Both the position numbers and the translations under genes were made by a program. Below are positions 1 to 64,000 of a stretch of 64,000 nucleotides of DNA, one piece after another. Under the pieces are notes generated by a model, which did no database searches, had not been told where the DNA came from, and saw only the letters and a program-made list of their open reading frames with translations. The stretch is from a virus. The stretch lies in the IMG/VR virus record IMGVR_UViG_3300050139_000095, positions 1 through 64,000 of that record; one strand, 5' to 3'. How positions within the stretch are numbered: position 1 is the stretch's first letter; the number at the start of each line of letters is the position of its first letter.

Positions 1-672
1 AACAAGCACTTGGCTCCGTGTGAGCCGGGCAAGCTTATGATCGACTACCCGCTTGAGTTGATGCGCAAGATCGGTCTCGACGAAGTGATCGTCGTCACTG
101 GATCGAACCATGCGAGTCAGATCGTTGACTATGTTGCCGATGGCGAGCGTTACGGATTCAAAAAAGTTGAGTACGCATTCCAGGCTAAACCTGCGGGGAT
201 CGCCGACGTGCTGAAACGGATCAACGACAAGGAACAAGACTCGGATATTTTGCTGATACTTGGCGACAATTATTTTTCAGAGCGCATCGAGATCCCCCAC
301 CACTACGCCAACAACGGAATGGCCATAGCGTGGGAATACGACATCGGCGATGCAAACAAAGCCAGGGCCTTCGGGCAAGCTATTCGCGGAGTCAATGACG
401 CAGTGGTTAGTATTGAGGAAAAGCCTTCGATACCAGTCAGTTCAAAAATTTTAACTGGACTCTATTATTTTCCAGCGGATGTTTTTGAAAAGGTCGAGCG
501 CCTTAGCCCGAGCAAACGAAATGAACTTGAGATCACACATCTGTTGAGAATGTACCTGGCGGAAGATCGATTGGTAGTTCGCGACGTTCATGGACAATGG
601 GCCGATCTAGGGGAATGGGATTCACTTCAAAAGTTTTGGACAGCAAGGGGAGCCAATGGATCAGCCGGATGA
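1..672 (+). CDS. Sugar-1-phosphate nucleotidyltransferase (RfbA/RmlA-like), 5' end cut by window edge
   Basis: Frame-1 ORF is open to nt 1; the TTG at 10 is only the first start-like codon. NTP_transferase-type sequence (GKLMIDYPLELM, AKPAGIADV, LLILGDNYF, IEEKP). Stop at 670-672. Confidence 0.75.
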   Translation, partial: NKHLAPCEPGKLMIDYPLELMRKIGLDEVIVVTGSNHASQIVDYVADGERYGFKKVEYAFQAKPAGIADVLKRINDKEQDSDILLILGDNYFSERIEIPHHYANNGMAIAWEYDIGDANKARAFGQAIRGVNDAVVSIEEKPSIPVSSKILTGLYYFPADVFEKVERLSPSKRNELEITHLLRMYLAEDRLVVRDVHGQWADLGEWDSLQKFWTARGANGSAG

Positions 673-910
673 AGAGCGAAATAATGAACAGAGACTGGAC
701 AATATACAAAGACCATTCACATTTGATTTAGAGGCGTGGGTGGCTCGTGGGTTTATCAATGCTTGCCGAGCGCGTGGTTTGTTCGTGAGAAATACTTTGA
801 AGGGGATCATGATTGATTTCATAAAATCTTCAAAGACAACGGTTGAAGAGGGAGAAGGCAATGTCAAAGCTGACGTACACAGAGCGAGAAATACAAGACA
901 TCGCGGATAG
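656..910 (+). CDS. Small hypothetical protein, possibly ribbon-helix-helix
   Basis: 84-aa ORF with an AGGGGAG SD just before the ATG. FTFDLEAWVARGFINACRARG resembles an RHH strand-helix. It overlaps both neighbours (17 and 50 nt), so it is uncertain. Confidence 0.4.
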   Translation: MDQPDEERNNEQRLDNIQRPFTFDLEAWVARGFINACRARGLFVRNTLKGIMIDFIKSSKTTVEEGEGNVKADVHRARNTRHRG

Positions 911-1295
911 GGTTGCGGAGAAGATGGAAGCTGACGGTCCAATGAGTGGACCGGAGAGCCGAATGATTCTTCGCACGCCGTGGGGCTTGGTGTTTGAACA
1001 CGGCCAGATTTTCGAGGCCAAGACTGTTAAGGGCGGAGTGAACTATGTTCTCTTCCTCTTTCAACAGCACGGGTTGGCGTATTACGCGCACGGCGATAAA
1101 TCGAAAAAGGTTCCGAAGGAAAAGTTCATCCAGCTTATTGAGTCTGGTGAACTGAATCCCATTGAGCGCAGCAAGGCAGATCCGGAGCGCATTGCTCTCG
1201 CGGTGCTGGGCCTTCAGGCGATGGCTCAAGGCTTGAGTTTCAATGACTACATGAAAGTCATTTGGAATGAGGGCGAAGGAAGCCGAGCCGACTGA
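861..1295 (+). CDS. Hypothetical protein (head-proximal module)
   Basis: Track ORF 843-1295. The ATG at 861 is preceded by a GAGGGAGAAGG SD. No family recognised. Confidence 0.6.
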   Translation: MSKLTYTEREIQDIADRVAEKMEADGPMSGPESRMILRTPWGLVFEHGQIFEAKTVKGGVNYVLFLFQQHGLAYYAHGDKSKKVPKEKFIQLIESGELNPIERSKADPERIALAVLGLQAMAQGLSFNDYMKVIWNEGEGSRAD

Positions 1296-2107
1296 TGTTT
1301 GAAATAATCATCAAGCCGAATAAAAAATGGGAAGACGCTACCGAATTTTTCAGCACAGTGATGAAGCGGTACGATTGGTTTCTGTTTGAGTTTGGCCGGT
1401 TGATTACGCGGGAACTTTATAAAAACCTCTTGGGAGAACTGAAGGGCGTCAAAGGTCCGAAGGATTACGCCAAGCGCCTGGTCATGGCTGAGATCCGTGA
1501 TCGCGGCGGCAAGGCATGGTTCGCGGTGGCCGTTCGCGCCGTCAACCTCCATGAGCAAATGAAGGACTCCGACCACTCAATTCTGAAAGTTGTTTCAAGG
1601 TTCCCCGATATGAAGGGCTTTGATCCAGTCAGAGATATTCTCCAGGTCTACGGGCCGTGGACGGTGGATACGATTCCGTTTGTCCCAAGCGACCGCGCAG
1701 CGATAGTCACCATTGAGGCGGCCAAATTTCCGGCAGTTCAAAAGGTGAAAGTAAAAAATAAGGAGAGCATGGCCAAGGTCCAGAAGATTATGGCCGACCA
1801 CGACATCGCCTTTGATTCACGCATTTTTGTGATGCGAAAGCTGAAGGTCGTCGAGGACTTCGAGAAGTGGATCAATGAACTGGAGTTCGGGATCTCGGGC
1901 GCACGGCGACCACACTGGGGACCGGCGATCAAAAAGACGCAGGTGGCTGGACTACGGAAGCTGATGCGCGACAAGAACCTGATGGCGGTCCTGACCGATC
2001 CGATGTTCAAGCAATATCGCGTTAAGCACCATCTGAAGCAAAAAATGAACGATCAAGAAGTCAAGGATCTGGAGAAGTTCCGCAAAAGGCTTTTGAAGTC
2101 TATATGA
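1295..2107 (+). CDS. HK97 gp10-like head-tail/tail-completion protein (tentative)
   Basis: TGATG overlap with the upstream gene. LEFGISGARRPHWGPA resembles the EFGT...P(F/H)..PA signature of gp10-type proteins. Lies shortly upstream of the sheath gene. Confidence 0.5.
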   Translation: MFEIIIKPNKKWEDATEFFSTVMKRYDWFLFEFGRLITRELYKNLLGELKGVKGPKDYAKRLVMAEIRDRGGKAWFAVAVRAVNLHEQMKDSDHSILKVVSRFPDMKGFDPVRDILQVYGPWTVDTIPFVPSDRAAIVTIEAAKFPAVQKVKVKNKESMAKVQKIMADHDIAFDSRIFVMRKLKVVEDFEKWINELEFGISGARRPHWGPAIKKTQVAGLRKLMRDKNLMAVLTDPMFKQYRVKHHLKQKMNDQEVKDLEKFRKRLLKSI

Positions 2108-2127
2108 GAAACGGATAGCATCAATTT

Positions 2128-2412
2128 ATGGAAACAGACGAAAAACCTGAAGAACAGATGGATTGCATCGACACTGCGCTCAACGCGGTGATCGAAGATT
2201 GCCTCACCGACGTTGAGTCCGAAGAGGACTTTAATACTGCGGCAGATATTCTGATGGATGTTTTCGCTCACCTTGTTGACGAAGAAGAAGTCGAAGATCC
2301 CCCTGAAGACGACGCCACGGAAGAGTCGAAACAGGAATGGATCACCAAAAATATGCCCAAGGTCAAGGAAGCGATGAAAGAGGCATTGGATGTCAATTCC
2401 GATATGGAATAA
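2128..2412 (+). CDS. Highly acidic small protein
   Basis: 94 aa; 33 residues are Asp/Glu, with 6 Lys and no Arg. No family recognised. Confidence 0.6.
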   Translation: METDEKPEEQMDCIDTALNAVIEDCLTDVESEEDFNTAADILMDVFAHLVDEEEVEDPPEDDATEESKQEWITKNMPKVKEAMKEALDVNSDME

Positions 2413-3076
2413 TCCGACCGGCGAAGTTTTCCTAAGAAACTTCGATCAGGGCGTCGTTGACTCGCTTGGTGCCTTGCCTGACGCAAGTGTTCCTGAAGAT
2501 CCGTGCTTCGCTCTTTATATTCCGGGCGTCTCTGATCCGACGAACCGTGTGACCGTTTACATGAACGCGCCCGAGTCGATTTTTAAGTTCAAACGCTTTC
2601 CTCTTATCTCGATCACCCGCCAAGATCCAACGCTCGCGCTCCAAAGATGGATGGGAGTAGGCCAGCTTGAGTCTAGGTTTGGTGTGTCGGGAACCGGGAT
2701 CGTTATCGGTGGCGTGTCAGGATTTACGCAATATATGAGTAAGCCACAGGCAACGCCATATGATTTCACCTACGATATTCTTTGCATGGACAGATACGAA
2801 ACGACGGTGCAACCTATTTTACGTCAGGTGTTGAAAACCTTCCCGCAGATAGGTAAGCTTTTTGTTAAAGACTCTCTTGGACTGCAACGGACTTACGAGG
2901 CAAGATCAGAGGGTAGTCTTGTTCCGGTGAAAGAAAATGTTGATCCGGTAAACAGAATTGTGAGCTATACTGTCACAGTGCGAGTGGATGGAGAGATGGA
3001 TCTGACATCGGCAGTTACAAGAACCGCCGTCACTGGATTCGACCTGACGACAAGGCCGCTGAAGAAGACTCGGTAA
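2390..3076 (+). CDS. Virion morphogenesis protein, neck/tail-terminator position
   Basis: 228-aa ORF, the last gene before the sheath gene, overlapping the acidic ORF by 23 nt. The call is by position only. Confidence 0.55.
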   Translation: MSIPIWNNPTGEVFLRNFDQGVVDSLGALPDASVPEDPCFALYIPGVSDPTNRVTVYMNAPESIFKFKRFPLISITRQDPTLALQRWMGVGQLESRFGVSGTGIVIGGVSGFTQYMSKPQATPYDFTYDILCMDRYETTVQPILRQVLKTFPQIGKLFVKDSLGLQRTYEARSEGSLVPVKENVDPVNRIVSYTVTVRVDGEMDLTSAVTRTAVTGFDLTTRPLKKTR

Positions 3077-3125
3077 AAGAATTATCGAGAGTAGCAAAGA
3101 GACTGAATACGAAGGAGTGTAGGCA

Positions 3126-4934
3126 ATGCCTCAATTTCTATCACCAGATGTTTTTACAGAAGAAGTGCAAGGCAATTCGGGTTCGATCCCACCTGCGGCT
3201 ACTTCAGCATACGCTACTGCGGGTTTCTCGCTGAAGGGACCTGAAGGACAAGCACTTCTGTCCACCAGCTTTTCGCAGTTCGTAACTCAGTTCGGCGGAT
3301 TCTCTACCAAGAGTTTGAACGCTTACTCGGTTGCGGCTTACTTCCTAAACGGTGGTAATCGAAATTGGTTTGTTCGCCAACTCCACACGGATGCGGTTTA
3401 TGCAACCGGCGCTCTCTCAACAAACTTCTTGATCCGGGCAACCGGACGCGGAGTATGGGCAAACGACGCAGAGATCACTCTCTCTGGCGATCCTTCTTTT
3501 TATGATCCTTCGACCGCGACATTTTCCAAGTTCCAACTCACTAATGAACTGATCGATCCTTCAAGTGGCCTTTTGGTTACGAGTGAAGTGTTCGATCAAA
3601 TTGTTCTTGATGATCCGGAAGATCCGAATTTCATCAACACCGTTCTCAATGCCGATTCGGAAGACATCGACATCACGGGCGGAACGGGTGGAATTCCTGC
3701 GGCTCTCCAGCCGACTCCGTTCACTGATATTGGTCTGGCGACTGGTGACGGCACTACGACTTCGTTCACAAGTTCAGCTTTAAGTCCGAACACTCCTATC
3801 GCTCCCGGCCTTCTTGTACTTTCAGTGAGCGGAGTGCAAGTGGCTGTCGATGATGGCAATGGCTTGTTCATCGGCGTGAGTGGTGGACCGAGCGTATCTG
3901 GAACGGTTGATTATACGACTGGCGCAGTGGCGCTGTTCATTTCACCGGCTCCGGCGAACGCAAATCCCATCACGATCAGCGGTTTGACTAAACCTGCCGA
4001 CTCAATCACTGCCACCCTTGAAGGTGGAGTTGACGGCGGCAATGTGACTGCCGCAGACGTTGTGAATGTCGCACTGGAACCGAATCAGGCCGGGATTTAC
4101 GCGCTCGATCTCGTTGACGAAGAGATGACTCTTTCGCTCGGAGATTATGCTGGTGATCCCACGACCGATCTTGCGCTGATCACTTATGCAGAAGGGCGCA
4201 GAGACATCCTCGTTCTGATCTGTCCCCCGCAAGGTGTGAATCCGCAGCAAGCGGTAAACTATCGCCGCAACACGCTGAAGTCGCAGTCGAGCTATGCTGC
4301 GATGTACTATCCTTGGGTTAAGATTCCTGATCCTTTAAACAACAATCGTCCCAAGCTTATGCCACCTGGCGCACACGTCGCAGGTCGCTGCGCCTTCACT
4401 GACATTCAAGAAAATGTCGGCAAGGCACCGGCTGGAATTTTCCGTGGACAACTCCAGTTCATTTCCGGAGTTGAGCGTCTTCTTTCCAAGGGAGATCGCG
4501 ACACCGTGTATCCCGCGCAGATCAATCCGATTCGTTCGGATGCGTCTGTGGGAACGGCGATCTGGGGAAATAAAACTTTGCAAATCATCGGGGACTTCAC
4601 GGATGTCAACATCCGCAGAACCTTCATCAACCTTGAAAAAGAGCAATACCAAGGTCTCCTTGATATTGTTTTCGAGGATGTTGGACCGACGACTTTCGGC
4701 CTGATCACGAATCGGCTGAATTTGTATCTCGAAAATAAATGGCTGTTGGGTATCATCGGAAGCGGAGTGCCAGCGAAAAATCAGGCATTCAAAGTCGTTT
4801 GCGATGAGACAAACAATCCCGAAGCTGTTCAAATTACCAAGCGCATCGTGATTGATGAGTTCATCAAACCGAACTTGGCGGCGGAATTTATTCACCTGCG
4901 GTTGCAACGTGTGTTCGACGCGAGTCAGGTATAA
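3126..4934 (+). CDS. Contractile tail sheath protein
   Basis: 602 aa with an AAGGAG SD. C-terminal sheath-family signatures: AMYYPWVKIPDP, PPGAHVAGRCAFTD, INPIRSD, AIWGNKTL, VNIRRTFINLEKE. Confidence 0.93.
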   Translation: MPQFLSPDVFTEEVQGNSGSIPPAATSAYATAGFSLKGPEGQALLSTSFSQFVTQFGGFSTKSLNAYSVAAYFLNGGNRNWFVRQLHTDAVYATGALSTNFLIRATGRGVWANDAEITLSGDPSFYDPSTATFSKFQLTNELIDPSSGLLVTSEVFDQIVLDDPEDPNFINTVLNADSEDIDITGGTGGIPAALQPTPFTDIGLATGDGTTTSFTSSALSPNTPIAPGLLVLSVSGVQVAVDDGNGLFIGVSGGPSVSGTVDYTTGAVALFISPAPANANPITISGLTKPADSITATLEGGVDGGNVTAADVVNVALEPNQAGIYALDLVDEEMTLSLGDYAGDPTTDLALITYAEGRRDILVLICPPQGVNPQQAVNYRRNTLKSQSSYAAMYYPWVKIPDPLNNNRPKLMPPGAHVAGRCAFTDIQENVGKAPAGIFRGQLQFISGVERLLSKGDRDTVYPAQINPIRSDASVGTAIWGNKTLQIIGDFTDVNIRRTFINLEKEQYQGLLDIVFEDVGPTTFGLITNRLNLYLENKWLLGIIGSGVPAKNQAFKVVCDETNNPEAVQITKRIVIDEFIKPNLAAEFIHLRLQRVFDASQV

Positions 4935-4944
4935 GGAGTAAGAC

Positions 4945-5463
4945 ATGGGCGGAACGGCTAGAAGTCAGTCAACAGATCCATTTTTGCTGAATCGGTTCCA
5001 TGTTACGGACACCGAAGGCTTCCTTAACTTGGCGTCACCGGCTGGCGGGTTTCAGACCTGCACAATGCCGACGATCACCTTGGAAACGCATGAGTACAGC
5101 GAAGGTCTTTGGACCTACCGCCGTAAGTTTCCGGGTACGGCGACATTCGATGACATCACGCTGACAAAAGGCGTTGTGAAGAACGACACAAGTTTCTTCA
5201 AATGGGTTCTTGGCGGTGCCGAGAATCATCCTTATCGCAGCAATATCATCATCAAGCATTATCATCGTGACGACGTTGAGGGGCTTTTAGATTACACCAA
5301 GGCCGTTCCGTATCGCCAGATCATTTGCTACAACGCTTTGCCGATCAACACGAAGTTGGGATCTGACTTTGATGCAATGGCATCAGACATCTCGATTGAA
5401 GAAATGGGAATTTCATTCGAGTATTTCCGTCTGATCATCAACGGAGTTGAGGTCACTCCGTAA
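4945..5463 (+). CDS. Tail tube protein (gp19/eCIS-type)
   Basis: 172 aa immediately after the sheath gene. LNRFHVTD...GFQTCTMPTITLETHEYSEG...FPGTATFDDITLTKGV...FFKWV matches the conserved tube pattern. Confidence 0.85.
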   Translation: MGGTARSQSTDPFLLNRFHVTDTEGFLNLASPAGGFQTCTMPTITLETHEYSEGLWTYRRKFPGTATFDDITLTKGVVKNDTSFFKWVLGGAENHPYRSNIIIKHYHRDDVEGLLDYTKAVPYRQIICYNALPINTKLGSDFDAMASDISIEEMGISFEYFRLIINGVEVTP

Positions 5464-5476
5464 AGGCAAGGTAGTC

Positions 5477-6037
5477 ATGTCGGTATCAGCATTTTTACCA
5501 AGGACATCACGATTCAGTGATGTCCTGATGAACTACCACTTTCACCTTCTTGACGTTTCAATTTCGACGCCAATCACTTTGAGCCTTGCTTATGGCTTTC
5601 AGCATTGCACGGCTCCTAACATCACGGTGAAAACCAAAGACATCAAAGAGGGAACCTTCGAGTACCCTCATCATGTGATGGAATCGGCCACGACCGACGA
5701 GATCAATATGATCAGTGGCGCGAAATTCGGTGACTCAGATTTTTATGATTGGATCACCGGCTACGTGCGCGGCGAACCTTATCGGCGCAGAAATCTTCTA
5801 TTGATTCAGTATAGCGAAGTTGGGATTGCGAACCTTGGTGCCCCTACTGGCAGCGCCATTCAGCCGCTCTTTGACTTGGTGGCAAGGGTTCCAGCGCGGT
5901 CGTGGTTGCTTCATTCCTGCATTCCTACAGGCTATAAATCGTCCACGGATGATTTCGATGCCCTCTCTCACGGCGTTTCTTTGCAGTCGCTCACGATCCA
6001 GTGTAAATTTCCAGAGGAGTTCAACTCGGGAGTTTAG
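5477..6037 (+). CDS. Second tail tube paralogue
   Basis: ATG at 5477 lies after the upstream stop at 5463 (the track start 5447 is a TTG inside the upstream gene). NYHFHLLDVS...GFQHCTAPNITVKTKDIKEGTFEYP...FYDWI parallels the first tube protein. Confidence 0.75.
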   Translation: MSVSAFLPRTSRFSDVLMNYHFHLLDVSISTPITLSLAYGFQHCTAPNITVKTKDIKEGTFEYPHHVMESATTDEINMISGAKFGDSDFYDWITGYVRGEPYRRRNLLLIQYSEVGIANLGAPTGSAIQPLFDLVARVPARSWLLHSCIPTGYKSSTDDFDALSHGVSLQSLTIQCKFPEEFNSGV

Positions 6038-6499
6038 ATGGTAACGTACAATCACATTCTTTCTGATACTCCTGGTGATGTTAGAAAGCGTTCAAGGAAG
6101 ACCACTGTCTCCATTACTGGAGCGCAGATCGTTAAACGCGACGATAAAAAGGGCGTGAAGTTCCAGGCTACGGGCCGGGCGCACACCGAAAAGGTTTACT
6201 ACAATGTCGAGATCGAACTTTACCCGGATCAGATAGCAAACAAGCCAACCGACAAGCCGGGAGTGATGCGCGTCGAGCATCCGAACGACAACATGGAATG
6301 CTTTGTCCACTGCACCTGTCCGTTCTTCACGTTTCATTGCGAGTGGGTTCTTTGGAAGAACGGATCTTCTGATCGCCGTCAGGCCGACGATAAACCGCCG
6401 TACATCACAAATCCTGACATGAAGGTTGGAGTGTGTAAGCATTTGTTCAAAGGGATGCCATTGGCCCTGAAGGCATTGAAGAAAATCGCTATTGGTTAA
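6038..6499 (+). CDS. SWIM zinc-finger protein
   Basis: GGGAG SD. CxC...CxH arrangement (HCTCPFFTFHCEW ... GVCKHLF) typical of SWIM domains. Confidence 0.65.
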   Translation: MVTYNHILSDTPGDVRKRSRKTTVSITGAQIVKRDDKKGVKFQATGRAHTEKVYYNVEIELYPDQIANKPTDKPGVMRVEHPNDNMECFVHCTCPFFTFHCEWVLWKNGSSDRRQADDKPPYITNPDMKVGVCKHLFKGMPLALKALKKIAIG

Positions 6500-6524
6500 C
6501 GAAACAATTTTTGTGGAGGTTTGT

Positions 6525-7604
6525 ATGAAGTTTCTATTGCTGGTTCTTAGTTTGCTGTCGGTAGACGTGTACGCTAAAGAGTACATCGTTTTTTATAAAC
6601 CAGGAGTAGTTGGTGCGGCCACAACCAACAAAAGACGCCTAAAACATTTCCCAGCTTCGGTCATTGAGTTGACCGATTCACAATACCGAGTGCTGAAAGC
6701 AAAGGGCGTGCGCCTTGAGCCGAACGGAAAAGTTCACATGCTCGGGCACAAATCTGCGGCTGTGGTTAAAAAACTTGGAGACAAGCCGATCTTGGTTGGC
6801 AACCTGCCGTGGGGAGTAGACGCGGTTCATTCGCGCACTGTAAATCTGAAGAACAATGTGTGGGGAAAAGGAAAGCACATTTGCTTGGTGGATACCGGCG
6901 TTGATTACACGCATCCGGATCTCGCTGGACAAGTGACTGGCGGAAGCAATTTCGTTTCGTCTCCAGTCGATAAAACCAAGCAAGTTTATTTCGATGACAA
7001 CGGCCATGGAACTCATGTGGCAGGAACCATGGTTGGCCTTGGGATTCCCGGTGGCGTGATCGGCGTGGCACCGAAGTCTAAGGTTTACGCGGTCAAGGTC
7101 CTCGACAAAGACGGAAACGGAGATTATGCAGCGGTGGCCGATGGCTTGATCGATTGCATTGCGCACGCGAAGGTAGTGAACATGAGCCTTGGCGGCGCTG
7201 AAGATTCTGGGATTATGCACGATGCTGTGAATAAAGTTTTGAAGAGCGGCCTGATTATTGTCGCGGCGGCGGGTAACGATGGAAATAAAAACATCGAATA
7301 TCCAGCGGCATACGCAGGAGTTCACGCGGTGAGCGCGATGGACATCAATCAAAAGTTCGCGACCTTCAGTGATTTTGGACCAAAGATTTCTTTCGTGGCT
7401 CCTGGAGTGGCGATCACTTCGACCGTCCCTGGTGGCGGGTACGAGTCATGGGAAGGCACCAGCATGGCTTCGCCGCACATGTCGGGAGTGGTGGCATTGA
7501 TGCTGTCGGCAAATGGCAAGAAGGCGTTCGGAACGAAGGTCCCGACGTTGACTGGCGATCAACAAGGGCGTGGCCTTATCGACGCGGTTCTGACTGTAAA
7601 ATAA
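6525..7604 (+). CDS. Secreted subtilisin-like (S8) serine protease
   Basis: GGAGG SD before the ATG at 6525. Signal peptide MKFLLLVLSLLSVDVYA|KE. Catalytic triad motifs VDTGVDYTHPDL, HGTHVAGT, GTSMASPHMSG. Confidence 0.9.
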   Translation: MKFLLLVLSLLSVDVYAKEYIVFYKPGVVGAATTNKRRLKHFPASVIELTDSQYRVLKAKGVRLEPNGKVHMLGHKSAAVVKKLGDKPILVGNLPWGVDAVHSRTVNLKNNVWGKGKHICLVDTGVDYTHPDLAGQVTGGSNFVSSPVDKTKQVYFDDNGHGTHVAGTMVGLGIPGGVIGVAPKSKVYAVKVLDKDGNGDYAAVADGLIDCIAHAKVVNMSLGGAEDSGIMHDAVNKVLKSGLIIVAAAGNDGNKNIEYPAAYAGVHAVSAMDINQKFATFSDFGPKISFVAPGVAITSTVPGGGYESWEGTSMASPHMSGVVALMLSANGKKAFGTKVPTLTGDQQGRGLIDAVLTVK

Positions 7605-7606
7605 TC

Positions 7607-7622
7607 CTCCAATTGATTGGAG
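7607..7622. repeat. Copy 1 of 16-bp palindrome family (CTCCAAT-TG-ATTGGAG)
   Basis: Read directly. Lies in the 20-nt gap between the convergent protease gene and the minus-strand gene, and is followed by AATT. Confidence 0.9.
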
Positions 7623-7624
7623 AA

Positions 7625-7939
7625 TTAGAGGGCGGCTTGTACTTCGGAAACGGTGTATTCGTCGCCGGTCAGTTCGACGTGATAACCAAGACCAGACCAA
7701 AACGTGACCAAGCAAGACTTGAAGATGAAATCGACGGCGGCCTTGAACTCGCCGCGCTTTGACAATTCTTGCTCATGATTCCAGGCCAAACGCATGGCCT
7801 CTTGGAAAGAGATCGGTGTCTGTTTTGGCGCTTCCTGGATCTTGTGGAACAAATCACTTTCGTCAGCCCGAGCGACGGAGAGCACAACCTCTTGCCCTTC
7901 AGCATCCAAGCCCACGAAGTCCTTGAAAATAACGTGCAT
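7625..7939 (-). CDS. Hypothetical protein, lone minus-strand gene in tail module
   Basis: Track ORF 7625-7981. An internal ATG (complement of 7937-7939) is preceded by GGAGG at correct spacing. 104 aa, no family recognised. Confidence 0.6.
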   Translation of the reverse strand: MHVIFKDFVGLDAEGQEVVLSVARADESDLFHKIQEAPKQTPISFQEAMRLAWNHEQELSKRGEFKAAVDFIFKSCLVTFWSGLGYHVELTGDEYTVSEVQAAL

Positions 7940-8051
7940 ATAAGTAACCTCCATTGCTATAATTTTATCACGGGGCAGCATTACAACCTGTAAATACTGT
8001 CTGTTTGTATCAACATGGATCGCGACACTGTTTCACTATGGGAGTCTCAAA

Positions 8052-8579
8052 ATGGATGAGAATTTATTGAAGAAAGTAATCGAAGCTGTCTCAAAGATTT
8101 CTCATCTTGATCCGGAGAACCGTGTTGTCGCTACGTCTCAAGCTGATACGACTATCAAGAGCCTCAACCGTGACCGCTGGAAAACGACAGATCCATTCGT
8201 GCAAGATGTGAAGGATGCGATGAAAACTCCAGCATTTGTCCAGGCTGTGCCTGAGAAAATGTTCCGCGATGCAGTCAAAGTTTTTAAGCCGCTTTTGCGC
8301 GGAATTAACGACGGTGAAATCAAGGCTGCCTACACCAAAAAAGAAGATGCACCGGCAGCGCCTGTGGGCACAACCACCACAACGGCAAATGTGGCTCCGT
8401 ATCCGATTCCTATTGGAACCGTTTTGCGCCCTGGTGATCGCAAGAAGAAGAAAAAGCACGAAGAGATGATTGACTGGTCCAGTCAATTTGCTCGGTCATT
8501 TGAGAACTTCAGCGAAGCCAAGACCAAAAATGGCTACGACCTTGCTCTAATTTATGAGGGGCTTAAAGTTTCCAAGTAG
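8052..8579 (+). CDS. Hypothetical protein
   Basis: 175-aa ORF with a GGGAG SD and a Lys-rich run (RKKKKKH). No family recognised. Confidence 0.6.
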   Translation: MDENLLKKVIEAVSKISHLDPENRVVATSQADTTIKSLNRDRWKTTDPFVQDVKDAMKTPAFVQAVPEKMFRDAVKVFKPLLRGINDGEIKAAYTKKEDAPAAPVGTTTTTANVAPYPIPIGTVLRPGDRKKKKKHEEMIDWSSQFARSFENFSEAKTKNGYDLALIYEGLKVSK

Positions 8580-8612
8580 ACAGGCTACGCAAAGCTTGCG
8601 TAACATTGCCCT

Positions 8613-8819
8613 ATGGAAGAAAAAATTGTTAATAATCCTCCAAAGGAAGATTCACCCAGGACACGCATGAATTTGTGGATGTCCAACGGCATGTTCAATT
8701 TCGTTCAAGAAATTGCATCACGCGACGGGCGCACCATGAGTGATGTCGTGCGTGAGGCTGTTCGCGATTACATGGCGAAAGATCGCAAGATTATGGGAGC
8801 GCCTTCAAGTGGAAGTTAA
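8613..8819 (+). CDS. Ribbon-helix-helix (CopG/Arc-like) protein
   Basis: TRMNLWMSNGMFNFVQEIASRDGRTMSDVVREAVRDYM fits the RHH strand-helix-helix pattern. Confidence 0.6.
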   Translation: MEEKIVNNPPKEDSPRTRMNLWMSNGMFNFVQEIASRDGRTMSDVVREAVRDYMAKDRKIMGAPSSGS

Positions 8820-9120
8820 TGTTGAGAAACAGTCATGGTTGCAGTTGACCAATCTGTTGAATTTCAACGACGTGATCTTTTGGGATCAGACGGAATATCC
8901 GGACATTCCGATCTCAGAAGACGATCAATACATCACACTCAATCAGCAACAGTCCAAGCGGATCGATTTGATTGCGTGGGATTTTTACGGTGACGTTAAT
9001 ATGTTTTGGGTGATCATGTTGGCAAACGACGTTGATTTACCCAACCAAATTTACGAGGGCATGGTGTTGAGGCTCCCTGCCCAAGATACGATTGATGATA
9101 TTTTAAAACCGCCAAAATAG
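8809..9120 (+). CDS. LysM-like tail protein (P2 gpX-like)
   Basis: RIDLIAWDFYGDVNMFWVIMLANDVDLPNQIYEGMVLRLP is a LysM/gpX-type motif. The start is uncertain (GTG at 8809 after GGGAG; track ORF opens at 8740). Confidence 0.6.
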   Translation: MEVNVEKQSWLQLTNLLNFNDVIFWDQTEYPDIPISEDDQYITLNQQQSKRIDLIAWDFYGDVNMFWVIMLANDVDLPNQIYEGMVLRLPAQDTIDDILKPPK

Positions 9121-9129
9121 GAGTTGTTT

Positions 9130-9849
9130 ATGGAAGGCACGCGCCCTTCAGTTTCGGTTTGTGAATTACCAACTGGTTTCTTGATTGATGGTAAAGTTCT
9201 AAATGAACTCACCTTCAGGGAATTGGCTGGGCCAGAGGAAGAAATTCTTGCCTCTAAAAAAATGTTAGCCTCGCGGCGGTTTACAAAAGTCATGGGCAAT
9301 TGCATTCAAAAGATTGGCCCGTTAGAAGATCGCGTGGTGATCAGCAAAGCCATTGAGGACATGACCACTTCTGATCGAATATTTTTCCTGATCCGTCTTC
9401 GGATGATTTCGATTGGTGAACTTTATAATTTTTCTTATCCGTGCCCCGAATGTAAGCATGTCGATAAATTGGTGTACGACCTTAAGGGCGTTGAGTTCAA
9501 GAATCCGCCGAAGGCAGATGCCTTATTCAAAGAGATCACTTTGCCGTCAAAACAAAAAGTTCGGTTGCGCGTGGCAAATTCCGCCATTGAAGAGCGGATC
9601 GAAAAATCGGCCAATGAGCCTTCAGCCGTGACCATGGCTTTATTTGCTCGCATTGAGAGCCTGGATGATCGTCCACCGGCCATGTCAGACATCACCAACA
9701 TGACCTTGAAAGATCGCAACGCTATTCGTAAAGCAATCGATGATTTAGAAGGCGATGTTGACGATACTTTTGAGGCGGATTGCACGAAGTGCGGAGAGCA
9801 CTATTCGGCTTCAATCCCGATAGGAAGTGCCGATTTTTTCTTCCAATAG
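9130..9849 (+). CDS. Tail assembly chaperone (zero-frame product)
   Basis: TAGGAG SD before the ATG at 9130. Sits directly upstream of the tape measure gene. Has Zn-ribbon Cys pairs (CPECKH...CTKCG) and carries the frameshift site near its 3' end. Confidence 0.7.
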   Translation: MEGTRPSVSVCELPTGFLIDGKVLNELTFRELAGPEEEILASKKMLASRRFTKVMGNCIQKIGPLEDRVVISKAIEDMTTSDRIFFLIRLRMISIGELYNFSYPCPECKHVDKLVYDLKGVEFKNPPKADALFKEITLPSKQKVRLRVANSAIEERIEKSANEPSAVTMALFARIESLDDRPPAMSDITNMTLKDRNAIRKAIDDLEGDVDDTFEADCTKCGEHYSASIPIGSADFFFQ

Positions 9850-10049
9850 GTGATCTCGAAGTCCTGGAGGAAGAGATTGCCTGGATGATAGACACCATGA
9901 GGCTTTCCTATCGCGATGTGATTGAGATACCATACAGTCGTAGGAAGAGACTGATCGAGTGGAAGCAAGAACGGATTCGCCAGCACAACGCTGAAGTGGC
10001 CGCGCAGAACAGCAAAATGAAGGCGCAGTCGAAGCGAAGAGGAAGGTAG
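9780..10049 (+). CDS. Frameshift-extension ORF of the chaperone (expressed as fusion 9130..9840 + 9840..10049)
   Basis: ORF lies in the -1 frame relative to 9130-9849 and overlaps it by 70 nt. It has no plausible SD of its own and ends 4 nt before the tape measure start. Confidence 0.7.
   Translation: MHEVRRALFGFNPDRKCRFFLPIGDLEVLEEEIAWMIDTMRLSYRDVIEIPYSRRKRLIEWKQERIRQHNAEVAAQNSKMKAQSKRRGR
9834..9840 (+). other. Programmed -1 ribosomal frameshift slippery heptamer T_TTT_TTC
   Basis: Zero-frame codons are GAT TTT TTC TTC CAA TAG. The -1 frame continues as FFLPIGDLEV..., which is ORF 9780-10049. This position (chaperone/tape measure) is canonical for tailed phages. Confidence 0.75.
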
Positions 10050-10053
10050 CGCG

Positions 10054-12018
10054 ATGGCATCAAAAAGGTTTCTCGGCTTAGGTTTTACCTTCGCCGCTCA
10101 GGACAAGGGCCTTGAGAAAAAGCTGAAAAGCATCAACTCCCTTTTTGGTGAGATCAGCCGTACCACGACGATGATTTCGAGAAAATCTGGAAAGCTTTTT
10201 GGCATGGCTTCAGAGATGCAAAAGGGCGCAGGATCTTTGGGCATTGGCGGTGGTGGTCGCGGTGGCGGCGGCGGTGGCCGCGTGATCAATCCGCGTCCAT
10301 CTCACGGGCAAGATCCCAATCAAAGAAAAGGTCCTGGCGTTTTTATGGGTGAGCGCGAGACGCATCCGCGCATGGTTAAGGCCAGTGCTGACAACGGAAA
10401 ACTTCTGAATGAAATGGCCGCGATGATCGCCAAGTCTTTGGAAGGCTATGGCCCTGCATTTGAAAAAGATGCGAAGCGAATCATCGACAAGGCCGTGAAG
10501 ACCGGACGAAGCGTGGGAGCCGTGGTCAGTGACTTGACCAACAATGCGGAGAAGATGGCCGAGAGCGCGACCATCATGGGGAACAATTTCAAACTGATCA
10601 AGATGGGCTTCGTCTACATCAAAGAGTGGGTGAAGGACATCGGCAACAGCGTGAACAATTTTATGAGTACGCTCGGTATTGATCTGCGCGAAATGATCCC
10701 GAAAGAATTGACCGCTGCCGGTGGAGTGCTGAAGTCTTTGGCGCGGCCACTTGCCGACTTTGGGAAATCTCTAATGAGTTCTCTCACGAAAAAAGGCGAT
10801 CAAAAAGTTCAAGATCGTTTGACTGGAAAAGTAGGGAAGATCACAAGCGCCATCGGGGACAGCAAATCATTGCCGACTCTGCAAAAGTTGTTGGCCATGG
10901 AACTTGATGTGATGGAGAAGGCCGAAGAGGAACAGGGCAAGAAAAGCATGTTCGATAAATTGAAAGGCTGGCTCGCTGGTATTCCTTTGATCGGGCCGAT
11001 CCTTGCCGGACTACTTGGGGGTATCGGTAGACTCGGAAGCGCCATCAAGTGGGCTGTAGACGGCGCAATCACTCTTGGAAAAAATCTTCCAGGCATAGCC
11101 GGTTGGCTTTTGAAATTCGTAAAAAATATCGGCGGATACCTGACTGAGTTTGGTGGGTATTTGAAAATGGCTTGGAACTCGGTGCTGGAGGGATTGGCCA
11201 CGGCTGTCGAATCTGTTTTTGAATTTGTCGGCGGAATTATCGAGTACATAAGTAGCATTGGTGTCGAAGACATCATGTTCGGAATTTACCGGGCAGGTAC
11301 TTTTGTGATCGACGCTCTTGGCGGGATGGTTGAGTTCATCGCCGAAGTGGCAATCCCGGTGATCGCATTGGCCGGTGCGCTGACAGGATTCGTGACTGAG
11401 ATTTGGAATTACAAGGACACTATCATCGAGACCGTGAGTGTGATCGGTAAACTTCTCGGCGCAGTTTTTGGCTACGCATCGGCGTGGGTACAGACTGCAT
11501 TTGCTCCTCTGATCAGCGTGGTATCTGGTTTCATCACTCCGATCTTTCAAATATTGGGTAAGGCGATCATGGCCGTATTCGATATTTTCAAAGGCTTCGG
11601 ATCGAACATCGGAAAAATCGTTGGGATGAGTTTTGAGATTTTCAATAACTACGCGAAGTCGGCAACGACGGATCTTAAGACCGCGACCAGTGAATTGAAA
11701 AATCCTTTGCCTCAGACAAGCCAGCCGACATTGGCGACGGTTGGAACAAATGCCCAGTCGGCAAATGATCGTATCGGTGCGCTCAAGGCGACCAATGATA
11801 TGGCAGACGCGCAACAGACGAATGTTCAGTTGGCCCAAAACCAATTGGATACCTCAAAGCAGACCAACGATTTGTTGCAGCAAATGATCGATGGAAAAGG
11901 CGGAAGCCCAAGCCCCATCCCGTTGAATGTACAAATCAAGACGGATTCAAAAGCTTTCAGCGCCAAGGTCCGTAACGATGAAGTTAATAGCGCGAGCGCC
12001 AGTGGATCGGGAATCTAA
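10054..12018 (+). CDS. Tail tape measure protein
   Basis: 654 aa following the chaperone pair. Helical/low-complexity sequence, a Gly run (GIGGGGRGGGGGGRV) and central hydrophobic Gly/Ala-rich segments. Confidence 0.85.
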   Translation: MASKRFLGLGFTFAAQDKGLEKKLKSINSLFGEISRTTTMISRKSGKLFGMASEMQKGAGSLGIGGGGRGGGGGGRVINPRPSHGQDPNQRKGPGVFMGERETHPRMVKASADNGKLLNEMAAMIAKSLEGYGPAFEKDAKRIIDKAVKTGRSVGAVVSDLTNNAEKMAESATIMGNNFKLIKMGFVYIKEWVKDIGNSVNNFMSTLGIDLREMIPKELTAAGGVLKSLARPLADFGKSLMSSLTKKGDQKVQDRLTGKVGKITSAIGDSKSLPTLQKLLAMELDVMEKAEEEQGKKSMFDKLKGWLAGIPLIGPILAGLLGGIGRLGSAIKWAVDGAITLGKNLPGIAGWLLKFVKNIGGYLTEFGGYLKMAWNSVLEGLATAVESVFEFVGGIIEYISSIGVEDIMFGIYRAGTFVIDALGGMVEFIAEVAIPVIALAGALTGFVTEIWNYKDTIIETVSVIGKLLGAVFGYASAWVQTAFAPLISVVSGFITPIFQILGKAIMAVFDIFKGFGSNIGKIVGMSFEIFNNYAKSATTDLKTATSELKNPLPQTSQPTLATVGTNAQSANDRIGALKATNDMADAQQTNVQLAQNQLDTSKQTNDLLQQMIDGKGGSPSPIPLNVQIKTDSKAFSAKVRNDEVNSASASGSGI

Positions 12019-13421
12019 TGGCCAAACAGAACATCAGTCCCAGTGTAGATTTACATGGCGTTGATGTTCGCCTTTGGATTGAGATCAATGGCGCTATGGT
12101 TCCATTCCGCACGCTGGCCGGTAACGCCACCGACTACGTTGAGAGTGTCACAGTAAAAATTGGACTGATGGAAACATTCCAGCTTGAAGTGAAAATTTGC
12201 CCACCATTGGTGGATGCTGTTCGCTTGATCAATACCGGGAAAATTGGTTTAGGATTTTCAATAGCCAATACTGATTCGACAACGAAATCGTCTGGCGGCG
12301 GAGATGGCGTCAGTGGCTCAGGATCAAAATTCTCACTAAACAAAATGGCTGTTCAAATTTTCTATGGCGGAAGACACACGCCGGTCTTCAAAGCCTTATT
12401 GCTGATGCCGAATGTTGAAGTTGGCGAAGAAGGTATCGACATCACTATGAAGGGCATTGGGATGCTCTTCGAGTCAACCAAGACTCCTGGCTTGCTGAGT
12501 GGGCAGATGACTCCTCTGGCGGCCATCAAAAAATGGCTTGGCGATGGCAATAGCGTTCACGTTGAATTTGATGATCGTTCTACCGCTGAACTGACAAAAG
12601 AAACTCACGCATACCCGGTGACTAAAACTGGATTTGAAGCCGCGAAGCACGTTCTCGAAGAGAACGGATGCCGCATGTACTATGCCGGGAGTAACACGAT
12701 AGACGGATTGCAAACGGTAAAGGTGGTTCATGACGAGGGCCGCAGACAAAAGAGCGCGATCAAGTTCGTGGCATTCAAGCAAATTGATCCTAATAAAAAT
12801 GTTTATCCGATCCTTTCGCTCAGTGCGCCCATAAATAATTTGGTACTGAGTGCCGCTATCCACGGAAGCAAAACGTCAGTGATCGACAAGTCCAGCAAGA
12901 GTGTCAGCCAGCAAGATGGCGGGGCATCGAGCTATCAGCAAAAGGTTACTCCAAAGATCACGACGCAAGATGGATCTGTTGGCGGTGGTGCTGATTCTGG
13001 AGATAGAAATTCATTTGGTGAACCATCTGGAGCGGCTGATGGTGAAGGCATCGGAACTATCATGGGAGCTATATCAAGACAGTTTAGTAGCGGCGTTGAT
13101 GCGATTCACGGAGTTGTCCATGACTGGATGAATAAGGTTTTCAATTACGAGATCACGAGTGTCATGATTGCGGATCTTTTGCCTGGCCGTATGGTAGGGA
13201 TCAATGTTGCCGACATCAAAGCTTTGACTGGTGATTACGATTTGAAAAGCGTCGAGCATTCCGTGAGTACCGCAGGTGCTGAAACTAAAATTGAAATTGT
13301 GGCAATGGGCGGCATGATCTCCGCAGTCGGAAAAGGAATGAACAAAGTTGTCGGCCAAGCTGTGACTGCCGTTCAACAAGGGACCAAGACCGACTCGAAA
13401 AAGAATGTGATAACCGAATGA
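12018..13421 (+). CDS. Baseplate hub protein (P2 gpD / gp27-like, tentative)
   Basis: TAATG overlap with the tape measure gene and ATGA overlap with the spike gene. Size and position fit gpD-type hub proteins; sequence similarity was judged only loosely. Confidence 0.55.
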   Translation: MAKQNISPSVDLHGVDVRLWIEINGAMVPFRTLAGNATDYVESVTVKIGLMETFQLEVKICPPLVDAVRLINTGKIGLGFSIANTDSTTKSSGGGDGVSGSGSKFSLNKMAVQIFYGGRHTPVFKALLLMPNVEVGEEGIDITMKGIGMLFESTKTPGLLSGQMTPLAAIKKWLGDGNSVHVEFDDRSTAELTKETHAYPVTKTGFEAAKHVLEENGCRMYYAGSNTIDGLQTVKVVHDEGRRQKSAIKFVAFKQIDPNKNVYPILSLSAPINNLVLSAAIHGSKTSVIDKSSKSVSQQDGGASSYQQKVTPKITTQDGSVGGGADSGDRNSFGEPSGAADGEGIGTIMGAISRQFSSGVDAIHGVVHDWMNKVFNYEITSVMIADLLPGRMVGINVADIKALTGDYDLKSVEHSVSTAGAETKIEIVAMGGMISAVGKGMNKVVGQAVTAVQQGTKTDSKKNVITE

Positions 13422-14164
13422 CGCTATTTTTAGATTTTCTCAACAACCTGAAGCACGTTGGTCTTGAGTGGTACAAGAGGTACTACTCAACGTACCCGGC
13501 AATCGTCGTTGACAACAATGATCCTGATCAGCGCGGAAGGATTTTATTTAAGTGCCCTAGCGTTTTCGGAAAAGATTATGTCTCGCCTGTATGGGCAGAT
13601 CCTTCGGACTTTAAGTTGGCTGGAGAAGGGCATGGCGAATTTTTCCCGCCGTACATTGGCCAGTGGGTTGAAATGTGTTTCGAGTACGGCGACACAAAGA
13701 ATCCAATTTATCATGGTGGATTTTTTGGGTTGAAGGAATTGCCAGCCGATTTCGCCGCTGACTATCCGAATGTGCGCGGCTGGGTATTTCAAAGCGGAAA
13801 CAAAATATTGATTGGTGAGACTGACGGCAAAGAGTTCATCAACATCATTCATAAGAGCGGGACGTTTTTGAAGTTCAATCCGGACGGATCTATATCTGGA
13901 TCATGTACAGATTTTACGATGAACGCGAGCGGTAAGGCCACGATTAAGACTGGTGGCGATACCGTGGTGAATGCTGGCGGCAAAGTGGATGTTACTGCCG
14001 GTGGAGATGCCAATGTTACTGCCGGTGGTAACATTGTGGCCAAGGGTTCACAAATTCAATTGAATGGATCTTCGGGACAGGTTTTAACTACAGTGACTGA
14101 TCCGGTTGTGGATCTCATCACAGGCGCTCCTACTATGGGAGTGCCAACTGTTCTCGCGGGTTAG
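13418..14164 (+). CDS. Baseplate spike (gpV / gp5 OB-fold plus beta-helix)
   Basis: YPAIVVDNNDPDQRGRILFKCPSVFG...PVWADP...PPYIGQWVEMCFEYGDTKNPIYHG, followed by GG(D/K)xxV(N/T)AGG beta-helix repeats. Confidence 0.85.
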   Translation: MTLFLDFLNNLKHVGLEWYKRYYSTYPAIVVDNNDPDQRGRILFKCPSVFGKDYVSPVWADPSDFKLAGEGHGEFFPPYIGQWVEMCFEYGDTKNPIYHGGFFGLKELPADFAADYPNVRGWVFQSGNKILIGETDGKEFINIIHKSGTFLKFNPDGSISGSCTDFTMNASGKATIKTGGDTVVNAGGKVDVTAGGDANVTAGGNIVAKGSQIQLNGSSGQVLTTVTDPVVDLITGAPTMGVPTVLAG

Positions 14165-14172
14165 GGGGAAAA

Positions 14173-14478
14173 ATGGTTGCCTGGTTATGCGATGTGTGTG
14201 GAAAGCCAACACATGTTACTCCTCATACTGAATTACTTTATGAGGATAAAGAAAAAACAATACCTAAAATTGCGCATCTCAAACAACAGGATGCACACGG
14301 CGACATGAAGCTTGTGCCGGTTCACGCGCAAAAGGATCTCAGTCCACGGACCAAGATTGTCCGACTCACCATGGGTGACGAGACCATTCAGCGGGATTTG
14401 TGTGATGGATGTCTGATTCATTTGCGCCCAGAGATGAATGCTCTGTGGAAAAAAATGGAAGACTTGAAACAGCCATGA
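14173..14478 (+). CDS. Small zinc-ribbon protein (baseplate module)
   Basis: GGGGGA SD. Has CDVCG...CDGC Cys pairs. 101 aa. Confidence 0.55.
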   Translation: MVAWLCDVCGKPTHVTPHTELLYEDKEKTIPKIAHLKQQDAHGDMKLVPVHAQKDLSPRTKIVRLTMGDETIQRDLCDGCLIHLRPEMNALWKKMEDLKQP

Positions 14479-15077
14479 GCCTCGTAGGTTCTCGGTGGTC
14501 ATCTAATCTGGCTGGGAAACTCGCGGCCAAAGGATTCATTGGCGCGAGGCTTCATTTATTTACCGATGCAGTTGGGAACGGATCTCAACAACATACGGTC
14601 GGTAAACCATTTGCCACTCAGGATGTCGGAACGATTCCTGGGATCGGCGCGGGAACCGGGACTGGAATAACGGTCGGCGGAGCCGCTGCCTCAAGCAACA
14701 TTTTCGCTTTGGCCAGTGCTGCCGGTTTTGTAGGCCGACGCCTTCAAGATATTTGTGATGCGTGTGGGCAAACCCTTCAAGATGAATATGGCCAAGCGAC
14801 TCTGACTTCCAACCATACTCCGGTTTTTTTGGGCGTGGGGACGATTGTCCAGGGAAGTATCGCGGTCATTGGACCTTTGTGGGGAACTCAGATTCAGAGC
14901 CTTGGAACCGGGGAAAATTTCATTGGGCAGAAGTGGCCTGACTTCGCACTCGCTCTGGGCGCTGGGCAAGCGCAGGAAGTGCTTGCGCACGGAACTGGCA
15001 CTGTAACCATCGTCGGCGGCCCAACATCACCGACACCAGTGCCAGGAGCCGGAGCCGGAGTTGGAGTAGTGAGCTAA
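14475..15077 (+). CDS. Gly/Ala-rich hypothetical baseplate-module protein
   Basis: ATG at 14475 forms an ATGA overlap with the upstream stop (the track start 14409 is inside the upstream gene). No family recognised. Confidence 0.55.
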   Translation: MSLVGSRWSSNLAGKLAAKGFIGARLHLFTDAVGNGSQQHTVGKPFATQDVGTIPGIGAGTGTGITVGGAAASSNIFALASAAGFVGRRLQDICDACGQTLQDEYGQATLTSNHTPVFLGVGTIVQGSIAVIGPLWGTQIQSLGTGENFIGQKWPDFALALGAGQAQEVLAHGTGTVTIVGGPTSPTPVPGAGAGVGVVS

Positions 15078-15136
15078 CCATTGATTGAGGTTTGGCTTAA
15101 TTCGTGTGAGAATTTTTGGGTACATAAGGAGCAAGG

Positions 15137-15517
15137 ATGGCTACGACAGTACGTCAAATCGCAGGGATCGCGTATCCCTTCCAAAAACTTGGTCAAGGCT
15201 TGCCTCTCGCTGCCACCGGCAGTCAGGAGTACGCCTCTGCCCTTCGTTGCCTTTTGAGCACTGATCAACGCTCGCGTGTGATGCGCCCGACACTGGGCAC
15301 CAGACTTCTTCGATTGATTTTTGAAAACACGGGACCGATTCTACAAGCTGCGCTGACACGGGAAATAGTGAACTCGGTTACGACCGAGATTCCGCAGATC
15401 ACAATTCAGCACATTGACATACAAGAATCAGATACGTTGGTTACTGTGAATGTTTACTTTGCCGTGCAGGGGATTCAGGATCAGACCGGAACACTTGAAT
15501 TTGGGAGAACGGCTTAA
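15137..15517 (+). CDS. Baseplate wedge protein gpW/gp25-like
   Basis: AAGGAG SD. LLSTDQRSRVMRPTLGTRLLRLIFEN matches the GPW/gp25 core motif (T..GER.M.P.FG..L...F). Confidence 0.85.
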   Translation: MATTVRQIAGIAYPFQKLGQGLPLAATGSQEYASALRCLLSTDQRSRVMRPTLGTRLLRLIFENTGPILQAALTREIVNSVTTEIPQITIQHIDIQESDTLVTVNVYFAVQGIQDQTGTLEFGRTA

Positions 15518-17472
15518 TGACGGCAACCAGTGACCTAAACAGAGTTCAGTTTATTGCAGAGGATTTTCAAACGTACCGCGACGAAGCGGATGCTTTCTTT
15601 GCCGCCAACTATCCCGATGCGTTTAACAATCTTTTGAATACTGATCTTGGTAACGCGCTGATGGATCAATTGGCTTTCGCCATGCAGTCTCTCGCGTTCA
15701 TGGTAAATCGCCGCGCATCCGAGTTATTTCTCTCCACGGCCCGTTTGAATAAATCAATCACGAAGCTTGCGCGGATGCTTGGATACCCTATAGCTCCTGC
15801 GGCTCCGGGCACGACCGACATGAGCATTTTCCTAACCGGCGCTCCTTATGCATTCCCAATCACATTTGCACGCGGGTTTGCTTTCCAAGGACCTGGCGAC
15901 ACCGTTTATGAATTTCGCAATGATACTCCGGTAATTTTTCCGGCAGGATCGGTCTCTGGGATTATTCCAGTGCGAGAAGGTCAGACCAAAACACTGACAT
16001 TCATTTCTTCAGGTCTTCAGAATCAGGAATTTCAAATTGCCGGAATCCCTGATGGCACCACGCTTTATTCAGATGGCTTGATCTTGACCGTTGATGGAGA
16101 GGAGTGGGCGCGTGTTCCGTTATTGACTTACACGGCTACAAATATTTTCGAGATCCTATTCACGGAAGATCCGCCTAAGCTGCGCTTCGGTGACGGCATC
16201 GCTGGGAATATTCCGCCCGAAGGTGCGCAGGTCGTTCTCAAGTATGTGGCAGGTAAAGGATTGCAAGGATCTGTTGGATCGAATCAATTCTCAGGGCCTC
16301 TGACTCAGATGGTTGTGAGTGGCCAAACAATTGCGATGACGCTTTCAAATCCTGTGGGAAATGTTGGCGCAGATCCTGAAGACATTCGCCATGTGAAATC
16401 TTTCGCTTCGTCATTTTTCAGAACTCAAAGTGCTGCGGTCATCAAGAGTGACTACGATACGATTGCCCAACTTCAGCCGGGAGTGGCAATTGCGGATGCG
16501 CAGATTATGCGCGGCGTGAGCGGTGACATCACTATCCAAGGATTCTTTGAAGACATTCTCCAAGGCGTCGATGACTTCGAGGCCGCGCAAGACCTGATGC
16601 TTTCAGCTTCCGTTTCCGGCAGTGAGTTATTGTCGGTCAGCGGAACTGATGGACTTATCATTGGCGGCCAGAATCTTTTGACGGTCACTGGAATAGGATT
16701 GTTGGGAGTTAGTGGAATAAACAAACTTGGTGTTAGTGGATCGACAGTGACTGGAACTTCATTCCTTGGAGTGTCAGGAACCAATACTCTAGGCGTGAAC
16801 AATGTGGCCGCACTATTCATCTCAGGAATACCCGGACTTGGCGTCATGGGAATTTCAAATCTTGGAATCACAAATTTCGGCGACATCCAATCATTGCTCA
16901 CAGCCGCGAGTGGATTGTTTAGCTCAAGCGTTAGTGGATTGATGGACTACTTGAGTCGAGTGTTCAGCGACACGTCGAAAGCAAACAATGTTCAGGTGGT
17001 AGTTTTGAGTGTTGATGCGAACAACAAATATATCGCTCCATCTCAAAGCACTCTTGATGGTGTCGAGGTCGCGCTGCAAACAATTGCCGACGCGGTGGTA
17101 ACTGTGACATCTGTTGATGGATCTGAAAAAATAGTTCCGACTGACATCATAATCGAAATTGGTATCAGTCCGACAGCGGTCGAGAACGATGTCGTTCAGC
17201 AAATTACAAACGCAATGATTCAAACTACGGCACCGCTTGGAATCATGGTGCGCAGAAAAGTTGGGTTGAATTTATTCTTGAGCGACATCAACGATGCCGT
17301 TCGCGCCAACACAAGTTCAAGTGATGTGATCTATATCAACGCGATCATCACTAATCCGACAGCCCTACTCGATGCAGATGGAAATTTGCTGATCAACAAA
17401 CAGCAAGTCATTCAGAACAACAACTTCAAAGTCCAGGTTGTGAAACGCTTCACCCGTGCAGAGGTATTCTAA
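15517..17472 (+). CDS. Baseplate J-like (gpJ/gp6) protein with internal repeat insertion
   Basis: TAATG overlap with the gpW-like gene; 651 aa. N-terminal FIAEDFQTYRDEADAFF...LGNALMDQLAF and a central region typical of Baseplate_J proteins. LGVSG-type octad repeats at about 16600-16890. Confidence 0.85.
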   Translation: MTATSDLNRVQFIAEDFQTYRDEADAFFAANYPDAFNNLLNTDLGNALMDQLAFAMQSLAFMVNRRASELFLSTARLNKSITKLARMLGYPIAPAAPGTTDMSIFLTGAPYAFPITFARGFAFQGPGDTVYEFRNDTPVIFPAGSVSGIIPVREGQTKTLTFISSGLQNQEFQIAGIPDGTTLYSDGLILTVDGEEWARVPLLTYTATNIFEILFTEDPPKLRFGDGIAGNIPPEGAQVVLKYVAGKGLQGSVGSNQFSGPLTQMVVSGQTIAMTLSNPVGNVGADPEDIRHVKSFASSFFRTQSAAVIKSDYDTIAQLQPGVAIADAQIMRGVSGDITIQGFFEDILQGVDDFEAAQDLMLSASVSGSELLSVSGTDGLIIGGQNLLTVTGIGLLGVSGINKLGVSGSTVTGTSFLGVSGTNTLGVNNVAALFISGIPGLGVMGISNLGITNFGDIQSLLTAASGLFSSSVSGLMDYLSRVFSDTSKANNVQVVVLSVDANNKYIAPSQSTLDGVEVALQTIADAVVTVTSVDGSEKIVPTDIIIEIGISPTAVENDVVQQITNAMIQTTAPLGIMVRRKVGLNLFLSDINDAVRANTSSSDVIYINAIITNPTALLDADGNLLINKQQVIQNNNFKVQVVKRFTRAEVF

Positions 17473-17912
17473 TGTCAACCACACCACTGACCAACATCCC
17501 AGTTCCCAGTGAGGATTTAGATCCTTATTTCGATAACTTCACGGCCATGGTGGATGATATGGACCTGAAGTTTTACGGAATCCTCCAATCAGTTGGAAAC
17601 ATTCTCGTGCCATCTCCTGGACTTTTCTGGGATGCGGCGAACGGGATCTTTAGTTGGACCGGCGATTTCATCATGCCGATCCTCTCCACGAATTTTCAAT
17701 TGAAGATCAGTTTTGGCCCTGACTTGGCGACAAGACAGTTCACCTTAAATGACGGTGATAAAGTCGTGATCGCGTCACCCGTGAGTGCTGGGGCCAACGT
17801 GACGGCGAATTTCTTGGTGGTTCCTGGGGCCTTGGCTTATCAGGCTGGCCTCTTCGTATTCGGTGCGCGGATTGGACAGAGGTTTTACTGCAATCTTCCG
17901 ACGACTTTTTAA
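17472..17912 (+). CDS. Hypothetical baseplate-module protein
   Basis: TAATG overlap with the gpJ-like gene; 146 aa. No family recognised. Confidence 0.55.
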   Translation: MSTTPLTNIPVPSEDLDPYFDNFTAMVDDMDLKFYGILQSVGNILVPSPGLFWDAANGIFSWTGDFIMPILSTNFQLKISFGPDLATRQFTLNDGDKVVIASPVSAGANVTANFLVVPGALAYQAGLFVFGARIGQRFYCNLPTTF

Positions 17913-17921
17913 GGGGTAAGT

Positions 17922-18845
17922 GTGGCAGGATTTGGTCGCTCAAAATTCGGTAAAGGTCCGTTCGGTAAATCCGACGTGGGTGGCGACCTAGTTGTAGACC
18001 TATTCCCTGAGAAGTACATCATTGATGCGGCTCCTGACGGCACCGATCCAATGGATGATCAAACCAATCCACTTCTGCAAGTTTTGAAAGTCTATGCAAA
18101 TTCAGTTTCAAAAAGGCGCGATCAAGTTGACTTGATGCCAACGCTGATCGATTACGAGAAAGCGCCTGATGCTATTCTCCTTTTGCTTGGCGATATGCTT
18201 GGTCTTGGGATCGATAAGAACGATCCTGAATTTTTAAAGAGATCATTTGTCGGTAACGCGAGCCAGTGGTTGCAGATCAAGGGAACTGTCAAAGGATATG
18301 AAGTTCGCGGCCTGGCCAGCGGGTTCGCTGTCGAAGTGGATAATTTTTGGCGCATCGCTGACGAATGGATTCCATTCATCCCGTTGTTTCACCAATTCCC
18401 TTTGAGGTCTGTGAATGCAGATCCAGGTGTGCCAAAAATAAACCATGTCGATGTGCCACCGGGAACTTATCCTGGCACTCCGACAGTCGAAGACGAGACG
18501 TATGCGAAGTCTTCATTCCTGCGACTTGTGTTCACAATCCCGCCGAATAGTCCACTTGTTGGAGCGATCACCGGCACGGGACCAATCGATCAAGGTTGCG
18601 TTGACTTCAATATTTTCCTGGACCTTGTGATAGATAAAATTAAAGATGTGACCGCGATTCATCATGAGGTTATTGCTCCGGAATTTTTGTCCGTGTTCAA
18701 CATCGACAACACCGTGGTAGCAAGAGCAAGTGTGTCCGAAGAACAATCAAATCCGTTGGTCATGGAAGCTTGCTACTTCGACATCAGCGGATTGCCTGAA
18801 GACGTTGAGCCTTTGGACGGATGTCTGAGGGCGTCAATGTCGTGA
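17922..18845 (+). CDS. Tail protein gpI-like (baseplate/fibre attachment)
   Basis: GTG start after AAGGGG. LLLLGDMLGLGIDKNDPEFLKRSFVGNASQWLQIKGTVKGYE resembles the gpI family core (W...KGT..G). Confidence 0.65.
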   Translation: MAGFGRSKFGKGPFGKSDVGGDLVVDLFPEKYIIDAAPDGTDPMDDQTNPLLQVLKVYANSVSKRRDQVDLMPTLIDYEKAPDAILLLLGDMLGLGIDKNDPEFLKRSFVGNASQWLQIKGTVKGYEVRGLASGFAVEVDNFWRIADEWIPFIPLFHQFPLRSVNADPGVPKINHVDVPPGTYPGTPTVEDETYAKSSFLRLVFTIPPNSPLVGAITGTGPIDQGCVDFNIFLDLVIDKIKDVTAIHHEVIAPEFLSVFNIDNTVVARASVSEEQSNPLVMEACYFDISGLPEDVEPLDGCLRASMS

Positions 18846-18942
18846 GTGAGTGGTTTTGTTTGATTATTGACGCTATTGAAATTTGCTCATTAAAATGAGT
18901 GAATATAATAAGCGTAAAATTGGCGGCAGGGGGATGTAAGTT

Positions 18943-19446
18943 ATGGCGAATACTGATCAGGCTATTATCACCGATGATGGTCACAATGCCTTAGCGCAAA
19001 GTTTTGGTGGACCTAGCGGTGGATTCTCATGGTCGTATGGTCAGTATTTCAAATTAGGCGTCGGCGGATTCATCATCGTCTCTGGCTGTATGCAACCGGC
19101 AAATCCAGATCCCACGCTTCATGACATCCAAGCTTCAACGAGTGGAATGTTTTGGTATCGAAAGACGTTCACTCCATCAGATTTTCTTTTCATTGCTCCG
19201 GGCGGGATTCAAGTCAGATGTTTCATGGACACCAATGAGGGCAATGGTATCTCTGGCTTGGAACCGGATACTCCGGATGATCAAGATGGTCCGAAGAACA
19301 GCATCACTCTTGGTGGAAATGCGCCGACCTATTTAGAGGTTGGAATTTTCGATCTTCAAGATGTGATGGTTGCTTACGGAACTTTCCCAGGAGAAGGCAA
19401 GCTGAGTACAAAAACATTGAACCATTTAGTGCTACTGACGTTCTGA
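18943..19446 (+). CDS. Tail-fibre-associated protein (fibre N-terminal-domain-like)
   Basis: GGGGGA SD. N-terminus (AIITDDGHNALAQSFGG...YFKLGVGG) resembles the ITnAG..ala N-terminal domain of P2-type fibres. It follows a 97-nt gap. Confidence 0.5.
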   Translation: MANTDQAIITDDGHNALAQSFGGPSGGFSWSYGQYFKLGVGGFIIVSGCMQPANPDPTLHDIQASTSGMFWYRKTFTPSDFLFIAPGGIQVRCFMDTNEGNGISGLEPDTPDDQDGPKNSITLGGNAPTYLEVGIFDLQDVMVAYGTFPGEGKLSTKTLNHLVLLTF

Positions 19447-19464
19447 CAGTAAACAGGAGACAAC

Positions 19465-21441
19465 GTGTTATTCAACCAGACCTCCATACAAAAAGATTAC
19501 GTCAAAGTGCGCTGGGGGGAGCCTCGCGTTTCTTCTGGGTTAAACCAAAAGAATTTTGGCGTATGGCCGGATGGTTGCTATGAAGGATTCACGATTGGTC
19601 CCGGTGGTCTCGGTCCTCGCGACATCATAGTTGGTCCTGGTTCAGTTTCTGGAAACGTATCTCCGAGTGTAAGTGGCGTCGGCTATTTGAATGGAAATTT
19701 CGATGCGGCTCTTGGTTACTCGATTGCAGTCGTAAATGACTTCCAAGGTTTTTCAAACACAGTTCAGGTTCCTCCAGGCGTAAGCGCAATTCAGCATTTG
19801 GATGCTACCGGCCTTGAAGGGCAAACAGTTTACATTATTTTGAAAGTTGAATACTCGATCAATGTGGAGACGACCGCAGAGTTGGCGCTTGTTGATGGCG
19901 CGTACATTGATGCGAATCCTTGGGTTGTGGTTCTTGGTAACGTGATGGTCCCGGCGAGTTCATTGACTCCTCTCGATGGATCAATGTTCCAATACGCCGA
20001 TCCTTTGTATCCCAGAAAAACTCCGCTCGCGACACCGACCAAAGCGGGGCTTATGCCGCCGTCAGTTTGGTCAACGCTTCAACAGAACATGCCTTGGCAG
20101 AATCTGTTGGTCATGGACATCGATCAGAACAATGCTTTCAACTTCACGATTACGCCGTCGCAGTTCACGGCGAATGGAAAAAGGCTTTACACATACGTTC
20201 AGCAAAACGTGTCTTCAAAGTTTCCGCGCAATGCTTTTGGCCATTACAACGGCGGCATAAACAATACTCAGTTGACTGTTCTGAACATGCTCAACGGGAC
20301 AATCGGCGGCGCTCACCAAGTTTCAGGCAACCTGACGTTCCCGATTGCTTCAGTGTCTGGAGTGGCGAACTCATATCAGGTGGGGATCGTATCCTTAGCT
20401 CCTGACGATACAATAAATGTAGTTTATGGTGGAGTGTTCTCCAGCGTAAGCGGCGCAACCTTTGATGAAAATATTCCGATACCTGACAGAACGAATCTGC
20501 AAATTGGCGGGTTCATTATTTCTACAGACGGTCTTGGCCACATCAATCCGCTGACCAATGTGAATGTACCTTTCCCAATCTTGTGGCGTAGACCTTATCT
20601 AAACACCGGCATTGGTAACGGAGTTCAGCCGAACTTCGTGCAAGAGATTCCATCTGGTGTGGTTAACGGAACAAACACGACATTCGGTCTTAGCCAAGTT
20701 CCACTCAACGCGCAGAGTATTTTGCCAATCGTTGATGGCGGCCCATTGGATAGTACGCAGTGGACCTTGAGTGGCCAGAATGTGGTCATGCTCACTCCAC
20801 CGGCAATCGGTCTATCAGTATATATCTTCTACGTTTCGGCAGGTCAGAGCATGGTCTCTGGCGCTCAGGAAATTCCTGGTGGCGTCGTTGACGGCGTGAA
20901 CACAACTTTCTCGCTATCAGGCCAAGTGGCCAACCGTGCATCCACACTTGTCATGGTGAATGGAAGGGTGAAGGACGGATCGCTTTGGAATCTGATCCAA
21001 GGTTTAAATAACAGTACGATTCAATTCGTTACCGCTCCTGCCCTTGGCTCTAGGATCTACGTTTTTTATCTCGCGAATATTTTTACGGGAAATGGTCCAT
21101 CTGGCGGCGGCGGAAGTGGGGCACTGACTCCTAATGGAAGTGTTGGGACTCCTGTCGCAATTACCCCATCTGCCGGTATTTCTATCACCACCGACCAAAG
21201 ACAAGTGCAATATGTGGTCGGCGCTATAGCTGGCGGCAATATCGTGACGGCAAATCCACAAATTCAGGCCGGTAATGCCATCGCACAGGAATTGATTTTA
21301 TTTGGAACTTCGGATGCGAATTACCCAATACTGGAAGACGGAGATGGGTTAGCATTGAATGGTCCGATGAATTTAACAAACCACGCACTTATCTATCTAA
21401 TTTGGGATGGAACGGTGTGGGCTGAAGTTTCAAGGAGGTAA
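19465..21441 (+). CDS. Tail fibre protein (no signal peptide)
   Basis: GTG after AGGAG; 658 aa. Two tandem ~75-aa Ig-like repeats (QEIPSGVVNGTNTTFGLS... / QEIPGGVVDGVNTTFSLS...). C-terminal WDGTVWAEVSRR module is shared with the next gene. Confidence 0.7.
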   Translation: MLFNQTSIQKDYVKVRWGEPRVSSGLNQKNFGVWPDGCYEGFTIGPGGLGPRDIIVGPGSVSGNVSPSVSGVGYLNGNFDAALGYSIAVVNDFQGFSNTVQVPPGVSAIQHLDATGLEGQTVYIILKVEYSINVETTAELALVDGAYIDANPWVVVLGNVMVPASSLTPLDGSMFQYADPLYPRKTPLATPTKAGLMPPSVWSTLQQNMPWQNLLVMDIDQNNAFNFTITPSQFTANGKRLYTYVQQNVSSKFPRNAFGHYNGGINNTQLTVLNMLNGTIGGAHQVSGNLTFPIASVSGVANSYQVGIVSLAPDDTINVVYGGVFSSVSGATFDENIPIPDRTNLQIGGFIISTDGLGHINPLTNVNVPFPILWRRPYLNTGIGNGVQPNFVQEIPSGVVNGTNTTFGLSQVPLNAQSILPIVDGGPLDSTQWTLSGQNVVMLTPPAIGLSVYIFYVSAGQSMVSGAQEIPGGVVDGVNTTFSLSGQVANRASTLVMVNGRVKDGSLWNLIQGLNNSTIQFVTAPALGSRIYVFYLANIFTGNGPSGGGGSGALTPNGSVGTPVAITPSAGISITTDQRQVQYVVGAIAGGNIVTANPQIQAGNAIAQELILFGTSDANYPILEDGDGLALNGPMNLTNHALIYLIWDGTVWAEVSRR

Positions 21442-21442
21442 C

Positions 21443-22333
21443 ATGAAAGCCAGGAATCTGATTCTATTTACACTGTTGTTAGCGGTGCCCAATTGGGCGT
21501 TTGCATCTTCTGTCCGTATTCTCGATGGTTTCGAGATTACAAACGGAGCGGCGATTTTACTTTTGCCGACATCCTCAGACACTTTGATAGGTCGAGCGAC
21601 TACCGATACTCTGACCAACAAAAGCATCTCAGGATCAGCAAACACTCTGACCAACATTCCTGCGGGAACGGCCTTGAGTGGCCAAGTGCCTGTGCCGAAC
21701 GGCGGTACTGGTGTTGCGAGTCTTACTGCGAATGGATTGATTTATGGTAACGGAACTTCACCTGTCGGCGTGACCTCTGCCGGTTCTCAGTACCAATCTT
21801 TCCAGGCCGGTGCGTCTGGGGTTCCTACTATTGATGCCGTCCACTTAGATCAAGCTGCGGCTGTCACTGGCTCACTGCCTTTGGCAAACGGCGGTACTGG
21901 CGGAGTCGATCAGCCTAGCGCGGCCAACGCGGTGTTGCCTTCTCAGTCCAGCAATTCAGGAAAGTTCCTGACCACTGACGGAACGAATGCTTCGTGGGGA
22001 GTAGTGTCATCGGTGCCCAGCATCGTTGCATCACGCGCTTCACCGACATTGATTACGGCTGTTGGCGGCATTGGATTCTCAAGTGCTGTTTATGACACCT
22101 ACAATTTCATTGCCGGTAACGCTGGAGCGGTAACTGTGACTGCGACTCCGCAGATTGCTGTCGGTGCTAATGTTGGTCAAAGACTTACCTTGATCGGTCG
22201 TAGCGCGAGCAATACTGTGACGTTAGCAGATGGCAACGGCCTATCACTGAACGGTCCTTGGGTGGGTGGTCTTGACAGCGTGCTCGTTGTTTTTTGGGAT
22301 GGAACGAATTGGACCGAAGTCGCTAGGAGATAG
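21443..22333 (+). CDS. Signal-peptide-bearing fibre-like protein 1
   Basis: AAGGAGG SD; the ATG lies 2 nt after the upstream stop. Signal peptide MKARNLILFTLLLAVPNWAFA|SS. Fibre motifs TDTLTNKSI, NGGTG, LPSQSSNSGKFLTTDGTNASW. C-terminus WDGTNWTEVARR. Confidence 0.8.
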   Translation: MKARNLILFTLLLAVPNWAFASSVRILDGFEITNGAAILLLPTSSDTLIGRATTDTLTNKSISGSANTLTNIPAGTALSGQVPVPNGGTGVASLTANGLIYGNGTSPVGVTSAGSQYQSFQAGASGVPTIDAVHLDQAAAVTGSLPLANGGTGGVDQPSAANAVLPSQSSNSGKFLTTDGTNASWGVVSSVPSIVASRASPTLITAVGGIGFSSAVYDTYNFIAGNAGAVTVTATPQIAVGANVGQRLTLIGRSASNTVTLADGNGLSLNGPWVGGLDSVLVVFWDGTNWTEVARR

Positions 22334-22336
22334 TTA

Positions 22337-25300
22337 ATGCGCGTTTTATTTTTAGCAATCACGCTCTTCGCGTGGACGGCCAATGCGTCGTCTACGCGCA
22401 TTGTTCCTGTTGATACATTCAAGTCTGCCGACATGACGAAAACTTGGACGCCACCTTCGGCGTCCGACACTTTGCTTGGTCGAGCAAGCACCGATACTCT
22501 GACTAATAAGAGTATTGATGGAACCACGAACGTATTGACTAACGTGAGTCTCACGACTGCGGTCAGTGGTATTTTGCCGGTTATTAACGGTGGCACTGGA
22601 GCAAATACGCAGACTGGTGCTTTGAATGCTTTATTGCCATCGCAAAGCGGTCAATCTGGAAAAGTTCTTTCTACTGATGGGACCAATACTTCATGGATCA
22701 CGGGCGGTGGTGGCGGTGGTGCGACGACGGCGTTAGATAATTTAACGAATCCCACTGCGATCAATCAGGATCTTATTCCAGGAATTGCAAATTCATTTAG
22801 TCTTGGAAGCGGAACCAATACTTGGCAAACATTGTTTATCGAAGAACTTTTCGATTCAAATAATCTTTTCGCTATCGACGTAAACGACAGAATGTTGATC
22901 AACAATACTGGATCTCAATGGGTTCTTGACTGGAGTAATCCGGCGTTTTTACAACCTGCGGTTCCGATCATTTATCAAGGCATGAGTAACGGAGAAATCG
23001 GTACTTCAAATACTACGGAAGCTGATCTGCTTATCGACACGAATGGTGGTACGGCAGCGGCTCTGGCCACAAACACAAATTCAGGCTCGCTCATAATGGC
23101 AACGGGCAGCACTACCGGCACTGGTAATTCAGGAGAAATGCTATTGCAGACGGGATTGCCGTCAGGCTCCGGTACTCGCGGCGTTCTGTCATTGAACTCT
23201 CGGACCATCAATATTTACGGAGACTCTGTTGATCAAGGCTTCGAGCAAATCATTCTCGGTGCCATTGGCGGATACGTCGGTTCTGATGGCTATACGATCA
23301 CGACAGCCAATGCTTCGGCTGGAAATGTATCAGAGGCAATGAACATGCAGACCGGAGATGCAAGCGGCGCAGGTTCAAGTTCAGGTGGATTTAATTGGGC
23401 CACTGGTGGCGCAGACGTAAATAGCGGTTCATTTTCAGTTTCAACTGGAACTGGATTGTCGGGCGGATCAGGCTCGATGTTTTTTCAAACCGGCGTATCT
23501 GGTACTGGTGTTGGGACTGGAAATTATTCGGCTGGAACTGGTAACGCTTCAGGAAATGGTTCATCCGGCGAAATCACTATGATCACCGGATCTTCTGTTG
23601 ATGGTGGTTCTGGTCCTGTCGCTTTGGCTTCAGGAGGGAATACCGGCACTGGAAACAGTGGCGCAGTTACTTTGCAAACTGGGAACACAGACACTGGCGG
23701 CGTCGGAAGCATCCTTTTGACCACGGGAACGGCTACTTCTGGAGCGCGGGGACTTATTCAACTCGATGGTGATCGCACCACGATCAATGGTTCTGGAGTT
23801 TTAGAATTTGCGAACATTGGATCTGATCCATCTACTCCAGGTGGACCACAGGCCGGTGATGTTTATTTCAACAACGTGTCGAATCTTTTGCGCGTGTACA
23901 ACGGAACAACTTGGAGTGACATCGCGTCTGGCAGCGGAGCGAATACGGCGCTCTCAAATCTTACGAGTCCGACAGCGATCAATCATGATCTTATTTTTGC
24001 CGAAGGCGGCCCGGCGCAGATCGTTACTGGCGACAGCACTACCGCGAGCCTAACTCTAGGAACAAACTCTGGTGGCGTTCCAGTGGACACCGACTCAGGT
24101 GCTATCGGGATTGTCAGTCAGTCGGTTTCCGGAACTGGAAATTCTGGTGCAATCAGTTTACTCACTGGCGGAGCCGCAAATGGAGTCAGCGGAGACATTA
24201 GTCTGACTACATCAAGCACCAGCGGAACAGGTAATACGGGAAACATTTTACTTCTGACCACACCATCGGGTGGTTCAGGCACTCAAGGTAGAGTAGACAT
24301 CGACACCGATATTCTCCATCTACACGGAACTGGTTTAGATGGAACTGAACAAATCATCCTTGGCAACATGGGCGGTAACGCCACTGAGCACGGTTTCACT
24401 ATTTGGACGGACATGGCCACCATCGGAAACGTATCCGACGCCATAGACATTCGTTCAGGTGACTCTACGCTTACCGGATCAGTTTCTGGTGATATGAATT
24501 TTCACACTGGCGGCGGAGATGCATCTAGCGGTGCTATCAGTGTTTTCACTGGTGGCGCGGCCAATGGCCCCAGCGGTTTGGCGCAATTAAAATCTGGAGA
24601 TGCTAGTGGCGGAGTGTCGGGAGAAGTTGATCTTCTGAGCGGCAATGCAACGGGTTTCCAGAGCGGTAACATCGTGATCGCTACTGGTACGTCTAATGCA
24701 AACACCACTGGTTTAATCAGCCTGACCACTGGTAACGGAACATCAACGACGCCATCAGGACCTATCTTTCTTGGCACTGGTAGCACCACCACTGACGGCG
24801 TGACTACTGGATATTTTCAGTTTGTTACAGGCGCTGCAACCGGCACAGGTATGAGCGGTCCATTTATATGGAACACAGGTACGACGGTTGACGGAGTTTC
24901 AGGCACTGTCACTTTGAACAGCGGTAACACAACGGGTAGCGCAACCTCTGGAAGCGTGACTCTTGTTTCCGGAGATGCGACCGGCACTGGAGCATCAGGC
25001 GGCCTAAATCTTAATACGGGTTCTGGTATCGCTGGCACAGGAGATGTTAATTTGTTTACCGGCGCTACCACTGCCGCCGACGTTAATTCTGGTGTCATCA
25101 ACCTTAATACTGGAAGCGTCACAGGAGTAGGGGTAAGCGGAGCTATTTCATCCAGCACTGGAAGTTCCGTAGATAATTCAAGCGGAGCATGGACGCTACA
25201 GAGTGGTGGCACCAGCGGTAACGGAACGTCAGGCGCATTGACGCTTGTAACTGGAGCATCTAGCGGCGGCGGTAACACAGGTTCTGTTTTACTTGAATCT

Positions 25301-25915
25301 GGCGCAGTGAATGGAACCGCTGGATCTTCTGGAGATGTGGACATTCAAACAGGCCAACCGTTTGATACTGGCGGCAACATCGGAATTCAAACTGGCGGCG
25401 GCCTTGGCACAAACTCGAACACTGGTGGCATCGTATTCGGAACTGGTTTAGCTACTGGCTCAGGAGCGAGCGGCGGGATCTCTTTGGTCATCGGTGGCGT
25501 AAGCACTGGAACCAAGGGCGGCATCGTATTTCAAGACGGATCAGAAGGAACATCCGGTTATGTTTGGACTTCTGTTGACGGAAGTGGAACTGGAACTTGG
25601 ATGCCAGCTACTGGTGGCGGCGGCGGAAATTGGACAGTGGTCAATGGCGGGGATACTACTGTCGCAATCGGCGCTGGCGATCAGCATGTTCGCGCAACCG
25701 CCACGCTCACAGCCGACCGTACTTACACTCTACCGGCATGTACGACAAATATTGGCGAGCGCCATGAGATCAAAAATACTCCGGCCCAAACTTTCAACGT
25801 CATTGTTGCTGGTGCTGGCACCGACAATATTGACGCAAGCAACATATACACGCTTATTCCTGGTGATTCGCTTCAAGTGATTTGTGCAGTCAGTGGTACT
25901 TGGGACATTGAGTAG
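22337..25915 (+). CDS. Signal-peptide-bearing giant fibre-like repeat protein 2
   Basis: GGAG SD. Signal peptide MRVLFLAITLFAWTANA|SS. Same N-terminal fibre motifs, then about 1000 aa of Gly/Ser/Thr repeats (SG.I.L.TG...G.G) with an internal two-module duplication. Confidence 0.8.
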   Translation: MRVLFLAITLFAWTANASSTRIVPVDTFKSADMTKTWTPPSASDTLLGRASTDTLTNKSIDGTTNVLTNVSLTTAVSGILPVINGGTGANTQTGALNALLPSQSGQSGKVLSTDGTNTSWITGGGGGGATTALDNLTNPTAINQDLIPGIANSFSLGSGTNTWQTLFIEELFDSNNLFAIDVNDRMLINNTGSQWVLDWSNPAFLQPAVPIIYQGMSNGEIGTSNTTEADLLIDTNGGTAAALATNTNSGSLIMATGSTTGTGNSGEMLLQTGLPSGSGTRGVLSLNSRTINIYGDSVDQGFEQIILGAIGGYVGSDGYTITTANASAGNVSEAMNMQTGDASGAGSSSGGFNWATGGADVNSGSFSVSTGTGLSGGSGSMFFQTGVSGTGVGTGNYSAGTGNASGNGSSGEITMITGSSVDGGSGPVALASGGNTGTGNSGAVTLQTGNTDTGGVGSILLTTGTATSGARGLIQLDGDRTTINGSGVLEFANIGSDPSTPGGPQAGDVYFNNVSNLLRVYNGTTWSDIASGSGANTALSNLTSPTAINHDLIFAEGGPAQIVTGDSTTASLTLGTNSGGVPVDTDSGAIGIVSQSVSGTGNSGAISLLTGGAANGVSGDISLTTSSTSGTGNTGNILLLTTPSGGSGTQGRVDIDTDILHLHGTGLDGTEQIILGNMGGNATEHGFTIWTDMATIGNVSDAIDIRSGDSTLTGSVSGDMNFHTGGGDASSGAISVFTGGAANGPSGLAQLKSGDASGGVSGEVDLLSGNATGFQSGNIVIATGTSNANTTGLISLTTGNGTSTTPSGPIFLGTGSTTTDGVTTGYFQFVTGAATGTGMSGPFIWNTGTTVDGVSGTVTLNSGNTTGSATSGSVTLVSGDATGTGASGGLNLNTGSGIAGTGDVNLFTGATTAADVNSGVINLNTGSVTGVGVSGAISSSTGSSVDNSSGAWTLQSGGTSGNGTSGALTLVTGASSGGGNTGSVLLESGAVNGTAGSSGDVDIQTGQPFDTGGNIGIQTGGGLGTNSNTGGIVFGTGLATGSGASGGISLVIGGVSTGTKGGIVFQDGSEGTSGYVWTSVDGSGTGTWMPATGGGGGNWTVVNGGDTTVAIGAGDQHVRATATLTADRTYTLPACTTNIGERHEIKNTPAQTFNVIVAGAGTDNIDASNIYTLIPGDSLQVICAVSGTWDIE

Positions 25916-25924
25916 GGGATGATT

Positions 25925-28900
25925 ATGAAAAAGTTTTTTCTAGCCTTAACACTGATTTGTTTATCTGCTTACGCGAAAGAACCTCTCAAGGGATTCTTAG
26001 GAGATCCTCTTCCTGTTATTCACGGCGGAACAGGAACTACGACAGCCTCTGGATCACCATTTGCGCTGAAGGATTTGAGTAACCTTAATTCGACAGCGGT
26101 CAACCAAGACCTTTTGCCAAGTTCGGGCGGATCTAATGCTCTAGGAAGTTCGAGTAATTATTGGTCGTCTCTATATGTGAACGATGTTTTTTCTGCGGTA
26201 AATACCAGTTTGACTTTAACGGCTCAGGGCAATGGAGACATTGTTTTGACTCCAGGTTCTACTCGTCACGTAAACATTGGTCCGAATAACCAATTGTTCA
26301 TGGCTGGCTCAGGGGCACCAATCTTTTTCTTGGACGACAGTTCTAGCAAGTATGTTGGCTTTGTTGCGCCGACCGCTGTGACTACCACGACATTGTGGAC
26401 ACTTCCACTCGCTGACGGAACAAATGGACAGGTTTTATCTACTGATGGAAGTGGAAATTTAAGTTGGGCATCGGGCGGCGGTGGCGGCGGAGCGAATACC
26501 GCTTTATCGAATCTATCAAGTGTTGCTATCAACACACCTTTGATATTTGATCCAAGCCTCTCCGATGGAACTTACATCAACAAGAAAAAAACCTATCTTT
26601 CAGATTTCGATAGAGGATTGTATTTATCTGGAACTATGTCGCTCGACAGCGGTGGTAGCTGGACCTGTCATGGCGCGGATAGCGATGCTTCGGTCCTTGC
26701 CGTTAACAGAGATGCTCCAAGCTTAACTTTTTTTACGGCAACAGGTTGTACCGACACTGCGGCTCCCGCTTCAATGAATATTGTTTGGACTGCCGATGTA
26801 AATGGAACAGTTACTCAGTCAGGGCATCTATTACCTAGCGTGACGGATGGCTCTCTCGCTTTAGGAACCACAGCTAATTATTGGGGCCAAAGCCAGATTG
26901 ATGCGCTGGCTGATGCGGTTGGGGTAGTGGCTGTCGCTCCATACGGCAGAACTTTAAACGATCCCACTGGTGCGACAGCATTTAATTGGAGTGTCGCTGG
27001 TGTCACTCAATTCGGAAGTCCAACGGCAATTTGGGCGACGACAACAGATCCCGTTAGCCCAAGCCCAATTACCGGCGAGATGTATTTCAATAGCGCCACT
27101 GGAAACCTTCGCACTTACAACGGCACTGCGTGGAGCGATGTCGGATCAAATTTGGCTGGGAAAGGCTGGGTAAAGTACACACTCACGTTTGATCAGTTTA
27201 CTGATCCAACCACTTCTCACACCTTGAATGTCGTGAACGTACCGGCTGGATCTATAGTTGAAGCTTGGGTAGTTCATCCGACAATCGCGTTCGGTGGTGG
27301 GGCCATTACCGATGTCGTATACAGTTTCGGGAATGACTTGAATGGTCTGATTTACACGACCAACACAGAATTGTTTACGGCTCCATCTGACACTGTTTAT
27401 ACGAATGAGGGACTGTTCACTCCAATAGATTTCGGCGCATCTCATTTTATTCAGTTTCAAGCAAATTCAACCGGCGACAACCTTGACCAACTCACCGCTG
27501 GTAGTGTTGATGTTTTCATCAAGTTTAAGGATTTGAACGCTGATGCATCCGAGCAAGCGAGTGGTTCTGGTGGAGTAAAGGTAGACGCTCCAACGATCAC
27601 GACTCCGACTGGAAGTGCTCCGATATTATTTAATAGTTCAAACGTGGAATATCAGACAGATCCTGCCTTTACTACCACCGCGAATACCATCACGGCACCG
27701 ACGACTGGTTTGTTCACATTGAGCATGAGTTCGCACGCGAACATTGCTGATTCTTCGCCGCACGTCATCCAACTGTTCTATCAGGTAAACTCTGGAAGTC
27801 CGATTCCAATGGAACAGATTGTGACATCTCCACAGGCTGGATCTGATCACCTATACAGTATGTCCACTCCACTGAGTTTGAATGCAGGTGATGCATTGAT
27901 CTTCTTTGCGGTTGGTGACGGTACTTTTGATTATGATCAGATCACTATTGCATTGAATGGAACGGGCGGCGGTAGTGGCGGGGGATCTGGAGCAAACTTC
28001 GCTCTTTCAAACTTATCTTCTCCTACTGCAATCAATCAGAATTTGTTTTTCGCCACGGGTACATCAGCCGTGCTCCAAACAAAAGATGAAGCCGCGAAGC
28101 CACAGGACTTGTTGATTCAGACGGGTATGCCAACCGTCACTGACACTGAAGGTGGAAGTCTTAGCTTGAACACCGGCAACGTAACTGGTGTAGGCCAAGG
28201 CGGAAATCTTATTTTGACTACCGGAACAAGTGTTGATGGCTCAGGCGGAACGATTGGTCTAGCGACTGGAACATCCACTGGTATTGGAGAGAGTGGTCCG
28301 ATAGCAATTAGCACTGGTCCAAATTCTGGTACTGGAACATCTGGAAATATGCAAATCACAACAGGTAGTGCCGCTGCCGCTGCCTCTGGCGGAATTGATA
28401 TAACGACCGGAAATGCAGGAACTTCATCAAGTACATCCGGAGCATTCAGAGTATTTACTGGGAATGGATTCAGTTCAGGTGAAATTGATTTAACTACTGG
28501 TCAAGCGGCCATAGATACTGCGACTGGCGCTATGACCTTCGACACCGGAGACGCGAGTGGAATTGGCCAGTCTGGTGGGTTCAATGTCAACACAGGTCAG
28601 ACGGCAGATGGAAATTCTGGTGGACTCAGTTTATTGACAGGACAACCTAGCGGAACCGGAACATCTGGTGCTGTGAGTATTCAATCAGGAAGCCCTCCAA
28701 ATGCTGGCGGATCTGGCGGCAGCGGCGGTGTCACATTAAAATCTGGTGAGACTGGTAGCGGTGGAAGTTCATCTGGATCAGTTCTTGTTACGTCGGGCGG
28801 AAATAGTTCTGGATCAACAGGAAGCGCACAACTCTTGTCTGGAGCCGCTGGAAGTGGTGGTGGTTCAGGATCTGTTTCACTGGCATCTGGCGGCGGCGGA

Positions 28901-29317
28901 AGTTCTGGATCTATATCCATCTCAACTGGCGGCGCAAGTTCATCCGCTGGCGGCGGCAGCATTTTCATTTCACCTGGAGCGGGTAGCACGACCAATGGTG
29001 AGATTATTCTAGGCGAAACTCACATTAGAACCACCGGCACAGCCCCGACGTTAAGTAGCTGCGGAACCAGTCCGTCATTTGTCGGAAATGCCACGGACAT
29101 TGCTGGCCGTATTCAAGTTGGAAGCGGAACATTTTCAAGCTGCACCTTGACGTTCCATCACGCTTATAACCAGATTCCGGTGTGTATTTTCCAGGCGGAA
29201 ACAACATCGTATGCGGTTGCTCCAACTGTGCCCTCTTCGTCAGCGATTACTTTCGGTACGTCAGTAGCATTTGGCGCTAACGATAAAGTGGTTTATCATT
29301 GCTTCGGATTGCAATAG
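25925..29317 (+). CDS. Signal-peptide-bearing giant fibre-like repeat protein 3
   Basis: ATG at 25925 is better spaced from the GGGG SD than the ATG at 25919. Signal peptide MKKFFLALTLICLSAYA|KE. Has NGGTG-like HGGTG, three ALSNLSS..AIN junction motifs and long Gly/Ser repeats. Confidence 0.8.
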   Translation: MKKFFLALTLICLSAYAKEPLKGFLGDPLPVIHGGTGTTTASGSPFALKDLSNLNSTAVNQDLLPSSGGSNALGSSSNYWSSLYVNDVFSAVNTSLTLTAQGNGDIVLTPGSTRHVNIGPNNQLFMAGSGAPIFFLDDSSSKYVGFVAPTAVTTTTLWTLPLADGTNGQVLSTDGSGNLSWASGGGGGGANTALSNLSSVAINTPLIFDPSLSDGTYINKKKTYLSDFDRGLYLSGTMSLDSGGSWTCHGADSDASVLAVNRDAPSLTFFTATGCTDTAAPASMNIVWTADVNGTVTQSGHLLPSVTDGSLALGTTANYWGQSQIDALADAVGVVAVAPYGRTLNDPTGATAFNWSVAGVTQFGSPTAIWATTTDPVSPSPITGEMYFNSATGNLRTYNGTAWSDVGSNLAGKGWVKYTLTFDQFTDPTTSHTLNVVNVPAGSIVEAWVVHPTIAFGGGAITDVVYSFGNDLNGLIYTTNTELFTAPSDTVYTNEGLFTPIDFGASHFIQFQANSTGDNLDQLTAGSVDVFIKFKDLNADASEQASGSGGVKVDAPTITTPTGSAPILFNSSNVEYQTDPAFTTTANTITAPTTGLFTLSMSSHANIADSSPHVIQLFYQVNSGSPIPMEQIVTSPQAGSDHLYSMSTPLSLNAGDALIFFAVGDGTFDYDQITIALNGTGGGSGGGSGANFALSNLSSPTAINQNLFFATGTSAVLQTKDEAAKPQDLLIQTGMPTVTDTEGGSLSLNTGNVTGVGQGGNLILTTGTSVDGSGGTIGLATGTSTGIGESGPIAISTGPNSGTGTSGNMQITTGSAAAAASGGIDITTGNAGTSSSTSGAFRVFTGNGFSSGEIDLTTGQAAIDTATGAMTFDTGDASGIGQSGGFNVNTGQTADGNSGGLSLLTGQPSGTGTSGAVSIQSGSPPNAGGSGGSGGVTLKSGETGSGGSSSGSVLVTSGGNSSGSTGSAQLLSGAAGSGGGSGSVSLASGGGGSSGSISISTGGASSSAGGGSIFISPGAGSTTNGEIILGETHIRTTGTAPTLSSCGTSPSFVGNATDIAGRIQVGSGTFSSCTLTFHHAYNQIPVCIFQAETTSYAVAPTVPSSSAITFGTSVAFGANDKVVYHCFGLQ

Positions 29318-29345
29318 GTTGGATGCTTTTTAAAAAGGAGATTGT

Positions 29346-29576
29346 ATGAAAAGCTTTATTATTCTTGTTCTGGTCTTGTTAAGTGGATCTGTTTTTGCGG
29401 CAGCACCTGCACCGGCTCCGAAGCCCAAACCGGCTCCGAAACCTGCACCGCCCGTTCCTGGCATTTGCCGAATCGACGCCCATGGCAACAAGTCGATTCT
29501 TGATGCTCAGAAACGCGCCAAATGCACGCCTGTTGCGAAAGCAAAAGCGAAGGCAAAAGTAGCCAAAAAGAAGTAA
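29346..29576 (+). CDS. Small secreted Pro/Ala/Lys-rich protein
   Basis: AAGGAG SD. Signal peptide MKSFIILVLVLLSGSVFA|AA, then APAPAPKPKPAPKPAPPVPG, two Cys and a KAKAKAKVAKKK tail. Confidence 0.7.
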   Translation: MKSFIILVLVLLSGSVFAAAPAPAPKPKPAPKPAPPVPGICRIDAHGNKSILDAQKRAKCTPVAKAKAKAKVAKKK

Positions 29577-29606
29577 TATTTTGTTGTCATTGATGGGGGA
29601 GATCGT

Positions 29607-30851
29607 ATGCGAAAACTTTTGAGTGCGTTGATCATGGTCATGTCGGTTGGTGCCTTCGCGGGAACCAATCCTGATCTTTTGCAGAACGACGATTTCAAAA
29701 GTCTCGCGGATCTCACCAGCAATGGCAGCAACGTCACTCACCTTCTAAATGATACGAAAATTTATGTTTCCACCACCGGGATCACTGAACAGCTTTCATC
29801 AGCGATTACCGATGGGAATTTGTTCAGGGCCGCATCGGTCTTGACCACCAAGGGTGATACCCCTGGCTTCAGCACCACCACTGTTCGCGTTCCCGTGGGA
29901 ACTGATGGCCAGGTCTATACCGCCGATTCAACGACTGCGACAGGAACTAAGTGGGCAGCGCAAGCTACCGCTCCGACAGATCCGAATGATCTTCAAAACG
30001 TAGGAATAAAGACGAGTGTATCTTCGAGCGCGTTGACGGTTACGTTGACTCAGGCCGATGGAAGTACGGCACCGTCTGTCGGAAGCCCGGTTCATATAAG
30101 CTTGAGGGGATCTACTGAAGGCGTAGGGAGCGTTTCTCTATATAATCAAAGGGCCGTAACGTCGAGTATTTCGCTCACTGTTCCAGCGGGAGCTACACTT
30201 GGTTGTGCGGCTGGGAATTGTTACGTGTACGTCTATGCCATTGATAATGCGGGAACAGTTCAATTGGGCGTTGTATCGAATTATAAGTTAGATGAATCCT
30301 TGCCATGGAGTACGGCAACACTGAATGGATCGTCGAATACCAGTGGTGGATTATACTCTCCTGGATCAATCGTTAGTAGCGCACCAGTGAGATTCTTGGC
30401 GCGTCTGCGCACCAATGAAGCTACGCCTGGTCAGTGGGTTACAAACACCTTGGCCAATGATGGACCTCAAGCGGTCGATCTGCGTGGAGTGACTTTCCAA
30501 ATTCCACAAAACAACCGAGTAAATGACAGATCACCGACGATCATAGCTGGCGTGATTGGATGTTCAGCGAGTCCGACTATTATCTCTGATCCTTTCGGAC
30601 AGATCGCTTCGATCACAAGGAACGGCGGCGGAGATTGCACAATCAATTTCCGATCTGGTTTTAACGCCGGAGCCGGAAATGCGATATGCACTTGCTCGAT
30701 CTACAACGTGCAGAACAACATTTTTTGTCTAAATCCACCTGGCTCTGTATCGGCGACCAGCTATAGAATTATTGGATCACTTGATGGCGGCGGTGCCGTT
30801 GATACTAACTGGTCGTTTATCTGCGTTGGCGCTAACATTCCTGGAACTTAA
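29607..30851 (+). CDS. Signal-peptide-bearing fibre/adhesin-like protein 4
   Basis: GGGGGAG SD. Signal peptide MRKLLSALIMVMSVGAFA|GT. The N-terminal module LQNDDFKSLADLTS...LLNDTKIYVSTTGITEQLSSAITDG is shared with the next gene. Confidence 0.75.
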   Translation: MRKLLSALIMVMSVGAFAGTNPDLLQNDDFKSLADLTSNGSNVTHLLNDTKIYVSTTGITEQLSSAITDGNLFRAASVLTTKGDTPGFSTTTVRVPVGTDGQVYTADSTTATGTKWAAQATAPTDPNDLQNVGIKTSVSSSALTVTLTQADGSTAPSVGSPVHISLRGSTEGVGSVSLYNQRAVTSSISLTVPAGATLGCAAGNCYVYVYAIDNAGTVQLGVVSNYKLDESLPWSTATLNGSSNTSGGLYSPGSIVSSAPVRFLARLRTNEATPGQWVTNTLANDGPQAVDLRGVTFQIPQNNRVNDRSPTIIAGVIGCSASPTIISDPFGQIASITRNGGGDCTINFRSGFNAGAGNAICTCSIYNVQNNIFCLNPPGSVSATSYRIIGSLDGGGAVDTNWSFICVGANIPGT

Positions 30852-30864
30852 ATTGGAGATGCGT

Positions 30865-33759
30865 ATGAAAAAGATTATTTATTTGTTGCTGATGTTTGCT
30901 TGTTTAAATTCATACGGTGTCGGACGGCTCCAGAACGAAGACTTCAAGAGTCTTTCTGATCTGACTTCAGCGGTCTTGTCCACCACTGGGAACCTCACAA
31001 GCGGATCTCCGTGTATCTCTTCACCGGGATCAGTGGCCAAGCTTGGTGTCGGGCAATTTGTCTATGACGTGACCAATCCCCTATTCATTCCATCAGGAAC
31101 AACCATCATCGGTCTTCCTGGATCTTGCTCTGTTGGACAGATTAAATTGAGCGCCAATGCTATAAGCAATGCGACCGGAGACAATATTACGTTTGGCGGA
31201 GTTGTCTCTTCGCTTTTGAATGATTCAAAAATCTACGTGACCGCGAACAACATCAACGACCAGTTGTCGAATGCGATCTCAAATGGTCGCATCGGTGGCG
31301 CTGGCGGAGCCGGTGGTATAAATACTCTCGCGACGTTGAACTGGGACTTCGAGGCCGGTTCAGGTAACTGGACGGCATCGGGCGGGACCTTCTCCGTAAT
31401 CACGGTGAATCCTTTGTTCGCGCAAAAATCAGGCTCATGGACTCCGACTGCGGCTGGACAGAATTTCGATTCGGCCTTGGTGAATACTCCGATTGGTCTT
31501 CAGGGGACGAATAGCTGTAGCGCATCCATTTGGACTAAATGGAATGGAACTTCAGGAAATATCGTTTTTGAAGTTGTTGATGGATCAAACAATCTGATCG
31601 CCAGCACAAACCTTCCATCAATTGGTCAGGCAACCAAGACTCAGTTATTTTTCGCATGTCCTGCGACCATGAGAACACGGCTCACATCTTTGGCGGCTGA
31701 GTCGGCAGTCATCATGGACAATACGATTTTAGGCCAAGATTCTCTTGTCGCTTTGGGTGACACGAATCCAATTTGTACGATCATCGCGAGCACACTGACG
31801 GCTGATTTTGGTGATTACAAAGTGGCCGATGGCAGAGCAATTTCTAGAGGAGATTTCAGCGATTACATGTCTAATTGCGGAACCACCTTTGGATCTGGCA
31901 ATGGATCTACCACTGTGAATTTGCCGGATATGCGCGGCAGATTTTTGCGTGGCGCTGACATAAATACCAACGTCGCAGCGTCGGGCCGCGATCCAGATGG
32001 TGCTTCGCGCACGGCCATGAACTCAGGCGGTAATACGAGTGTCCTTTTGCCTGGCTCGATCCAAGGCTCTCAGTTCACATCCCATAATCACACTATTTGG
32101 GGAAACAATGCCGGTAACGTGAGTGCCGGAAATCGTTTTATTATGATTGCATCACTCGCTGATCCTATTGGCACAGATGGAATTGCAAACGCTGGCGATG
32201 CAATGCGAGACATCGGTAACGTGCAAAATGCAGGTGGAAGTGAAACTCGTCCTATCAATGCGAACGTATCTTATTTCATCAAGGTCCGTGGAGGAACGAC
32301 TCAGACGGCCATGAACATCACAACGGTCGGATGGCATGTCGATGCAACGATCACGGGACCAAATCCAGTATCAAGCGGCGGCAACGTACCAACTCTGACG
32401 GTGTGGCCGGGTATTGCTGGAATGGTTCTCGCAAATTCATTGGGGAACAATGTTATCCCTTCGATGATTGCTTGCTCAGGATCTTTTCCTCCAACGGGAA
32501 CGACTTGCACATCTGGAACTCCGCAACCTGGAATTTCATTCATAGCTCCGGTAGCTGGTGACGTAAGAATATGCGCTCAGTTCGGAACAGAATTAAACGA
32601 GACCGCGACAGGACGACTATTCGGATCATTCACTTTGGCAGAGACTCCGGCCAACAGCGACTCGACCATCATTCAAACTGGCAATGCGATTACGGCATGG
32701 GAGTATCCCAGCGGGTTCAATGGGATCACAAATATCCACAGCAATTTGTGCGGTACATTTCACTTCACTTTTGCTGGCCAACATACGATCCGATTATTCT
32801 ACGCGCAAAATGCGTCAGGAACTCTGACCTCTAATCCGATCATTCTCGCTGACGGATCTATCGGTGGCCGCAATATTCACTACACGGTCATTCCGATAAA
32901 CCAGAATGTTCCGGCTCCTGTGTTCGCAGACATCACGACCTTCAAGAACAATCTTCTTGCGGTCGGAAGAAACTTCATTGATGGATTTCAAACGTCAGCT
33001 TCCGGATCGTTCATGACTATTGGCGCTGGAGCGGCGAACGATAGCACCAATACGGTCACGATAAGTTCGCCAACTTCGTTTACGAAAAACTTAGCGGCAG
33101 GATGGTCGGCTGGATCTGGAAACGGTGGTCTTGATACAGGATCAGCAACAGCCAATTCTACTTACAATGTGTTCGTGATCGAGAATCCTATCTCTGGTGC
33201 AGTAGATATTTTATTCTCATTGTCTCCGACGAGTCCGACCATGCCAACGGGCTACACATTGAAGCGTAGAGTATTTACGATGTACGCTGGCGCTTCCGCT
33301 GGTCAATGGTTTGGCTACAGGCAATTTGGCGAGAGAGTTTATGTAAATTCGCCACAGGTTGGATCATCGTCGTTATCCATTGCTCCTGGTGTTTACACTA
33401 CCAATCTAAGTTTCGTTCCTACTGGTATCCAAGTCGAAGCCGATTTTAATTTTGGTTGCGGCGGCGTGAACAATCAAGTGACTGGATTCGGATGGATCGC
33501 TCCGACAACAATCACAGCGCCAGGATCTCAGACGCTGACTTATGGCGGTAACGTAGAGAATGTAAACCTAATGTGTAGCGGTGGTCACACGGCTGGGGAA
33601 GCTACGCTCCTTTACCATCAGAATAAAGTAACAACCAGTGTTTGGACCAACACATCGGCTCAAGTTAACTTAACTTTCAGTTCTGACAATTCAACGAACA
33701 TAGCTTACATCCTCTATGTGGTTGGCTGGACTGACCACCGGGGAAAAGACGGGATCTAG
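30865..33759 (+). CDS. Signal-peptide-bearing fibre-like protein 5 with phage tail-collar domain
   Basis: TGGAG SD 6 nt before the ATG at 30865 (the track ORF opens at 30772 inside the upstream gene). Signal peptide MKKIIYLLLMFACLNSYG|VG. Collar motif GDYKVADGRAISRGDFSDYMSNCGTTFGSGNGSTTVNLPDMRGRFLRG. Confidence 0.75.
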   Translation: MKKIIYLLLMFACLNSYGVGRLQNEDFKSLSDLTSAVLSTTGNLTSGSPCISSPGSVAKLGVGQFVYDVTNPLFIPSGTTIIGLPGSCSVGQIKLSANAISNATGDNITFGGVVSSLLNDSKIYVTANNINDQLSNAISNGRIGGAGGAGGINTLATLNWDFEAGSGNWTASGGTFSVITVNPLFAQKSGSWTPTAAGQNFDSALVNTPIGLQGTNSCSASIWTKWNGTSGNIVFEVVDGSNNLIASTNLPSIGQATKTQLFFACPATMRTRLTSLAAESAVIMDNTILGQDSLVALGDTNPICTIIASTLTADFGDYKVADGRAISRGDFSDYMSNCGTTFGSGNGSTTVNLPDMRGRFLRGADINTNVAASGRDPDGASRTAMNSGGNTSVLLPGSIQGSQFTSHNHTIWGNNAGNVSAGNRFIMIASLADPIGTDGIANAGDAMRDIGNVQNAGGSETRPINANVSYFIKVRGGTTQTAMNITTVGWHVDATITGPNPVSSGGNVPTLTVWPGIAGMVLANSLGNNVIPSMIACSGSFPPTGTTCTSGTPQPGISFIAPVAGDVRICAQFGTELNETATGRLFGSFTLAETPANSDSTIIQTGNAITAWEYPSGFNGITNIHSNLCGTFHFTFAGQHTIRLFYAQNASGTLTSNPIILADGSIGGRNIHYTVIPINQNVPAPVFADITTFKNNLLAVGRNFIDGFQTSASGSFMTIGAGAANDSTNTVTISSPTSFTKNLAAGWSAGSGNGGLDTGSATANSTYNVFVIENPISGAVDILFSLSPTSPTMPTGYTLKRRVFTMYAGASAGQWFGYRQFGERVYVNSPQVGSSSLSIAPGVYTTNLSFVPTGIQVEADFNFGCGGVNNQVTGFGWIAPTTITAPGSQTLTYGGNVENVNLMCSGGHTAGEATLLYHQNKVTTSVWTNTSAQVNLTFSSDNSTNIAYILYVVGWTDHRGKDGI

Positions 33760-33817
33760 GCAACCTGTCCTTGCGTGAAATGACGTTCTGAATCAACATA
33801 AGGTCGTGGGGGTTACG

Positions 33818-34420
33818 ATGCTTCATGACCTAGTTTTAAAGAACGTAATTGAAATCAGCGGATACGCGGTCGTGGCCCTGTCGTTCGTTGCCGTAGCCTT
33901 GGTGCGAACTTGGTTCTCAAATAGAAAATTCTTTGACGCTGCCAAGATGATCAATCGCAATAGCAATATCAGGGATCTTCTTGTCGAGTTGAGAACCGTT
34001 CAAAACGCCGACCGCGCAAAGCTGTTCCAATTCCATAACGGCGAATATTTTGTGTCCGGCGAATCGGTCATGAAGCTTTCGCTCACCCATGTAGCCATGA
34101 AGACCGGGATCTCGTTCCCAGAGATGAGCGCGTCCTACGTTTCAGTCCCGACTGGATATTTGACCAGGACTCTCGCGGCCATGCATGAAGACGGAATCCA
34201 CGAAGTCTTCACCGATGACTCTGAGGACGACTTCTTTCTAAAGCATGTTTTCGTGGCGGAAGGCATCCAGTATTGCCTTATGGCTCCGGTCATGGACAAT
34301 AAGAAGAACTGGGTGGGATTTGTAATGTGCGTGTGGTTGCACGATTCAAAGCCGCACACCTTGCCGAAGGAACTCGAACACTTCACGGCAAAAATTGGGA
34401 GTGCTCTCACTAAAAAATAA
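33818..34420 (+). CDS. Membrane-anchored hypothetical protein
   Basis: ATG at 33818 after GTGGGGG. One N-terminal TM helix (VIEISGYAVVALSFVAVALV) and a soluble C-terminal domain. No family recognised. Confidence 0.6.
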   Translation: MLHDLVLKNVIEISGYAVVALSFVAVALVRTWFSNRKFFDAAKMINRNSNIRDLLVELRTVQNADRAKLFQFHNGEYFVSGESVMKLSLTHVAMKTGISFPEMSASYVSVPTGYLTRTLAAMHEDGIHEVFTDDSEDDFFLKHVFVAEGIQYCLMAPVMDNKKNWVGFVMCVWLHDSKPHTLPKELEHFTAKIGSALTKK

Positions 34421-34447
34421 GGTATAGTTGGCTCTCAGGGGGAGAAC

Positions 34448-34810
34448 ATGGCAGTTCAAATAAATCAGGGCAGCATCAAAGTCTTCACGATTTCTCTCCA
34501 GCGCGTCGATGGACAGCCCTACCCTTTGAATGATGCTACCGAAATCATTGTGTCTTTGCCGCTCAATGATCCGAACAACCCGGACACTTTGAAACAGCAA
34601 TTCCTTCTCTCGCTAGGCGAGGTCGCAATCGTTTCTGACATCGGCGGAAAGATCCAAGTCACTTGTTCTGGCATCAAGACCACACTTTTGAATGTCGGCG
34701 AAGAGCAAGACGGCGAGGCTTTGGTCGTGCTGTCTGGCGACGTAAACAATCCTGTCATCGTTGATTTGACCGGCGAGTTCACTATAAACAAACGCCTCTT
34801 CACAGCTTAG
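34448..34810 (+). CDS. Hypothetical beta-rich protein
   Basis: GGGGGAG SD; 120 aa. No family recognised. Confidence 0.6.
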   Translation: MAVQINQGSIKVFTISLQRVDGQPYPLNDATEIIVSLPLNDPNNPDTLKQQFLLSLGEVAIVSDIGGKIQVTCSGIKTTLLNVGEEQDGEALVVLSGDVNNPVIVDLTGEFTINKRLFTA

Positions 34811-34826
34811 AAAATAAGGGTATAAT
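34799..34826 (+). promoter_or_regulatory. Putative sigma70-like promoter (TTCACA-16-TATAAT)
   Basis: TTCACA at 34799-34804, a 16-nt spacer, and TATAAT at 34821-34826, 28 nt before the ATG at 34854. The AAAATAAGG-TATArT context recurs at 34415-34428. Confidence 0.4.
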
Positions 34827-34853
34827 TCTCCTATCCAACGAAAGAGGTAGAGA

Positions 34854-35408
34854 ATGAAAACGCTTATGAATTGTTTTGTGAAAAATATGAACATGCTGAT
34901 GATCGGCCTTTGTCTCTTGATGTTCGCTCCGCTCGCGTTCGCGCAAGCCGCTGGCGACATCGACATCGGAACATTCATCAATCAGGTCGTGGCCGACGCA
35001 CAGACCATCAATGGCATCTCCGGCTCTGCACTGTATCTTGCCATTGCTGCCGTTTTGATCCGCGCTCTTACAAGCTTGGTCAAGGTGTCCTTCCTACGGA
35101 ATCTGATCAAATGGGATAGCTGGTCCAACTCACTGAAGATGCTCTGGGCACCGGCTCTTGGTGTTTTGGTGATCGCGGTTGAAGTGCGTCCCTTTACGCT
35201 TGCCGCAGTCGGTGTTGGCCTCTTCACGGGTATCGGCGCTATCGCCATGCATTCGCTCCTCGACACGGTTGAGGGATTGCCAGGCATCAATGCGACGGTT
35301 CTCTTTGTGATCAAATTGTTCTCGACAATCTTGGGTGGTAACACGCCTCAGTTGTTGGCTCACGAAGCTGAAAAGAAGGCCCTTAAATTGGCCAAGAAAT
35401 CCGCGTAG
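34854..35408 (+). CDS. Multi-pass membrane protein with signal peptide (holin-like candidate)
   Basis: AGAGG SD. Signal-like N-terminus ending LAFA|QA, followed by about three hydrophobic helices and a charged C-terminal tail (AEKKALKLAKKSA). Confidence 0.6.
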   Translation: MKTLMNCFVKNMNMLMIGLCLLMFAPLAFAQAAGDIDIGTFINQVVADAQTINGISGSALYLAIAAVLIRALTSLVKVSFLRNLIKWDSWSNSLKMLWAPALGVLVIAVEVRPFTLAAVGVGLFTGIGAIAMHSLLDTVEGLPGINATVLFVIKLFSTILGGNTPQLLAHEAEKKALKLAKKSA

Positions 35409-35419
35409 TTTTAATTCGA

Positions 35420-35447
35420 GGAAGGGCTATCGTCTGGTAGCTCTTCC
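35420..35447 (+). terminator. Hairpin after membrane-protein gene (terminator-like, no U tract)
   Basis: 10-bp stem GGAAGGGCTA/TAGCTCTTCC (one G-U) with an 8-nt loop. The right arm overlaps the first 4 nt of palindrome copy 2. Confidence 0.35.
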
Positions 35448-35459
35448 AATCGATTGGAA
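35444..35459. repeat. Copy 2 of 16-bp palindrome family (TTCCAATCGATTGGAA, perfect)
   Basis: Read directly. Intergenic, 20 nt upstream of the ATG at 35479. Confidence 0.9.
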
Positions 35460-35478
35460 TCCAGAGTAATCTCACTCT

Positions 35479-36375
35479 ATGAGTTTAGTAAAATCGCTCG
35501 CACAAATGACTCAAGCGGCAGAGGACACAAATGTAGCCATGTGTTCGATTGCCAATTTTATCGAGCCAGGCGCAGATCCAAATGATCCGTTCGATAAAGC
35601 GCAAGCGATGCAGTATTTTCCTGAGTCGATCAAAATTTCCAGATCAACAGATTACGCAAGCAAAAAACCAATCGGTGGATCACATCCTGTTTATCAGTGG
35701 ATTCATGGTGGCGAGCGTACACTTTCTTTCGATGCGGTCTTCACCGCCGAAGTTGATCTTTGGAAACAAGAGGACACGGGCTTGATCGCTTCGGCGGAAG
35801 CCGTTGGGCAAGCGGTTGGAAATTTTCTGAAAAATCCCTTGAGTGCCGGTGCCGCCGCTTTGCGCGGGAAGCCTGACTACGGGCCGAATCATGTCGATGT
35901 CGCTGCCGGTGTGTCATGGCTGATGAGCAAAACATATCCAAGTTACTCGAAAACGGGCCGCGCTTCGCCGCCGCCGAAGCTGGAAATCTATCTGCCAAAT
36001 TCGGGAGTCGCGACCTACATCAAAGGCGTACAATTAGCAGACACGTTTTTCTGCATCATGACACGCTGTAGCGTAAATTATACTGCGTTCTTCCGCTCGG
36101 GCGCTCCGCGCATCGCGGAAGTATCCATGGACTTCGATGAGATCATTCAGGTCGGAAGCCAATGGGGATTCGTCCCGCGCCAGTCGTTCGCATACAACGC
36201 GGCTACATTGAAGAAAGCCAATGACCTTGGAATTAAGGCGCAGACGATGAAAACGGGATACACTAAGAACGATCCGAATTTCCCGCCAAAGCCGCGCCAA
36301 GCTGACAACGCATTGACTGGAGATTTGGGCTTGATCTCAAAAATTTCATCAATCAAAATACCAGGAACGGCGTGA
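35479..36375 (+). CDS. Contractile-tail tube-initiator/baseplate-hub-like protein (tentative)
   Basis: MQYFPESIKISRSTDYASKKPIGGSHPVYQWIHGGERTLSFDAVF resembles the F.(F/Y)NPE...G...P..Q...GG.RTL.F..F N-terminal pattern of tube-initiator/LysM-hub proteins in contractile systems. Confidence 0.45.
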   Translation: MSLVKSLAQMTQAAEDTNVAMCSIANFIEPGADPNDPFDKAQAMQYFPESIKISRSTDYASKKPIGGSHPVYQWIHGGERTLSFDAVFTAEVDLWKQEDTGLIASAEAVGQAVGNFLKNPLSAGAAALRGKPDYGPNHVDVAAGVSWLMSKTYPSYSKTGRASPPPKLEIYLPNSGVATYIKGVQLADTFFCIMTRCSVNYTAFFRSGAPRIAEVSMDFDEIIQVGSQWGFVPRQSFAYNAATLKKANDLGIKAQTMKTGYTKNDPNFPPKPRQADNALTGDLGLISKISSIKIPGTA

Positions 36376-36384
36376 GGTAATTTT

Positions 36385-36570
36385 ATGGAAAAGAAAAATG
36401 ATATTTACGTGATGGGCATTGAAGGCGAGACTTATGCTGAGTTGAGCAAGATCGCCAAGAAAGATAACAAGTCGGTCGCAGATGTAACGTCTGAAGCACT
36501 GAAACGTCACATTGACGAAAAGAAAAAAGTTAACGAGAGCACGGAGCCACGGCTCCTGATGGAAGGTTAA
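36385..36570 (+). CDS. Small RHH-like protein
   Basis: IYVMGIEGETYAELSKIAKKDNKSVADVTSEALKRHI fits a strand-helix-helix pattern; 61 aa. Confidence 0.5.
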   Translation: MEKKNDIYVMGIEGETYAELSKIAKKDNKSVADVTSEALKRHIDEKKKVNESTEPRLLMEG

Positions 36571-36571
36571 T

Positions 36572-36922
36572 ATGGCACTGAATCCGACGCCGACATATTC
36601 GCAAAGTTCAGTCTCTGGCGGCATCCCGCAAGCGGTTCCGGAGTATGGCTATTTCACTTCTGGAAATGCGCCTGATGCCTACCCGGCCAATCCTGGTGTT
36701 GGATTTTACCAGTTCGGATTCCTTTCGAGCACTTTGGTAATCACCAACGAAAGTGCCAATGATTTGGTTTATCAATTTCTCTCGAACCAAGGCAGTACGC
36801 CAGACAACGGTGTGGTCAAGGCAAATACAACTCTTGTGCTTCGCGGAGCGCGAACAAAGGGATTGTCGTTGCGCAACCGTGCCGCTGGGCAGGTCGCCGC
36901 ATTCATTTTGACCGCATTCTAG
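36572..36922 (+). CDS. Hypothetical protein
   Basis: GGAAGG SD; 116 aa. No family recognised. Confidence 0.55.
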   Translation: MALNPTPTYSQSSVSGGIPQAVPEYGYFTSGNAPDAYPANPGVGFYQFGFLSSTLVITNESANDLVYQFLSNQGSTPDNGVVKANTTLVLRGARTKGLSLRNRAAGQVAAFILTAF

Positions 36923-36924
36923 GT

Positions 36925-36953
36925 TTGACACTTTCCTTTACAACCGCGATACT
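36925..36953 (+). promoter_or_regulatory. Putative sigma70-like promoter (TTGACA-17-GATACT)
   Basis: Perfect -35 TTGACA at 36925-36930, a 17-nt spacer, and GATACT at 36948-36953. Lies 30 nt upstream of the dehydratase ATG and is overlapped by a 13-bp inverted repeat. Confidence 0.4.
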
Positions 36954-36975
36954 TTTTGTAAAGCGGTTGTAAAGG
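36935..36975. repeat. 13-bp perfect inverted repeat (CCTTTACAACCGC ... GCGGTTGTAAAGG), 15-nt spacer
   Basis: Read directly. The left arm is 36935-36947 and the right arm 36963-36975. It spans the promoter spacer, the -10 element and the 5' UTR. Confidence 0.85.
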
Positions 36976-36982
36976 GAGTTAC

Positions 36983-38017
36983 ATGAACGTCTTGATTACG
37001 GGTTGTTCCGGCTTTGTCGGACGCCACGCCACCAGATACTTCAAAAAAATGGGCTTCAATGTTCTCGGTCTTGATTATGTCTATCAAGATGATCGGTCCA
37101 TGTTTTGGACAAGCAAAAATATGCCGACCAAAGAAGAGACCTTGGCTTGGCTCGAACACTTCGGTCTTGACGGATTTTTGAAGTACCGGCTCGGCACCTA
37201 TGAAAATCCTGAAGTCATGCAATCGGTGTTGGAGAAATGCCAGGGCGTCGAAGTGATCATTCATTTGGCCGCACAAAGCCATGTAGATAGATCGATCAAA
37301 GGGCCGCGCACCTTCATCGACGACAACGTGGGTGGAACCGTCGAGTTGTTCGAGATGGCGCGGGACATGCCCAACCTTCAGAAGATCATTCTATTTGGCA
37401 CTGACGAGACCGTGGCGTGCCTTAAAGAAGGATCTGCGGAAGAGAAACAGATCATGAACTGCGGATCTGTTTACAGCGCCAGCAAAGGTGCGCAGGAACT
37501 TTTGGCTCAGGCGTACATCAATACTCACAATCTTCCGATCACGACCACTCGCTCGGTGAATATTTTTGGTGCAGAACAGGCGGATGAGAAATTTATCCCG
37601 ACCGTGATCCGCAATGCGATTCAGAGTAAGGCCGTTCCGATATATGGAAACGGCTTCCAGTCTAGGCAGTGGACATCGGTGGAACACGTTTGCGACTTCC
37701 TTGGGTGGCTTTCAAACAACACGTTTGTTCCGCACGGCAATACCCTCCACATCACCGGCACGCCAGAAATCCCGAACATCATTCTCGCGCATACGATCTT
37801 GAGTTTGATGAATAAGCCGGACCTGATCGCTCACATTGAGGATCGCAAAGGGCACGACGTGCGATATTCGCTCGCTCGCGGAGAGGGCGCATTAGTATGG
37901 GATTCGCCAGTGTACAAGCACCAAGAGTGTTTTATGCAGGACCTCAAGAAAACAATCCATTGGTATGCCAACCACTATGGTCCGGACTATGAAGTGAAAA
38001 ATGTCAGATCGAAATAA
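36983..38017 (+). CDS. rfbB: dTDP-glucose 4,6-dehydratase-like NAD-dependent epimerase/dehydratase
   Basis: GCSGFVG Rossmann motif, HLAAQSHVDRS, the YSASKGAQE catalytic YxxxK, EKFIPTVIRN, and PIYGNGFQSRQWTSVEHVCD, as in RmlB/RfbB. Confidence 0.8.
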   Translation: MNVLITGCSGFVGRHATRYFKKMGFNVLGLDYVYQDDRSMFWTSKNMPTKEETLAWLEHFGLDGFLKYRLGTYENPEVMQSVLEKCQGVEVIIHLAAQSHVDRSIKGPRTFIDDNVGGTVELFEMARDMPNLQKIILFGTDETVACLKEGSAEEKQIMNCGSVYSASKGAQELLAQAYINTHNLPITTTRSVNIFGAEQADEKFIPTVIRNAIQSKAVPIYGNGFQSRQWTSVEHVCDFLGWLSNNTFVPHGNTLHITGTPEIPNIILAHTILSLMNKPDLIAHIEDRKGHDVRYSLARGEGALVWDSPVYKHQECFMQDLKKTIHWYANHYGPDYEVKNVRSK

Positions 38018-38029
38018 ACCCTTTTCCAC

Positions 38030-38398
38030 GTGGAACAATTTTCAATGCATTCGGAACATGAGTGTCTTAGTGATCAAAAAATTCGTCCAGGAACAAGGAG
38101 AGTTTGCAAGCTATGCAAAATGACTTACTCGCGAAAGTACAACAACGACGGTCGTTATTTTTTAAAGAACCATGCTCGCTACCAAGAGAAGAACAAAGGT
38201 TCGCAAATGGAAAAAGCGAGGTCCATGGTCATGATTGAAGTTCGCGCTAATCGGATGCCAAGTGCATCTAAATTTAAGTGCGTGGACTGCGGAGTAAATG
38301 CCACTTGTTACGACCATAGGGATTATCAATTTCCCTTCATGGTCGAGCCGGTGTGTGGAAGTTGTAACAAAAAACGCGGTCCAGGTTTGAACCGCTAA
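38030..38398 (+). CDS. HNH/His-Me-finger-like zinc protein
   Basis: CVDCGVNATCYDHRDYQFPFMVEPVCGSCN matches the phage HNH pattern C..CG......DH.DY..P..V..(L/V)C..C. The start is uncertain (GTG 38030 or ATG 38045). Confidence 0.5.
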   Translation: MEQFSMHSEHECLSDQKIRPGTRRVCKLCKMTYSRKYNNDGRYFLKNHARYQEKNKGSQMEKARSMVMIEVRANRMPSASKFKCVDCGVNATCYDHRDYQFPFMVEPVCGSCNKKRGPGLNR

Positions 38399-38413
38399 AA
38401 ACAGGGGGATGAA

Positions 38414-38806
38414 ATGGCTTTAGGCGAGAAGAAAGTATGGATGGGAGAAATGTTTTCCGCAGCTTCGGTTCGTCGGATGATGATCGGCACAGTTGAATCG
38501 ACCGATGCGCAAATTCAGGACGGAAAAGTTGTTTTGAGTTACGTCATGATGATGGATCTTGAGATTGCACCGCCTTCCGGTCGCGGCCAGCCGCCGACGA
38601 ATCGTTGGGGCATGACTCCCGATCCTGGACTTTTCAGCGCAACGCCAAGCGAGCCGGTTAATTCGGGGATGTTTTTGATCACCAAATTTCTAGATCCGGT
38701 TGAAGACAAAGGATTGATTTCACAATACCAGGCAATGACTCAAGAGATTCGCACGGCAAAATCAGGTCTCGTTACGCCGAAGTCTCCGATCATGCCAGGT
38801 CGATAA
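38414..38806 (+). CDS. Hypothetical protein
   Basis: GGGGGA SD; 130 aa. No family recognised. Confidence 0.6.
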   Translation: MALGEKKVWMGEMFSAASVRRMMIGTVESTDAQIQDGKVVLSYVMMMDLEIAPPSGRGQPPTNRWGMTPDPGLFSATPSEPVNSGMFLITKFLDPVEDKGLISQYQAMTQEIRTAKSGLVTPKSPIMPGR

Positions 38807-38857
38807 ACAGCATAGTGCGCGGGGACTTTGTTCCCTGCGCTTCACCTTGGGGGAAGC

Positions 38858-39046
38858 ATGAGCGCCGAAGAAATTGTACTTACGAAACAGGTGGAAGATA
38901 ACAAGTCCGATATTGTTTATATTCGCATTCCTGCGTATTTGAAAAAGTTCGTTGATCAAGTCGCGAAGGATCTTGGCGTTAAGCGTTCTGAAGCCATTCG
39001 CCGTTTGCTCGAATACGTCCGAGACAAAGGTGTGAAGATCGAATGA
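38858..39046 (+). CDS. Ribbon-helix-helix (CopG-like) protein
   Basis: ATG at 38858 after GGGGGAAG. IVYIRIPAYLKKFVDQVAKDLGVKRSEAIRRLLEYV is a classic RHH pattern. Confidence 0.65.
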   Translation: MSAEEIVLTKQVEDNKSDIVYIRIPAYLKKFVDQVAKDLGVKRSEAIRRLLEYVRDKGVKIE

Positions 39047-39099
39047 AAGTTTGTCCGTTAACCCAAGCCTGATACCATTTACAAGAGGGGCAATGGCGC

Positions 39100-39113
39100 T
39101 CCAATTGATTGGA
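39100..39113. repeat. Copy 3 of palindrome family (TCCAAT-TG-ATTGGA; 6+6 arms)
   Basis: Read directly. Intergenic, 7 nt upstream of the ATG at 39121, overlapping its GGAAGAGG SD. Confidence 0.85.
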
Positions 39114-39120
39114 AGAGGCG

Positions 39121-39453
39121 ATGAACCGGGTGAACACGGACGTAAAACTCGATCCAGATTTCGGCAAAATAGTGCCGCCTGTTGATTCGATTTACACGGT
39201 CGAGGTTAAGCCCACCGTTCGCAAGCCGTACAAATTTATTTTGCTCATGCCCATCGTCAATGCCGAGAATGAAGAAGAGGCTTTGCAACACGCTCTGGCA
39301 ATTCTCCTCGACAACGATGATGATTTCACGGTGAAGGAATTTCCGCCTGACACTTACAAGAGCGTAAACAAGGGGACTATCGTTGCGAGTTTTGAACCAG
39401 ATTGCCCCGATAGCTTCATTTGGCTTTGTCCACCGTGGCACTTGAGGAACTGA
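39121..39453 (+). CDS. Hypothetical protein
   Basis: ATG at 39121 after GGAAGAGG (the track start 39109 is a TTG inside the palindrome). 110 aa. Confidence 0.6.
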   Translation: MNRVNTDVKLDPDFGKIVPPVDSIYTVEVKPTVRKPYKFILLMPIVNAENEEEALQHALAILLDNDDDFTVKEFPPDTYKSVNKGTIVASFEPDCPDSFIWLCPPWHLRN

Positions 39454-39998
39454 TGAAAGAGGCCGTAAAACTTCTCGAAGACATCACCATGCGCGAGCCT
39501 GGGCCATTAACCTTGGCCGCAATCATACCGATGCAGCGCCAGCGCACCTTGACCATGACCTATTTGCGCGTGATCGACGGCCAGTGTGCTTGGTGCAATA
39601 AGGTTCCGCTTTTGAGCAAACGAAAAAAGTATTGCGATTCGGACTGCAAAAATTCGGCGTTCTTCTATTGCTACCCTCAGTCGCCATCGTCAAAGATGTG
39701 GGTATTTATCAATCGGCAAAATTGCGCGTGCCCACTCTGCGGCGAGTGCTTTGACGATGAATTGGCGGCCAAGATCCTTTTGACTCGGAAGCGTTGGGAT
39801 GAAGGTGTTAAGAACGGATACAAGTGGATGGCTGGAAAAGTTTCATACCACTCTATCGGCGACAACACTGGAGACCAATGGCAAGTGGACCACATAATCC
39901 CCTTGCATCGCGGCGGCGATGGGATAGGACTAAATAACATTCAGGTGGTTTGCAAAGCTTGCCACCAACGGAAGACCACAAGCGAACGAGTTTATTAA
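39453..39998 (+). CDS. HNH endonuclease
   Basis: TGATG overlap with the upstream stop and a GAGGAA SD. Multiple CxxC pairs and the motif QVDHIIPLHRGGDGIGLNNIQVVCKACHQRKT. Confidence 0.85.
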   Translation: MKEAVKLLEDITMREPGPLTLAAIIPMQRQRTLTMTYLRVIDGQCAWCNKVPLLSKRKKYCDSDCKNSAFFYCYPQSPSSKMWVFINRQNCACPLCGECFDDELAAKILLTRKRWDEGVKNGYKWMAGKVSYHSIGDNTGDQWQVDHIIPLHRGGDGIGLNNIQVVCKACHQRKTTSERVY

Positions 39999-40014
39999 AG
40001 GGGTTGTTATGAAG
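39997..40014 (+). repeat. 18-nt direct repeat, left copy (AAAGGGGTTGTTATGAAG)
   Basis: Identical 18-mer, including SD and ATG, recurs at 42490-42507. Confidence 0.9.
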
Positions 40015-40185
40015 GGAAGAAGTTTGGCCGAGAGAATGGAATCTCTGACCGTGTTGTTGGATGACATCATTGATTCAGACGAGTGTTCAACGCAAGAGGC
40101 GCTGGATATTATGGAAGAGGCTCAGAGCGAAGTCGAAAGCCGCATTGACGGATTGAAATCTGATCTTGAAGCCCAACAGGGATGA
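40009..40185 (+). CDS. Small acidic hypothetical protein (58 aa, below ORF-track cutoff)
   Basis: My translation: MKGRSLAERMESLTVLLDDIIDSDECSTQEALDIMEEAQSEVESRIDGLKSDLEAQQG. AAAGGGG SD and an ATGA overlap with the next gene. Confidence 0.45.
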   Translation: MKGRSLAERMESLTVLLDDIIDSDECSTQEALDIMEEAQSEVESRIDGLKSDLEAQQG

Positions 40186-40535
40186 TGTTCCCGAAGCCTG
40201 GCAAAAAGCCAAAGCAAAAAAGAGTCCGTGAGCGCGACGAAAAATATCTTCGTTGGATTCACGGATTCAATTGCATTGTCCCGACCTGCGGGTACTGGCC
40301 AGTTCACGCGCACCATGTGGATAAGAAGTCACGCCTTGGCGCTGATCGGTCATGTCTACCTATCTGCGCTCAACATCACATCGGCGGCATTCACACCAGA
40401 GGCGAAGACACCTGCGAAAAAGAATGGGGAATAGATTACTGGGAACTCGTGATCCAGTTCAACAATCTCTATGATGTCGGTGAGGTCGGGCCGCATGACC
40501 ACGAAGTGCCGAATAAAACTTTCAGGTCTTCTTAG
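40182..40535 (+). CDS. Cys/His-rich nuclease-like protein (DUF968/HNH-like, tentative)
   Basis: YLRWIHGFNCIVPTCG...VHAHHV...CLPICAQHHIGGIH resembles the YL.W....C..C....HH...PLC..HH pattern of phage HNH-like proteins. Confidence 0.5.
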   Translation: MMFPKPGKKPKQKRVRERDEKYLRWIHGFNCIVPTCGYWPVHAHHVDKKSRLGADRSCLPICAQHHIGGIHTRGEDTCEKEWGIDYWELVIQFNNLYDVGEVGPHDHEVPNKTFRSS

Positions 40536-40770
40536 GACCTTTCCCCAAAATCAAATCGCCAAGGAAATTGAATTGCCCTTCCTTGAGATCGTTTTTCTTT
40601 TCGCTCTCGCGCAAGAATCTAGTCAGGCCCTCTTCTCCGAACTGTTTGTGGATCTCTTTAGCTTGGCCAAGTAATTCAATCAGGCCAACGTCAGCGTGCG
40701 TGACGTTGATGCCTGACGGTATTTTAAACTGGATCTTGGTAGATCCTTTGACGCGCTTCCAGAGTGTCAT
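40522..40770 (-). CDS. Hypothetical protein (last gene of minus-strand operon)
   Basis: 82 aa with an ATGA overlap with the upstream minus-strand gene. Converges on, and overlaps by 14 nt, the plus-strand gene ending at 40535. Confidence 0.55.
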   Translation of the reverse strand: MTLWKRVKGSTKIQFKIPSGINVTHADVGLIELLGQAKEIHKQFGEEGLTRFLRESEKKNDLKEGQFNFLGDLILGKGPKKT

Positions 40771-41027
40771 TCGTCAGCCCCAATAACATAACCGATGTCG
40801 CCACCAGGAGAAAATTCAGGAATGGTTTTGCGTGCGTGATTCGCAAGCTGTTCAGCCTGTGAGCCAGTAATTTCAACCAAGAATCGGCCTTGGTTGCCAC
40901 TGTATTTTTCTCGGTAGATAAACCACAAATCAGCACCGGCATCACCGAAGATTTCTTTGAACCGGCTTTCGCTGGAGCAATATAAAATCCTGAGCATTTC
41001 CTGGGCTAAACGACCAATGTTTAACAT
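40767..41027 (-). CDS. Hypothetical protein (minus-strand operon)
   Basis: 86 aa with a 7-nt ATGTTAA overlap with the PAPS-reductase-like gene. Confidence 0.55.
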   Translation of the reverse strand: MLNIGRLAQEMLRILYCSSESRFKEIFGDAGADLWFIYREKYSGNQGRFLVEITGSQAEQLANHARKTIPEFSPGGDIGYVIGADE

Positions 41028-41815
41028 GACGCTTTCTCCTTTTTTAAAATGTCTGCGATAGTTAGTTTTTGTTCTTCGCGAGTCTTAGTGGCTGGCTTGT
41101 AGCGGAACGTGTGCTTGATTTTTGATTCAGCTTCGACGTACTTAGCAACGATCTCTGGAGCGTGTTTAGCGGCCAAGGCGATCTCGTGGTTGCTTGAGAA
41201 AATGCAAATGGCGCACGATGCGCGGCTCACTCCCCATGCGTAGCAGGGATGTTTGGGGATGCCATTGGCTTCGATGATGGCCCACACTTCTTTTTCAGTG
41301 AGATCGAGGATGGGCGAGAACTTAACGACGGTGCGACCAACTTTTGAATTGTTCTCATCGGGACGCCATGCCTCAAGCTTTGAACGCTGTGAACTCTCTT
41401 CGCGGCGTTCACCGATCAAGACCAACACTTTGCCTTCGAGGGAGCGCACAAACTTGTCTATGGGGCCGACCTTGAGGCGTGATGTACACCAACGGTTTCC
41501 CATGTCGGGAAACTGATTCTCTTTAGCCTCGCCGGTCTTGCGATCCATGCGTGGGCTATTAAGGATCGACAGGAAGCCAAGCGGTGCGCCCTTCTTGTCC
41601 ACAGCTTCAACGATGTGAAGCGGAAGATCGAAATGCTTGCACTGTGCCTCAACCACCGGCACGGTCTCTTTCCAGTCGATGTCAATCTTGGCGTGAACAC
41701 ACACCAATTTTTCCTTGGGGAAATTATCAATCGCGTACTGCATCAGAGCGGCGGAATCTTTGCCGCCCGACACAGAGATCACGACATGATCTGGAGAGAA
41801 CTTTTTGGCGTTCAT
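41021..41815 (-). CDS. PAPS-reductase-family PP-loop ATP pyrophosphatase (DndC/IbrA-like)
   Basis: PP-loop VSGGKDSAA, RWCTSRLKVGPI and GERREESSQRS are hallmarks of the phosphoadenosine phosphosulfate reductase family. Confidence 0.85.
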   Translation of the reverse strand: MNAKKFSPDHVVISVSGGKDSAALMQYAIDNFPKEKLVCVHAKIDIDWKETVPVVEAQCKHFDLPLHIVEAVDKKGAPLGFLSILNSPRMDRKTGEAKENQFPDMGNRWCTSRLKVGPIDKFVRSLEGKVLVLIGERREESSQRSKLEAWRPDENNSKVGRTVVKFSPILDLTEKEVWAIIEANGIPKHPCYAWGVSRASCAICIFSSNHEIALAAKHAPEIVAKYVEAESKIKHTFRYKPATKTREEQKLTIADILKKEKASC

Positions 41816-42297
41816 TATTGCTTCACCAATCCCAAAACTTTCGGTGTCGTGTCAGCGGTGTTGCCATTGTCGTCAAAGTCAACGGACAGAGTTGGCGTAG
41901 TGGTCGAAAGATCACCGGACACGATGTAGGTGTTGGTGCCATTGGGATCAACGAAGGCTTGCGAAAAAGTCGTTGTGCCGGGAGCCACATAAAAATAAAT
42001 CGGCCACGGACTATTGGTGCCATTGATCGCGGTAGCCATGACCGAAATTTCTCCACCACCGTCTCCAAATGAAACGACCTGAGCATAGGGAACGTATCCT
42101 TTTGATGCGTCACCGAAATTGGCCGCTCCACCAATGCTGTCGCTGACATCGCTGTAGTTCCAGATGGAAAGCGTGGGGCTAGTGCTGGGCTGGTCGATAA
42201 CCGACGTTTTACCGTCAGCACCGTTCTTGCCGGAACTGCATCCTACGAACAAACAAATAGAGATCAAGGCCGAGAGTACGTGCATTAAGGTCTTCAT
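41815..42297 (-). CDS. Lipoprotein (first gene of minus-strand operon)
   Basis: AAGGAG SD on the minus strand. MKTLMHVLSALISICLFVGC|SSG has a lipobox. TAATG overlap with the next gene. Confidence 0.75.
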   Translation of the reverse strand: MKTLMHVLSALISICLFVGCSSGKNGADGKTSVIDQPSTSPTLSIWNYSDVSDSIGGAANFGDASKGYVPYAQVVSFGDGGGEISVMATAINGTNSPWPIYFYVAPGTTTFSQAFVDPNGTNTYIVSGDLSTTTPTLSVDFDDNGNTADTTPKVLGLVKQ

Positions 42298-42358
42298 TTT
42301 TAGCTCCTTTGGTTAACTCACACAACACTCTTCGGCAGGTGCTTTATAAAACTTTAGT

Positions 42359-42375
42359 AATATCAATTTGATATT
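42359..42375. promoter_or_regulatory. 17-bp palindrome AATATCAA-T-TTGATATT in divergent promoter region
   Basis: Read directly. Lies in the 204-nt AT-rich gap between the divergent operons (42297 minus-strand start, 42502 plus-strand start). Confidence 0.6.
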
Positions 42376-42489
42376 GCAAAAAATACACGTTAATTCGATG
42401 GCTTAGATCGTCCCAAATGATTACAAAAGTAATCTTTAATTTTCAATTGGAACACCGATTTGCTATACTGATTGAGTTGATTGGTATAA

Positions 42490-42507
42490 AAAGGGGTTGT
42501 TATGAAG
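42490..42507 (+). repeat. 18-nt direct repeat, right copy (AAAGGGGTTGTTATGAAG)
   Basis: Identical to 39997-40014. Provides the SD and ATG of the gene at 42502. Confidence 0.9.
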
Positions 42508-42894
42508 TCGATTAAGTCAGCAATTTGGATCGAAGTACCCAGGTTCCAGTTCCGCAAGGTGAAGACGCCTTACCCGGCGCACCGCTTGCTGGCGCATTTA
42601 ATGATAGAGAATGAGAGCTATCAAAAATGGACCATGGTTCATGGCTTCATCTTTAAGAAGATCGGCAAAAAAACTTTTTATCGCCACTACGCTTGGCTTG
42701 AAAAGCGCGGCAAGGTCTTCGACATTGGCACCAAGATGATGGTTGAGAAGAAGGCGTTCTATGGAAAGTACAAGCCGGAAGCGATGCTGACTTACAGTTA
42801 CTCAGAGGTTTGCGAGAATATGCGTTTTTATCGCCGGTATGGAAATTGGATTGAAGGCACTGGCATTTGGCCAGCCGCCACCAACTGGGAATAA
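42502..42894 (+). CDS. Hypothetical protein
   Basis: AAAGGGG SD; 130 aa, basic and aromatic-rich. No family recognised. Confidence 0.6.
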   Translation: MKSIKSAIWIEVPRFQFRKVKTPYPAHRLLAHLMIENESYQKWTMVHGFIFKKIGKKTFYRHYAWLEKRGKVFDIGTKMMVEKKAFYGKYKPEAMLTYSYSEVCENMRFYRRYGNWIEGTGIWPAATNWE

Positions 42895-42908
42895 ACAAAG
42901 GAGATTTT

Positions 42909-43115
42909 ATGGCCAAATCAATTTGGGCTTCGCATCCACAGCTTCCACCTGACGACAGGATCATAAAGTCTGGTGAGGCCACTATCAATGGCATACCGTT
43001 GTCCAAATATAAATTTAAGAACGAGGCGTTGATGACGCCTGAACAAATTGAATCTGTCGAGCAAGAGACTTCAGAAATGAACAAAATCAAAGATGAAACC
43101 AAGGGGGTTGAATAA
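42909..43115 (+). CDS. Hypothetical protein
   Basis: ATG at 42909 after GGAG (the track ORF opens at 42867 inside the upstream gene). 68 aa. Confidence 0.5.
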   Translation: MAKSIWASHPQLPPDDRIIKSGEATINGIPLSKYKFKNEALMTPEQIESVEQETSEMNKIKDETKGVE

Positions 43116-43576
43116 TGAAAAATATAACTGTTACCGCTTTTGTTCTGGCTACAATTTTTGTGTTCTCGGCATTTGCGAATGCTGACGATTATGATGATCA
43201 AGCGAAAGCCGAAGACCAGGCGGAAGCCGCAAGGCAAGCCGCTGACAAGCCAGAGGGCGAAGATCAATTCAAGTGTCCAGCCGGACATGTCGAGATGAGC
43301 ACTACTTTTTCCGTTCAGGAAGATGGCGAAGATGTGCAAAGGTTCGCGCTGTTTTGCCAATCTGAAAAGACTGTGGAGCGCGTAAAGCCGTCATCGGCAG
43401 AGACTGGCGGCGGCCATAGAGTGGTAAATAAAGCCACTCACGTTGTGCGCAACATTGCCAATGCAGATGGTCCAGTTTGGGTTTGGGACAACGAACCAAT
43501 GTCGAATACTTACAATAAGATAGTTTCAAAATCGGTATACAGTAATGGTGTTCAGGAGGAACCGAACAAAAAGTAA
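43115..43576 (+). CDS. Secreted hypothetical protein
   Basis: AGGGGG SD and a TAATG overlap. Signal peptide MKNITVTAFVLATIFVFSAFA|NA, followed by an acidic region. Confidence 0.65.
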   Translation: MKNITVTAFVLATIFVFSAFANADDYDDQAKAEDQAEAARQAADKPEGEDQFKCPAGHVEMSTTFSVQEDGEDVQRFALFCQSEKTVERVKPSSAETGGGHRVVNKATHVVRNIANADGPVWVWDNEPMSNTYNKIVSKSVYSNGVQEEPNKK

Positions 43577-43579
43577 AGA

Positions 43580-43729
43580 CTACTTCTTCGGTGGATCGTT
43601 TGGTTTTGTAATTTGAATCGAATTGCCACACGATCTGCATTTTAACCAACCGAGTTTTTTGAGCATGGGATCGCGATGTTCTTCCATCCATCCCATGCAA
43701 ACACTACAGATTTTGTGTCTCAAGGTCAT
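43580..43729 (-). CDS. Possible 49-aa zinc-ribbon protein (below ORF-track cutoff)
   Basis: My translation: MTLRHKICSVCMGWMEEHRDPMLKKLGWLKCRSCGNSIQITKPNDPPKK (CxxC-19-CxxC). It has no clear SD and lies in an otherwise empty 223-nt gap. Confidence 0.3.
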   Translation of the reverse strand: MTLRHKICSVCMGWMEEHRDPMLKKLGWLKCRSCGNSIQITKPNDPPKK

Positions 43730-43799
43730 AAAACTAGCCTATCACAAAACAAAAGATCATCTATGCTTTAGGGCGTACACCTAGACTTAGGGGGATTTT

Positions 43800-44960
43800 T
43801 TGGCTGATAAAAAAACTCCGAGCGACAAGCCACCAAAGCTTTCGCAGTCAGAACGCGCAGTAATTTCAGAGCGAGAAAAAAAGTTCAATCCCGATGCGAC
43901 GGCTGACAATTGCATCGACGATCTACGCGCAGTTCAAAAAAGAAATCCGCTCAAGCACATCACCAGGAATTTCTATCGTATCCATGGTCAATATTCCGAT
44001 GCCACCTTCAGCCAGTTCTTTGGAACATTTCTTGAGTTCAGACGGCAAGCCGGATTAGAACTTTCACGCGATCAGCATTCACTAGAAAGAAAAATAGCAA
44101 AGCACGCATCGCTTGATGTGTACCGGGATTTTTACACAAGCGAAGTTCTGCCGTACCACTGCAAATATATTCTCGATACCAAAGACAATCGTTGGAAAAC
44201 GATCTTGGTTGGATCTGACTTCCACGATGAAGAAGTCGATGTGTTCGTGTTGTCGGTGTTCATTGATGTGGCTCATCGCCTTCAGCCGGACATTATTGTG
44301 CTCAACGGCGACGTTTTCGATCTATATGAGTTCAGCCGCTTTGATCAAGATCCACGGCAGATCGACATCAAGTCGCGCTTCAATTACGTGAAGACGCACA
44401 TCTTCGGCGCACTTCGCAGGGCTTGTCCGAATGCGCAGATTGATTTGATCGCAGGGAACCACGAAGCGCGACTATTGAAAGTGTTGGCAAACAAAACTCC
44501 TGCAATGAAAGTTTTGTTGTCCGATGTGATGGGACTGACACTGGCAGATTGTTTTGGACTCGATGAGTTCGGGATCAATCTGATTTGCAAGCTTGATCTC
44601 GCGGCCTTTTCTAATCCTGACATCCAGGACGAAGTGAAGGAAAATTTCAACGTCTACTACAAATCGTTCGTCGCTTCGCACTTTAAGAATTTGAACTTCG
44701 GGATCTCTGGAACTAGCGGCCACACGCACCGGCCAGAGACTGTCACATTCGCGAATATCCCAATGGGGAAATTAACTTGGACCACCACGGGATCTATGGC
44801 GCAAACGCGCATGGAGTACACCGAAGGGATGGATAATGCGCTAAACTCATTCTTGATTGCGCACGTTGACACCGTTAGCTGTTCAATGTCGCCGGAGCAC
44901 TTGATCATCCCGAAAGACCATGTGGTGGTTCACGGCAAAAGATACTCGCGCAACAAGTAA
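43800..44960 (+). CDS. Metallophosphoesterase (calcineurin-like) with N-terminal extension
   Basis: TTG start after GGGGGA. Motifs VGSDFHDEE, LNGDVFDLY, AGNHEARL, SGHTHRPE. Confidence 0.8.
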   Translation: MADKKTPSDKPPKLSQSERAVISEREKKFNPDATADNCIDDLRAVQKRNPLKHITRNFYRIHGQYSDATFSQFFGTFLEFRRQAGLELSRDQHSLERKIAKHASLDVYRDFYTSEVLPYHCKYILDTKDNRWKTILVGSDFHDEEVDVFVLSVFIDVAHRLQPDIIVLNGDVFDLYEFSRFDQDPRQIDIKSRFNYVKTHIFGALRRACPNAQIDLIAGNHEARLLKVLANKTPAMKVLLSDVMGLTLADCFGLDEFGINLICKLDLAAFSNPDIQDEVKENFNVYYKSFVASHFKNLNFGISGTSGHTHRPETVTFANIPMGKLTWTTTGSMAQTRMEYTEGMDNALNSFLIAHVDTVSCSMSPEHLIIPKDHVVVHGKRYSRNK

Positions 44961-45028
44961 TTGGTTGCCAGTGCTGAAGATCCACCAGATGATCTTGAAG
45001 TTGAAAAACTCCAAAATTGAGAGCGTTT

Positions 45029-45520
45029 ATGTGGACCAAGTTTGAGATTCCCATCCGTCCTATGCCCAAGAAAAATGGCCGTGCAATTTTCACCAATAAG
45101 AAAACCGGGCATAGTTTTTTGGCTGAAAATAAGGGCTATAAAGATTTTGAACGGGCCGGGAAAAAACTCCTCAAAGCGCAGATGAAAGAGCGGGGCCTCA
45201 AGCCTTTCGAGGTCCAGGTCCGGGCCATGTACCGCTTCGAGTATCAGCGCACACATCATATCGCCGACATCTGCAACCTAATCGTGGGGTTAAACGATCT
45301 GGTCCAAGAGGCAGGTATCTTGGCCAATGACAACCTTGTTAAACTCATCGAACGCGCCGAGGTCTTTGAAGGGTTACGTGACCGCTGTATTTTCTGGTTT
45401 GCTCCTATGGAAACCTTGGCCCAACCGAAAACAAAGGTGGGGTTCAATGAGGCAAAAGCGTATCTTCAAAAAATTGCCGCGAACGGCGCGGGTGGGAAAA
45501 AAGACTTACCAAATTCTTAA
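45029..45520 (+). CDS. rusA: RusA-like Holliday junction resolvase
   Basis: MWTKFEIPIRPMPKKNGR N-terminus and DICNLIVGLNDLVQEAGILANDNLV (the D..N..K/G..D.L...G...DD motif). Start is ATG 45029 (the track start is a TTG at 45017). Confidence 0.7.
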   Translation: MWTKFEIPIRPMPKKNGRAIFTNKKTGHSFLAENKGYKDFERAGKKLLKAQMKERGLKPFEVQVRAMYRFEYQRTHHIADICNLIVGLNDLVQEAGILANDNLVKLIERAEVFEGLRDRCIFWFAPMETLAQPKTKVGFNEAKAYLQKIAANGAGGKKDLPNS

Positions 45521-45758
45521 TAAGAATTTGGAGAAGGTCAGCAAACATGGCGACTACGGTCGAATGTCATTTGATGCGTCATTGATCGAGTTATGCACAA
45601 CGCTCTCGAATACGGGCCGTGAATCCACACTAATCCACGAACTTATCCACGCAATCGATTTCGCGAAAGATATTGGACTCACGGAGAACCAAGTGCTTAA
45701 ATTGGAATCTGGATTGATGAATCTCTTCAGGACCAATGGTTGGAAGATTCAGTTTTAA
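45447..45758 (+). CDS. HExxH-motif protein (putative zinc metallopeptidase-like)
   Basis: The track ORF opens at 45327 inside rusA; the first ATG is at 45447. The TLIHELIHAIDF motif is present. It overlaps the rusA 3' end by 74 nt, so the start is uncertain. Confidence 0.45.
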   Translation: MRQKRIFKKLPRTARVGKKTYQILNKNLEKVSKHGDYGRMSFDASLIELCTTLSNTGRESTLIHELIHAIDFAKDIGLTENQVLKLESGLMNLFRTNGWKIQF

Positions 45759-45783
45759 ATCCCCCTAGCGTAAGGAGAATGGT

Positions 45784-46104
45784 ATGGATATACTCATCTT
45801 TGTCGGAATTGTAATAGCAGGAATTGTAGTCATCGCAGGGGGAATCAAAATGTTCGGTTCAAAGAAACAAGAAGAAGTATCTGGTGTCATGACTGTCATT
45901 GGTGAAAACGAAGCTTTTTTTCATATTCCTTTCAAAGCTGAAGATATGTCCGTGGGCTTTGTTGACATCGAGCCGCCGCCTTCAGGTTGCAATCCTTCAC
46001 CCAACGATACGGTGGAGATCGAAACCCATCATCATGGCCGTCACGTTCGCGTGAGTTGGGCCGTTGGAGAGCCGCGTAAGATCAAATGGACCGCAAGTCG
46101 ATAG
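45784..46104 (+). CDS. Small membrane-anchored protein
   Basis: AAGGAG SD. N-terminal TM helix ILIFVGIVIAGIVVIAGGI. 106 aa. Confidence 0.55.
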   Translation: MDILIFVGIVIAGIVVIAGGIKMFGSKKQEEVSGVMTVIGENEAFFHIPFKAEDMSVGFVDIEPPPSGCNPSPNDTVEIETHHHGRHVRVSWAVGEPRKIKWTASR

Positions 46105-47024
46105 CCGTAGTTGGTTGGTACGACCATGGCAACCTTGGGGATGAAGCCTTCAAGGTTGCTTTCAAAAGTCTATTTCCTGAATGGTCATTCACTTTCTTCG
46201 ATAAGGTTCCAATCAATTGGAAAGAATTTGACGCGCTGTTTGTCGGCGGCGGATCTTTCCTCGACAAGCAATTGGATCGCATCAACGACGTGAAGATCCC
46301 TACGGCATTCATTGGCGTCGGCGTTGAGTCGAATACTCATCCCTACAACATTGAAGCCATGAAGAGGGCAAAGATCGTTGTAGCCCGTCACCCGAATCCA
46401 TACGGGTATCACGCGCCTGATCTGGTGTTCGCGAGCAACCTTCCGAAGTATCAATGTGAGCGGGACCAAATCACCGTGCTGGTAAATAATCACTTCAGCC
46501 CACATCCGAATTGCGAAGAGTGGAAACTGCGATGGTGGGATTGTTACGCCGTGGAGATGGCCCAGGCGCTCGACATCATGATCAAGAGAACGGGTTTACC
46601 GATTCACTTCTACCCAATGTGTTTGAATCCGCACGTCGATGACCGGCGAGCGGCGGCCTACATCATTGATCGAATGGTGAAAAAAGAGGCAACCGTTTTT
46701 CATTGCATAGATCCTTCGGAAAGAGATTTGGTTCGATTGATCGCCAGGTCCAAAGTCGTTGTCACCCAAAGGTTTCATGGGATGGTTTACTCTGCGCTCC
46801 TAGGGACTCGATTTGTTGGGATTAACGGCCATCAAAAGATGTCTAGTTTGGCGAAAGAACTGGATTGGAAAGCCATGAGTCCTTACTATGGTTTTACAGT
46901 GTCGTCGTTCTTAACAGCGATTGACAACTCTCATGACATCAGTGGTGTGACGAAATATTGCGAGAGGGCTAAGGCAACATGGCGAGATATGTCGGCGTTG
47001 ATAAGACGCGAATTATTTGGGTAA
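46086..47024 (+). CDS. Polysaccharide pyruvyl transferase family protein
   Basis: IAVVGWYDHGNLGDEAF N-terminal motif and VVVTQRFHGMVYSALLGTRFVGI...K C-terminal motif, both typical of the CsaB/WcaK-type family. Confidence 0.75.
   Translation: MDRKSIAVVGWYDHGNLGDEAFKVAFKSLFPEWSFTFFDKVPINWKEFDALFVGGGSFLDKQLDRINDVKIPTAFIGVGVESNTHPYNIEAMKRAKIVVARHPNPYGYHAPDLVFASNLPKYQCERDQITVLVNNHFSPHPNCEEWKLRWWDCYAVEMAQALDIMIKRTGLPIHFYPMCLNPHVDDRRAAAYIIDRMVKKEATVFHCIDPSERDLVRLIARSKVVVTQRFHGMVYSALLGTRFVGINGHQKMSSLAKELDWKAMSPYYGFTVSSFLTAIDNSHDISGVTKYCERAKATWRDMSALIRRELFG
46207..46222. repeat. Copy 4 of palindrome family (TTCCAATCAATTGGAA), intragenic
   Basis: Read directly. Lies inside the pyruvyltransferase ORF (codons V-P-I-N-W-K) and is identical to the copy at 57599. 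Confidence 0.9.
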
Positions 47025-48235
47025 GCGACATAAAGCCATCTGAAGATGCGATCTTGGTGCCAAATGTTCTTGACTCAGTAGACGATGCAACGCTCATGAG
47101 CCAATACATTTACGACGACAGAGGCTTTGTGCATCGAAATCCAAAAAAAGAAATCAAAGATTTGAAGATCGCCTTCGTCGGAGTTTGGAAGATCCAGTGC
47201 GGGATCTCGACCTACCTTGAATTTCTCCTGCCGGAAATGGTTAAACACATTTCTGACTACAGGATTTTTTGCGAGATCGGCGACTCAGTTGAACAAACTG
47301 ACAAAGTGATTCCATGTTGGAAGCGTGGCGAATCCCTCAATAATCTGAAGTCACAAGTCTTGGCTTTTCAGCCGGACGTTATTTTGGTTCAACACGAGTA
47401 CGGAATTTTCCCGGACGCAAGACGTTGGCTGTCTTTCATTTCAAGCATTCAGAACACGAAAACTTTCGTGATGTTCCATAGCATTTATCACCATCAGGAC
47501 AAGACCATTTGCGAAGCCGTAGTTCCGAACATCATGGTCCACACCGAGTTGGCCAAAAAAGTTCTCGTGGAAACTAAGGGGATTGCAAAGCCGATTCATG
47601 TGATCCCGCACGGATGCCACGTCAATCCCAATAAGCCGCGCCTGTGGAATCTCTACAAGTCGGACCACACGTTCATGCAGTTTGGATTTGGTTTTGAGTA
47701 TAAGGGCTGGGAGAACTCGCTCGAAGCTTGTGCGATCCTCAAACAAAAATATCCGGATGTGTTCTTTACTGGCTTGTTCAGCGAGAGCAAATTCAGCATG
47801 AACATCCATGACCGTTATTACGACAAGCTGTCGCACCTGATTCAAGATATGGATCTCGGCGACAACTGTTCCATCATTCGCGGATACCAGTCGGACGAAG
47901 TGCTCGATTCTTTTTTCAGAATCAACAAATGCGCTATATTCCCCTATAGAGATAATGGCGATCACACGGTGTACGGCGTCACGGGCGCTGCGCGAATTGC
48001 AATGAAATCTGGAATTCCTGTGGTGACATCCTCAGTTCCGTTCTTCTATGATCTGACCGGAACGTGCCCACAGGCTAACAATCCAAAGGATCTCGCGGCT
48101 GAAATTGAAAAGATGTGGGCGGCTCCGCAAGTACAGGTTGAAAAGCAAAATGCGTTTTTGGTACAAAACAGTTGGGCCAATGTTGCTCAGAAGTATCTTG
48201 AGGTTTTAAGTGGCAAGGATTCTAAGGGAGATTGA
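46979..48235 (+). CDS. GT-B glycosyltransferase (GT4/GT1-like)
   Basis: KIAFVGVWKIQCGISTYLEFL N-terminal fold motif, ILVQHEYGIF, and C-terminal YGVTGAARIAMKSGIPVVTS. The start is uncertain (46-nt overlap with the upstream gene). Confidence 0.7.
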   Translation: MARYVGVDKTRIIWVSDIKPSEDAILVPNVLDSVDDATLMSQYIYDDRGFVHRNPKKEIKDLKIAFVGVWKIQCGISTYLEFLLPEMVKHISDYRIFCEIGDSVEQTDKVIPCWKRGESLNNLKSQVLAFQPDVILVQHEYGIFPDARRWLSFISSIQNTKTFVMFHSIYHHQDKTICEAVVPNIMVHTELAKKVLVETKGIAKPIHVIPHGCHVNPNKPRLWNLYKSDHTFMQFGFGFEYKGWENSLEACAILKQKYPDVFFTGLFSESKFSMNIHDRYYDKLSHLIQDMDLGDNCSIIRGYQSDEVLDSFFRINKCAIFPYRDNGDHTVYGVTGAARIAMKSGIPVVTSSVPFFYDLTGTCPQANNPKDLAAEIEKMWAAPQVQVEKQNAFLVQNSWANVAQKYLEVLSGKDSKGD

Positions 48236-48785
48236 TTATTCAAAGCCGGTAAATCTGGACATCGGTTCCGGCTTCGCTCCAACACCAAATTGCTATCACA
48301 TCGACATTCGCGAAGACCTACCAGAGATCGACATCATCTGCGACATCAGCAAAGAGGCTTTGCCGATCAAGGATGCAAGCGTGAATTGCATCATCTCCAA
48401 TCACTCTATCGAGCACGTTAAATGGCCTCTGGTGAAATTCGTTACAGATGAATGGTCGCGGGTTCTAATGAAGGACGGCGCGGCTCTGATCCGCACGCCA
48501 AACTTAGAGTTCATCATTGATCGTTACCTGAAGGCCAGAACGACCGACGAGTGGCCGGACGATGAGAAAAGAGCCATGGAAATTTTTGGCTCTATCACTC
48601 CAGCCGTGTGGGCGAACATCAAACTTTTTGCCGGTCAAGACTACGAGGGCAATGTTCACTACATGTGTTTTGATTTTAGAATGCTCGAAGCACTTCTTTT
48701 GAGAAGTGGATTTTCCCGCGTCCACCAAGTGGATCTTGGCGATGAGTTCTCGCCAGGCGAATTGCAAGTCAGAGCCGTAAAGTAG
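48210..48785 (+). CDS. Class I SAM-dependent methyltransferase
   Basis: GTG start after GAGG. Motif I-like LDIGSGFAP, then CIISNHSIEHV as in Methyltransf_11-type enzymes. Confidence 0.7.
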   Translation: MARILREIDYSKPVNLDIGSGFAPTPNCYHIDIREDLPEIDIICDISKEALPIKDASVNCIISNHSIEHVKWPLVKFVTDEWSRVLMKDGAALIRTPNLEFIIDRYLKARTTDEWPDDEKRAMEIFGSITPAVWANIKLFAGQDYEGNVHYMCFDFRMLEALLLRSGFSRVHQVDLGDEFSPGELQVRAVK

Positions 48786-48793
48786 ACTTAACA

Positions 48794-48824
48794 GAAACAC
48801 TCAGTTCGACCATGTGAGTGTTTC
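48794..48824 (+). terminator. Perfect 10-bp hairpin after methyltransferase gene (terminator-like)
   Basis: GAAACACTCA (48794-48803), an 11-nt loop, then TGAGTGTTTC (48815-48824). No U tract follows. Marks the end of a long co-directional gene block. Confidence 0.4.
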
Positions 48825-48926
48825 CGTTAAACAGTCTCATCTAAGGACAAATACCAATTTGATATAGTGCCTAAGTATAGGTAACTAGGGATCTTTATAA
48901 CCTATACAAAATGTAATGAGGCAAGC

Positions 48927-48956
48927 TTTACACGATGTAATGCGTCATGGTACATT
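48927..48956 (+). promoter_or_regulatory. Putative sigma70-like promoter (TTTACA-18-TACATT)
   Basis: Lies in the 200-nt AT-rich gap that also contains an ATGTAATG direct repeat and a TATAGGT/ACCTATA inverted repeat. It is 31 nt upstream of the ATG at 48987. Confidence 0.35.
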
Positions 48957-48986
48957 GAATCAATGTTCTAACAAAAGGTGGTCAAG

Positions 48987-49181
48987 ATGAAGAAGAGAAA
49001 ATTGCGTACCAGGAAGCCCAGGATTTTTAAAAATCCAACCTTCCCGCAGATTGAAGTGGAAGATGGGCGCATTTGGATACGCAGCAAAGCCAACGCTCAC
49101 TGGGTGAAGATTCCAAAGAAACGCGCACGCTATGTCGCCAACCGTCTACTTCGCGCAGTTGACTATGTGGAGGGCCAATAA
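48987..49181 (+). CDS. Small basic hypothetical protein
   Basis: AAGGTGG SD before the ATG at 48987. 64 aa, Lys/Arg-rich. Confidence 0.55.
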   Translation: MKKRKLRTRKPRIFKNPTFPQIEVEDGRIWIRSKANAHWVKIPKKRARYVANRLLRAVDYVEGQ

Positions 49182-49182
49182 C

Positions 49183-49881
49183 ATGGGAACGCAATTGCCA
49201 CTCTCGCGTCTCGTAAAGAGTCAGAAAAAGGACAAAGAGATTTTCTTTACTGAAGGCGGCCAGGATTTTCGCCTGATCGTTACGCTTCGTTATGACGACG
49301 AGTGTGGCAATGGCCACAACTCTTTTGGAATGACCGGAAGCCTTTGCGAGAAAACCAAGTTTGGAAAATGGAAAAATATCGCTGGCGGCTGTATGCACGA
49401 AGAGATCGTAAAGCGTGCGCCGGAGTTCGCAAAGTACGAGAAGTGGCACCTGTGCTCTTCGGACGGTCCTCTGCACTACGTGGCCAACACCACCTTCCAC
49501 GCTGGCGACAGAGATTGTCACGGCGGAGTCGAAGGCGAGGTTAGCGCTTACGAATATGGCGTGGGCCTTCCGAACAGCAACACTCTTTTGATTTACGATT
49601 GGCTCAATCCTGATGGCAAGGTGTTCATGACCACCAAGGTACTTGCGGAGAAAATGGTTGAGCAAATTGAAGGATCGCGTCTTCTCAAGATCCCGTCGCT
49701 GATTCACGAAGGCAAAGAACCAGATTTTAAGGCCGCACGTAGCTGCGCTATTTGGCCTGAAGCCACTGACGAAGAGTTGTCAGCCGAGAAGAACGTACTG
49801 ACTGAAAAGCTGTTGGCGCGTTTACCTGCGTTGATGGTCGATTTTAAAGCTGCAATGGAATCCATAGGATTCATTTACTAA
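49183..49881 (+). CDS. Cys/His-rich hypothetical protein
   Basis: GGAGGG SD; the ATG lies 2 nt after the upstream stop. Motifs RYDDECGNGHNSF, GGCMHEEI, HLCSSDGPLHY, GDRDCHGG. No family recognised. Confidence 0.65.
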   Translation: MGTQLPLSRLVKSQKKDKEIFFTEGGQDFRLIVTLRYDDECGNGHNSFGMTGSLCEKTKFGKWKNIAGGCMHEEIVKRAPEFAKYEKWHLCSSDGPLHYVANTTFHAGDRDCHGGVEGEVSAYEYGVGLPNSNTLLIYDWLNPDGKVFMTTKVLAEKMVEQIEGSRLLKIPSLIHEGKEPDFKAARSCAIWPEATDEELSAEKNVLTEKLLARLPALMVDFKAAMESIGFIY

Positions 49882-50108
49882 TGGCGTACACACAAGAGGG
49901 CGAACGTAAAGTTGTGAAGGTGGAGATTTCAGAAGAGGTTTCGCAGTGGCACACCATCAAGGCAAAGTGCGAAGCGGAACGCTTTCCCGGTCTCCCGTTG
50001 CTCGATACCGGCATTGAACTACAGATTCCCAGGTTCACCATTACCTGGGACGACAAAGATAAGTTGATGCAAGAGTTGGCCGAACTACTTAGGAAGTACC
50101 AAATATGA
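49881..50108 (+). CDS. Hypothetical protein
   Basis: TAATG overlap with the upstream gene. 75 aa. Confidence 0.55.
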   Translation: MAYTQEGERKVVKVEISEEVSQWHTIKAKCEAERFPGLPLLDTGIELQIPRFTITWDDKDKLMQELAELLRKYQI

Positions 50109-50281
50109 CGCTTCAATTGTGTTCGTGCTGCAAAACAGTTCAGACGACCAAGAATGCCAAAAGGATTCCTGGGCGGCACGAGTTGGTTCCAGGACAGCCG
50201 ATGATTTATTTTAATTGCACGACCTGCAATTCGACGTTCGTGATCGTGAACAAACCCAAGCCCATGAAGGTGGCCGCGTGA
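50105..50281 (+). CDS. 58-aa zinc-ribbon protein (below ORF-track cutoff)
   Basis: My translation: MTLQLCSCCKTVQTTKNAKRIPGRHELVPGQPMIYFNCTTCNSTFVIVNKPKPMKVAA. ATGA overlap upstream and GTGA overlap downstream. Confidence 0.5.
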   Translation: MTLQLCSCCKTVQTTKNAKRIPGRHELVPGQPMIYFNCTTCNSTFVIVNKPKPMKVAA

Positions 50282-51123
50282 AAAAACTCAACGAAAAATT
50301 AGTTACAGTTATTCGTAACTTCCTAAGTGGCTCACGGCTGGCGAAGTTCAATGAATCGATCAAGGTGTTGAACGAGTCGATTGCTGATGGCCAGTGGATC
50401 AAGCGCGGCAGCGTGAAGGCCGAGTCAGGTTTTTACCAAGGGGTTCAATCGCGAATCGGCTACAGATATGAGCCTGGAACTCGGGGAGCACAGGACGCGA
50501 GCGCCTTGTACTTTTGCTTGCAGTACGGCCATCCATTCAGCCAGCACCACGGGAAAAATTTGGAACTTGGAATAAAAACCATCTATCAGCGTTCGGCGGA
50601 AATTGGAAAGCCTCTTAGGGTTCCGCAAGAGGTTGTTCGCGCATGGGTTGACCTGTGCGCAGAGAAGGATGCGGCGTCCAAGGAACTCACTGAGGCCAGG
50701 CCGAAGCCGGTCTTGACCAAGATCGGTCTATCGCCAAAGGTGACAAAGACTCTAAAGGAAATGGATTTAGACATCGACATCAGTTCAATCAAGATGCCGC
50801 CGGTCAAATATTATTTGCAACAGGCTTACGACGACAAGACTGGGAAATTTGTTTTCAATCCTGATAAGACCAAGAAGATGGAGCGCGTGTATTACGTCGA
50901 GTGGCCGAATGGAACAGAGTTCAACGCCACCCGTTTTAATGACTTCACATGCTGCGAGGCTTGCGGAAAATTCATCCCGTCGAAAATGTTCGTTCCGATT
51001 TTGGCCAAGGACAATAAATCTAAAAAGCACGTTGGGATATGGCTTGGATGCGACTGCGCACGCAACATCTTTGGCGTTCGCGATATTGGAGTCAGGGGGA
51101 GAAATGTCAAAAGATTCAAGTAA
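50278..51123 (+). CDS. Hypothetical protein with C-terminal Cys cluster
   Basis: GTG at 50278 after GAAGGTGG (the track ORF opens at 50215 inside the zinc-ribbon ORF). C-terminal FTCCEACGKF...GCDCARNIFG. Confidence 0.6.
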   Translation: MKKLNEKLVTVIRNFLSGSRLAKFNESIKVLNESIADGQWIKRGSVKAESGFYQGVQSRIGYRYEPGTRGAQDASALYFCLQYGHPFSQHHGKNLELGIKTIYQRSAEIGKPLRVPQEVVRAWVDLCAEKDAASKELTEARPKPVLTKIGLSPKVTKTLKEMDLDIDISSIKMPPVKYYLQQAYDDKTGKFVFNPDKTKKMERVYYVEWPNGTEFNATRFNDFTCCEACGKFIPSKMFVPILAKDNKSKKHVGIWLGCDCARNIFGVRDIGVRGRNVKRFK

Positions 51124-51307
51124 ACTACAGGTGTTGGCTGGCAAAAAAATAGTCAGGGCAGAGGGTGATCACATCGTATTGAATTTGTATCTCGATGACG
51201 GATCAACGATTGTGATTTGCTCGGCTGGACAAGAGCGCCTTGAAGTCACGCGCTCTGCCGAAGAGTTGGTATCAGAGAAAAAAATGGTAACAAAGGACTT
51301 GGTATGA
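51104..51307 (+). CDS. Small hypothetical protein
   Basis: GGGGGAG SD before the ATG at 51104. 67 aa. The track lists a longer ORF from 50849 in the same frame. Confidence 0.5.
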   Translation: MSKDSSKLQVLAGKKIVRAEGDHIVLNLYLDDGSTIVICSAGQERLEVTRSAEELVSEKKMVTKDLV

Positions 51308-51525
51308 AACGACATTCAATAGATCAGGCGCTCGAAAAAGCTGCGCTGGTTACATCGCTCACTGAGGGCGAACAGCGCGTTGAGATGGTGCCATTCAATG
51401 TGCGCGTTCCAAAAGCTGAGAAGGCGGAGTTTGCCGCGCTCTGTGCGGAGCGGGACGTTACCATGAGCGAGGCCATCAGGATCTTGATGAAGCTGTATAA
51501 ATTCGTAAAGCCGAAGGCCAAGTAA
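51304..51525 (+). CDS. Ribbon-helix-helix protein
   Basis: ATGA overlap. VPFNVRVPKAEKAEFAALCAERDVTMSEAIRILMKLY fits the RHH pattern. Confidence 0.65.
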   Translation: MKRHSIDQALEKAALVTSLTEGEQRVEMVPFNVRVPKAEKAEFAALCAERDVTMSEAIRILMKLYKFVKPKAK

Positions 51526-51701
51526 TGGGAAGGCCGAATCGTCACTTGCCGCCTGGTTATAAAATCACAAAAGAACTGGGTGAGTGGTATTTGATTTTCA
51601 ATGGCACAAAATTGCTCAAGAGAATTTTGCGCAAAGACGCTATTTACGAAATGGAAATTCATCAGATAAATCGAAGGAAACTTGAAAGGGCCGGGGGATA
51701 A
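51525..51701 (+). CDS. 58-aa hypothetical protein (below ORF-track cutoff)
   Basis: TAATG overlap. My translation: MGRPNRHLPPGYKITKELGEWYLIFNGTKLLKRILRKDAIYEMEIHQINRRKLERAGG. Ends 2 nt before the next ATG. Confidence 0.4.
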   Translation: MGRPNRHLPPGYKITKELGEWYLIFNGTKLLKRILRKDAIYEMEIHQINRRKLERAGG

Positions 51702-51702
51702 A

Positions 51703-52590
51703 ATGCCGAAGCTATGTTACGTCACAAGAAAGTTCAGCGACACTTCTCTGAATTTGATTCAGCACGCGAATGCGATCATCGCCGAATACACCGCGCAGGG
51801 GTACGAATTAACTCTGCGGCAGCTTTACTACCAATTTGTTTCGCGGGACCTGATCGAGAATACGCAGAAGTCCTACAAGAATCTTGGTTCTGTGATCAAT
51901 GACGGAAGGCTCGCCGGTTACATCGACTGGTTGGCAATCGTGGATCGCACCAGGAATCTCCAGTCGAACTCGCACTGGCGTTCACCAGCGGAGATAGTCG
52001 AGACTTGCGCAACGCAATTCCAAATCGACAAATGGGAAGGTCAGAAGATCCGGCCAGAAGTTTGGATTGAGAAGGACGCATTGGTTGGCGTGATCGAGAA
52101 CGTGTGCTCACGCAACGACGTGGCTTTCTTTAGCTGCCGTGGCTACACGTCACAGTCGGAACTATGGGTGGCCGGACAAAGGCTCCTACGCTACTATAAG
52201 GCAGGTCAAACCCCTTGCATCATTCATCTCGGGGATCACGATCCAAGCGGTATCGACATGAGTCGCGACATCACCGACCGGATTAGAATGTTCACCGAAA
52301 AGCCGGTGGAAATATTCCGCATCGCTCTCAACATGGATCAGGTGAAGAAGTACAAGCCGCCGCCCAATCCGGCCAAGATCACCGACTCTCGCGCCGCTGG
52401 GTACATGCAAAAGTTTGGTGGCAAGTCTTGGGAGTTGGACGCGCTTGAGCCGAAGGTCTTGGACAAGTTGATCGAAGATACGATTGTAAGCCTTCGCGAC
52501 GAAAAGTTGTGGAAGCGAAAACTCAAAGAAGAGAAGGCCCATCGTGACAGCCTTAAAACGGTGGCCGACCAATTGAATGAGAGAGAGTAG
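51703..52590 (+). CDS. Topoisomerase VI-A / Spo11-like (5Y-CAP plus Toprim) protein
   Basis: ATG at 51703 after GGGGGA. LTLRQLYYQFV (R..YY catalytic-Tyr-type motif), WIEKDAL (Toprim Glu) and HLGDHDPSGIDM (Toprim DxD-P.G). No B-subunit gene nearby. Confidence 0.65.
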   Translation: MPKLCYVTRKFSDTSLNLIQHANAIIAEYTAQGYELTLRQLYYQFVSRDLIENTQKSYKNLGSVINDGRLAGYIDWLAIVDRTRNLQSNSHWRSPAEIVETCATQFQIDKWEGQKIRPEVWIEKDALVGVIENVCSRNDVAFFSCRGYTSQSELWVAGQRLLRYYKAGQTPCIIHLGDHDPSGIDMSRDITDRIRMFTEKPVEIFRIALNMDQVKKYKPPPNPAKITDSRAAGYMQKFGGKSWELDALEPKVLDKLIEDTIVSLRDEKLWKRKLKEEKAHRDSLKTVADQLNERE

Positions 52591-52593
52591 GCC

Positions 52594-52875
52594 GTGAAAG
52601 CGACCTTGGCACAAAAGATGACCTTGACCATGACCGTGGTCAGGGGACGCATTGGTGACGGCATCAATGCGTTCCGTTTCAAGGCGGAAAATTTATCGTC
52701 GCTGAACAAGCGTATCAAGTTTGAAAAGTTCGTGAGTTCTCTTGAGACCGGAAGGCGCAACCGCCGAAGAGAATTGCGGCGTCGGCTCAGGCGTCAAGAG
52801 AAGATGTTTAAGCTTTTGTTTTGGTTCTTGGTCGTGGTGGCCATTATTGGCACCATCAAATTAGTTCATCACTAG
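52594..52875 (+). CDS. Hypothetical protein with Arg-rich region and C-terminal TM helix
   Basis: GTG start. RRNRRRELRRRLRRQEK followed by the hydrophobic LLFWFLVVVAIIGTI. Confidence 0.5.
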   Translation: MKATLAQKMTLTMTVVRGRIGDGINAFRFKAENLSSLNKRIKFEKFVSSLETGRRNRRRELRRRLRRQEKMFKLLFWFLVVVAIIGTIKLVHH

Positions 52876-52883
52876 GAGTGGTT

Positions 52884-53834
52884 GTGGGCTTGAAGGATCA
52901 TCCGTTTTTTAAAGCAATTGATTGGGCAGGGAAGATTGAAAAGAAGATTGGACAGTGGGGAGCCGGTAACGCTAACCGTCTACAGTTTTTCCGTGCGCTC
53001 AAGGTTGCGCATCCATTTGTGTTCGACCGGAACGTGACAATGGAAAAGCGGATGGAGGGCCGGGCGTTTGAAAATTTCGATACCTTGGTGGAAGATTTTT
53101 CTCTTCCGTTCCGAACTTCTCTTTACCTTATGACTGATGGTCCATCGATCCAATGCCCAACTCACGAGGGATCAAAAGAGTTCCACTCCGTGACTTTGCT
53201 TGGGTACTTGATCCAAGAGTTGGAGAAGGACGGCGTAGCTGATCCAGAAAATTTTATGGCTTACGAAGTCTGCAACATTGAAAAAGAAGGTATGCAGGTC
53301 CCTTGCATAAATCAATTCCGTATTGATTTGAAAACGATGGCGTTCGCGCTTCGGGCCGCCGAGGCTTTAGACTTTGAAATTTTCAACGCCAAGACTGAAG
53401 CACATGTGCTCAAGGAAACGTCTTCAGTTTTTTCATTCACCGACTGCATTTCAGTAAAGCGAATTGGCGTTGAGGTAGTTAGAAAGTTTTCGATGAAATC
53501 GAAGGGTATTGATGCCGGAGTCACGACGCTGAAGTACGACAACATCATTCACATAGCCGACAAAGTTGAATATGAATACACGATGCCGCTGGACGATTCC
53601 AAAGTTAACTGGGATTACGTTGGCTTTTGGCGCGGCCACTGGCGAGCGTTCTATGTCAAGACCGGGGATAAAACTCGCAAAGATGAAAATGGCTGGAACA
53701 TGGTGGACTACGGAAGGATAGGTAAAGATCGCACCGGCAAGTATTGTGTGCCCGGCTACACTTGGGTTGTTGAGCATCCACGGGGCAATCCGAAATTAAG
53801 AGAGATCAAAGCACGATTAGTAAAACACGCTTAA
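52884..53834 (+). CDS. Hypothetical protein
   Basis: GTG at 52884, 5 nt after TAGGAG (the track ORF opens at 52821 inside the upstream gene). 316 aa. No family recognised. Confidence 0.6.
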   Translation: MGLKDHPFFKAIDWAGKIEKKIGQWGAGNANRLQFFRALKVAHPFVFDRNVTMEKRMEGRAFENFDTLVEDFSLPFRTSLYLMTDGPSIQCPTHEGSKEFHSVTLLGYLIQELEKDGVADPENFMAYEVCNIEKEGMQVPCINQFRIDLKTMAFALRAAEALDFEIFNAKTEAHVLKETSSVFSFTDCISVKRIGVEVVRKFSMKSKGIDAGVTTLKYDNIIHIADKVEYEYTMPLDDSKVNWDYVGFWRGHWRAFYVKTGDKTRKDENGWNMVDYGRIGKDRTGKYCVPGYTWVVEHPRGNPKLREIKARLVKHA

Positions 53835-53845
53835 GGGGGATGGGT

Positions 53846-54067
53846 ATGTCTTTGCAAACTTGCATCATTGGGTTCTTCATTTTGATGGCCGCTTGGCTCT
53901 TCACTGGATGCGTGACCGAAGGTGGGTTCCAAGAAAAGTATGCGTACCAGGCCAATGAAGAGTTCAGCGGCGTGGATGGTGCGGAAGATAAAGAGTTGGA
54001 TCTGCCCGACGATCCGCCACCACCGCCAAAGAAAAAACACACCAAAAAGAATGTGAGCCAAAAATGA
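53846..54067 (+). CDS. Small lipoprotein with poly-Pro/Lys tail
   Basis: ATG at 53846 is 6 nt after GGGGG. MSLQTCIIGFFILMAAWLFTGC|VTE has a lipobox. C-terminus is DDPPPPPKKKHTKK. Confidence 0.6.
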   Translation: MSLQTCIIGFFILMAAWLFTGCVTEGGFQEKYAYQANEEFSGVDGAEDKELDLPDDPPPPPKKKHTKKNVSQK

Positions 54068-54318
54068 GTGGAGTAAAAAATTGGCTTGCTGAGATGGAAG
54101 ACTTTCGCGAGCCGTGTCCGACTGACTTCAAAACAAAAAAAGAGTGCGATGCGTTCTTTAAGACATATACCAAAAGGAGTCAGCCGAAGCGAGACACTGA
54201 ATCAGTTTGGGGCGGATCGGTTAGAACCAATCAAAGCGATGGTGAGCCATTCAGCATCAACCACCTTGGAGACAACGCCGCCGCATGGCTTGACGATGAG
54301 CCTTGGAGGAAATGGTAG
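54064..54318 (+). CDS. Hypothetical protein
   Basis: ATGA overlap with the upstream gene. 84 aa. Confidence 0.55.
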   Translation: MSGVKNWLAEMEDFREPCPTDFKTKKECDAFFKTYTKRSQPKRDTESVWGGSVRTNQSDGEPFSINHLGDNAAAWLDDEPWRKW

Positions 54319-54421
54319 TCTCAATCTGAGTCTGATTACTTTCGTAATCTTTGACCTTTACAAGTTGTAATGCCTCATGAGACGATGGTTGAGTTCGCTA
54401 CTCGTTGCTTGGAGGTTTCAG

Positions 54422-55963
54422 TTGTCTTTCATACCCAGTAAGTTCCAACAAGGTATTTTTGACTTTATCGCAGGTGGTCAAGGGAACGCGATTATCGAAG
54501 CGGTTGCTGGTTCTGGAAAAACAACCACGATCCTCCAATCGCTTGGATTGATCGATCCTCGCAACGAAGTGGTATTCCTCGCGTTCAATACCAAGATCGC
54601 AAAAGAGTTGGCCGCAAAAGTTCCCGGCCACGTTAAGGCCATGACGTTCAACGGCCTTGGTCATCGCGCTTGTATGAAGGCTCTGGGTAACGTCGGCCTG
54701 AATGCTGACAAGCTGGCTGGCATTTGGTTCAAGATGCGCGAAGCCAATGAGATCAACGAGGGCGATTTCAAGTACATGTCCTATCCTGTTAAGCGCCTTG
54801 TGGATCTCGCACGCTCGGTTGGCATCGTGCCGAACAATCTCAAGGCTGAACTCAAGTTGATCAGCCTTACGGAAGACACCGACGAAATTTGGATGGCTTT
54901 GATCGAAGAGTACGAACTGACTCAAGGCACGCCGCAAATGAGCGATGACCTGATTTTTCAGGCCAACATGAAGCTTGTGAATTTTTCTCGCGAAGTTCTC
55001 CGCCGCGCCATCCTACTCCGTAGCGAGATTGATTTTGGCGATCAGCTTTATTTGCCGGTGATTTTTAATTGGCCATTCCCTCAATACGATTATGTGTTCG
55101 TCGATGAGGCACAGGATGTAAGCCTTATCCAGCGCATTATGCTATCGAAGTGTTTGAAGCAAAGCGGTCGCTTGGTTGCTGTGGGAGATCCCTACCAGGC
55201 TATCTACGGCTTCCGTGGTGCTGACTTTCACGCATTGTCCAACATCGCCAAGCTGTTCAACTGCAAATCGCTGCCGCTGTCCATCTGCTATCGTTGCGCA
55301 AAGAGCGTAGTCAGGGAAGCGCAGCGTGTGGTGCCTCACATTGAACACCATGAATCGTCACCTGAAGGTGAGATCGTGGAACTCGGTGACTATCGCAATG
55401 TGCAATTTGATTCAAAGTCCAATGACATGATCATTTGCCGCGCCAATGTTCCGTTGATCCGTTTGGCGTACAGCCTGATCGGTCGCAAGATCCCTTGCAA
55501 AATTGTTGGTCGCGACATTGGCAAGAACCTTTCCACGTTGATCCGTAAGTTCCGCGCTTACAGCATCGAAGACCTGGAAAATAAATTGAACGCCTGGAAG
55601 GATAAAGAGATCACCAAGTTGTTGTCCAAAGATCCCGACGCAGACACGTCCAAGATCGACGATAAGTTTGACGCCATTATGGTCTTTATTGATTCGTGCG
55701 GCGCGAACACAGTGGATGAGTTACTGCGCTCCATCGAGTCACTATTTGAAGACGGCAAGCGCGATGGCTACGTTACCCTTTCAACCATCCACAAAGCCAA
55801 GGGCCTTGAGGCTGACCGCGTGTACATCCTTGACCGTTGGATGCTCCCGAAGTTCGAGGGCGCAACCACTCGTGCGGGGCTAGATCAAAATACCAACTGT
55901 CTTTATGTTGCGATCACCAGAGCGAAAAAACAGTTGATGTACATCGAAACACCGAAGGGGTAG
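54422..55963 (+). CDS. UvrD/Rep/PcrA-like SF1 DNA helicase
   Basis: Walker A AVAGSGKTT, VFVDEAQD, GDPYQAIYGFRGA, TIHKAKGLEADRVYIL, LYVAITRAKKQL. Probable TTG start at 54422, 6 nt after GGAGG (the track ATG at 54377 lacks an SD). Confidence 0.9.
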   Translation: MSFIPSKFQQGIFDFIAGGQGNAIIEAVAGSGKTTTILQSLGLIDPRNEVVFLAFNTKIAKELAAKVPGHVKAMTFNGLGHRACMKALGNVGLNADKLAGIWFKMREANEINEGDFKYMSYPVKRLVDLARSVGIVPNNLKAELKLISLTEDTDEIWMALIEEYELTQGTPQMSDDLIFQANMKLVNFSREVLRRAILLRSEIDFGDQLYLPVIFNWPFPQYDYVFVDEAQDVSLIQRIMLSKCLKQSGRLVAVGDPYQAIYGFRGADFHALSNIAKLFNCKSLPLSICYRCAKSVVREAQRVVPHIEHHESSPEGEIVELGDYRNVQFDSKSNDMIICRANVPLIRLAYSLIGRKIPCKIVGRDIGKNLSTLIRKFRAYSIEDLENKLNAWKDKEITKLLSKDPDADTSKIDDKFDAIMVFIDSCGANTVDELLRSIESLFEDGKRDGYVTLSTIHKAKGLEADRVYILDRWMLPKFEGATTRAGLDQNTNCLYVAITRAKKQLMYIETPKG

Positions 55964-55967
55964 GGCG

Positions 55968-56150
55968 ATGGCAAAGAAAGTTGAACAAGAACAGCCGTTG
56001 AGTGAGTACATGGATTACGTCATCGGAAGGTTGATGATGGCAATTGCTAGGGGAGATTTCGTCTCGACGATCAAGGGATTCTTTCTAGAGATCCATGGCC
56101 GTGGCTATCGAGCCGGATTGGCTGACGGTAAAAAGAGAGCATCGAAATGA
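55968..56150 (+). CDS. Small hypothetical protein
   Basis: GGGG SD. 60 aa. ATGA overlap with the next gene. Confidence 0.5.
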   Translation: MAKKVEQEQPLSEYMDYVIGRLMMAIARGDFVSTIKGFFLEIHGRGYRAGLADGKKRASK

Positions 56151-56497
56151 GACTGAAGCGAACGGCCCCATGTAAAGAATGTCCGTTCCGGCAGGAGTCA
56201 GTGCGCGGGTGGCTTGGCCCTTGGACCGTTGACACGATCCTTCAGCAAGTGCATTCAGACTTTAATCCATTGCCAGGACTCGCTTGCCATTTGGATGTGA
56301 AGGTTCAACAGAAGAAGGGCCTGGATGGTCAGGAGTTGTACGCCGAGAGTCATGTGTGTGTCGGCTCCCTTCATCATGCGAATGCATCTTGCAAGCGGTA
56401 CAGGCATCCAGAGTTGAGTGCCATGGCCGACAGACTTGGGTTGCTCGATACGATAATGGATTTGTTTAAATTTAGAAACCATCACGGTGGAAGATGA
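56147..56497 (+). CDS. Hypothetical Cys-containing protein (CKECPFR motif)
   Basis: 116 aa with an N-terminal APCKECPFRQES and later conserved-looking Cys/His. ATGA overlaps on both sides. Confidence 0.55.
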   Translation: MRLKRTAPCKECPFRQESVRGWLGPWTVDTILQQVHSDFNPLPGLACHLDVKVQQKKGLDGQELYAESHVCVGSLHHANASCKRYRHPELSAMADRLGLLDTIMDLFKFRNHHGGR

Positions 56498-56823
56498 AAA
56501 AGCTAAAGGCTGTGGCCGCACAAATGATTTCGATCAAGCTGCCAGCTTCATTCATTCAGGATTTGAAGACTCAGACGCAAAAACATTTGGTCAGTATCTC
56601 GACCATCGTGGACAATTGCCTGAAGAACAGCGGAGCCAATTGCCCGGTCTGCAAGCGGCGCTGGCCCAAAGAGACAGAGGCTAAACTGTCGTTTACGACA
56701 CGAGTTAACCCAAAGACGGTCGAAACAGCCGAGAATAAAGATATGCCTTCTCGATACTATTCGGCTGTCCTGTTGCATTCATTGGGCTATTGCCCCGTGT
56801 GTTGCCAGAAAAATACCAAGTAA
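56494..56823 (+). CDS. RHH-like N-terminus plus Cys4 zinc-binding C-terminus
   Basis: ISIKLPASFIQDLKTQTQKHLVSISTIVDNCL (RHH-like), followed by CPVC...CPVCC. Confidence 0.5.
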   Translation: MKKLKAVAAQMISIKLPASFIQDLKTQTQKHLVSISTIVDNCLKNSGANCPVCKRRWPKETEAKLSFTTRVNPKTVETAENKDMPSRYYSAVLLHSLGYCPVCCQKNTK

Positions 56824-56825
56824 AT

Positions 56826-56892
56826 TTTCCACGAAACACCAATTCAGTTTTATCGAATAAACAAAGGTGCTATTGGTTTCCACATAAACCAC
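56826..56892. promoter_or_regulatory. Repeat-containing region upstream of XRE gene (possible operator)
   Basis: TTTCCAC occurs at 56826 and 56877 (51-bp spacing). ACCAAT (56838-56843) and ATTGGT (56872-56877) form an inverted pair. These are short motifs, so support is weak. Confidence 0.25.
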
Positions 56893-56911
56893 ATTACCCA
56901 AAGGGGAAATC

Positions 56912-57175
56912 ATGAAGATCAAAGGCAATGGCTTGGGAATTATGCTGACTGGCTATCGTAAAAAAGCCGGACTTACTCAGCATGATTTGGCCAAGGCTTT
57001 CAACTATTCAAGCCCACAGTTCGTGTCCAATTGGGAGCGCGGCATCTGCCGACCGCCCGTTAAGACATTGGCGAAGCTGACTCGTAAACTCAAGGTTCCG
57101 GTTAAAGAGATGAAGGGGTTGCTCATTGCTGAATATGGTAAGGAACTGGATCAAGTCTTTAACGGGCGAAGCTAA
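56912..57175 (+). CDS. XRE-family helix-turn-helix regulator (Cro/CI-type)
   Basis: AAGGGG SD. LTGYRKKAGLTQHDLAKAFNYSSPQFVSNWERG is a typical HTH_3 sequence. Confidence 0.8.
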   Translation: MKIKGNGLGIMLTGYRKKAGLTQHDLAKAFNYSSPQFVSNWERGICRPPVKTLAKLTRKLKVPVKEMKGLLIAEYGKELDQVFNGRS

Positions 57176-57179
57176 ACCA

Positions 57180-57596
57180 ATGGCGGATTCACATTACTTT
57201 GAAAAAAGAAAGCCTGAGTGGTTTGTCGGAGATACCATCAAAGCCTTCGGCCAGATTGGAAAAGTGGTTGGCTTCGGTGAGAAGAACGATGAGGAAACAA
57301 TCCTTGTGGAGTTCGAGTGCTTCGACGGTCTTAATGAGGCCACGATAAAACAGGAATTTTTATTCGACGGACGCCAAGAGGCTTGGCACAAGTATGCATC
57401 AGCGAAACTTTTCAAGCGCGTGAAGAGAACGATGACCAAGATCATTTATCCGGCCATCGCGAAGCGCGACGGGAAGTATTGTTGGGACTATCAGTTCTAT
57501 GAAAGCCAAGAACAGTTCGACGCCAAGGGCCGCAAGACCTATGAGAGTATAAAACTTTGCACCGAGATCCCAATCGAGATCGAAGTGGAAATCTAA
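57180..57596 (+). CDS. Hypothetical protein
   Basis: ATG at 57180 lies after the XRE stop (the track ORF opens at 57126). 138 aa. Confidence 0.6.
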   Translation: MADSHYFEKRKPEWFVGDTIKAFGQIGKVVGFGEKNDEETILVEFECFDGLNEATIKQEFLFDGRQEAWHKYASAKLFKRVKRTMTKIIYPAIAKRDGKYCWDYQFYESQEQFDAKGRKTYESIKLCTEIPIEIEVEI

Positions 57597-57598
57597 TT

Positions 57599-57614
57599 TT
57601 CCAATCAATTGGAA
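57599..57614. repeat. Copy 5 of palindrome family (TTCCAATCAATTGGAA)
   Basis: Read directly. Lies 3 nt after the stop at 57596. The 21-mer at 57595-57615 is the exact reverse complement of 59704-59724. Confidence 0.9.
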
Positions 57615-57620
57615 TAGTGT

Positions 57621-57641
57621 TGTGGATAAACTGGTGGATAA
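57621..57641 (-). promoter_or_regulatory. Two tandem DnaA-box-like 9-mers (TGTGGATAA, GGTGGATAA)
   Basis: 57621-57629 is the exact complement of the consensus TTATCCACA. 57633-57641 matches 8 of 9. Same orientation, 3-nt gap. Confidence 0.6.
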
Positions 57642-57678
57642 GTCGAGAATGTCCTGAGTCATAAATTTTTTGCTTGAT

Positions 57679-57708
57679 CGGCCCGGTTCTCGGGCCGTAT
57701 CTTCTTTC
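57679..57708 (+). terminator. Rho-independent terminator (plus strand)
   Basis: Stem CGGCCCG/CGGGCCG (7 bp, GC-rich) with a GTTCT loop, followed by the T-rich tail TATCTTCTTTC. Confidence 0.65.
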
Positions 57709-57729
57709 GGAGCCGGAACATTCTACTCG

Positions 57730-57757
57730 AAAAAAAACCCCACGTTTGCGCGTGAGG
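57730..57757 (-). terminator. Rho-independent terminator (minus strand) with no annotated minus-strand gene
   Basis: The minus-strand RNA reads CCUCACG-CGCAAA-CGUGGGG (7-bp stem including one G-U) followed by U8 (plus-strand A8 at 57730-57737). Confidence 0.6.
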
Positions 57758-57844
57758 CTTCAGTAGAAACTGTTCGCTTCGATTATCTTTACCAATCGTC
57801 GCGATTATTCCTGCCAAAACCTCTTTTTACCTGGAGTGGCATTG
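57730..57844 (-). ncRNA. Candidate ~115-nt leftward non-coding transcript in the ori-like region
   Basis: Inferred only. The minus-strand terminator lies at 57730-57757, with a possible minus-strand promoter of TTGCGC (57879-57874), a 17-nt spacer and TATAAA (57856-57851). No ORF longer than 21 codons lies on the minus strand here. Confidence 0.25.
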
Positions 57845-57899
57845 CCTACTTTTATATTCAATTCTCATTCTCAGCGCAAGCCAAATCACCATACATCTC

Positions 57900-57908
57900 G
57901 GTGGATAA
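57900..57908 (-). promoter_or_regulatory. Third DnaA-box-like 9-mer (GGTGGATAA)
   Basis: Matches 8 of 9 of the complement of TTATCCACA, in the same orientation as the tandem pair. Lies 64 nt upstream of the initiator ATG. Confidence 0.5.
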
Positions 57909-57971
57909 CTTCACTTTACATTTCAGAGTCTTACACAACATTGATCATGCATAACGTACCGGGGGGTATGA

Positions 57972-59144
57972 ATGGGGAATACGATTGCGATGGATCGCAA
58001 GCAACAAGCAATGGATCTCGGGTGGGTAAAGCTTCCGCACGCCCACATTGCGCAGTGGCCAACTAAACTCACGCCGCTGCAACAACTTGTGATCGCGCAC
58101 CTTTACGACTTCGTGAAGGACAACTTCAATGTTTGCCGTCCGTGTCAGGCCACCATCGCCAAGCGCACTGGCGTTGACCGAACCGCCATCAACAAGGCCA
58201 TCGCGAGTCTTTGCAAGCTTGGGATCTTGAAGAAGATCAGAACTCGCGGCGCTTGCTTATATTCGTTCACAGAGGCTTGGGTTGGTGAATTGACGCAAAC
58301 AGATGTGACGACAGTCACATCTAGATGTGACGACGTTCACATCTCTCCTATATTAGAAATACAGAACGAAGTTTTATGCAGACCGGAGTCCCCCCCAGCA
58401 AAACCAGAAATTTTAGAATTGGCTTTAGACAAAGGAAAAACAGGGGAAGGCCTCAAGAACGAAGACTCAGGAATACGCAAAGACCGTAGGGGATCGGGGA
58501 AACGCCGTCGCTATGCGCCGCCGCCAGGCCAACTGCCTTTGATGGTCAGCCTTTGTCAAGAAACCGAGAGTCCAGCCGAATTAGAACTAGACCAGTCATT
58601 ATGCACTGCATCTGATAACATTGGAGGAACGATGGATGATGAGTTGAGGTTTTCAAAGAGTAAGCAAATTGGTCCCCGCAAGATCAAGGTCAAAACTAGA
58701 CTTGGCCAAACGTCGAAGAAGGGGGACCGGCAAGAGCAAAAAGTTTTCGATAGCTTTTGCATGAGTGCCCAGGCAGAGGGCTATATCACGCCACTGTCGC
58801 TGCCACCGAATAGCCACATAGATCAACGGCTATCGGAGTACGGCGTGGATAATGTGTGTCAAGCGATTGAGTTTGGCGTGAAGAACTGGGGCCGCATCAA
58901 GGAAATTTTTCCGCGAGCGGTGTTCGCGCCGGAGCCAACGCTTCGCGAACTGTGTTTGCCGTGGGTGATGGAAGGATTGATTCCGCGTATGCGACATCAA
59001 CTGCCGGACACCACTAAGCAAACCGGATCGACAAAAGCGCAACCCGATTCTAGGTCTGATAAGCAGAGGGAAATTGACGAAGCGAATAAAGCGCGATTGA
59101 GAAAGCAGATGGAAGAGAACAAGAAAAAATATTCGGCGGGGTAA
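57972..59144 (+). CDS. Replication initiator-like protein with N-terminal winged-helix/HTH
   Basis: GGGGGG SD. ATIAKRTGVDRTAINKAIASLCKLGILKKI is an HTH typical of phage O/DnaD-type initiators. Lies between the ori-like region and the helicase genes. Confidence 0.65.
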   Translation: MGNTIAMDRKQQAMDLGWVKLPHAHIAQWPTKLTPLQQLVIAHLYDFVKDNFNVCRPCQATIAKRTGVDRTAINKAIASLCKLGILKKIRTRGACLYSFTEAWVGELTQTDVTTVTSRCDDVHISPILEIQNEVLCRPESPPAKPEILELALDKGKTGEGLKNEDSGIRKDRRGSGKRRRYAPPPGQLPLMVSLCQETESPAELELDQSLCTASDNIGGTMDDELRFSKSKQIGPRKIKVKTRLGQTSKKGDRQEQKVFDSFCMSAQAEGYITPLSLPPNSHIDQRLSEYGVDNVCQAIEFGVKNWGRIKEIFPRAVFAPEPTLRELCLPWVMEGLIPRMRHQLPDTTKQTGSTKAQPDSRSDKQREIDEANKARLRKQMEENKKKYSAG

Positions 59145-59714
59145 ATGGAAAACGATTTGGTGAAGGTAAATGATTTTTTGATGAGTGAGGCAAACATCCC
59201 GTTCGCCTACCGCACTGGTTTGCCGTCGATGGACGATATTCCAAACGTCGGCATGATCAAAAAATACTTCCAACCAATTTACGGTTATGAGTCTGTTCCG
59301 GCAGCGAATATTTATATTCACTGCAAGGACTACAAGTTCGCATGTCAGGTGGCAGCCAAGGTGGTCATGGGTTTCCTGGCGCGTAGGACAGTTTGTTATT
59401 GTTCTTATTCGACACTTGTAAAGGGAATTGTTGAGCGAAGCGGTAGGGACGAAGCTGTAAGTGGTTGGGATCTTTTGACTGTTCCCAGAGTTCTGGCGCT
59501 TTTTAAATTTGGTCAAGAGCCGATGAATGATTTTGGAAAATCAATTACGGCTGTGACACAAGTTCTGGCCTACCGTGAGAGCGTGGGAATGCCTACAGTA
59601 TTTTCAAGTGATGTAGATCCAGAGGAACTTATGTCAAACGGGCAGAGGTTCCCAAAGCCGCTTGCAGATTTGATTTTAGACAATTGCTTAATCGTTGATG
59701 TTAATTCCAATTGA
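59145..59714 (+). CDS. Hypothetical protein in helicase-loader position
   Basis: Starts 1 nt after the initiator stop. 189 aa with no Walker A seen; the loader role is inferred from gene order only. Confidence 0.4.
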   Translation: MENDLVKVNDFLMSEANIPFAYRTGLPSMDDIPNVGMIKKYFQPIYGYESVPAANIYIHCKDYKFACQVAAKVVMGFLARRTVCYCSYSTLVKGIVERSGRDEAVSGWDLLTVPRVLALFKFGQEPMNDFGKSITAVTQVLAYRESVGMPTVFSSDVDPEELMSNGQRFPKPLADLILDNCLIVDVNSN

Positions 59715-59720
59715 TTGGAA
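59705..59720. repeat. Copy 6 of palindrome family (TTCCAATTGATTGGAA)
   Basis: Read directly. It contains the TGA stop (59712-59714) of the upstream gene and ends 7 nt before the helicase ATG. Confidence 0.9.
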
Positions 59721-59726
59721 AATTGA

Positions 59727-61001
59727 ATGACCGAGACTGAAAATTTAGACCTGAAGTTGATCTCAAAGATTATTGAGTCGAAGGACATTCTCACGCCAAA
59801 GCGTATGGGAGTTCGCGCCGAGATTCTTGAGGGGCCTGGCAGACAGGTGTTTGAGTTCATTGACGGCTATTGGACGAAGTACCAACAGCTTCCGTCTATT
59901 GAAACCTGCAACCAGCTTTTGTCAGAGTCCAAGCTGCGCCTTTTCCCAGCGCCGGAACCGATTGAGTTTTGGTCTCAGGAAATTATTCGCCGCCATCTGT
60001 TCGACGAGATCAAAGAGTTCCAATTTAAAATGGACGGTTGGATGAACGAGAAGACTCCTGAAGAAGTGATTCAGGAGATCCAAGGCTTCGTGACTAAACA
60101 AAATGAAAGCTTGTCTCATCAGCTTGAGATTTCTTATGCGCGTGACGTGTTGCCTGAAGTGATCTTGGCTGTCGAAGAGGCGGCCAAAGGATTGATGGGG
60201 ATCAAGACTCCGTGGGCCGGGATGGATGAGATGACTGGCGGGTGGATGCCTGGCGACTTAACTTTCTTCGTGGGCCGCCCAGGCTCTGGTAAAACTTGGC
60301 AAGCCACATTAGTTTGCGATGCCGCGCTGAAACAGAAGAAGAAAGTTCTCTACCTGTCGGGGGAGATGCGCAAGCCCGATATTGTGATGAGGCACATCTC
60401 TCTTGATTTCAAAATCCATTACAAGGCTTTGCGCAAAGGCAAGATGGATACCGGCAACAAGATGAAATACGAACGCGCCAAAAAAGAATACGAACTTTTA
60501 AATTTGCTTCAGGTTGTTGATGCGTCGGGCGGGATCAATACTTCGGCCATCGAATCGGCCATTGCTATCTCTAAGCCTGACCTCGTGATTGTCGATGCCG
60601 CTTACCGGATCAAGTCCGTGGCGAAAGCGCGGGACAGGAACGAAACGATGGCGCATGTGACGACAGAGTTGAAGTCAATCGCAAGTCGGCAGAAGGTTCC
60701 TATCGTCGCGTCCACTCAACTGAATCGTGATTCCGTAAAGAAAAAAGGAAACATCGGCACCGAAGATTTAGCTATGTCCGATGTTCTTGGCTGGGAATCG
60801 ACAAACGTATTCGCTCTTGTTCAGGACAACGAGATGAAGAAGATCAATCGCCTTGGTCTTTTCCCTGTGAAGATTCGTGAGGGCGAGAACATGGGGAAGA
60901 ACCTGATCGTCAAATGGGATTTTTACAATATGGATTTCTCAGAGGTCGGTGCGTTTGATGTGGCGCATGTGAAGAGTGAAGATCCTTTAGACAATTTTTA
61001 G
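59727..61001 (+). CDS. dnaB: DnaB-like replicative DNA helicase
   Basis: Walker A FFVGRPGSGKTW, Walker B LVIVDAAYRI, IVASTQLNRD, and an N-terminal helical domain. 424 aa. Confidence 0.9.
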   Translation: MTETENLDLKLISKIIESKDILTPKRMGVRAEILEGPGRQVFEFIDGYWTKYQQLPSIETCNQLLSESKLRLFPAPEPIEFWSQEIIRRHLFDEIKEFQFKMDGWMNEKTPEEVIQEIQGFVTKQNESLSHQLEISYARDVLPEVILAVEEAAKGLMGIKTPWAGMDEMTGGWMPGDLTFFVGRPGSGKTWQATLVCDAALKQKKKVLYLSGEMRKPDIVMRHISLDFKIHYKALRKGKMDTGNKMKYERAKKEYELLNLLQVVDASGGINTSAIESAIAISKPDLVIVDAAYRIKSVAKARDRNETMAHVTTELKSIASRQKVPIVASTQLNRDSVKKKGNIGTEDLAMSDVLGWESTNVFALVQDNEMKKINRLGLFPVKIREGENMGKNLIVKWDFYNMDFSEVGAFDVAHVKSEDPLDNF

Positions 61002-61007
61002 GGGTAG

Positions 61008-62075
61008 TTGTTGGGCCGCAGTTTTTCTCAAATGGATTTAGAAACCCTATTCAATTTAATGGGGACGGAACTGAAGCCGCGTGGCACCGGCAGCTTCATG
61101 GCGTCGTGTCCATTCGGTCACAACCATTCGAGCGGGACCGACAAGCATCCGTCGATGTCAGTGATCTATGGCGATCCTTCCGGATACAAATGTTTTGGTT
61201 GCAACGATTCGGGAACCGTAAGAAAGCTTGCAAAGAAGTGGCTGGCTGAGAAGGGCGACTCAAGGCCACTGGAGTTTATTCGCGGATTCGACGATAAGAA
61301 AGCTTTTGGTGAACGCGCCATGGAGCGCGGCAGCTATCAGGTCGAGCGAGCAAAGCGAATGACTAGGATGGCCAAGAGAGCCAAGGACACCAAAAAACCA
61401 ATCACCGAAAAGGAACTTAAAGATTTTCTGCACGAGGTTCCGGAATACGCCTTTGAGCGCGGCCTAACCAAGAAACAGATTATCGACTGGGAGATTGGCT
61501 ACGATCCCTACCAAGACCGGATGATTATCCCGGTGAGGGATATGCACGGAAAACTCTTTGGCGTGTCGGGCCGCGACTTGAGCGGTCAGTCAAAGATCAA
61601 GTACCGGCATTATCCTGGCTTAAACAAAGAGGCCGTGCTCTATGGCGAGAAGTTCATCAACATCAAAAAGCGCCGGGCATATATCGTGGAAGGATTCTTT
61701 GACGTTCATGGGTTGCAGCGTCATGGGCTGGAGAATGTTTTCGCCACGATGGGGACAAGCATCTCCACCTACCAGGAGCAAAAACTACTGCGATGGTTTG
61801 ATGAGATCATTTTTGTTCCGGACGGCGATCTCGCTGGACTTAAATTTGCCATCGAGTACGGTCATAAGTTGTTGTTAAAAATTCCCAAGATTGGGATTGC
61901 CGGAGTTGAGAAAAATAAAGATTATGTCATACGAGAAAAGCCAGCCAAGTGGGAGCCGCAGGACTACAAGTACAACTTGCTGCCGCCACTCATTGGCACA
62001 GATCCGGGGGAACTTAGGCTTGGCAATTTGAATGTGACGTTGAAGCAAATGCAGATTTTGAGTTTATGGGATTAG
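61008..62075 (+). CDS. dnaG: DnaG-like DNA primase (zinc finger plus Toprim)
   Basis: CHC2-type finger CPFGHNH...KHPSMSV...YKCFGC. Toprim motifs YIVEGFFDV and VPDGDLAG. TTG start after AGGGG (alternative ATG at 61032). Confidence 0.85.
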   Translation: MLGRSFSQMDLETLFNLMGTELKPRGTGSFMASCPFGHNHSSGTDKHPSMSVIYGDPSGYKCFGCNDSGTVRKLAKKWLAEKGDSRPLEFIRGFDDKKAFGERAMERGSYQVERAKRMTRMAKRAKDTKKPITEKELKDFLHEVPEYAFERGLTKKQIIDWEIGYDPYQDRMIIPVRDMHGKLFGVSGRDLSGQSKIKYRHYPGLNKEAVLYGEKFINIKKRRAYIVEGFFDVHGLQRHGLENVFATMGTSISTYQEQKLLRWFDEIIFVPDGDLAGLKFAIEYGHKLLLKIPKIGIAGVEKNKDYVIREKPAKWEPQDYKYNLLPPLIGTDPGELRLGNLNVTLKQMQILSLWD

Positions 62076-62088
62076 GGGGAGTTTGGTT

Positions 62089-62877
62089 ATGCATAGTTTG
62101 TTTTCGCAGAAGTTTCTTAATTCGGTTCTCGATAAGCACCAGCCCAATTATTTAAACGCAAAGCCATTCCCGCACGCGGTGATCGATGGACTCTTCAATG
62201 AGATCCCAGATGCACTGATCGAAGCGATCCGTAAGTTCCCGACGCCTACTGAGATGAAGTGGTACAAATACGAAAACACTTTTGAGGTTAAGCTTGCGAC
62301 GGACAAGGTGGATGAACTTCCAGCCCCTCTGCGCCGTATTTTGTATGAGCTAAACAGTTCTAGGTTCGTTCACTTCCTTGAATTGCTGACCGGCATTCCG
62401 GCAATCATTCCAGATCCACACTTCATTGGCGGCGGCCTTCATCAGATCCAGCACGGCGGGAAGCTGGATGTGCATGTTGATTTCAATAAGCACCACCAAA
62501 CAAATCTTGATCGACGAGTAAATGTGTTGCTGTACCTCAACCGTGAATGGCATCCAGAGTACGGCGGAGACCTAGAGTTGTGGGATGCCGATATGAAAGA
62601 GTGTCAGGTAAAGATCGCTCCGCTGTTTGGCCGCATGGTGATCTTTAATATTTCCGACAAGGCTCCGCATGGCCATCCCAATCCTTTGACTTGCCCGGAG
62701 CACATGACGCGCAAATCGATTGCGACCTATTACTATACCAATGGGCGACCGGCTGAAGAAGTAAGTGACAAGCATCGCACCGTTTATAAAAAGCGTCCTG
62801 GAGATGCCGACGATCCCGAAGTCGAGCGGATGCGAGAAGAGCGCAGCAAGGGCCGACTGAAGGATCAAACGACGTGA
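62089..62877 (+). CDS. 2OG-Fe(II) oxygenase (prolyl-4-hydroxylase-like)
   Basis: ATG at 62089, 8 nt after GGGGGAG. HxD in GKLDVHVDF, a distal His in APHGHPNP, and basic RKSIATYYY. Confidence 0.8.
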   Translation: MHSLFSQKFLNSVLDKHQPNYLNAKPFPHAVIDGLFNEIPDALIEAIRKFPTPTEMKWYKYENTFEVKLATDKVDELPAPLRRILYELNSSRFVHFLELLTGIPAIIPDPHFIGGGLHQIQHGGKLDVHVDFNKHHQTNLDRRVNVLLYLNREWHPEYGGDLELWDADMKECQVKIAPLFGRMVIFNISDKAPHGHPNPLTCPEHMTRKSIATYYYTNGRPAEEVSDKHRTVYKKRPGDADDPEVERMREERSKGRLKDQTT

Positions 62878-62882
62878 AGAAA

Positions 62883-64000
62883 ATGAAGATCGGTTACTTT
62901 GTTAAAACGCAAGATGCGTGCTGGTGGATGCGGGTTGCAACCCCGATGAGCCATCTGACTTTGCGTGGCCATGAAGTCAAAGAGTGCCTGGTCGATCAAG
63001 TGATCCAGTGTATCCACTGCGGCAAGCCGGAGATCCAAGAGATCCACATGGGGATCAACAAGGATGTCTACCATTGCAAGTGGTGCTTCGCTCCGATCAT
63101 GAACCAGTTGGATGTTTGGAAGCAATCGATCTTCGAGCAATTGGATTGGTGCGAGGTCGCGGTCTTCCAAAGGATTCTCGACATCTCCCATTTGAATTTG
63201 ATGAAAGAGGCCAAGGCTCGCGGCAAGCTTGTGATCTGCGAATCGGATGACAACTACCTCGACATCCCAGAAAAGAATCCTGGTTACGCCGCCTACAAAG
63301 ATCAGCGCGAAGTCATCGAGGAAATCTTCAGGACCGCTGATGGCCACACGGTCACGACGCAAGGATTGAAGGACGCTTACCTGCCGTACAATAAAAACAT
63401 CCAGGTGATTCCAAACTCGTATGACATTGAGCTATACGATTCAACTCCAGAGGCTCCGTCGCTGAGAGTCTTCACTGGTAAAGGCCGACCGACAACCTGG
63501 GAGAACTTTCAGGAACAGCGCAAGGGCAAGAAGTTTGTTTGCTGGGCTGGAAGCCCGACGCACGAAGACGATGTGGCAATGATGATTAAGCCGCTGAAGA
63601 AACTGATCGAGCGCGAGGATGTCGTCGTTGGAATGGTTTGCTACATCCACGCAATGATGATCAAGCACCTGCCGGAAGATAAACTGTTTCTATTCTCATT
63701 GGTGCCGGTGATGTATTGGTTCAACTTACTTCAGGCCATGAAGCCTGATGTTTGGCTGGGACCTGTCGTTCACAACAAATTCAACGCGGGTAAGTCCAAC
63801 GTAAAGAAACTGGAAGCCGCGATGATGGGTTCAGTTTTTGTTGGATCTGACTTTGACACTTATAACCAGGACGGGTTTCAATCGGTCTTGGTTGAGAACA
63901 CGGAATACGAATGGTGGCGTGGACTGCGCCAGGCCGTGAACATGGAACCTGAAGAAAAAGAAGGAATCGTAAAACACAACCGAGAGATCCTGTTGCGAGA
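62883..64000 (+). CDS. GT-B glycosyltransferase with inserted Cys4 zinc ribbon, 3' end beyond window
   Basis: Not in the ORF track (no stop before the window end). My translation: (VKK)MKIGYFVKTQDACWWMRVATPM...CIHCGKPE...HCKWC...LVICESDDNY...NAGKSNVKKLEAAMMGSVFVGSD. The GTG at 62874 forms a GTGA overlap; the ATG is at 62883. Confidence 0.7.
   Translation, partial: MKIGYFVKTQDACWWMRVATPMSHLTLRGHEVKECLVDQVIQCIHCGKPEIQEIHMGINKDVYHCKWCFAPIMNQLDVWKQSIFEQLDWCEVAVFQRILDISHLNLMKEAKARGKLVICESDDNYLDIPEKNPGYAAYKDQREVIEEIFRTADGHTVTTQGLKDAYLPYNKNIQVIPNSYDIELYDSTPEAPSLRVFTGKGRPTTWENFQEQRKGKKFVCWAGSPTHEDDVAMMIKPLKKLIEREDVVVGMVCYIHAMMIKHLPEDKLFLFSLVPVMYWFNLLQAMKPDVWLGPVVHNKFNAGKSNVKKLEAAMMGSVFVGSDFDTYNQDGFQSVLVENTEYEWWRGLRQAVNMEPEEKEGIVKHNREILLR

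Follow-up and report, generated by a model that had tools for sequence, protein, structure and literature searches.

Six copies of a short palindrome lie scattered over a 64-kb stretch of phage DNA (hereafter the window), raising the question of what a sequence of this kind does at such widely separated positions. This DNA comes from a 160-kb contig of an uncultured myovirus that is T4-like and has a lambda-type replication module. The initial annotation had counted six copies, too many for chance, and had read them as the site of a dimeric DNA-binding protein. The count was reproduced: TCCAATNNATTGGA has exactly six matches in the window (starts 7608, 35445, 39100, 46208, 57600, and 59706) against 0.01 expected, and none of 100 shuffles reached six. 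The centres are also as described, with TG at sites 1, 3, and 6, CG at site 2, and CA at sites 4 and 5. The six palindromes are thus real copies of a conserved 14-bp site. The further claim that the window contains no other full copy is right for exact matches, but two copies with one mismatch are present (starts 17584 and 54534). All eight are listed here.

Site 1, 7607..7622, CTCCAATTGATTGGAG: between the convergent S8-peptidase gene (6492..7604) and a minus-strand gene (7625..7981), 3 nt past both stops; syntenic copy in four relatives.
Site 2, 35444..35459, TTCCAATCGATTGGAA: in a 70-nt intergenic spacer, 19 nt 5' of the ATG at 35479.
Site 3, 39099..39114, CTCCAATTGATTGGAA: 6 nt 5' of the ATG at 39121, downstream of a small RHH-like gene (38828..39046, weak RHH_1 match).
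Site 4, 46207..46222, TTCCAATCAATTGGAA: inside the pyruvyl-transferase (PS_pyruv_trans) gene at +122, codons V-P-I-N-W-K; copy at the identical position in L142.
Site 5, 57599..57614, TTCCAATCAATTGGAA: 3 nt past the stop of gene 57135..57596, where a 375-bp intergenic region has its left edge; DnaA-box-like 9-mers lie downstream.
Site 6, 59705..59720, TTCCAATTGATTGGAA: holds the TGA stop of a helicase-loader-like gene (59145..59714), 6 nt 5' of the DnaB start; syntenic copies in L138, L140, L143, L265, and L272.
Degenerate copy, 17583..17598, CTCCAATCAGTTGGAA: one mismatch (A9 to G), inside gene 17472..17912; the A-to-G variant recurs in relatives at L140:19435, L140:20780, and L271:18047.
Degenerate copy, 54533..54548, CTCCAATCGCTTGGAT: one mismatch, inside a UvrD-type helicase gene; the variant recurs at L271:7503 and in L265 and L273.

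The core site (TCCAAT-YR-ATTGGA) is 14 bp long and made of two abutting inverted 7-bp half-sites, TCCAATY and RATTGGA. Outside the palindromes, single half-sites show no clear enrichment in the window (17 TCCAAT vs 14 expected, 30 ATTGGA vs 19 expected), and the palindrome is therefore the unit. The contig carries two further exact copies of the 14-mer, at -6206 and 68622 in window coordinates, both within the portion we examined (-8706..72877; 81.6 kb, about half of the genome). Beyond 14–16 bp, the copies have nothing in common, either within the genome or across the clade, and their flanks are random. The flank once thought to be shared between copies is accordingly dropped, and so are a MITE, a REP-like mobile repeat, and a T4-type PeSL cassette; a longer repeated mobile element, which would have spoken against a binding site, was not seen.

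Comparison with 13 related phage loci (286 kb in total, 32–51% GC), which represent a clade of uncultured T4-like phages, reveals how strictly the site is kept. Protein identity across these loci ranges from 35% to 87%; measured against the window proteins, the sheath is 58–87% identical in motif-bearing genomes and DnaB 35–81%. The 14-mer occurs in 42 exact copies, against about 0.007 expected, at a density of roughly one site per 3–10 kb in tail and replication/early regions alike, and the number of sites per genome is estimated at 15–40. All 12 outer positions are invariant in the 42 sites, while the central dinucleotide varies but is always YR (CA 21, TG 13, CG 5, TA 3). Position -1 shows genome-specific preferences (nominal p 0.002–0.03). 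These alignments support the view that the sequence itself is conserved, and not mere pairing capacity, across phages of such different base composition.

The placement of the sites is not random either. "Mostly at module junctions", as they were first described, is about half right: 21 of the 42 clade sites have a stop codon no more than 50 nt away (12.8% at random), and the remainder are well within genes. About half of the copies sit in tight co-directional gene junctions, where they overlap stop codons, ribosome-binding sites, or the bases before a start, and about a quarter end 4–20 nt 5' of a start codon, where the 3' arm can serve as a Shine-Dalgarno sequence. Thirteen of 42 are not fully contained in the longest ORFs, compared with a non-coding fraction of 5.2% (p about 1e-7), an enrichment at gene junctions. 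Several positions recur in synteny. One follows the 152-aa tail gene and one the primase; another marks the end of the loader gene, ahead of DnaB. Two are internal, at +122 in the pyruvyl transferase gene and about 300 nt short of the end of the ResIII helicase gene.

Inside genes, the site is preserved at the level of codons. The helicase codons xTC CAA TTR rTT GGA are fixed in five genomes, whereas adjacent synonymous positions vary. L270 encodes Q-L-V-G as CAG CTT GTC, and its synonymous positions have therefore drifted; in the motif-less L144, the helicase stretch differs in codons and in amino acids. Sites can also move within one gene, as seen in the loader gene of L142 and the pyruvyl transferase gene of L143. 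L270 carries a concerted variant instead, GTCCAA-NCGN-WTGGAC (5–7 copies, p about 1e-11), which is mildly asymmetric and the sole such case. Some relatives are without any such site, for example the 149-kb relative L275 (48 kb examined). The comparison shows that the site is under purifying selection at the sequence level and conserved in position, that copies turn over locally, and that one lineage has changed its copies in concert.

Twelve invariant outer bases around a centre restricted to YR are what a symmetric dimer binding across a deformable central step would produce. The same pattern disfavours a hairpin, which would keep its loop and let its stem covary. Our leading explanation, to which we give about an even chance, is that the palindrome is the recognition site of a phage-encoded homodimeric protein that binds double-stranded DNA sequence-specifically and acts genome-wide. 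The general reading of the initial annotation is thereby upheld at the level of sequence by the conservation, the YR centre, the frozen synonymous codons, and the concerted variant of L270. We infer protein binding, its encoding by the phage, and the effect of binding, and the functional part of the argument is positional throughout. The bound protein, or a clamp loading at the site, would modulate transcription that passes through gene junctions; alternatively, it might organise the replicating genome. Such action would resemble that of mycobacteriophage stoperators, of KorB OB sites on RK2, or of the dispersed SopB sites of N15. No promoter-like element was found at a fixed distance from the sites, so that a classical operator function is at most possible.

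Which protein could bind? The RHH and XRE proteins of the window, proposed at first as partners, are not supported in that role. Only one related locus, L142, has a homolog of the XRE gene (56912..57175), and the only clade-wide RHH gene (8613..8819) is equally present in relatives that lack the motif; its beta-strand is largely conserved, with RxN[LIV]W in most members, motif-less relatives included. The only candidate found is a ParB/Noc-family protein whose gene, in relatives, follows that of the ResIII helicase at a distance of about 4 kb. This ParB_N protein (254 aa, GEHRWKA motif) matches solved ParB/Noc structures at about 1e-10, and its gene occurs in L273, which has the canonical motif, and in L270, which has the variant (23 aa seen). 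Against the leading explanation, the motif-less L275 has a ParB-like gene as well (36% identical, with a different putative HTH region), and tblastn did not find one in the 81.6 kb of this genome (window coordinates -8706..72877). That the ParB/Noc-family protein is the binder appears rather unlikely to us; that the binder is another, unseen HTH or RHH protein of the phage is a fair way short of even but plausible. A more far-reaching version, which we consider unlikely, is that a lytic T4-like lineage uses a ParB/Noc-family CTPase clamp with 15–40 genome-wide loading sites to silence, insulate, or compact its own DNA, the sites being kept even in essential genes by synonymous-site selection. 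If true, this would be a KorB-like long-range regulator working genome-wide in a virulent phage, and the variant motif of L270 would be a natural specificity switch.

A host protein could be responsible instead, with phages exploiting the site of a conserved nucleoid-associated protein or global regulator. A slowly evolving host protein would easily explain why the motif is invariant though phage proteins have diverged to 35–60% identity, and no binder has been identified among the phage genes. A scan of 185,579 species genomes with TCCAATCAATTGGA, however, returned taxonomically scattered single matches with no dominating taxon, and the multi-copy matches were mobile-element-like contigs. The GC range of 32–51% points to diverse hosts, the motif had no match in a literature search, and both the concerted variant of L270 and the total absence of sites from closely syntenic relatives are better explained by a specificity that the phage itself carries. 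We regard a host protein as improbable.

More doubtful still is a true centromere (strict parS), in which the phage would be maintained as an episome, plasmid-like or in a carrier state, and the palindromes would be ParB/ParA partition sites comparable to IR1–IR4 of N15. The 7+7 palindrome with a variable central dinucleotide is indeed like that of the N15 SopB sites, the clade does have a ParB/Noc-family gene, and lambdoid-type early genes (XRE, O-like initiator, RusA, Gp157) are found in the genome or its relatives. Yet a ParA/CbiA-type Pfam match is absent from the gene list of every examined locus (parts of genomes), 15–40 sites per genome are far above the needs of partition, the virion module is T4-like, and the ParB gene is retained in a motif-less relative. 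In the examined regions we saw no ParA, no integrase, and nothing else that would point to life as a plasmid or temperate phage, the search for an integrase covering 81.6 kb of this genome; this negative also weighs against the leading explanation.

Equally hard to sustain is an element acting in RNA, where polycistronic mRNAs would carry a 5–6-bp hairpin with a UYRA loop that controls processing, stability, or translation, for example by occluding GGAG/GGAA in the 3' arm before starts. The quarter of sites just upstream of start codons, with their Shine-Dalgarno-capable arm, would suit this role, and the minus-strand RNA of site 1 folds into a hairpin of 11 bp with a U-rich tail behind it (dG -11.7, z -3.2). 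The bare hairpin, in contrast, is weak (dG -4.4 kcal/mol, indistinguishable from shuffles) and never extended by flanking pairs; an invariant stem with a variable loop is the opposite of typical RNA hairpin recognition; and deep intragenic sites are conserved while sites move within a gene. A palindrome also gives the same RNA from either strand, which disfavours recognition at the RNA level. Intrinsic terminators, doubted from the start, are rejected: the AT-rich stem has two G-C pairs out of 5–6 and lacks a T run behind it, and the one copy with a weak resemblance is site 1 when read on the minus strand. The phage uses ordinary terminators, since a canonical GC-rich one follows site 5 (57679-57697).

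A nuclease or recombinase site, or a recombination hotspot that seeds recombination-dependent replication or cassette exchange between co-infecting relatives, also has little probability. Accessory genes do adjoin sites: site 1 is preceded by the S8 peptidase gene and L142:13299 by a 117-aa gene and an SNF2 helicase gene, L140:8681 is followed by a 429-aa gene, and a 2OG oxygenase gene occupies the post-primase spot where L140 and L143 carry a site. HNH endonuclease genes occur too, as do inteins and a PD-(D/E)XK nuclease. This association may be trivial, however, because intergenic spacers tolerate both sites and insertions; a self-cleaved site would face counter-selection and not synonymous constraint; and none of the candidate enzymes follows the motif in its occurrence, the PD-(D/E)XK gene also being found in a motif-less genome. 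Origin iterons can be dismissed, as the motif is single-copy, dispersed, and invariant, and the label "ori-like region" at site 5 is not supported. A different repeat takes the iteron role: lambda-like iterons, two 22-bp palindromes at 58301-58344 inside the O-like gene, whose sequence differs in each relative.

Among known systems, the phiC31 repressor binds conserved inverted repeats (CIRs) and P1 has dispersed C1 operators. Like the present site, both comprise many operator copies genome-wide that are largely intergenic, and the CIRs are palindromic; unlike it, they come from temperate phages whose repressor is identified, and the P1 operators are asymmetric. The analogies to stoperators and to parS/KorB sites, drawn in the initial annotation, still seem the best ones. 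Cluster A mycobacteriophages (L5, Bxb1) have 20–30 copies of a 13-bp stoperator, mostly outside promoters and many at gene junctions, where the bound repressor blocks elongation; the motif varies with repressor specificity by lineage (PMC6550527). Many dispersed copies, many of them at gene junctions and outside promoters, are found here as well. Stoperators differ in being asymmetric, monomer-bound, and oriented with transcription, whereas the present site is palindromic without orientation bias (CA 21 vs TG 13 on the transcribed strand), and their repressor is known, whereas in the regions examined here no repressor gene was identified and no evidence of lysogeny was seen.

With ParB-family sites, the present site shares a 13–16-bp palindrome of two abutting half-sites conserved over the full length. 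The SopB sites IR1–IR4 of N15 are dispersed palindromes, GTGCGACC-NN-GGTCGCAC, with a variable central dinucleotide and a dimeric ParB-family HTH protein as binder (PMC7205306). They and the related 16-bp SopB site of F sopC resemble ours as short perfect palindromes, IR1–IR4 also being single scattered copies that form no array. N15 differs in having four sites, a SopA/SopB operon, and the life of a temperate plasmid-prophage, compared with an estimated 15–40 sites, no ParA seen, and T4-like morphogenesis genes here; SopB binds the sites there, while the ParB-like protein of this clade is a candidate. KorB OB sites on RK2 are dispersed palindromes that load a clamp acting at a distance (PMC11790492), and Noc nucleates on 16-bp NBS sites of the Bacillus chromosome (PMC8429893). 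Their sequences are unrelated to ours, the CTPase protein is a candidate here, and no KorA-like partner is known. KorB and Noc are nevertheless ParB-CTPase clamps that serve regulation and not partition, and their sites are, like those described here, dispersed palindromes of 13–16 bp, some promoter-proximal and others distal or intragenic.

The palindrome TCCAAT-YR-ATTGGA (search pattern TCCAATNNATTGGA; site forms also written TCCAATYRATTGGA and TTCCAATCGATTGGAA) has exactly six copies in the window against 0.01 expected, and none of 100 dinucleotide-preserving shuffles reached six. This confirms the six palindromes reported in the initial annotation, whose gene contexts were likewise correctly assigned; its statement that no other full copy exists holds for exact matches in the window, but a relaxed pattern recovers two further copies with one mismatch each. 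Via the flanks, the contig sequence was read from window coordinate -8706 to 72877 (81.6 kb), and exact copies were found on both sides.

-6206: exact copy, within the gene following gp13
7608: site 1, exact, centre TG
17584: copy with one mismatch
35445: site 2, exact, centre CG
39100: site 3, exact, centre TG
46208: site 4, exact, centre CA
54534: copy with one mismatch
57600: site 5, exact, centre CA
59706: site 6, exact, centre TG
68622: exact copy, within the ResIII/DEAD helicase gene

Outside the palindromes, single half-sites are not clearly enriched in the window (TCCAAT, 17 vs. 14 expected; ATTGGA, 30 vs. 19 expected), and no sequence common to the window copies was found beyond 14–16 bp, so the unit is the palindrome itself and not a piece of a longer repeat. 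A mobile repeat or PeSL-type cassette is ruled out because the copies lack common flanks, which also disposes of the longer mobile element considered in the initial annotation.

The window is part of a 160,233-bp contig from run SRR35931007 (Logan SRR35931007_7427). Together with its flank it encodes a Gp23-type capsid protein, gp13, a tail sheath, two gp19 tube proteins, a T4-type baseplate, a tape-measure-like protein, numerous sugar-metabolism genes and a replication module that is lambdoid in style (O-like initiator, loader-like protein, DnaB, DnaG-type primase). Megablast against known phages gave no match, and Rfam and tRNA scans across the window returned nothing. The window belongs to a large clade of uncultured T4-like phages of 135–160 kb. 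Its sheath protein has about 58 homologs (53–87% identity), the metagenomic contigs that carry them reaching 154 kb, and its DnaB a dozen (35–81% identity); tail-module and replication-module loci fetched around these homologs, here given L-numbers, served for comparison. Several features of these genomes were observed alongside the motif:

Window 6492-7604: Peptidase_S8 (subtilase) gene flanked by the tube-module 153-aa gene on one side and palindrome copy 1 on the other; as L130/L137, L136 and L132 have no gene at this position, it looks like a tail-module insertion
Window 8613-8819: 68-aa Arc/CopG-like RHH gene embedded in the baseplate module, kept in every relative examined, motif-bearing or not
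Window 36923-36982, 54319-54376 and 48960-49000: TTTGAC(A/C)C...TTTACAA...GTTGTAA-like pattern in intergenic regions just 5' of starts, which may be a phage promoter class
Window 40522-43360: minus-strand block in an otherwise plus-strand genome, including a PAPS-reductase/PP-loop family gene (41021..41815)
Window 39420-39998: free-standing HNH gene, in a genome with uninterrupted helicase genes
L265:8456-10738; L140:17280-19745; L144:3761-6895 and 17415-19817: ResIII and SNF2 helicase genes split by inteins/homing-endonuclease domains
Window 62089-62877 with L274:10786-13778; window 36983-38017 and 46086-48785; L120:7188-9378: heavy load of sugar/modification genes

The last of these, with DNA or a surface glycan as possible targets, include a 2OG-Fe(II) oxygenase adjoining the primase, after which come a 396-aa protein and a GT2+GT9 glycosyltransferase, as well as an epimerase, the pyruvyl transferase, a GT1/GT4 glycosyltransferase, a methyltransferase and, in the neck region, RmlA/C/D-like genes. 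The DnaB of L265 is oversized (760 aa vs. 424), and no intein domain was detected in it.

The exact motif is present in 13 related genomes or loci ranging in GC content from 32% to 51%, with 42 copies in 286 kb across the clade compared with about 0.007 predicted from base composition. Each half-site reads TCCAATY, and the central dinucleotide is always pyrimidine-purine (CA 21, TG 13, CG 5, TA 3). Flanks are random across the clade save for a mild T preference at -1 to -3, the preferred -1 base being T in the window, G in L143 and A in L140 (nominal p 0.002–0.03). No copies were found in the 48 kb read of a 149-kb IMG/VR genome (L131, L144 and L275 are parts of it), nor in L125, L134 and L135; these motif-less relatives yielded no convincing substitute palindrome, a threefold CAAAG-N4-CTTTG in L125 being borderline. 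Among the matches listed, an exact-motif scan of IMG/VR gave single chance matches only, the motif has no Rfam match, and a literature search on motif strings returned no relevant context, only primers and a synthetic VanR operator array.

With deliberately generous longest ORFs as gene calls, 13 of the 42 sites are not fully within an ORF, compared with 5.2% non-coding sequence (p about 1e-7), and 21 lie at most 50 nt from a stop codon, compared with 12.8% for random positions. The next start codon frequently follows 4–20 nt past the site end, and in three genomes the palindrome centre is the TGA stop of the loader gene (window 59145..59714). Placement mostly at module junctions, as initially proposed, is thus borne out as an enrichment, but the other half of the sites lie deep inside genes. 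Replication and early regions carry about one site per 5 kb, tail regions one per 7–20 kb. No sigma-70 or T4-late (TATAAATA) promoter was found at a fixed distance from the sites.

Copies recur at syntenic positions:

After the 152-aa gene closing the sheath-tube operon: window site 1, L130/L137, L136, L132
At the loader-gene end just before DnaB: window site 6, L138, L140, L143, L265, L272
Just past the primase stop: L140, L143
About 300 nt before the ResIII helicase gene end: window 68622, L265, L143; one-mismatch copies at the helicase position in L140 and L271
At +122/+128 of the pyruvyl transferase gene: window site 4, L142

Within the helicase gene, five genomes make the same codon choices over the motif (xTC CAA TTR rTT GGA), while adjacent codons for Ala, Thr, Gly, Phe, Asn and Pro differ freely among them. 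L270, a relative without the canonical motif, writes the same Q-L-V-G with CAG CTT GTC, showing that synonymous positions drifted; L144 has ACC CAG CTC TTG GCG at this position, changed at both codon and amino-acid level. Copies also turn over within genes: L142 has none at the loader C-terminus and carries one at +120 of the loader gene instead, and L143 lacks the pyruvyl transferase copy at +122 and has one at +751 of the same gene. In L270, whose DnaB is 42% identical, the canonical motif (0 copies) has been replaced by GTCCAA-NCGN-WTGGAC, with 5–7 copies and a Poisson p of about 1e-11 for core enrichment; four copies are GTCCAA...ATGGAC, oriented with transcription.

L270 (Logan SRR32481641_4558), positions 1015, 2612, 7426, 12065, 15397 and 19801: variant motif

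The invariant 12-base outer sequence, centre limited to the flexible YR step, fixed length, lack of strand bias and concerted variation in one lineage point to a protein bound to double-stranded DNA, and the pattern is best explained by a symmetric protein dimer as its reader. Such a dimer may quite plausibly be a phage-encoded regulator other than those considered below, an assignment we hold tentatively. The RHH and XRE proteins of the window, suggested initially as partners, do not fit: the XRE protein (56912..57175) has a homolog in L142 only among the related loci, motif-less relatives also carry the clade-wide RHH protein (8613..8819), its beta-strand largely conserved and reading RxN[LIV]W in most members; and motif-less L144 shares the RHH/zinc protein (56494..56823). 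The PD-(D/E)XK nuclease was rejected as a binder on the same ground, being present in the motif-less genome. Also discarded was a 189-aa protein whose gene is always found with a site: it aligns as a degenerate DnaC-like loader, has a remote homolog in the motif-less genome, and gave no DNA-binding match in Pfam or PHROG.

A ParB/Noc-family protein of 254 aa, whose gene in relatives lies some 4 kb downstream from that of the ResIII helicase, is a possible but rather doubtful binder. It contains ParB_N (Pfam E 3.5e-17) and a GEHRWKA motif, and matches solved ParB/Noc structures at about 1e-10. Across the clade, the gene is a conserved part of the recombination module:

L273:15958-16722: ParB/Noc-family gene (ParB_N, GxxRxxA), followed by a pentapeptide-repeat protein gene (16809-17390)
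L275:12631-13389: ParB/Noc-family gene (ParB_N, GxxRxxA)
L270:21181-end: ParB/Noc-family gene (ParB_N, GxxRxxA)

It is found with the canonical motif (L273) and with the variant motif (L270, 23 residues of the protein read). Speaking against it, the motif-less genome has a homolog at the same place, 36% identical to the candidate, and no homolog was found in the 81.6 kb read of the window genome, the syntenic position being just past that range. ParB-family proteins bind palindromes of 13–16 bp, the same architecture as the motif. In phage N15, the sites of SopB are palindromes that occur singly, are scattered, and vary in their two central bases (PMC7205306).

A host protein is an unlikely reader. 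A scan covering 185,579 prokaryotic species, each represented by a single genome, returned lone matches scattered across taxa, with no evident sign of a host regulon. Set apart from these were L182, a relative binned within a MAG, and two unrelated loci of mobile appearance that hold two or three copies.

L206:1707, 2508 and 4030 (NVWB01000046.1, MAG labelled Blastopirellula sp., GC 44%): three exact copies in 2.3 kb
L180:7234 and 7921 (WQVM01000004.1, Bacillota MAG): GTCCAATCGATTGGAC and GTCCAATCAATTGGAC in one early gene

The L206 copies flank two genes for HTH proteins of about 280 aa, one Hin/resolvase-type at its C-terminus; as a lead to the binder these proteins were dropped, having no homolog in the phage clade or IMG/VR. 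L180 is a prophage adjoining a serine recombinase and an XRE repressor; both copies encode the peptide VQSIGQ, and the pair may reflect repetition at the protein level or the same DNA site put to an unrelated use.

A role at the RNA level is improbable, since an invariant stem with a YR centre is the reverse of typical RNA-hairpin recognition; the sole case of the motif within a longer hairpin with a U-rich tail is the minus strand of site 1. A terminator is ruled out because the bare hairpin (dG -4.4 kcal/mol) is no better than shuffles, is never extended by flanking pairs and lacks a U tract. Downstream of site 5 lies a canonical GC-rich terminator (57679-57697, +), and an A-run with a hairpin at about 57731-57765 would terminate minus-strand transcripts. 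We likewise give little weight to a nuclease or recombination role. The motif as an origin is excluded, as each genome has its own iterons within the O-like gene. The 375 bp of intergenic sequence ahead of the initiator gene (57597-57971) contain three DnaA-box-like 9-mers in one orientation.

57621: DnaA-box-like 9-mer, TGTGGATAA
57633 and 57900: DnaA-box-like 9-mer, GGTGGATAA
58301-58344: two tandem 22-bp palindromes, AGATGTGACGACAGTCACATCT / ...GACGTTCACATCT, inside the O-like gene
L140:7187-7248: three tandem palindromes of other sequence, same place
L142:8575-8637: tandem palindromes of other sequence, same place
L143:8072-8124: tandem palindromes of other sequence, same place

The iterons at 58301-58344 have the appearance of a lambda-type origin within the initiator gene whose iteron specificity co-evolves, lambda too having tandem iterons within its O gene. 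Initiator specificity thus varies by genome while the TCCAAT motif does not, which removes the O-like initiator (57972..59144) as a binder.

The proposed dimer would mostly occupy very short gaps between genes in long co-directional operons, such as those before the initiator, before DnaB, after the primase and at the sheath-tube operon end. Once bound, it could hinder passing RNA polymerase, for which stoperators are a precedent (PMC6550527), or load a sliding or spreading complex, for which KorB is one (PMC11790492). Either route would lead to genome-wide damping or timing of expression, or to compaction of replicating DNA. Intragenic copies and within-gene turnover suggest that rough position and spacing count for more than precisely where a site stands with respect to promoters.

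The motif is a clean, strongly selected cis-element marking a regulatory or organisational layer in the clade. Given its invariance, dispersal and easy counting, the L270 variant and the null genomes, complete genomes should identify the binder by phylogenetic profiling alone. Were the reader the ParB-like protein, CTP-clamp regulation would extend from plasmids and chromosomes to a T4-like phage genome, and a ParB-CTPase clamp would be a new variant among dispersed phage sites; were it a repressor, this would be a palindromic, stoperator-like system outside actinobacteriophages. Dispersed operator-like or parS-like phage sites are an already known kind, as in L5/Bxb1 and N15, and phiC31 and P1 have dispersed operator-like sites too. 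The motif is a new, well-supported instance of this kind in a T4-like clade, its conservation unusually clean and accompanied by a natural variant and nulls.

Follow-up and report, generated by a model that had tools for sequence, protein, structure and literature searches.

Organisation of the tail locus

The window, by which we mean the whole 64,000-nucleotide stretch analysed here, is part of a ~160-kb uncultured myovirus with a contractile tail. Its fibre genes start directly downstream of the baseplate genes, in the position where multi-fibre arrays sit, and the tail region is laid out as follows.

3126-4934: sheath (PHROG/domain matches)
4945-5463: tube (PHROG/domain matches)
6525-7604, plus strand: secreted S8 subtilase within the tail module (PF00082, E 3.1e-50)
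10054-12018: tape measure (PHROG/domain matches)
12018-19446, plus strand: baseplate genes, comprising hub, wedge/J-like and others (PHROG baseplate hub and wedge families)
19465-21441, plus strand: F0, a signal-less, baseplate-proximal tail fibre of 658 residues
21443-22333, plus strand: SP1, 296 residues
22337-25915, plus strand: SP2, 1192 residues
25925-29317, plus strand: SP3, 1130 residues
29346-29576, plus strand: SP4, 76 residues
29607-30851, plus strand: SP5, 414 residues
30865-33759, plus strand: SP6, 964 residues

The six reading frames SP1-SP6 (21443-33759) lie where the first-pass annotation had placed them and have the N-termini that it gave. The 658-, 296-, 1192- and 414-residue products were called identically by the independent gene caller of the source collection. 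The ATG of each of the six has the best Shine-Dalgarno sequence in its neighbourhood (4-6 of 6 matches to AGGAGG), and nothing comparable was found at their downstream in-frame starts. The gaps between genes, from F0 to SP6, are 1, 3, 9, 28, 30 and 13 nt in order. The proposed continuity of the array with the baseplate and fibre genes holds, and terminator signals do not exceed chance. From this layout, SP1-SP6 are probably translationally coupled to the late tail genes rather than independent moron-like units. The S8 subtilase has a signal peptide of its own (MKFLLLVLSLLSVDVYA followed by KE) and two cysteines in its mature part; we infer that it is possibly associated with the fibres.

Signal peptides

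Signals were called by a rule-based heuristic and by comparison with homologues, and together they bear out the Sec-type signals proposed for all six N-termini. The predicted signals are 17-21 residues long, and in each a basic n-region precedes a Leu-rich core free of charges (a slash marks the predicted cleavage point).

21443-21505, plus strand: signal of SP1, residues 1-21, MKARNLILFTLLLAVPNWAFA followed by SS (AFA/SS)
22337-22387, plus strand: signal of SP2, residues 1-17, MRVLFLAITLFAWTANA followed by SS (ANA/SS)
25925-25975, plus strand: signal of SP3, residues 1-17, MKKFFLALTLICLSAYA followed by KE (AYA/KE)
29607-29660, plus strand: signal of SP5, residues 1-18, MRKLLSALIMVMSVGAFA followed by GT (AFA/GT)
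30865-30918, plus strand: signal of SP6, residues 1-18, MKKIIYLLLMFACLNSYG followed by VG (SYG/VG)

The signal of SP4 comprises residues 1-18 (VFA/AA), and the AlphaFold model of SP1 has a helix at residues 2-13, within the signal region. The crude heuristic scored 10 of 81 reading frames in the window as positive, namely four array genes and six genes outside the array, three of which look like chance; the remaining two array genes were left uncalled by the crude gene caller and hence were not scored among the 81. Against this background, six consecutive positives are far beyond chance (roughly 1e-5).

A search with SP1 found 595 homologues, and a signal is present in 118 of the best 120. When 115 homologues are aligned on a conserved Arg, residue -1 is A, G or S in 110 (96%), residue -3 is A, V, S or T in 108 (94%), residue -2 is bulky, and the n-region has a net charge of +1 or +2 in 107, while the sequence of the signal region and its hydrophobic core is not conserved. 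SP6 has 18,744 relatives in the library; among the best 150, 124 score as signal-bearing and some nine more can be recognised by eye. This proportion (~85% of the best 150) compares with 5 of 81 ordinary viral fibres that have the same TDTLTNK shaft motif. The orthologue P0151, encoded where a fibre gene normally lies in a siphovirus-like tail module, has no signal, and its first residue coincides exactly with the predicted mature N-terminus. Taken as comparative evidence, these patterns indicate that the signals appear genuine, functional and under selection.

The cysteine content points in the same direction. The mature parts of SP1-SP6 contain 0, 2, 6, 2, 8 and 12 cysteines, respectively. 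Across the loci, 29 of 32 signal-bearing proteins have an even number of mature cysteines (3 odd), compared with 9 of 33 signal-less tail proteins (24 odd), a bias with a Fisher p of 1.4e-7 from counts that are partly interdependent, since homologous domains are among them. Within the SP1 family, 79 members have no cysteine, 3 have one, 36 have two and 2 have four. Even numbers of this kind would be the signature of folding in an oxidising compartment.

Domain architecture

Phage-fibre modules make up five of the six proteins, as the first-pass annotation had proposed; it had also implied that the fourth is not a fibre, and SP4 is indeed an Ala/Pro/Lys-rich protein with a predicted signal and two cysteines for which no Pfam or PHROG family match was found. 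Three domains can be placed on the sequence.

21139-21438, plus strand: D domain of F0, residues 559-658 (BLASTP against SP1)
22031-22330, plus strand: D domain of SP1, residues 197-296 (BLASTP, AlphaFold, structure matches)
31795-32289, plus strand: Collar/T4 short-tail-fibre-like receptor-binding domain of SP6, residues 311-475, with an HxH motif

The N-terminus of F0 is not hydrophobic, and the protein ends in a conserved β-sandwich, the D domain (...WAEVSRR), with a weak match to Phage_depo_C at its C-terminus. The C-terminal module said to be common to F0 and SP1 was recovered by BLASTP (39% identity over 100 residues, E 8e-17). The D domain of F0 is 44-55% identical to the F0-type D domains of other phages, whereas F0-type and SP1-type D domains within one genome are only 33-45% identical; the two are old paralogous lineages, each conserved separately across phages. 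We suggest that such separate conservation fits structural docking better than a variable receptor tip.

After its signal, SP1 consists of a conserved RILDG...TDTLTNKSI segment, NGGTG repeats and the SP1-type D domain. The AlphaFold monomer is confident only at residues 190-296 and poor elsewhere, and the D-domain model matches only β-sandwiches of phage tailspikes and fibres, including the N-terminal docking region of CBA120 TSP4 (a weak Foldseek match, E 4.5e-3). The sharing of N-terminal and shaft modules among the array proteins was likewise confirmed. SP2 combines an SP1-like N-terminus with a long Gly/Ser/Thr repeat shaft, whose period is ~15-16 residues, and a C-terminal domain containing two cysteines. 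The shaft of SP3 is homologous to the SP2 shaft; the mature N-terminus of SP3 is of another type, and this protein too closes with a C-terminal domain. SP5 has a “class C” mature N-terminus (LQNDDFKSLADLTS...LLNDTKIYV), a central β-sandwich and a Cys-rich C-terminus with eight cysteines. SP6 shares the class C N-terminus, followed by the tail-collar domain and large C-terminal domains; the collar, already recognised in the earlier annotation, matches PF07484 (E 9.5e-10), phrog_523 “tail collar fiber protein” (E 1.6e-11) and the T4 gp12 structure 1ocy (E 6.7e-5). There are thus three unrelated mature N-termini and none common to all six. Pfam and PHROG detected no catalytic domain (pectate lyase, glycosidase, esterase or peptidase) in SP1-SP6, and Pfam detected neither an outer-membrane targeting or anchoring domain nor an S74 domain.

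Related cassettes in other phages

A signal-less proximal fibre or stub followed by one to five signal-bearing fibres is found on at least nine other phage backbones (38-53% GC), among them Mu-like, P2-like, Pam3/E217-like and 157-181-kb phages; by sequence comparison, the cassette is conserved and widespread across unrelated backbones. Signal-less F0 orthologues with a D domain lie upstream of the signal-bearing genes in eight loci (L002, L004, L159, L240, L242, L243, L244 and L249). In the Mu-like L248, the sole gene between gp48 and the exported fibre encodes a signal-less stub of 195 residues, the first 80-95 of which match a tail-fibre PHROG N-terminal domain (best E 2.4e-15); a signal-bearing protein of 721 residues with 12 cysteines follows and the module ends there, and therefore the only long fibre of this phage is the exported one. 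Two loci depart from the pattern: in L240 the cassette adjoins the terminase and not the baseplate, and in L078 even the F0-type protein with the D domain begins with a hydrophobic stretch like that of a lipoprotein. Holin and endolysin genes lie immediately beside the arrays in relatives, and some homologues have lectin-like tips (Laminin_G_3, an unmarked match; C1q, a faint one).

No homologues of the SP1 and class C families were found in cultured phages, but three cultured temperate podoviruses encode analogues: Burkholderia phages BcepC6B (gp19) and KL4 (gp48) and Xanthomonas phage PBR31 (orf035). Like the array proteins, these are signal-bearing and fibre-like (269-357 residues, 2-4 cysteines) and are encoded close behind a tail-fibre or tailspike gene (overlapping it in KL4, at 5 and 11 nt in the other two), with the holin gene next. 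They differ in belonging to another sequence family (ATLxPxQLxNPAGS N-terminus) and in being single genes. Their annotations read “tail fiber” or “structural protein”; neither orf035 nor a signal on it is discussed in the PBR31 paper, and we found no mention in the literature of a signal in any of the three. Neither the spread of the cassette nor the cultured analogues had been foreseen in the first-pass annotation.

Discussion

The closest structural parallels are the multi-fibre or branched arrays of myoviruses (CBA120 TSP1-4, phi92, G7C; T4 gp34-gp37), which share with the window consecutive modular fibre or spike genes after the baseplate, conserved N-terminal adaptor regions with variable tips, and a fibre split over several polypeptides. 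The likeness extends to the D-domain model, for which Foldseek gives a match to the N-terminal region of CBA120 TSP4, and to the T4 gp12-type domain in SP6. To our knowledge, all of these arrays lack export signals and are assembled in the cytoplasm, whereas in the window every distal component has a conserved, predicted cleavable Sec signal and paired cysteines. Host Sec machinery is used by other late or structural phage proteins, namely filamentous-phage g3p, which forms its disulfides in the periplasm, and Sec-exported or SAR endolysins; both are positioned outside the cytoplasm ahead of release. However, the g3p virion is assembled at the membrane by extrusion, and endolysins are not virion parts. 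We know of no tailed phage that routes its virion fibres through Sec, and the earlier statement that standard cytoplasmic virion assembly does not explain the array holds.

The evaluation of the possible roles turns on whether the proteins are exported and whether they reach the virion. That the N-termini are uncleaved anchors, assembly helices or annotation artefacts on ordinary cytoplasmic fibres is very unlikely. It would agree with the fact that tail fibres are, as far as we know, otherwise always cytoplasmic. However, the AxA pattern at -3/-1 is kept in ~95% of the 115 homologues while the hydrophobic core is not conserved, the signal-less P0151 begins at the predicted cleavage point, the even-Cys bias is strong, the starts are backed by Shine-Dalgarno sequences with no alternatives, and such N-termini are almost never found on ordinary fibres with the same motif. 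We also consider it unlikely that the proteins are exported enzymes or helpers of release or entry, which would bind or degrade polymers of the envelope such as capsule, S-layer or O-antigen, either from within the periplasm or once secreted, perhaps in cooperation with the secreted S8 protease. The D-domain fold is common to the C-terminal domains of phage depolymerases, and the signal-bearing subtilase in the tail module, the neighbouring holin and endolysin genes in relatives and the lectin-like tips of homologues would suit such a role; yet none of the six has a detectable catalytic domain, SP6 has a receptor-binding domain of the T4 gp12 type and not an enzyme fold, and fibre genes commonly precede lysis cassettes anyway.

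It is possible, if on balance doubtful, that the proteins are exported without ever becoming part of the virion and act in or on the infected-cell envelope or in the medium, as surface adhesins made of fibre parts, as receptor-masking or superinfection-exclusion factors, or as free fibres that cover the receptors on debris of lysed cells and spare progeny from loss. Extracytoplasmic action is the simplest meaning of a signal peptide, and the evidence for export applies equally here. Phages do encode signal-bearing envelope proteins beside receptor-binding or fibre genes (T5 Llp, phi80/N15 Cor, lambda Lom/Bor), but these are small lipoproteins or outer-membrane proteins without fibre modules, unlike the 300-1200-residue fibre proteins of the window with their predicted signal-peptidase-I sites and no lipobox. 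The shaft motifs of the window also occur in many cellular fibre proteins of metagenome-assembled genomes that likewise begin with signals, and the L240 cassette lies away from the baseplate genes. The MAT proteins of Bdellovibrio bacteriovorus are signal-bearing, phage-fibre-like trimers that reach the cell surface, with swappable tips and a repertoire of many paralogues (PMC10769870). The earlier suggestion of Bdellovibrio-like adhesins can stand as an analogy but not as membership: the MATs are encoded on the chromosome of a predator, a single conserved N-terminal domain of ~130 residues is common to all 21, and 13 of these end in an S74 protease (PMC10769870), whereas the window has a phage tail operon, three unrelated mature N-termini and no S74. 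Moreover, we found no similarity to solved MAT fragments and no Bdellovibrio record in the genome scan. The idea of receptor decoys copying the virion fibre tip, also raised earlier, is disfavoured since it predicts that the signal-bearing tip equals the virion tip in each genome; the shared C-terminal domains do not match in this way, being two old paralogous lineages, and no signal-less counterpart exists for the other signal-bearing tips. A role away from the virion would also leave L248 with a 195-residue stub as its only fibre, spend 12.3 kb of highly modular receptor-binding-type genes on an accessory function, and sit poorly with the predicted coupling to late tail genes and the lack of a Pfam outer-membrane anchor.

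We favour, tentatively and at a little short of an even chance, a reading in which the signal-bearing proteins are the distal, variable receptor-binding fibres of the phage, exported, oxidised in the periplasm and docked on tails at lysis. They would be co-expressed late with the tail, pass unfolded through SecYEG and be cleaved by signal peptidase I, exposing the conserved mature N-termini; folding, trimerisation and disulfide formation would take place in the periplasm. Docking onto the cytoplasm-assembled tail would occur once holin lesions or lysis merge the compartments, through the F0 or stub proteins and the conserved D domain, in a possibly branched or daisy-chained arrangement. T4 long fibres attach in vitro to finished particles, and the lesions that canonical holins open in the inner membrane are very large and precede failure of the outer membrane. 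Against this reading, particles and fibres would be topologically apart until lysis and attachment would then have to compete with dilution; the L240 cassette beside the terminase and the lipoprotein-like N-terminus of the L078 F0-type protein also count against it, and the docking idea may be read only as far as the weak TSP4 match and monomer models poor outside the D domain allow. Envelope-dependent fibre maturation is nevertheless the best supported of the four options of the first-pass annotation by the comparative data, especially those from the split-fibre phage L248.

We found no precedent for exported tail fibres of tailed phages in full-text searches of the literature and no paper describing the cassette, and the arrangement is apparently undescribed. 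If our reading is correct, the phage would gain disulfide-stabilised receptor-binding domains, which are impossible in the reducing cytoplasm. The secretion signals on most tail-fibre genes of this phage and of many relatives suggest that, unlike in textbook assembly, their host-recognition proteins mature outside the cytoplasm.

Results

Organisation of the array

The six signal-bearing genes, SP1 to SP6, directly follow F0, a tail fibre that has no signal peptide, and their reading frames and N-termini are exactly as the first-pass annotation had described them.

19465–21441 (+), F0, signal-less tail fibre, 658 residues
21443–33759 (+), SP1 to SP6, signal-bearing proteins of 296, 1192, 1130, 76, 414 and 964 residues
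29346–29576 (+), SP4, the 76-residue secreted Ala/Pro/Lys-rich protein inside the fibre array

The starts of the 658-, 296-, 1192- and 414-residue products were also chosen by the independent gene caller of the source collection, and the best local Shine–Dalgarno match lies at each ATG (four to six of the six positions of AGGAGG). Downstream in-frame starts in the six genes all lack a site of similar strength; signal-less isoforms are therefore not indicated, and we rejected their production from internal starts. The intergenic gaps from F0 through SP6 are 1, 3, 9, 28, 30 and 13 nt, and a scan for promoters and terminators within the array gave nothing above shuffled expectation. The simplest reading is that the array would form a single late transcription unit with the baseplate genes. 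The best σ70-like site of the region (11 of 12 positions, 34799–34826) precedes a further signal-bearing reading frame, which may encode an independently expressed exported protein, and a secreted protease is encoded within the tail module (arrows mark predicted cleavage).

34854–35408 (+), signal-bearing protein of 184 residues, ...APLAFA↓QAAG, no family match
6525–7604 (+), S8 subtilase (PF00082, E = 3.1e-50), signal MKFLLLVLSLLSVDVYA↓KE with a signal-peptidase-I site, two cysteines in the mature protein

The subtilase gene lies between the tube and tape-measure genes, an unusual spot for a secreted protease; the enzyme might process exported fibres or envelope components.

Composition of the six proteins

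Five of the proteins are fibre-like, as first described, and SP4, at 76 residues, is not a fibre. It consists of Ala-Pro and Lys-Pro repeats, a segment with two cysteines and a Lys/Ala-rich tail, and no homologue or family was identified for it. The tail-collar domain claimed for the last protein, SP6, was recovered (PF07484, E = 9.5e-10); SP6 also resembles gp12, the short tail fibre of T4, in its receptor-binding domain (PDB 1ocy, E = 6.7e-5), and it has hits to ‘tail collar fiber’ PHROG families, including phrog_523. Likewise, F0 and SP1 do have the C-terminal module in common, with 39% identity over the last 100 residues (E = 8e-17). The AlphaFold model of SP1 is confident only for its C-terminal β-sandwich, which we call the D domain. 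By Foldseek, the D-domain fold of SP1 and F0 matches only phage tailspike, depolymerase and fibre parts, among them a baseplate component of a Klebsiella phage and the N-terminal part of CBA120 TSP4. The match to residues 1–250 of TSP4 (E = 4.5e-3, probability 1.0) compares monomers only. The SP5 model is poor (pLDDT 58.8) and gave no Foldseek match at E ≤ 1e-3; PDB sequence searches with SP2, SP3 and an SP1 profile returned chance-level matches only.

The proteins are modular. SP1 and SP2 have a common mature N-terminus, SP2 and SP3 a common Gly/Ser/Thr-rich shaft with a period of ~15–16 residues, and SP5 and SP6 another common N-terminus, which we term class C. By their mature N-termini the proteins form three unrelated classes (SP1/SP2, SP3 and SP5/SP6), with SP4 unrelated to all. 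The shaft and N-terminal motifs are common to hundreds of viral fibre reading frames. Scans of GTDB species representatives, IMG/VR and JGI metagenomes with the SP1 alignment were swamped by the short motif LPxxTDTLVGRATTDTLTNK and yielded only three full-length relatives. A tblastn search of cultured phages with SP1 and the SP6 N-terminus gave nothing useful and no cultured SP1-type or class C member.

Signal peptides

Within 17–21 residues, all six N-termini run from a basic n-region through an uncharged core rich in Leu to a cleavage site for signal peptidase I. In each, K or R occurs soon after the initial Met, among residues 2–4, and the h-region is uncharged and rich in Leu, Ile, Val and Phe. 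The predicted cleavage sites of SP1 to SP6 are AFA↓SS, ANA↓SS, AYA↓KE, VFA↓AA, AFA↓GT and SYG↓VG. Neither a lipobox with Cys at +1 nor a twin arginine (RR) is present in any of the six, SP4 included, and routing through the Tat or lipoprotein pathways was therefore rejected. A crude rule-based detector scored 10 of 81 window reading frames as positive: four array genes, the remaining two having been missed by the crude gene caller, and six outside the array, of which three look like chance. Six consecutive positives are far beyond chance.

The SP1 family has 595 homologues, and 118 of the best 120 have a signal-like N-terminus; the exceptions look truncated. The hydrophobic region is conserved in its properties (median uncharged stretch 19 residues, c-region included), not in its sequence. 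When 115 homologues were anchored on a conserved Arg, position −1 was Ala, Gly or Ser in 110 (90, 16 and 4) and position −3 was Ala, Val, Ser or Thr in 108 (89, 8, 7 and 4). Position −2 is bulky, and the n-region has a net charge of +1 or +2 in 107 of the 115. This is the textbook AxA rule, and the pattern appears to have been kept by selection. At E ≤ 1e-3, a search of 1.84 billion cluster representatives gave 18,744 relatives of SP6; 124 of the best 150 were signal-positive by the heuristic and about nine more by eye. Ten sampled relatives lie on contigs of 5.6–175 kb, none of chromosomal size. As a control, we took 81 complete IMG/VR viral reading frames with the fibre motif TDTL[TSQ]NK. 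Only five were signal-positive, two of them true SP1-family members, so signals are not a general property of fibres.

The class C mature N-terminus, G[RK]LQNEDFKSL...LLNDTKIY, is found behind signals in many SP5/SP6 homologues. One orthologue is signal-less.

L158, 7522–9687, P0151, 721 residues, SP5/SP6 class with a Collar domain, at the fibre position of an AT-rich siphovirus-like tail module

P0151 starts with MGGKLQNEDFKSL, exactly the predicted mature end of the signal-bearing versions, and its frame is shut upstream by a stop codon. To judge by this gene, the same type of fibre serves as an ordinary tail component elsewhere. Its start point also lends indirect support to translocation and cleavage of the signal-bearing forms, as does the cysteine bias described below.

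Cysteine parity

An even number of cysteines is a known mark of proteins that form disulfides outside the cytoplasm. Mature SP1 to SP6 contain 0, 2, 6, 2, 8 and 12 cysteines. We extended the count to signal-bearing proteins of fibre type encoded in the window, in eight related phage loci, in three prophages and in two cultured phages, together with the S8 protease, SP4 and three other small secreted reading frames. Four proteins of this set have no cysteine, 29 an even number and 3 an odd number; the corresponding figures for signal-less tail and baseplate proteins from the same loci are 11, 9 and 24. Fisher's exact test of even versus odd gives p = 1.4e-7, with counts that are not fully independent, since some of the domains are homologous. 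Within the SP1 family, 79 members have no cysteine, 3 have one, 36 have two and 2 have four.

The phage

The window is part of a metagenomic contig of 160,233 bp (Logan SRR35931007), and the same proteins occur on a 160,330-bp JGI contig. It encodes a contractile tail, and the genome has replication genes for a UvrD-type helicase, DnaB and a primase.

3126–4934, sheath
4945–5463, tube
10054–12018, tape measure
12018–19446, baseplate genes
10–672, 36983–38017 and 46086–48785 (+), sugar-nucleotide and polysaccharide genes, a sugar-modifying set
41021–42297 (−), lipoprotein of 160 residues, MKTLMHVLSALISICLFVG↓C, and an adjoining PAPS-reductase-like protein
62083–62877, 2OG-Fe(II) oxygenase

A near-identity DNA search with 25 kb against 50,697 cultured phage records found no match, and the sheath is at most ~31% identical to known sheaths; we therefore regard this as a large, novel myovirus-type phage. 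A search for tRNA genes found none. Two tail-tube paralogues lie side by side (4945–5463 and 5447–6037, +), and a third tube-like reading frame (35479–36375, +; PF19266 CIS_tube, E = 1.2e-7) is located downstream of the fibre array, apart from the other tail genes. The sugar set comprises an NTP transferase, an NAD-dependent epimerase/dehydratase, a polysaccharide pyruvyl transferase, a GT4 glycosyltransferase and a methyltransferase, whose products could modify host surface glycans or phage proteins. Tet_JBP and TAGT genes are present in the related phages L244 and L249, which suggests DNA hypermodification in this phage group.

The cassette in other phages

The same order recurs in many phage backbones: first a proximal fibre that lacks a signal and ends in a D domain, next an SP1-type protein that has both a signal and a D domain of its own, and then more signal-bearing fibres.

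Loci related to the array (protein lengths in residues, in gene order)
L004, 39.5-kb contig (same protein on a 157-kb contig): signal-less 981; signal-bearing 306, 377
L242, 181 kb: signal-less 1383; signal-bearing 311, 816, 302, 717
L159, Mu-like, 48 kb: signal-less 518; signal-bearing 246, 559, 534
L243/L244, Mu-like, 49 kb: signal-less 502; signal-bearing 318; reading frame of 216 (start uncertain); signal-bearing 801; holin; endolysin
L078, P2-like, 54 kb: signal-bearing 387, 352, 554, with lysis-type genes interleaved
L249, Pam3/E217-like, 56 kb: signal-less 704; signal-bearing ~309, 146, 895
L251, 23 kb: signal-less 439; signal-bearing 692 (Collar, 12 Cys), 253
L002, 47.5 kb: signal-less 176 with D domain; signal-bearing 291, ~560
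L240, 43 kb: signal-less 135; signal-bearing 309, 729, 103; adjoins terminase

The cassette lies within the tail module near baseplate genes in the window and in most related loci examined, L240, where it adjoins terminase, being the exception. The F0-type D-domain protein of L078 (9575–10213, 212 residues) departs from the signal-less rule in having a hydrophobic, lipoprotein-like N-terminus (…HTIFSC). Several cassette phages were seen in dozens of assemblies. Their GC contents span 38–53%, so several host groups are probably involved, and on the same ground a single narrow host clade was rejected.

Across phages, D domains are 44–55% identical for the F0 type (22–32% for the divergent 135-residue protein of L240) and 44–68% identical for the SP1 type, whereas the two types within one genome are only 33–45% identical. 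They are therefore two old, separately conserved paralogues, a pattern that argues for a conserved structural role or a conserved target. L248, a Mu-like phage of 43 kb present in at least 22 contigs, has the simplest arrangement: its tail module is recognisable from sheath to gp48, only two genes follow, and transcription then reverses. The first gene encodes a signal-less protein of 195 residues that aligns over its first 80–95 with the N-terminal domain found in several tail-fibre families of PHROG (best E = 2.4e-15, profile positions 1–79 of 322), and the second a signal-bearing protein of 721 residues with 12 cysteines. Unless the stub suffices, the only long fibre of L248 would be the exported one.

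Cultured analogues

Signal-bearing fibre-like proteins with a different N-terminus (MKK...A[LF][GSA]↓AT[LT]...LxNPAGS; 0–4 cysteines) are encoded by three cultured temperate podoviruses and a prophage.

L250, 3501–4574, gp19 of Burkholderia phage BcepC6B
L246, 3995–4927, gp48 of Burkholderia phage KL4
L245, 4013–4822, orf035 of Xanthomonas phage PBR31
L029, 9281–10606, gene of a Cupriavidus necator prophage

The KL4 gene overlaps the tail-fibre or tailspike gene before it by 4 nt, and the other three lie 3, 5 and 11 nt behind theirs. The next gene encodes a holin in the three phages and is holin-like in the prophage. Such a position is one within a late operon and not that of an independent accessory unit. 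The genes are annotated ‘tail fiber’ or ‘structural protein’ with the signal unmentioned, and the PBR31 paper does not mention its signal-bearing fibre gene. The literature that we searched, including papers on contractile injection systems, Klebsiella DsbA, PBR31 and BcepC6B, yielded no report of signal peptides on arrays of tail fibres.

Discussion

Tailed-phage virions are taught to be assembled wholly in the cytoplasm, and their receptor-binding proteins are the main determinants of host range. To our knowledge, no virion receptor-binding protein other than the g3p of filamentous phages, which assemble at the membrane, makes use of Sec and of disulfides formed in the periplasm. The signal-bearing fibre proteins described here are a real, large, non-random, conserved and apparently undescribed class. 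Their Sec signals look functional, their cysteines appear paired, and they typically follow a proximal fibre that lacks a signal. Three independent comparisons (the SP1 family, the SP6 relatives with the fibre control, and cysteine parity), to which P0151 adds, bear on whether the signals work. That the array fibre proteins are exported, cleaved and folded under oxidising conditions is well supported by these sequence features, and we consider it very probable.

In gene order and modularity the array resembles the multi-fibre arrays of the CBA120 and T4 types, whose assembly is implicitly cytoplasmic; it differs from them in the conserved cleavable signals on all six genes. In the branched complexes of CBA120-type phages, other spikes are borne by domains specialised for docking (gp10-like XD domains). 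The combination of signal, fibre and swappable tip is that of the Bdellovibrio MAT fibres. MAT paralogues have one conserved β-rich N-terminal domain of ~130 residues directly after the signal, and a subset has an S74 protease/chaperone C-terminus (PMC10769870). The six proteins of the window have no common N-terminal domain (they are set apart from the MAT N-domain by its description only) and no Pfam match to S74, and searches with SP2, SP3, SP6 and an SP1 profile gave no PDB sequence match to solved MAT entries at E ≤ 1. Furthermore, MAT genes are chromosomal in a predatory bacterium, whereas those of the window lie within a phage genome with replication and tail genes, and the GTDB species representatives, when scanned, gave 73 loci, not one of which has Bdellovibrio in its title. 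A Bdellovibrio host or membership of the MAT family was rejected, as there is no supporting match and the defining N-domain is absent. The metagenome-assembled genome of an uncultured bacterium, ‘Proteobacteria bacterium LacPavin_0920_SED2_MAG_57_20’, has a MAT-like paralogue family of four large signal-bearing cellular proteins (L005, L010, L041 and L050; 722–1560 residues) with a common N-terminal domain right after the signal (..F.Y.GRL....G.PV.GPV.L...F) and TDTLTNK and NGGTG motifs in their shafts, as in phage fibres.

The role of the fibre proteins after export we infer from these comparisons. We tentatively prefer a model, to which we give not quite an even chance, in which they are exported distal fibres that are oxidised in the periplasm and docked on tails at lysis. 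In split or branched fibres, the signal-bearing proteins would supply the distal and variable portions that bind receptors; they would be synthesised late and translocated by Sec in an unfolded state. Trimming by signal peptidase I would expose conserved docking N-termini, and folding, trimerisation and disulfide bonding would take place in the periplasm. Once holin lesions or lysis merge the compartments, the fibres would attach to the cytoplasm-built tails through F0 or stub proteins and D domains. Such late docking is physically plausible, because T4 fibres can attach to completed particles in vitro and the lesions made by holins are very large. A wider proposal, which we put forward with somewhat more reserve, is that a large, widespread group of tailed phages infecting Gram-negative bacteria may build split fibres in two compartments. 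A proximal stub would be put on the baseplate in the cytoplasm, while Sec-exported distal receptor-binding modules would undergo cleavage, disulfide bonding and trimerisation in the periplasm and join only at the onset of lysis.

The main rival, less likely although it deserves serious consideration, is that the proteins are never on virions and function in the envelope or outside the cell, as adhesins, as masking factors or as proteins that coat debris, by analogy with the MAT fibres. The Llp/Cor proteins encoded beside fibre genes, which mask receptors or exclude superinfection, are small lipoproteins with a lipobox, whereas those of the window have 296–1192 residues (SP4 has 76), signal-peptidase-I sites and a different architecture. 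A decoy whose tip tracks the receptor-binding tip of the virion is hard to reconcile with D domains that are such old paralogues within one genome, and we gave a decoy of this kind less weight on the identity matrix. Neither an enzyme domain nor an outer-membrane anchor or sorting signal is recognisable in any of the six proteins, and we consider a role as exported enzymes or helpers of release improbable. Non-functional signals are more improbable still. As BcepC6B, KL4 and PBR31 carry an analogous gene, the question of whether exported fibres reach the virion is directly testable.

The array points either to an unrecognised route of periplasmic maturation and late docking or to a large fibre-derived repertoire deployed in the host envelope. 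Either answer bears on the prediction and annotation of receptor-binding proteins in metagenomes, on their expression for engineering, where periplasmic expression and disulfides would be needed, and on the host factors (Sec, signal peptidase and Dsb) for phage production. If the two-compartment reading is true, assembly of tailed-phage virions is not purely cytoplasmic, and the Sec, signal-peptidase-I and Dsb functions of the host would be determinants of host range and infectivity.
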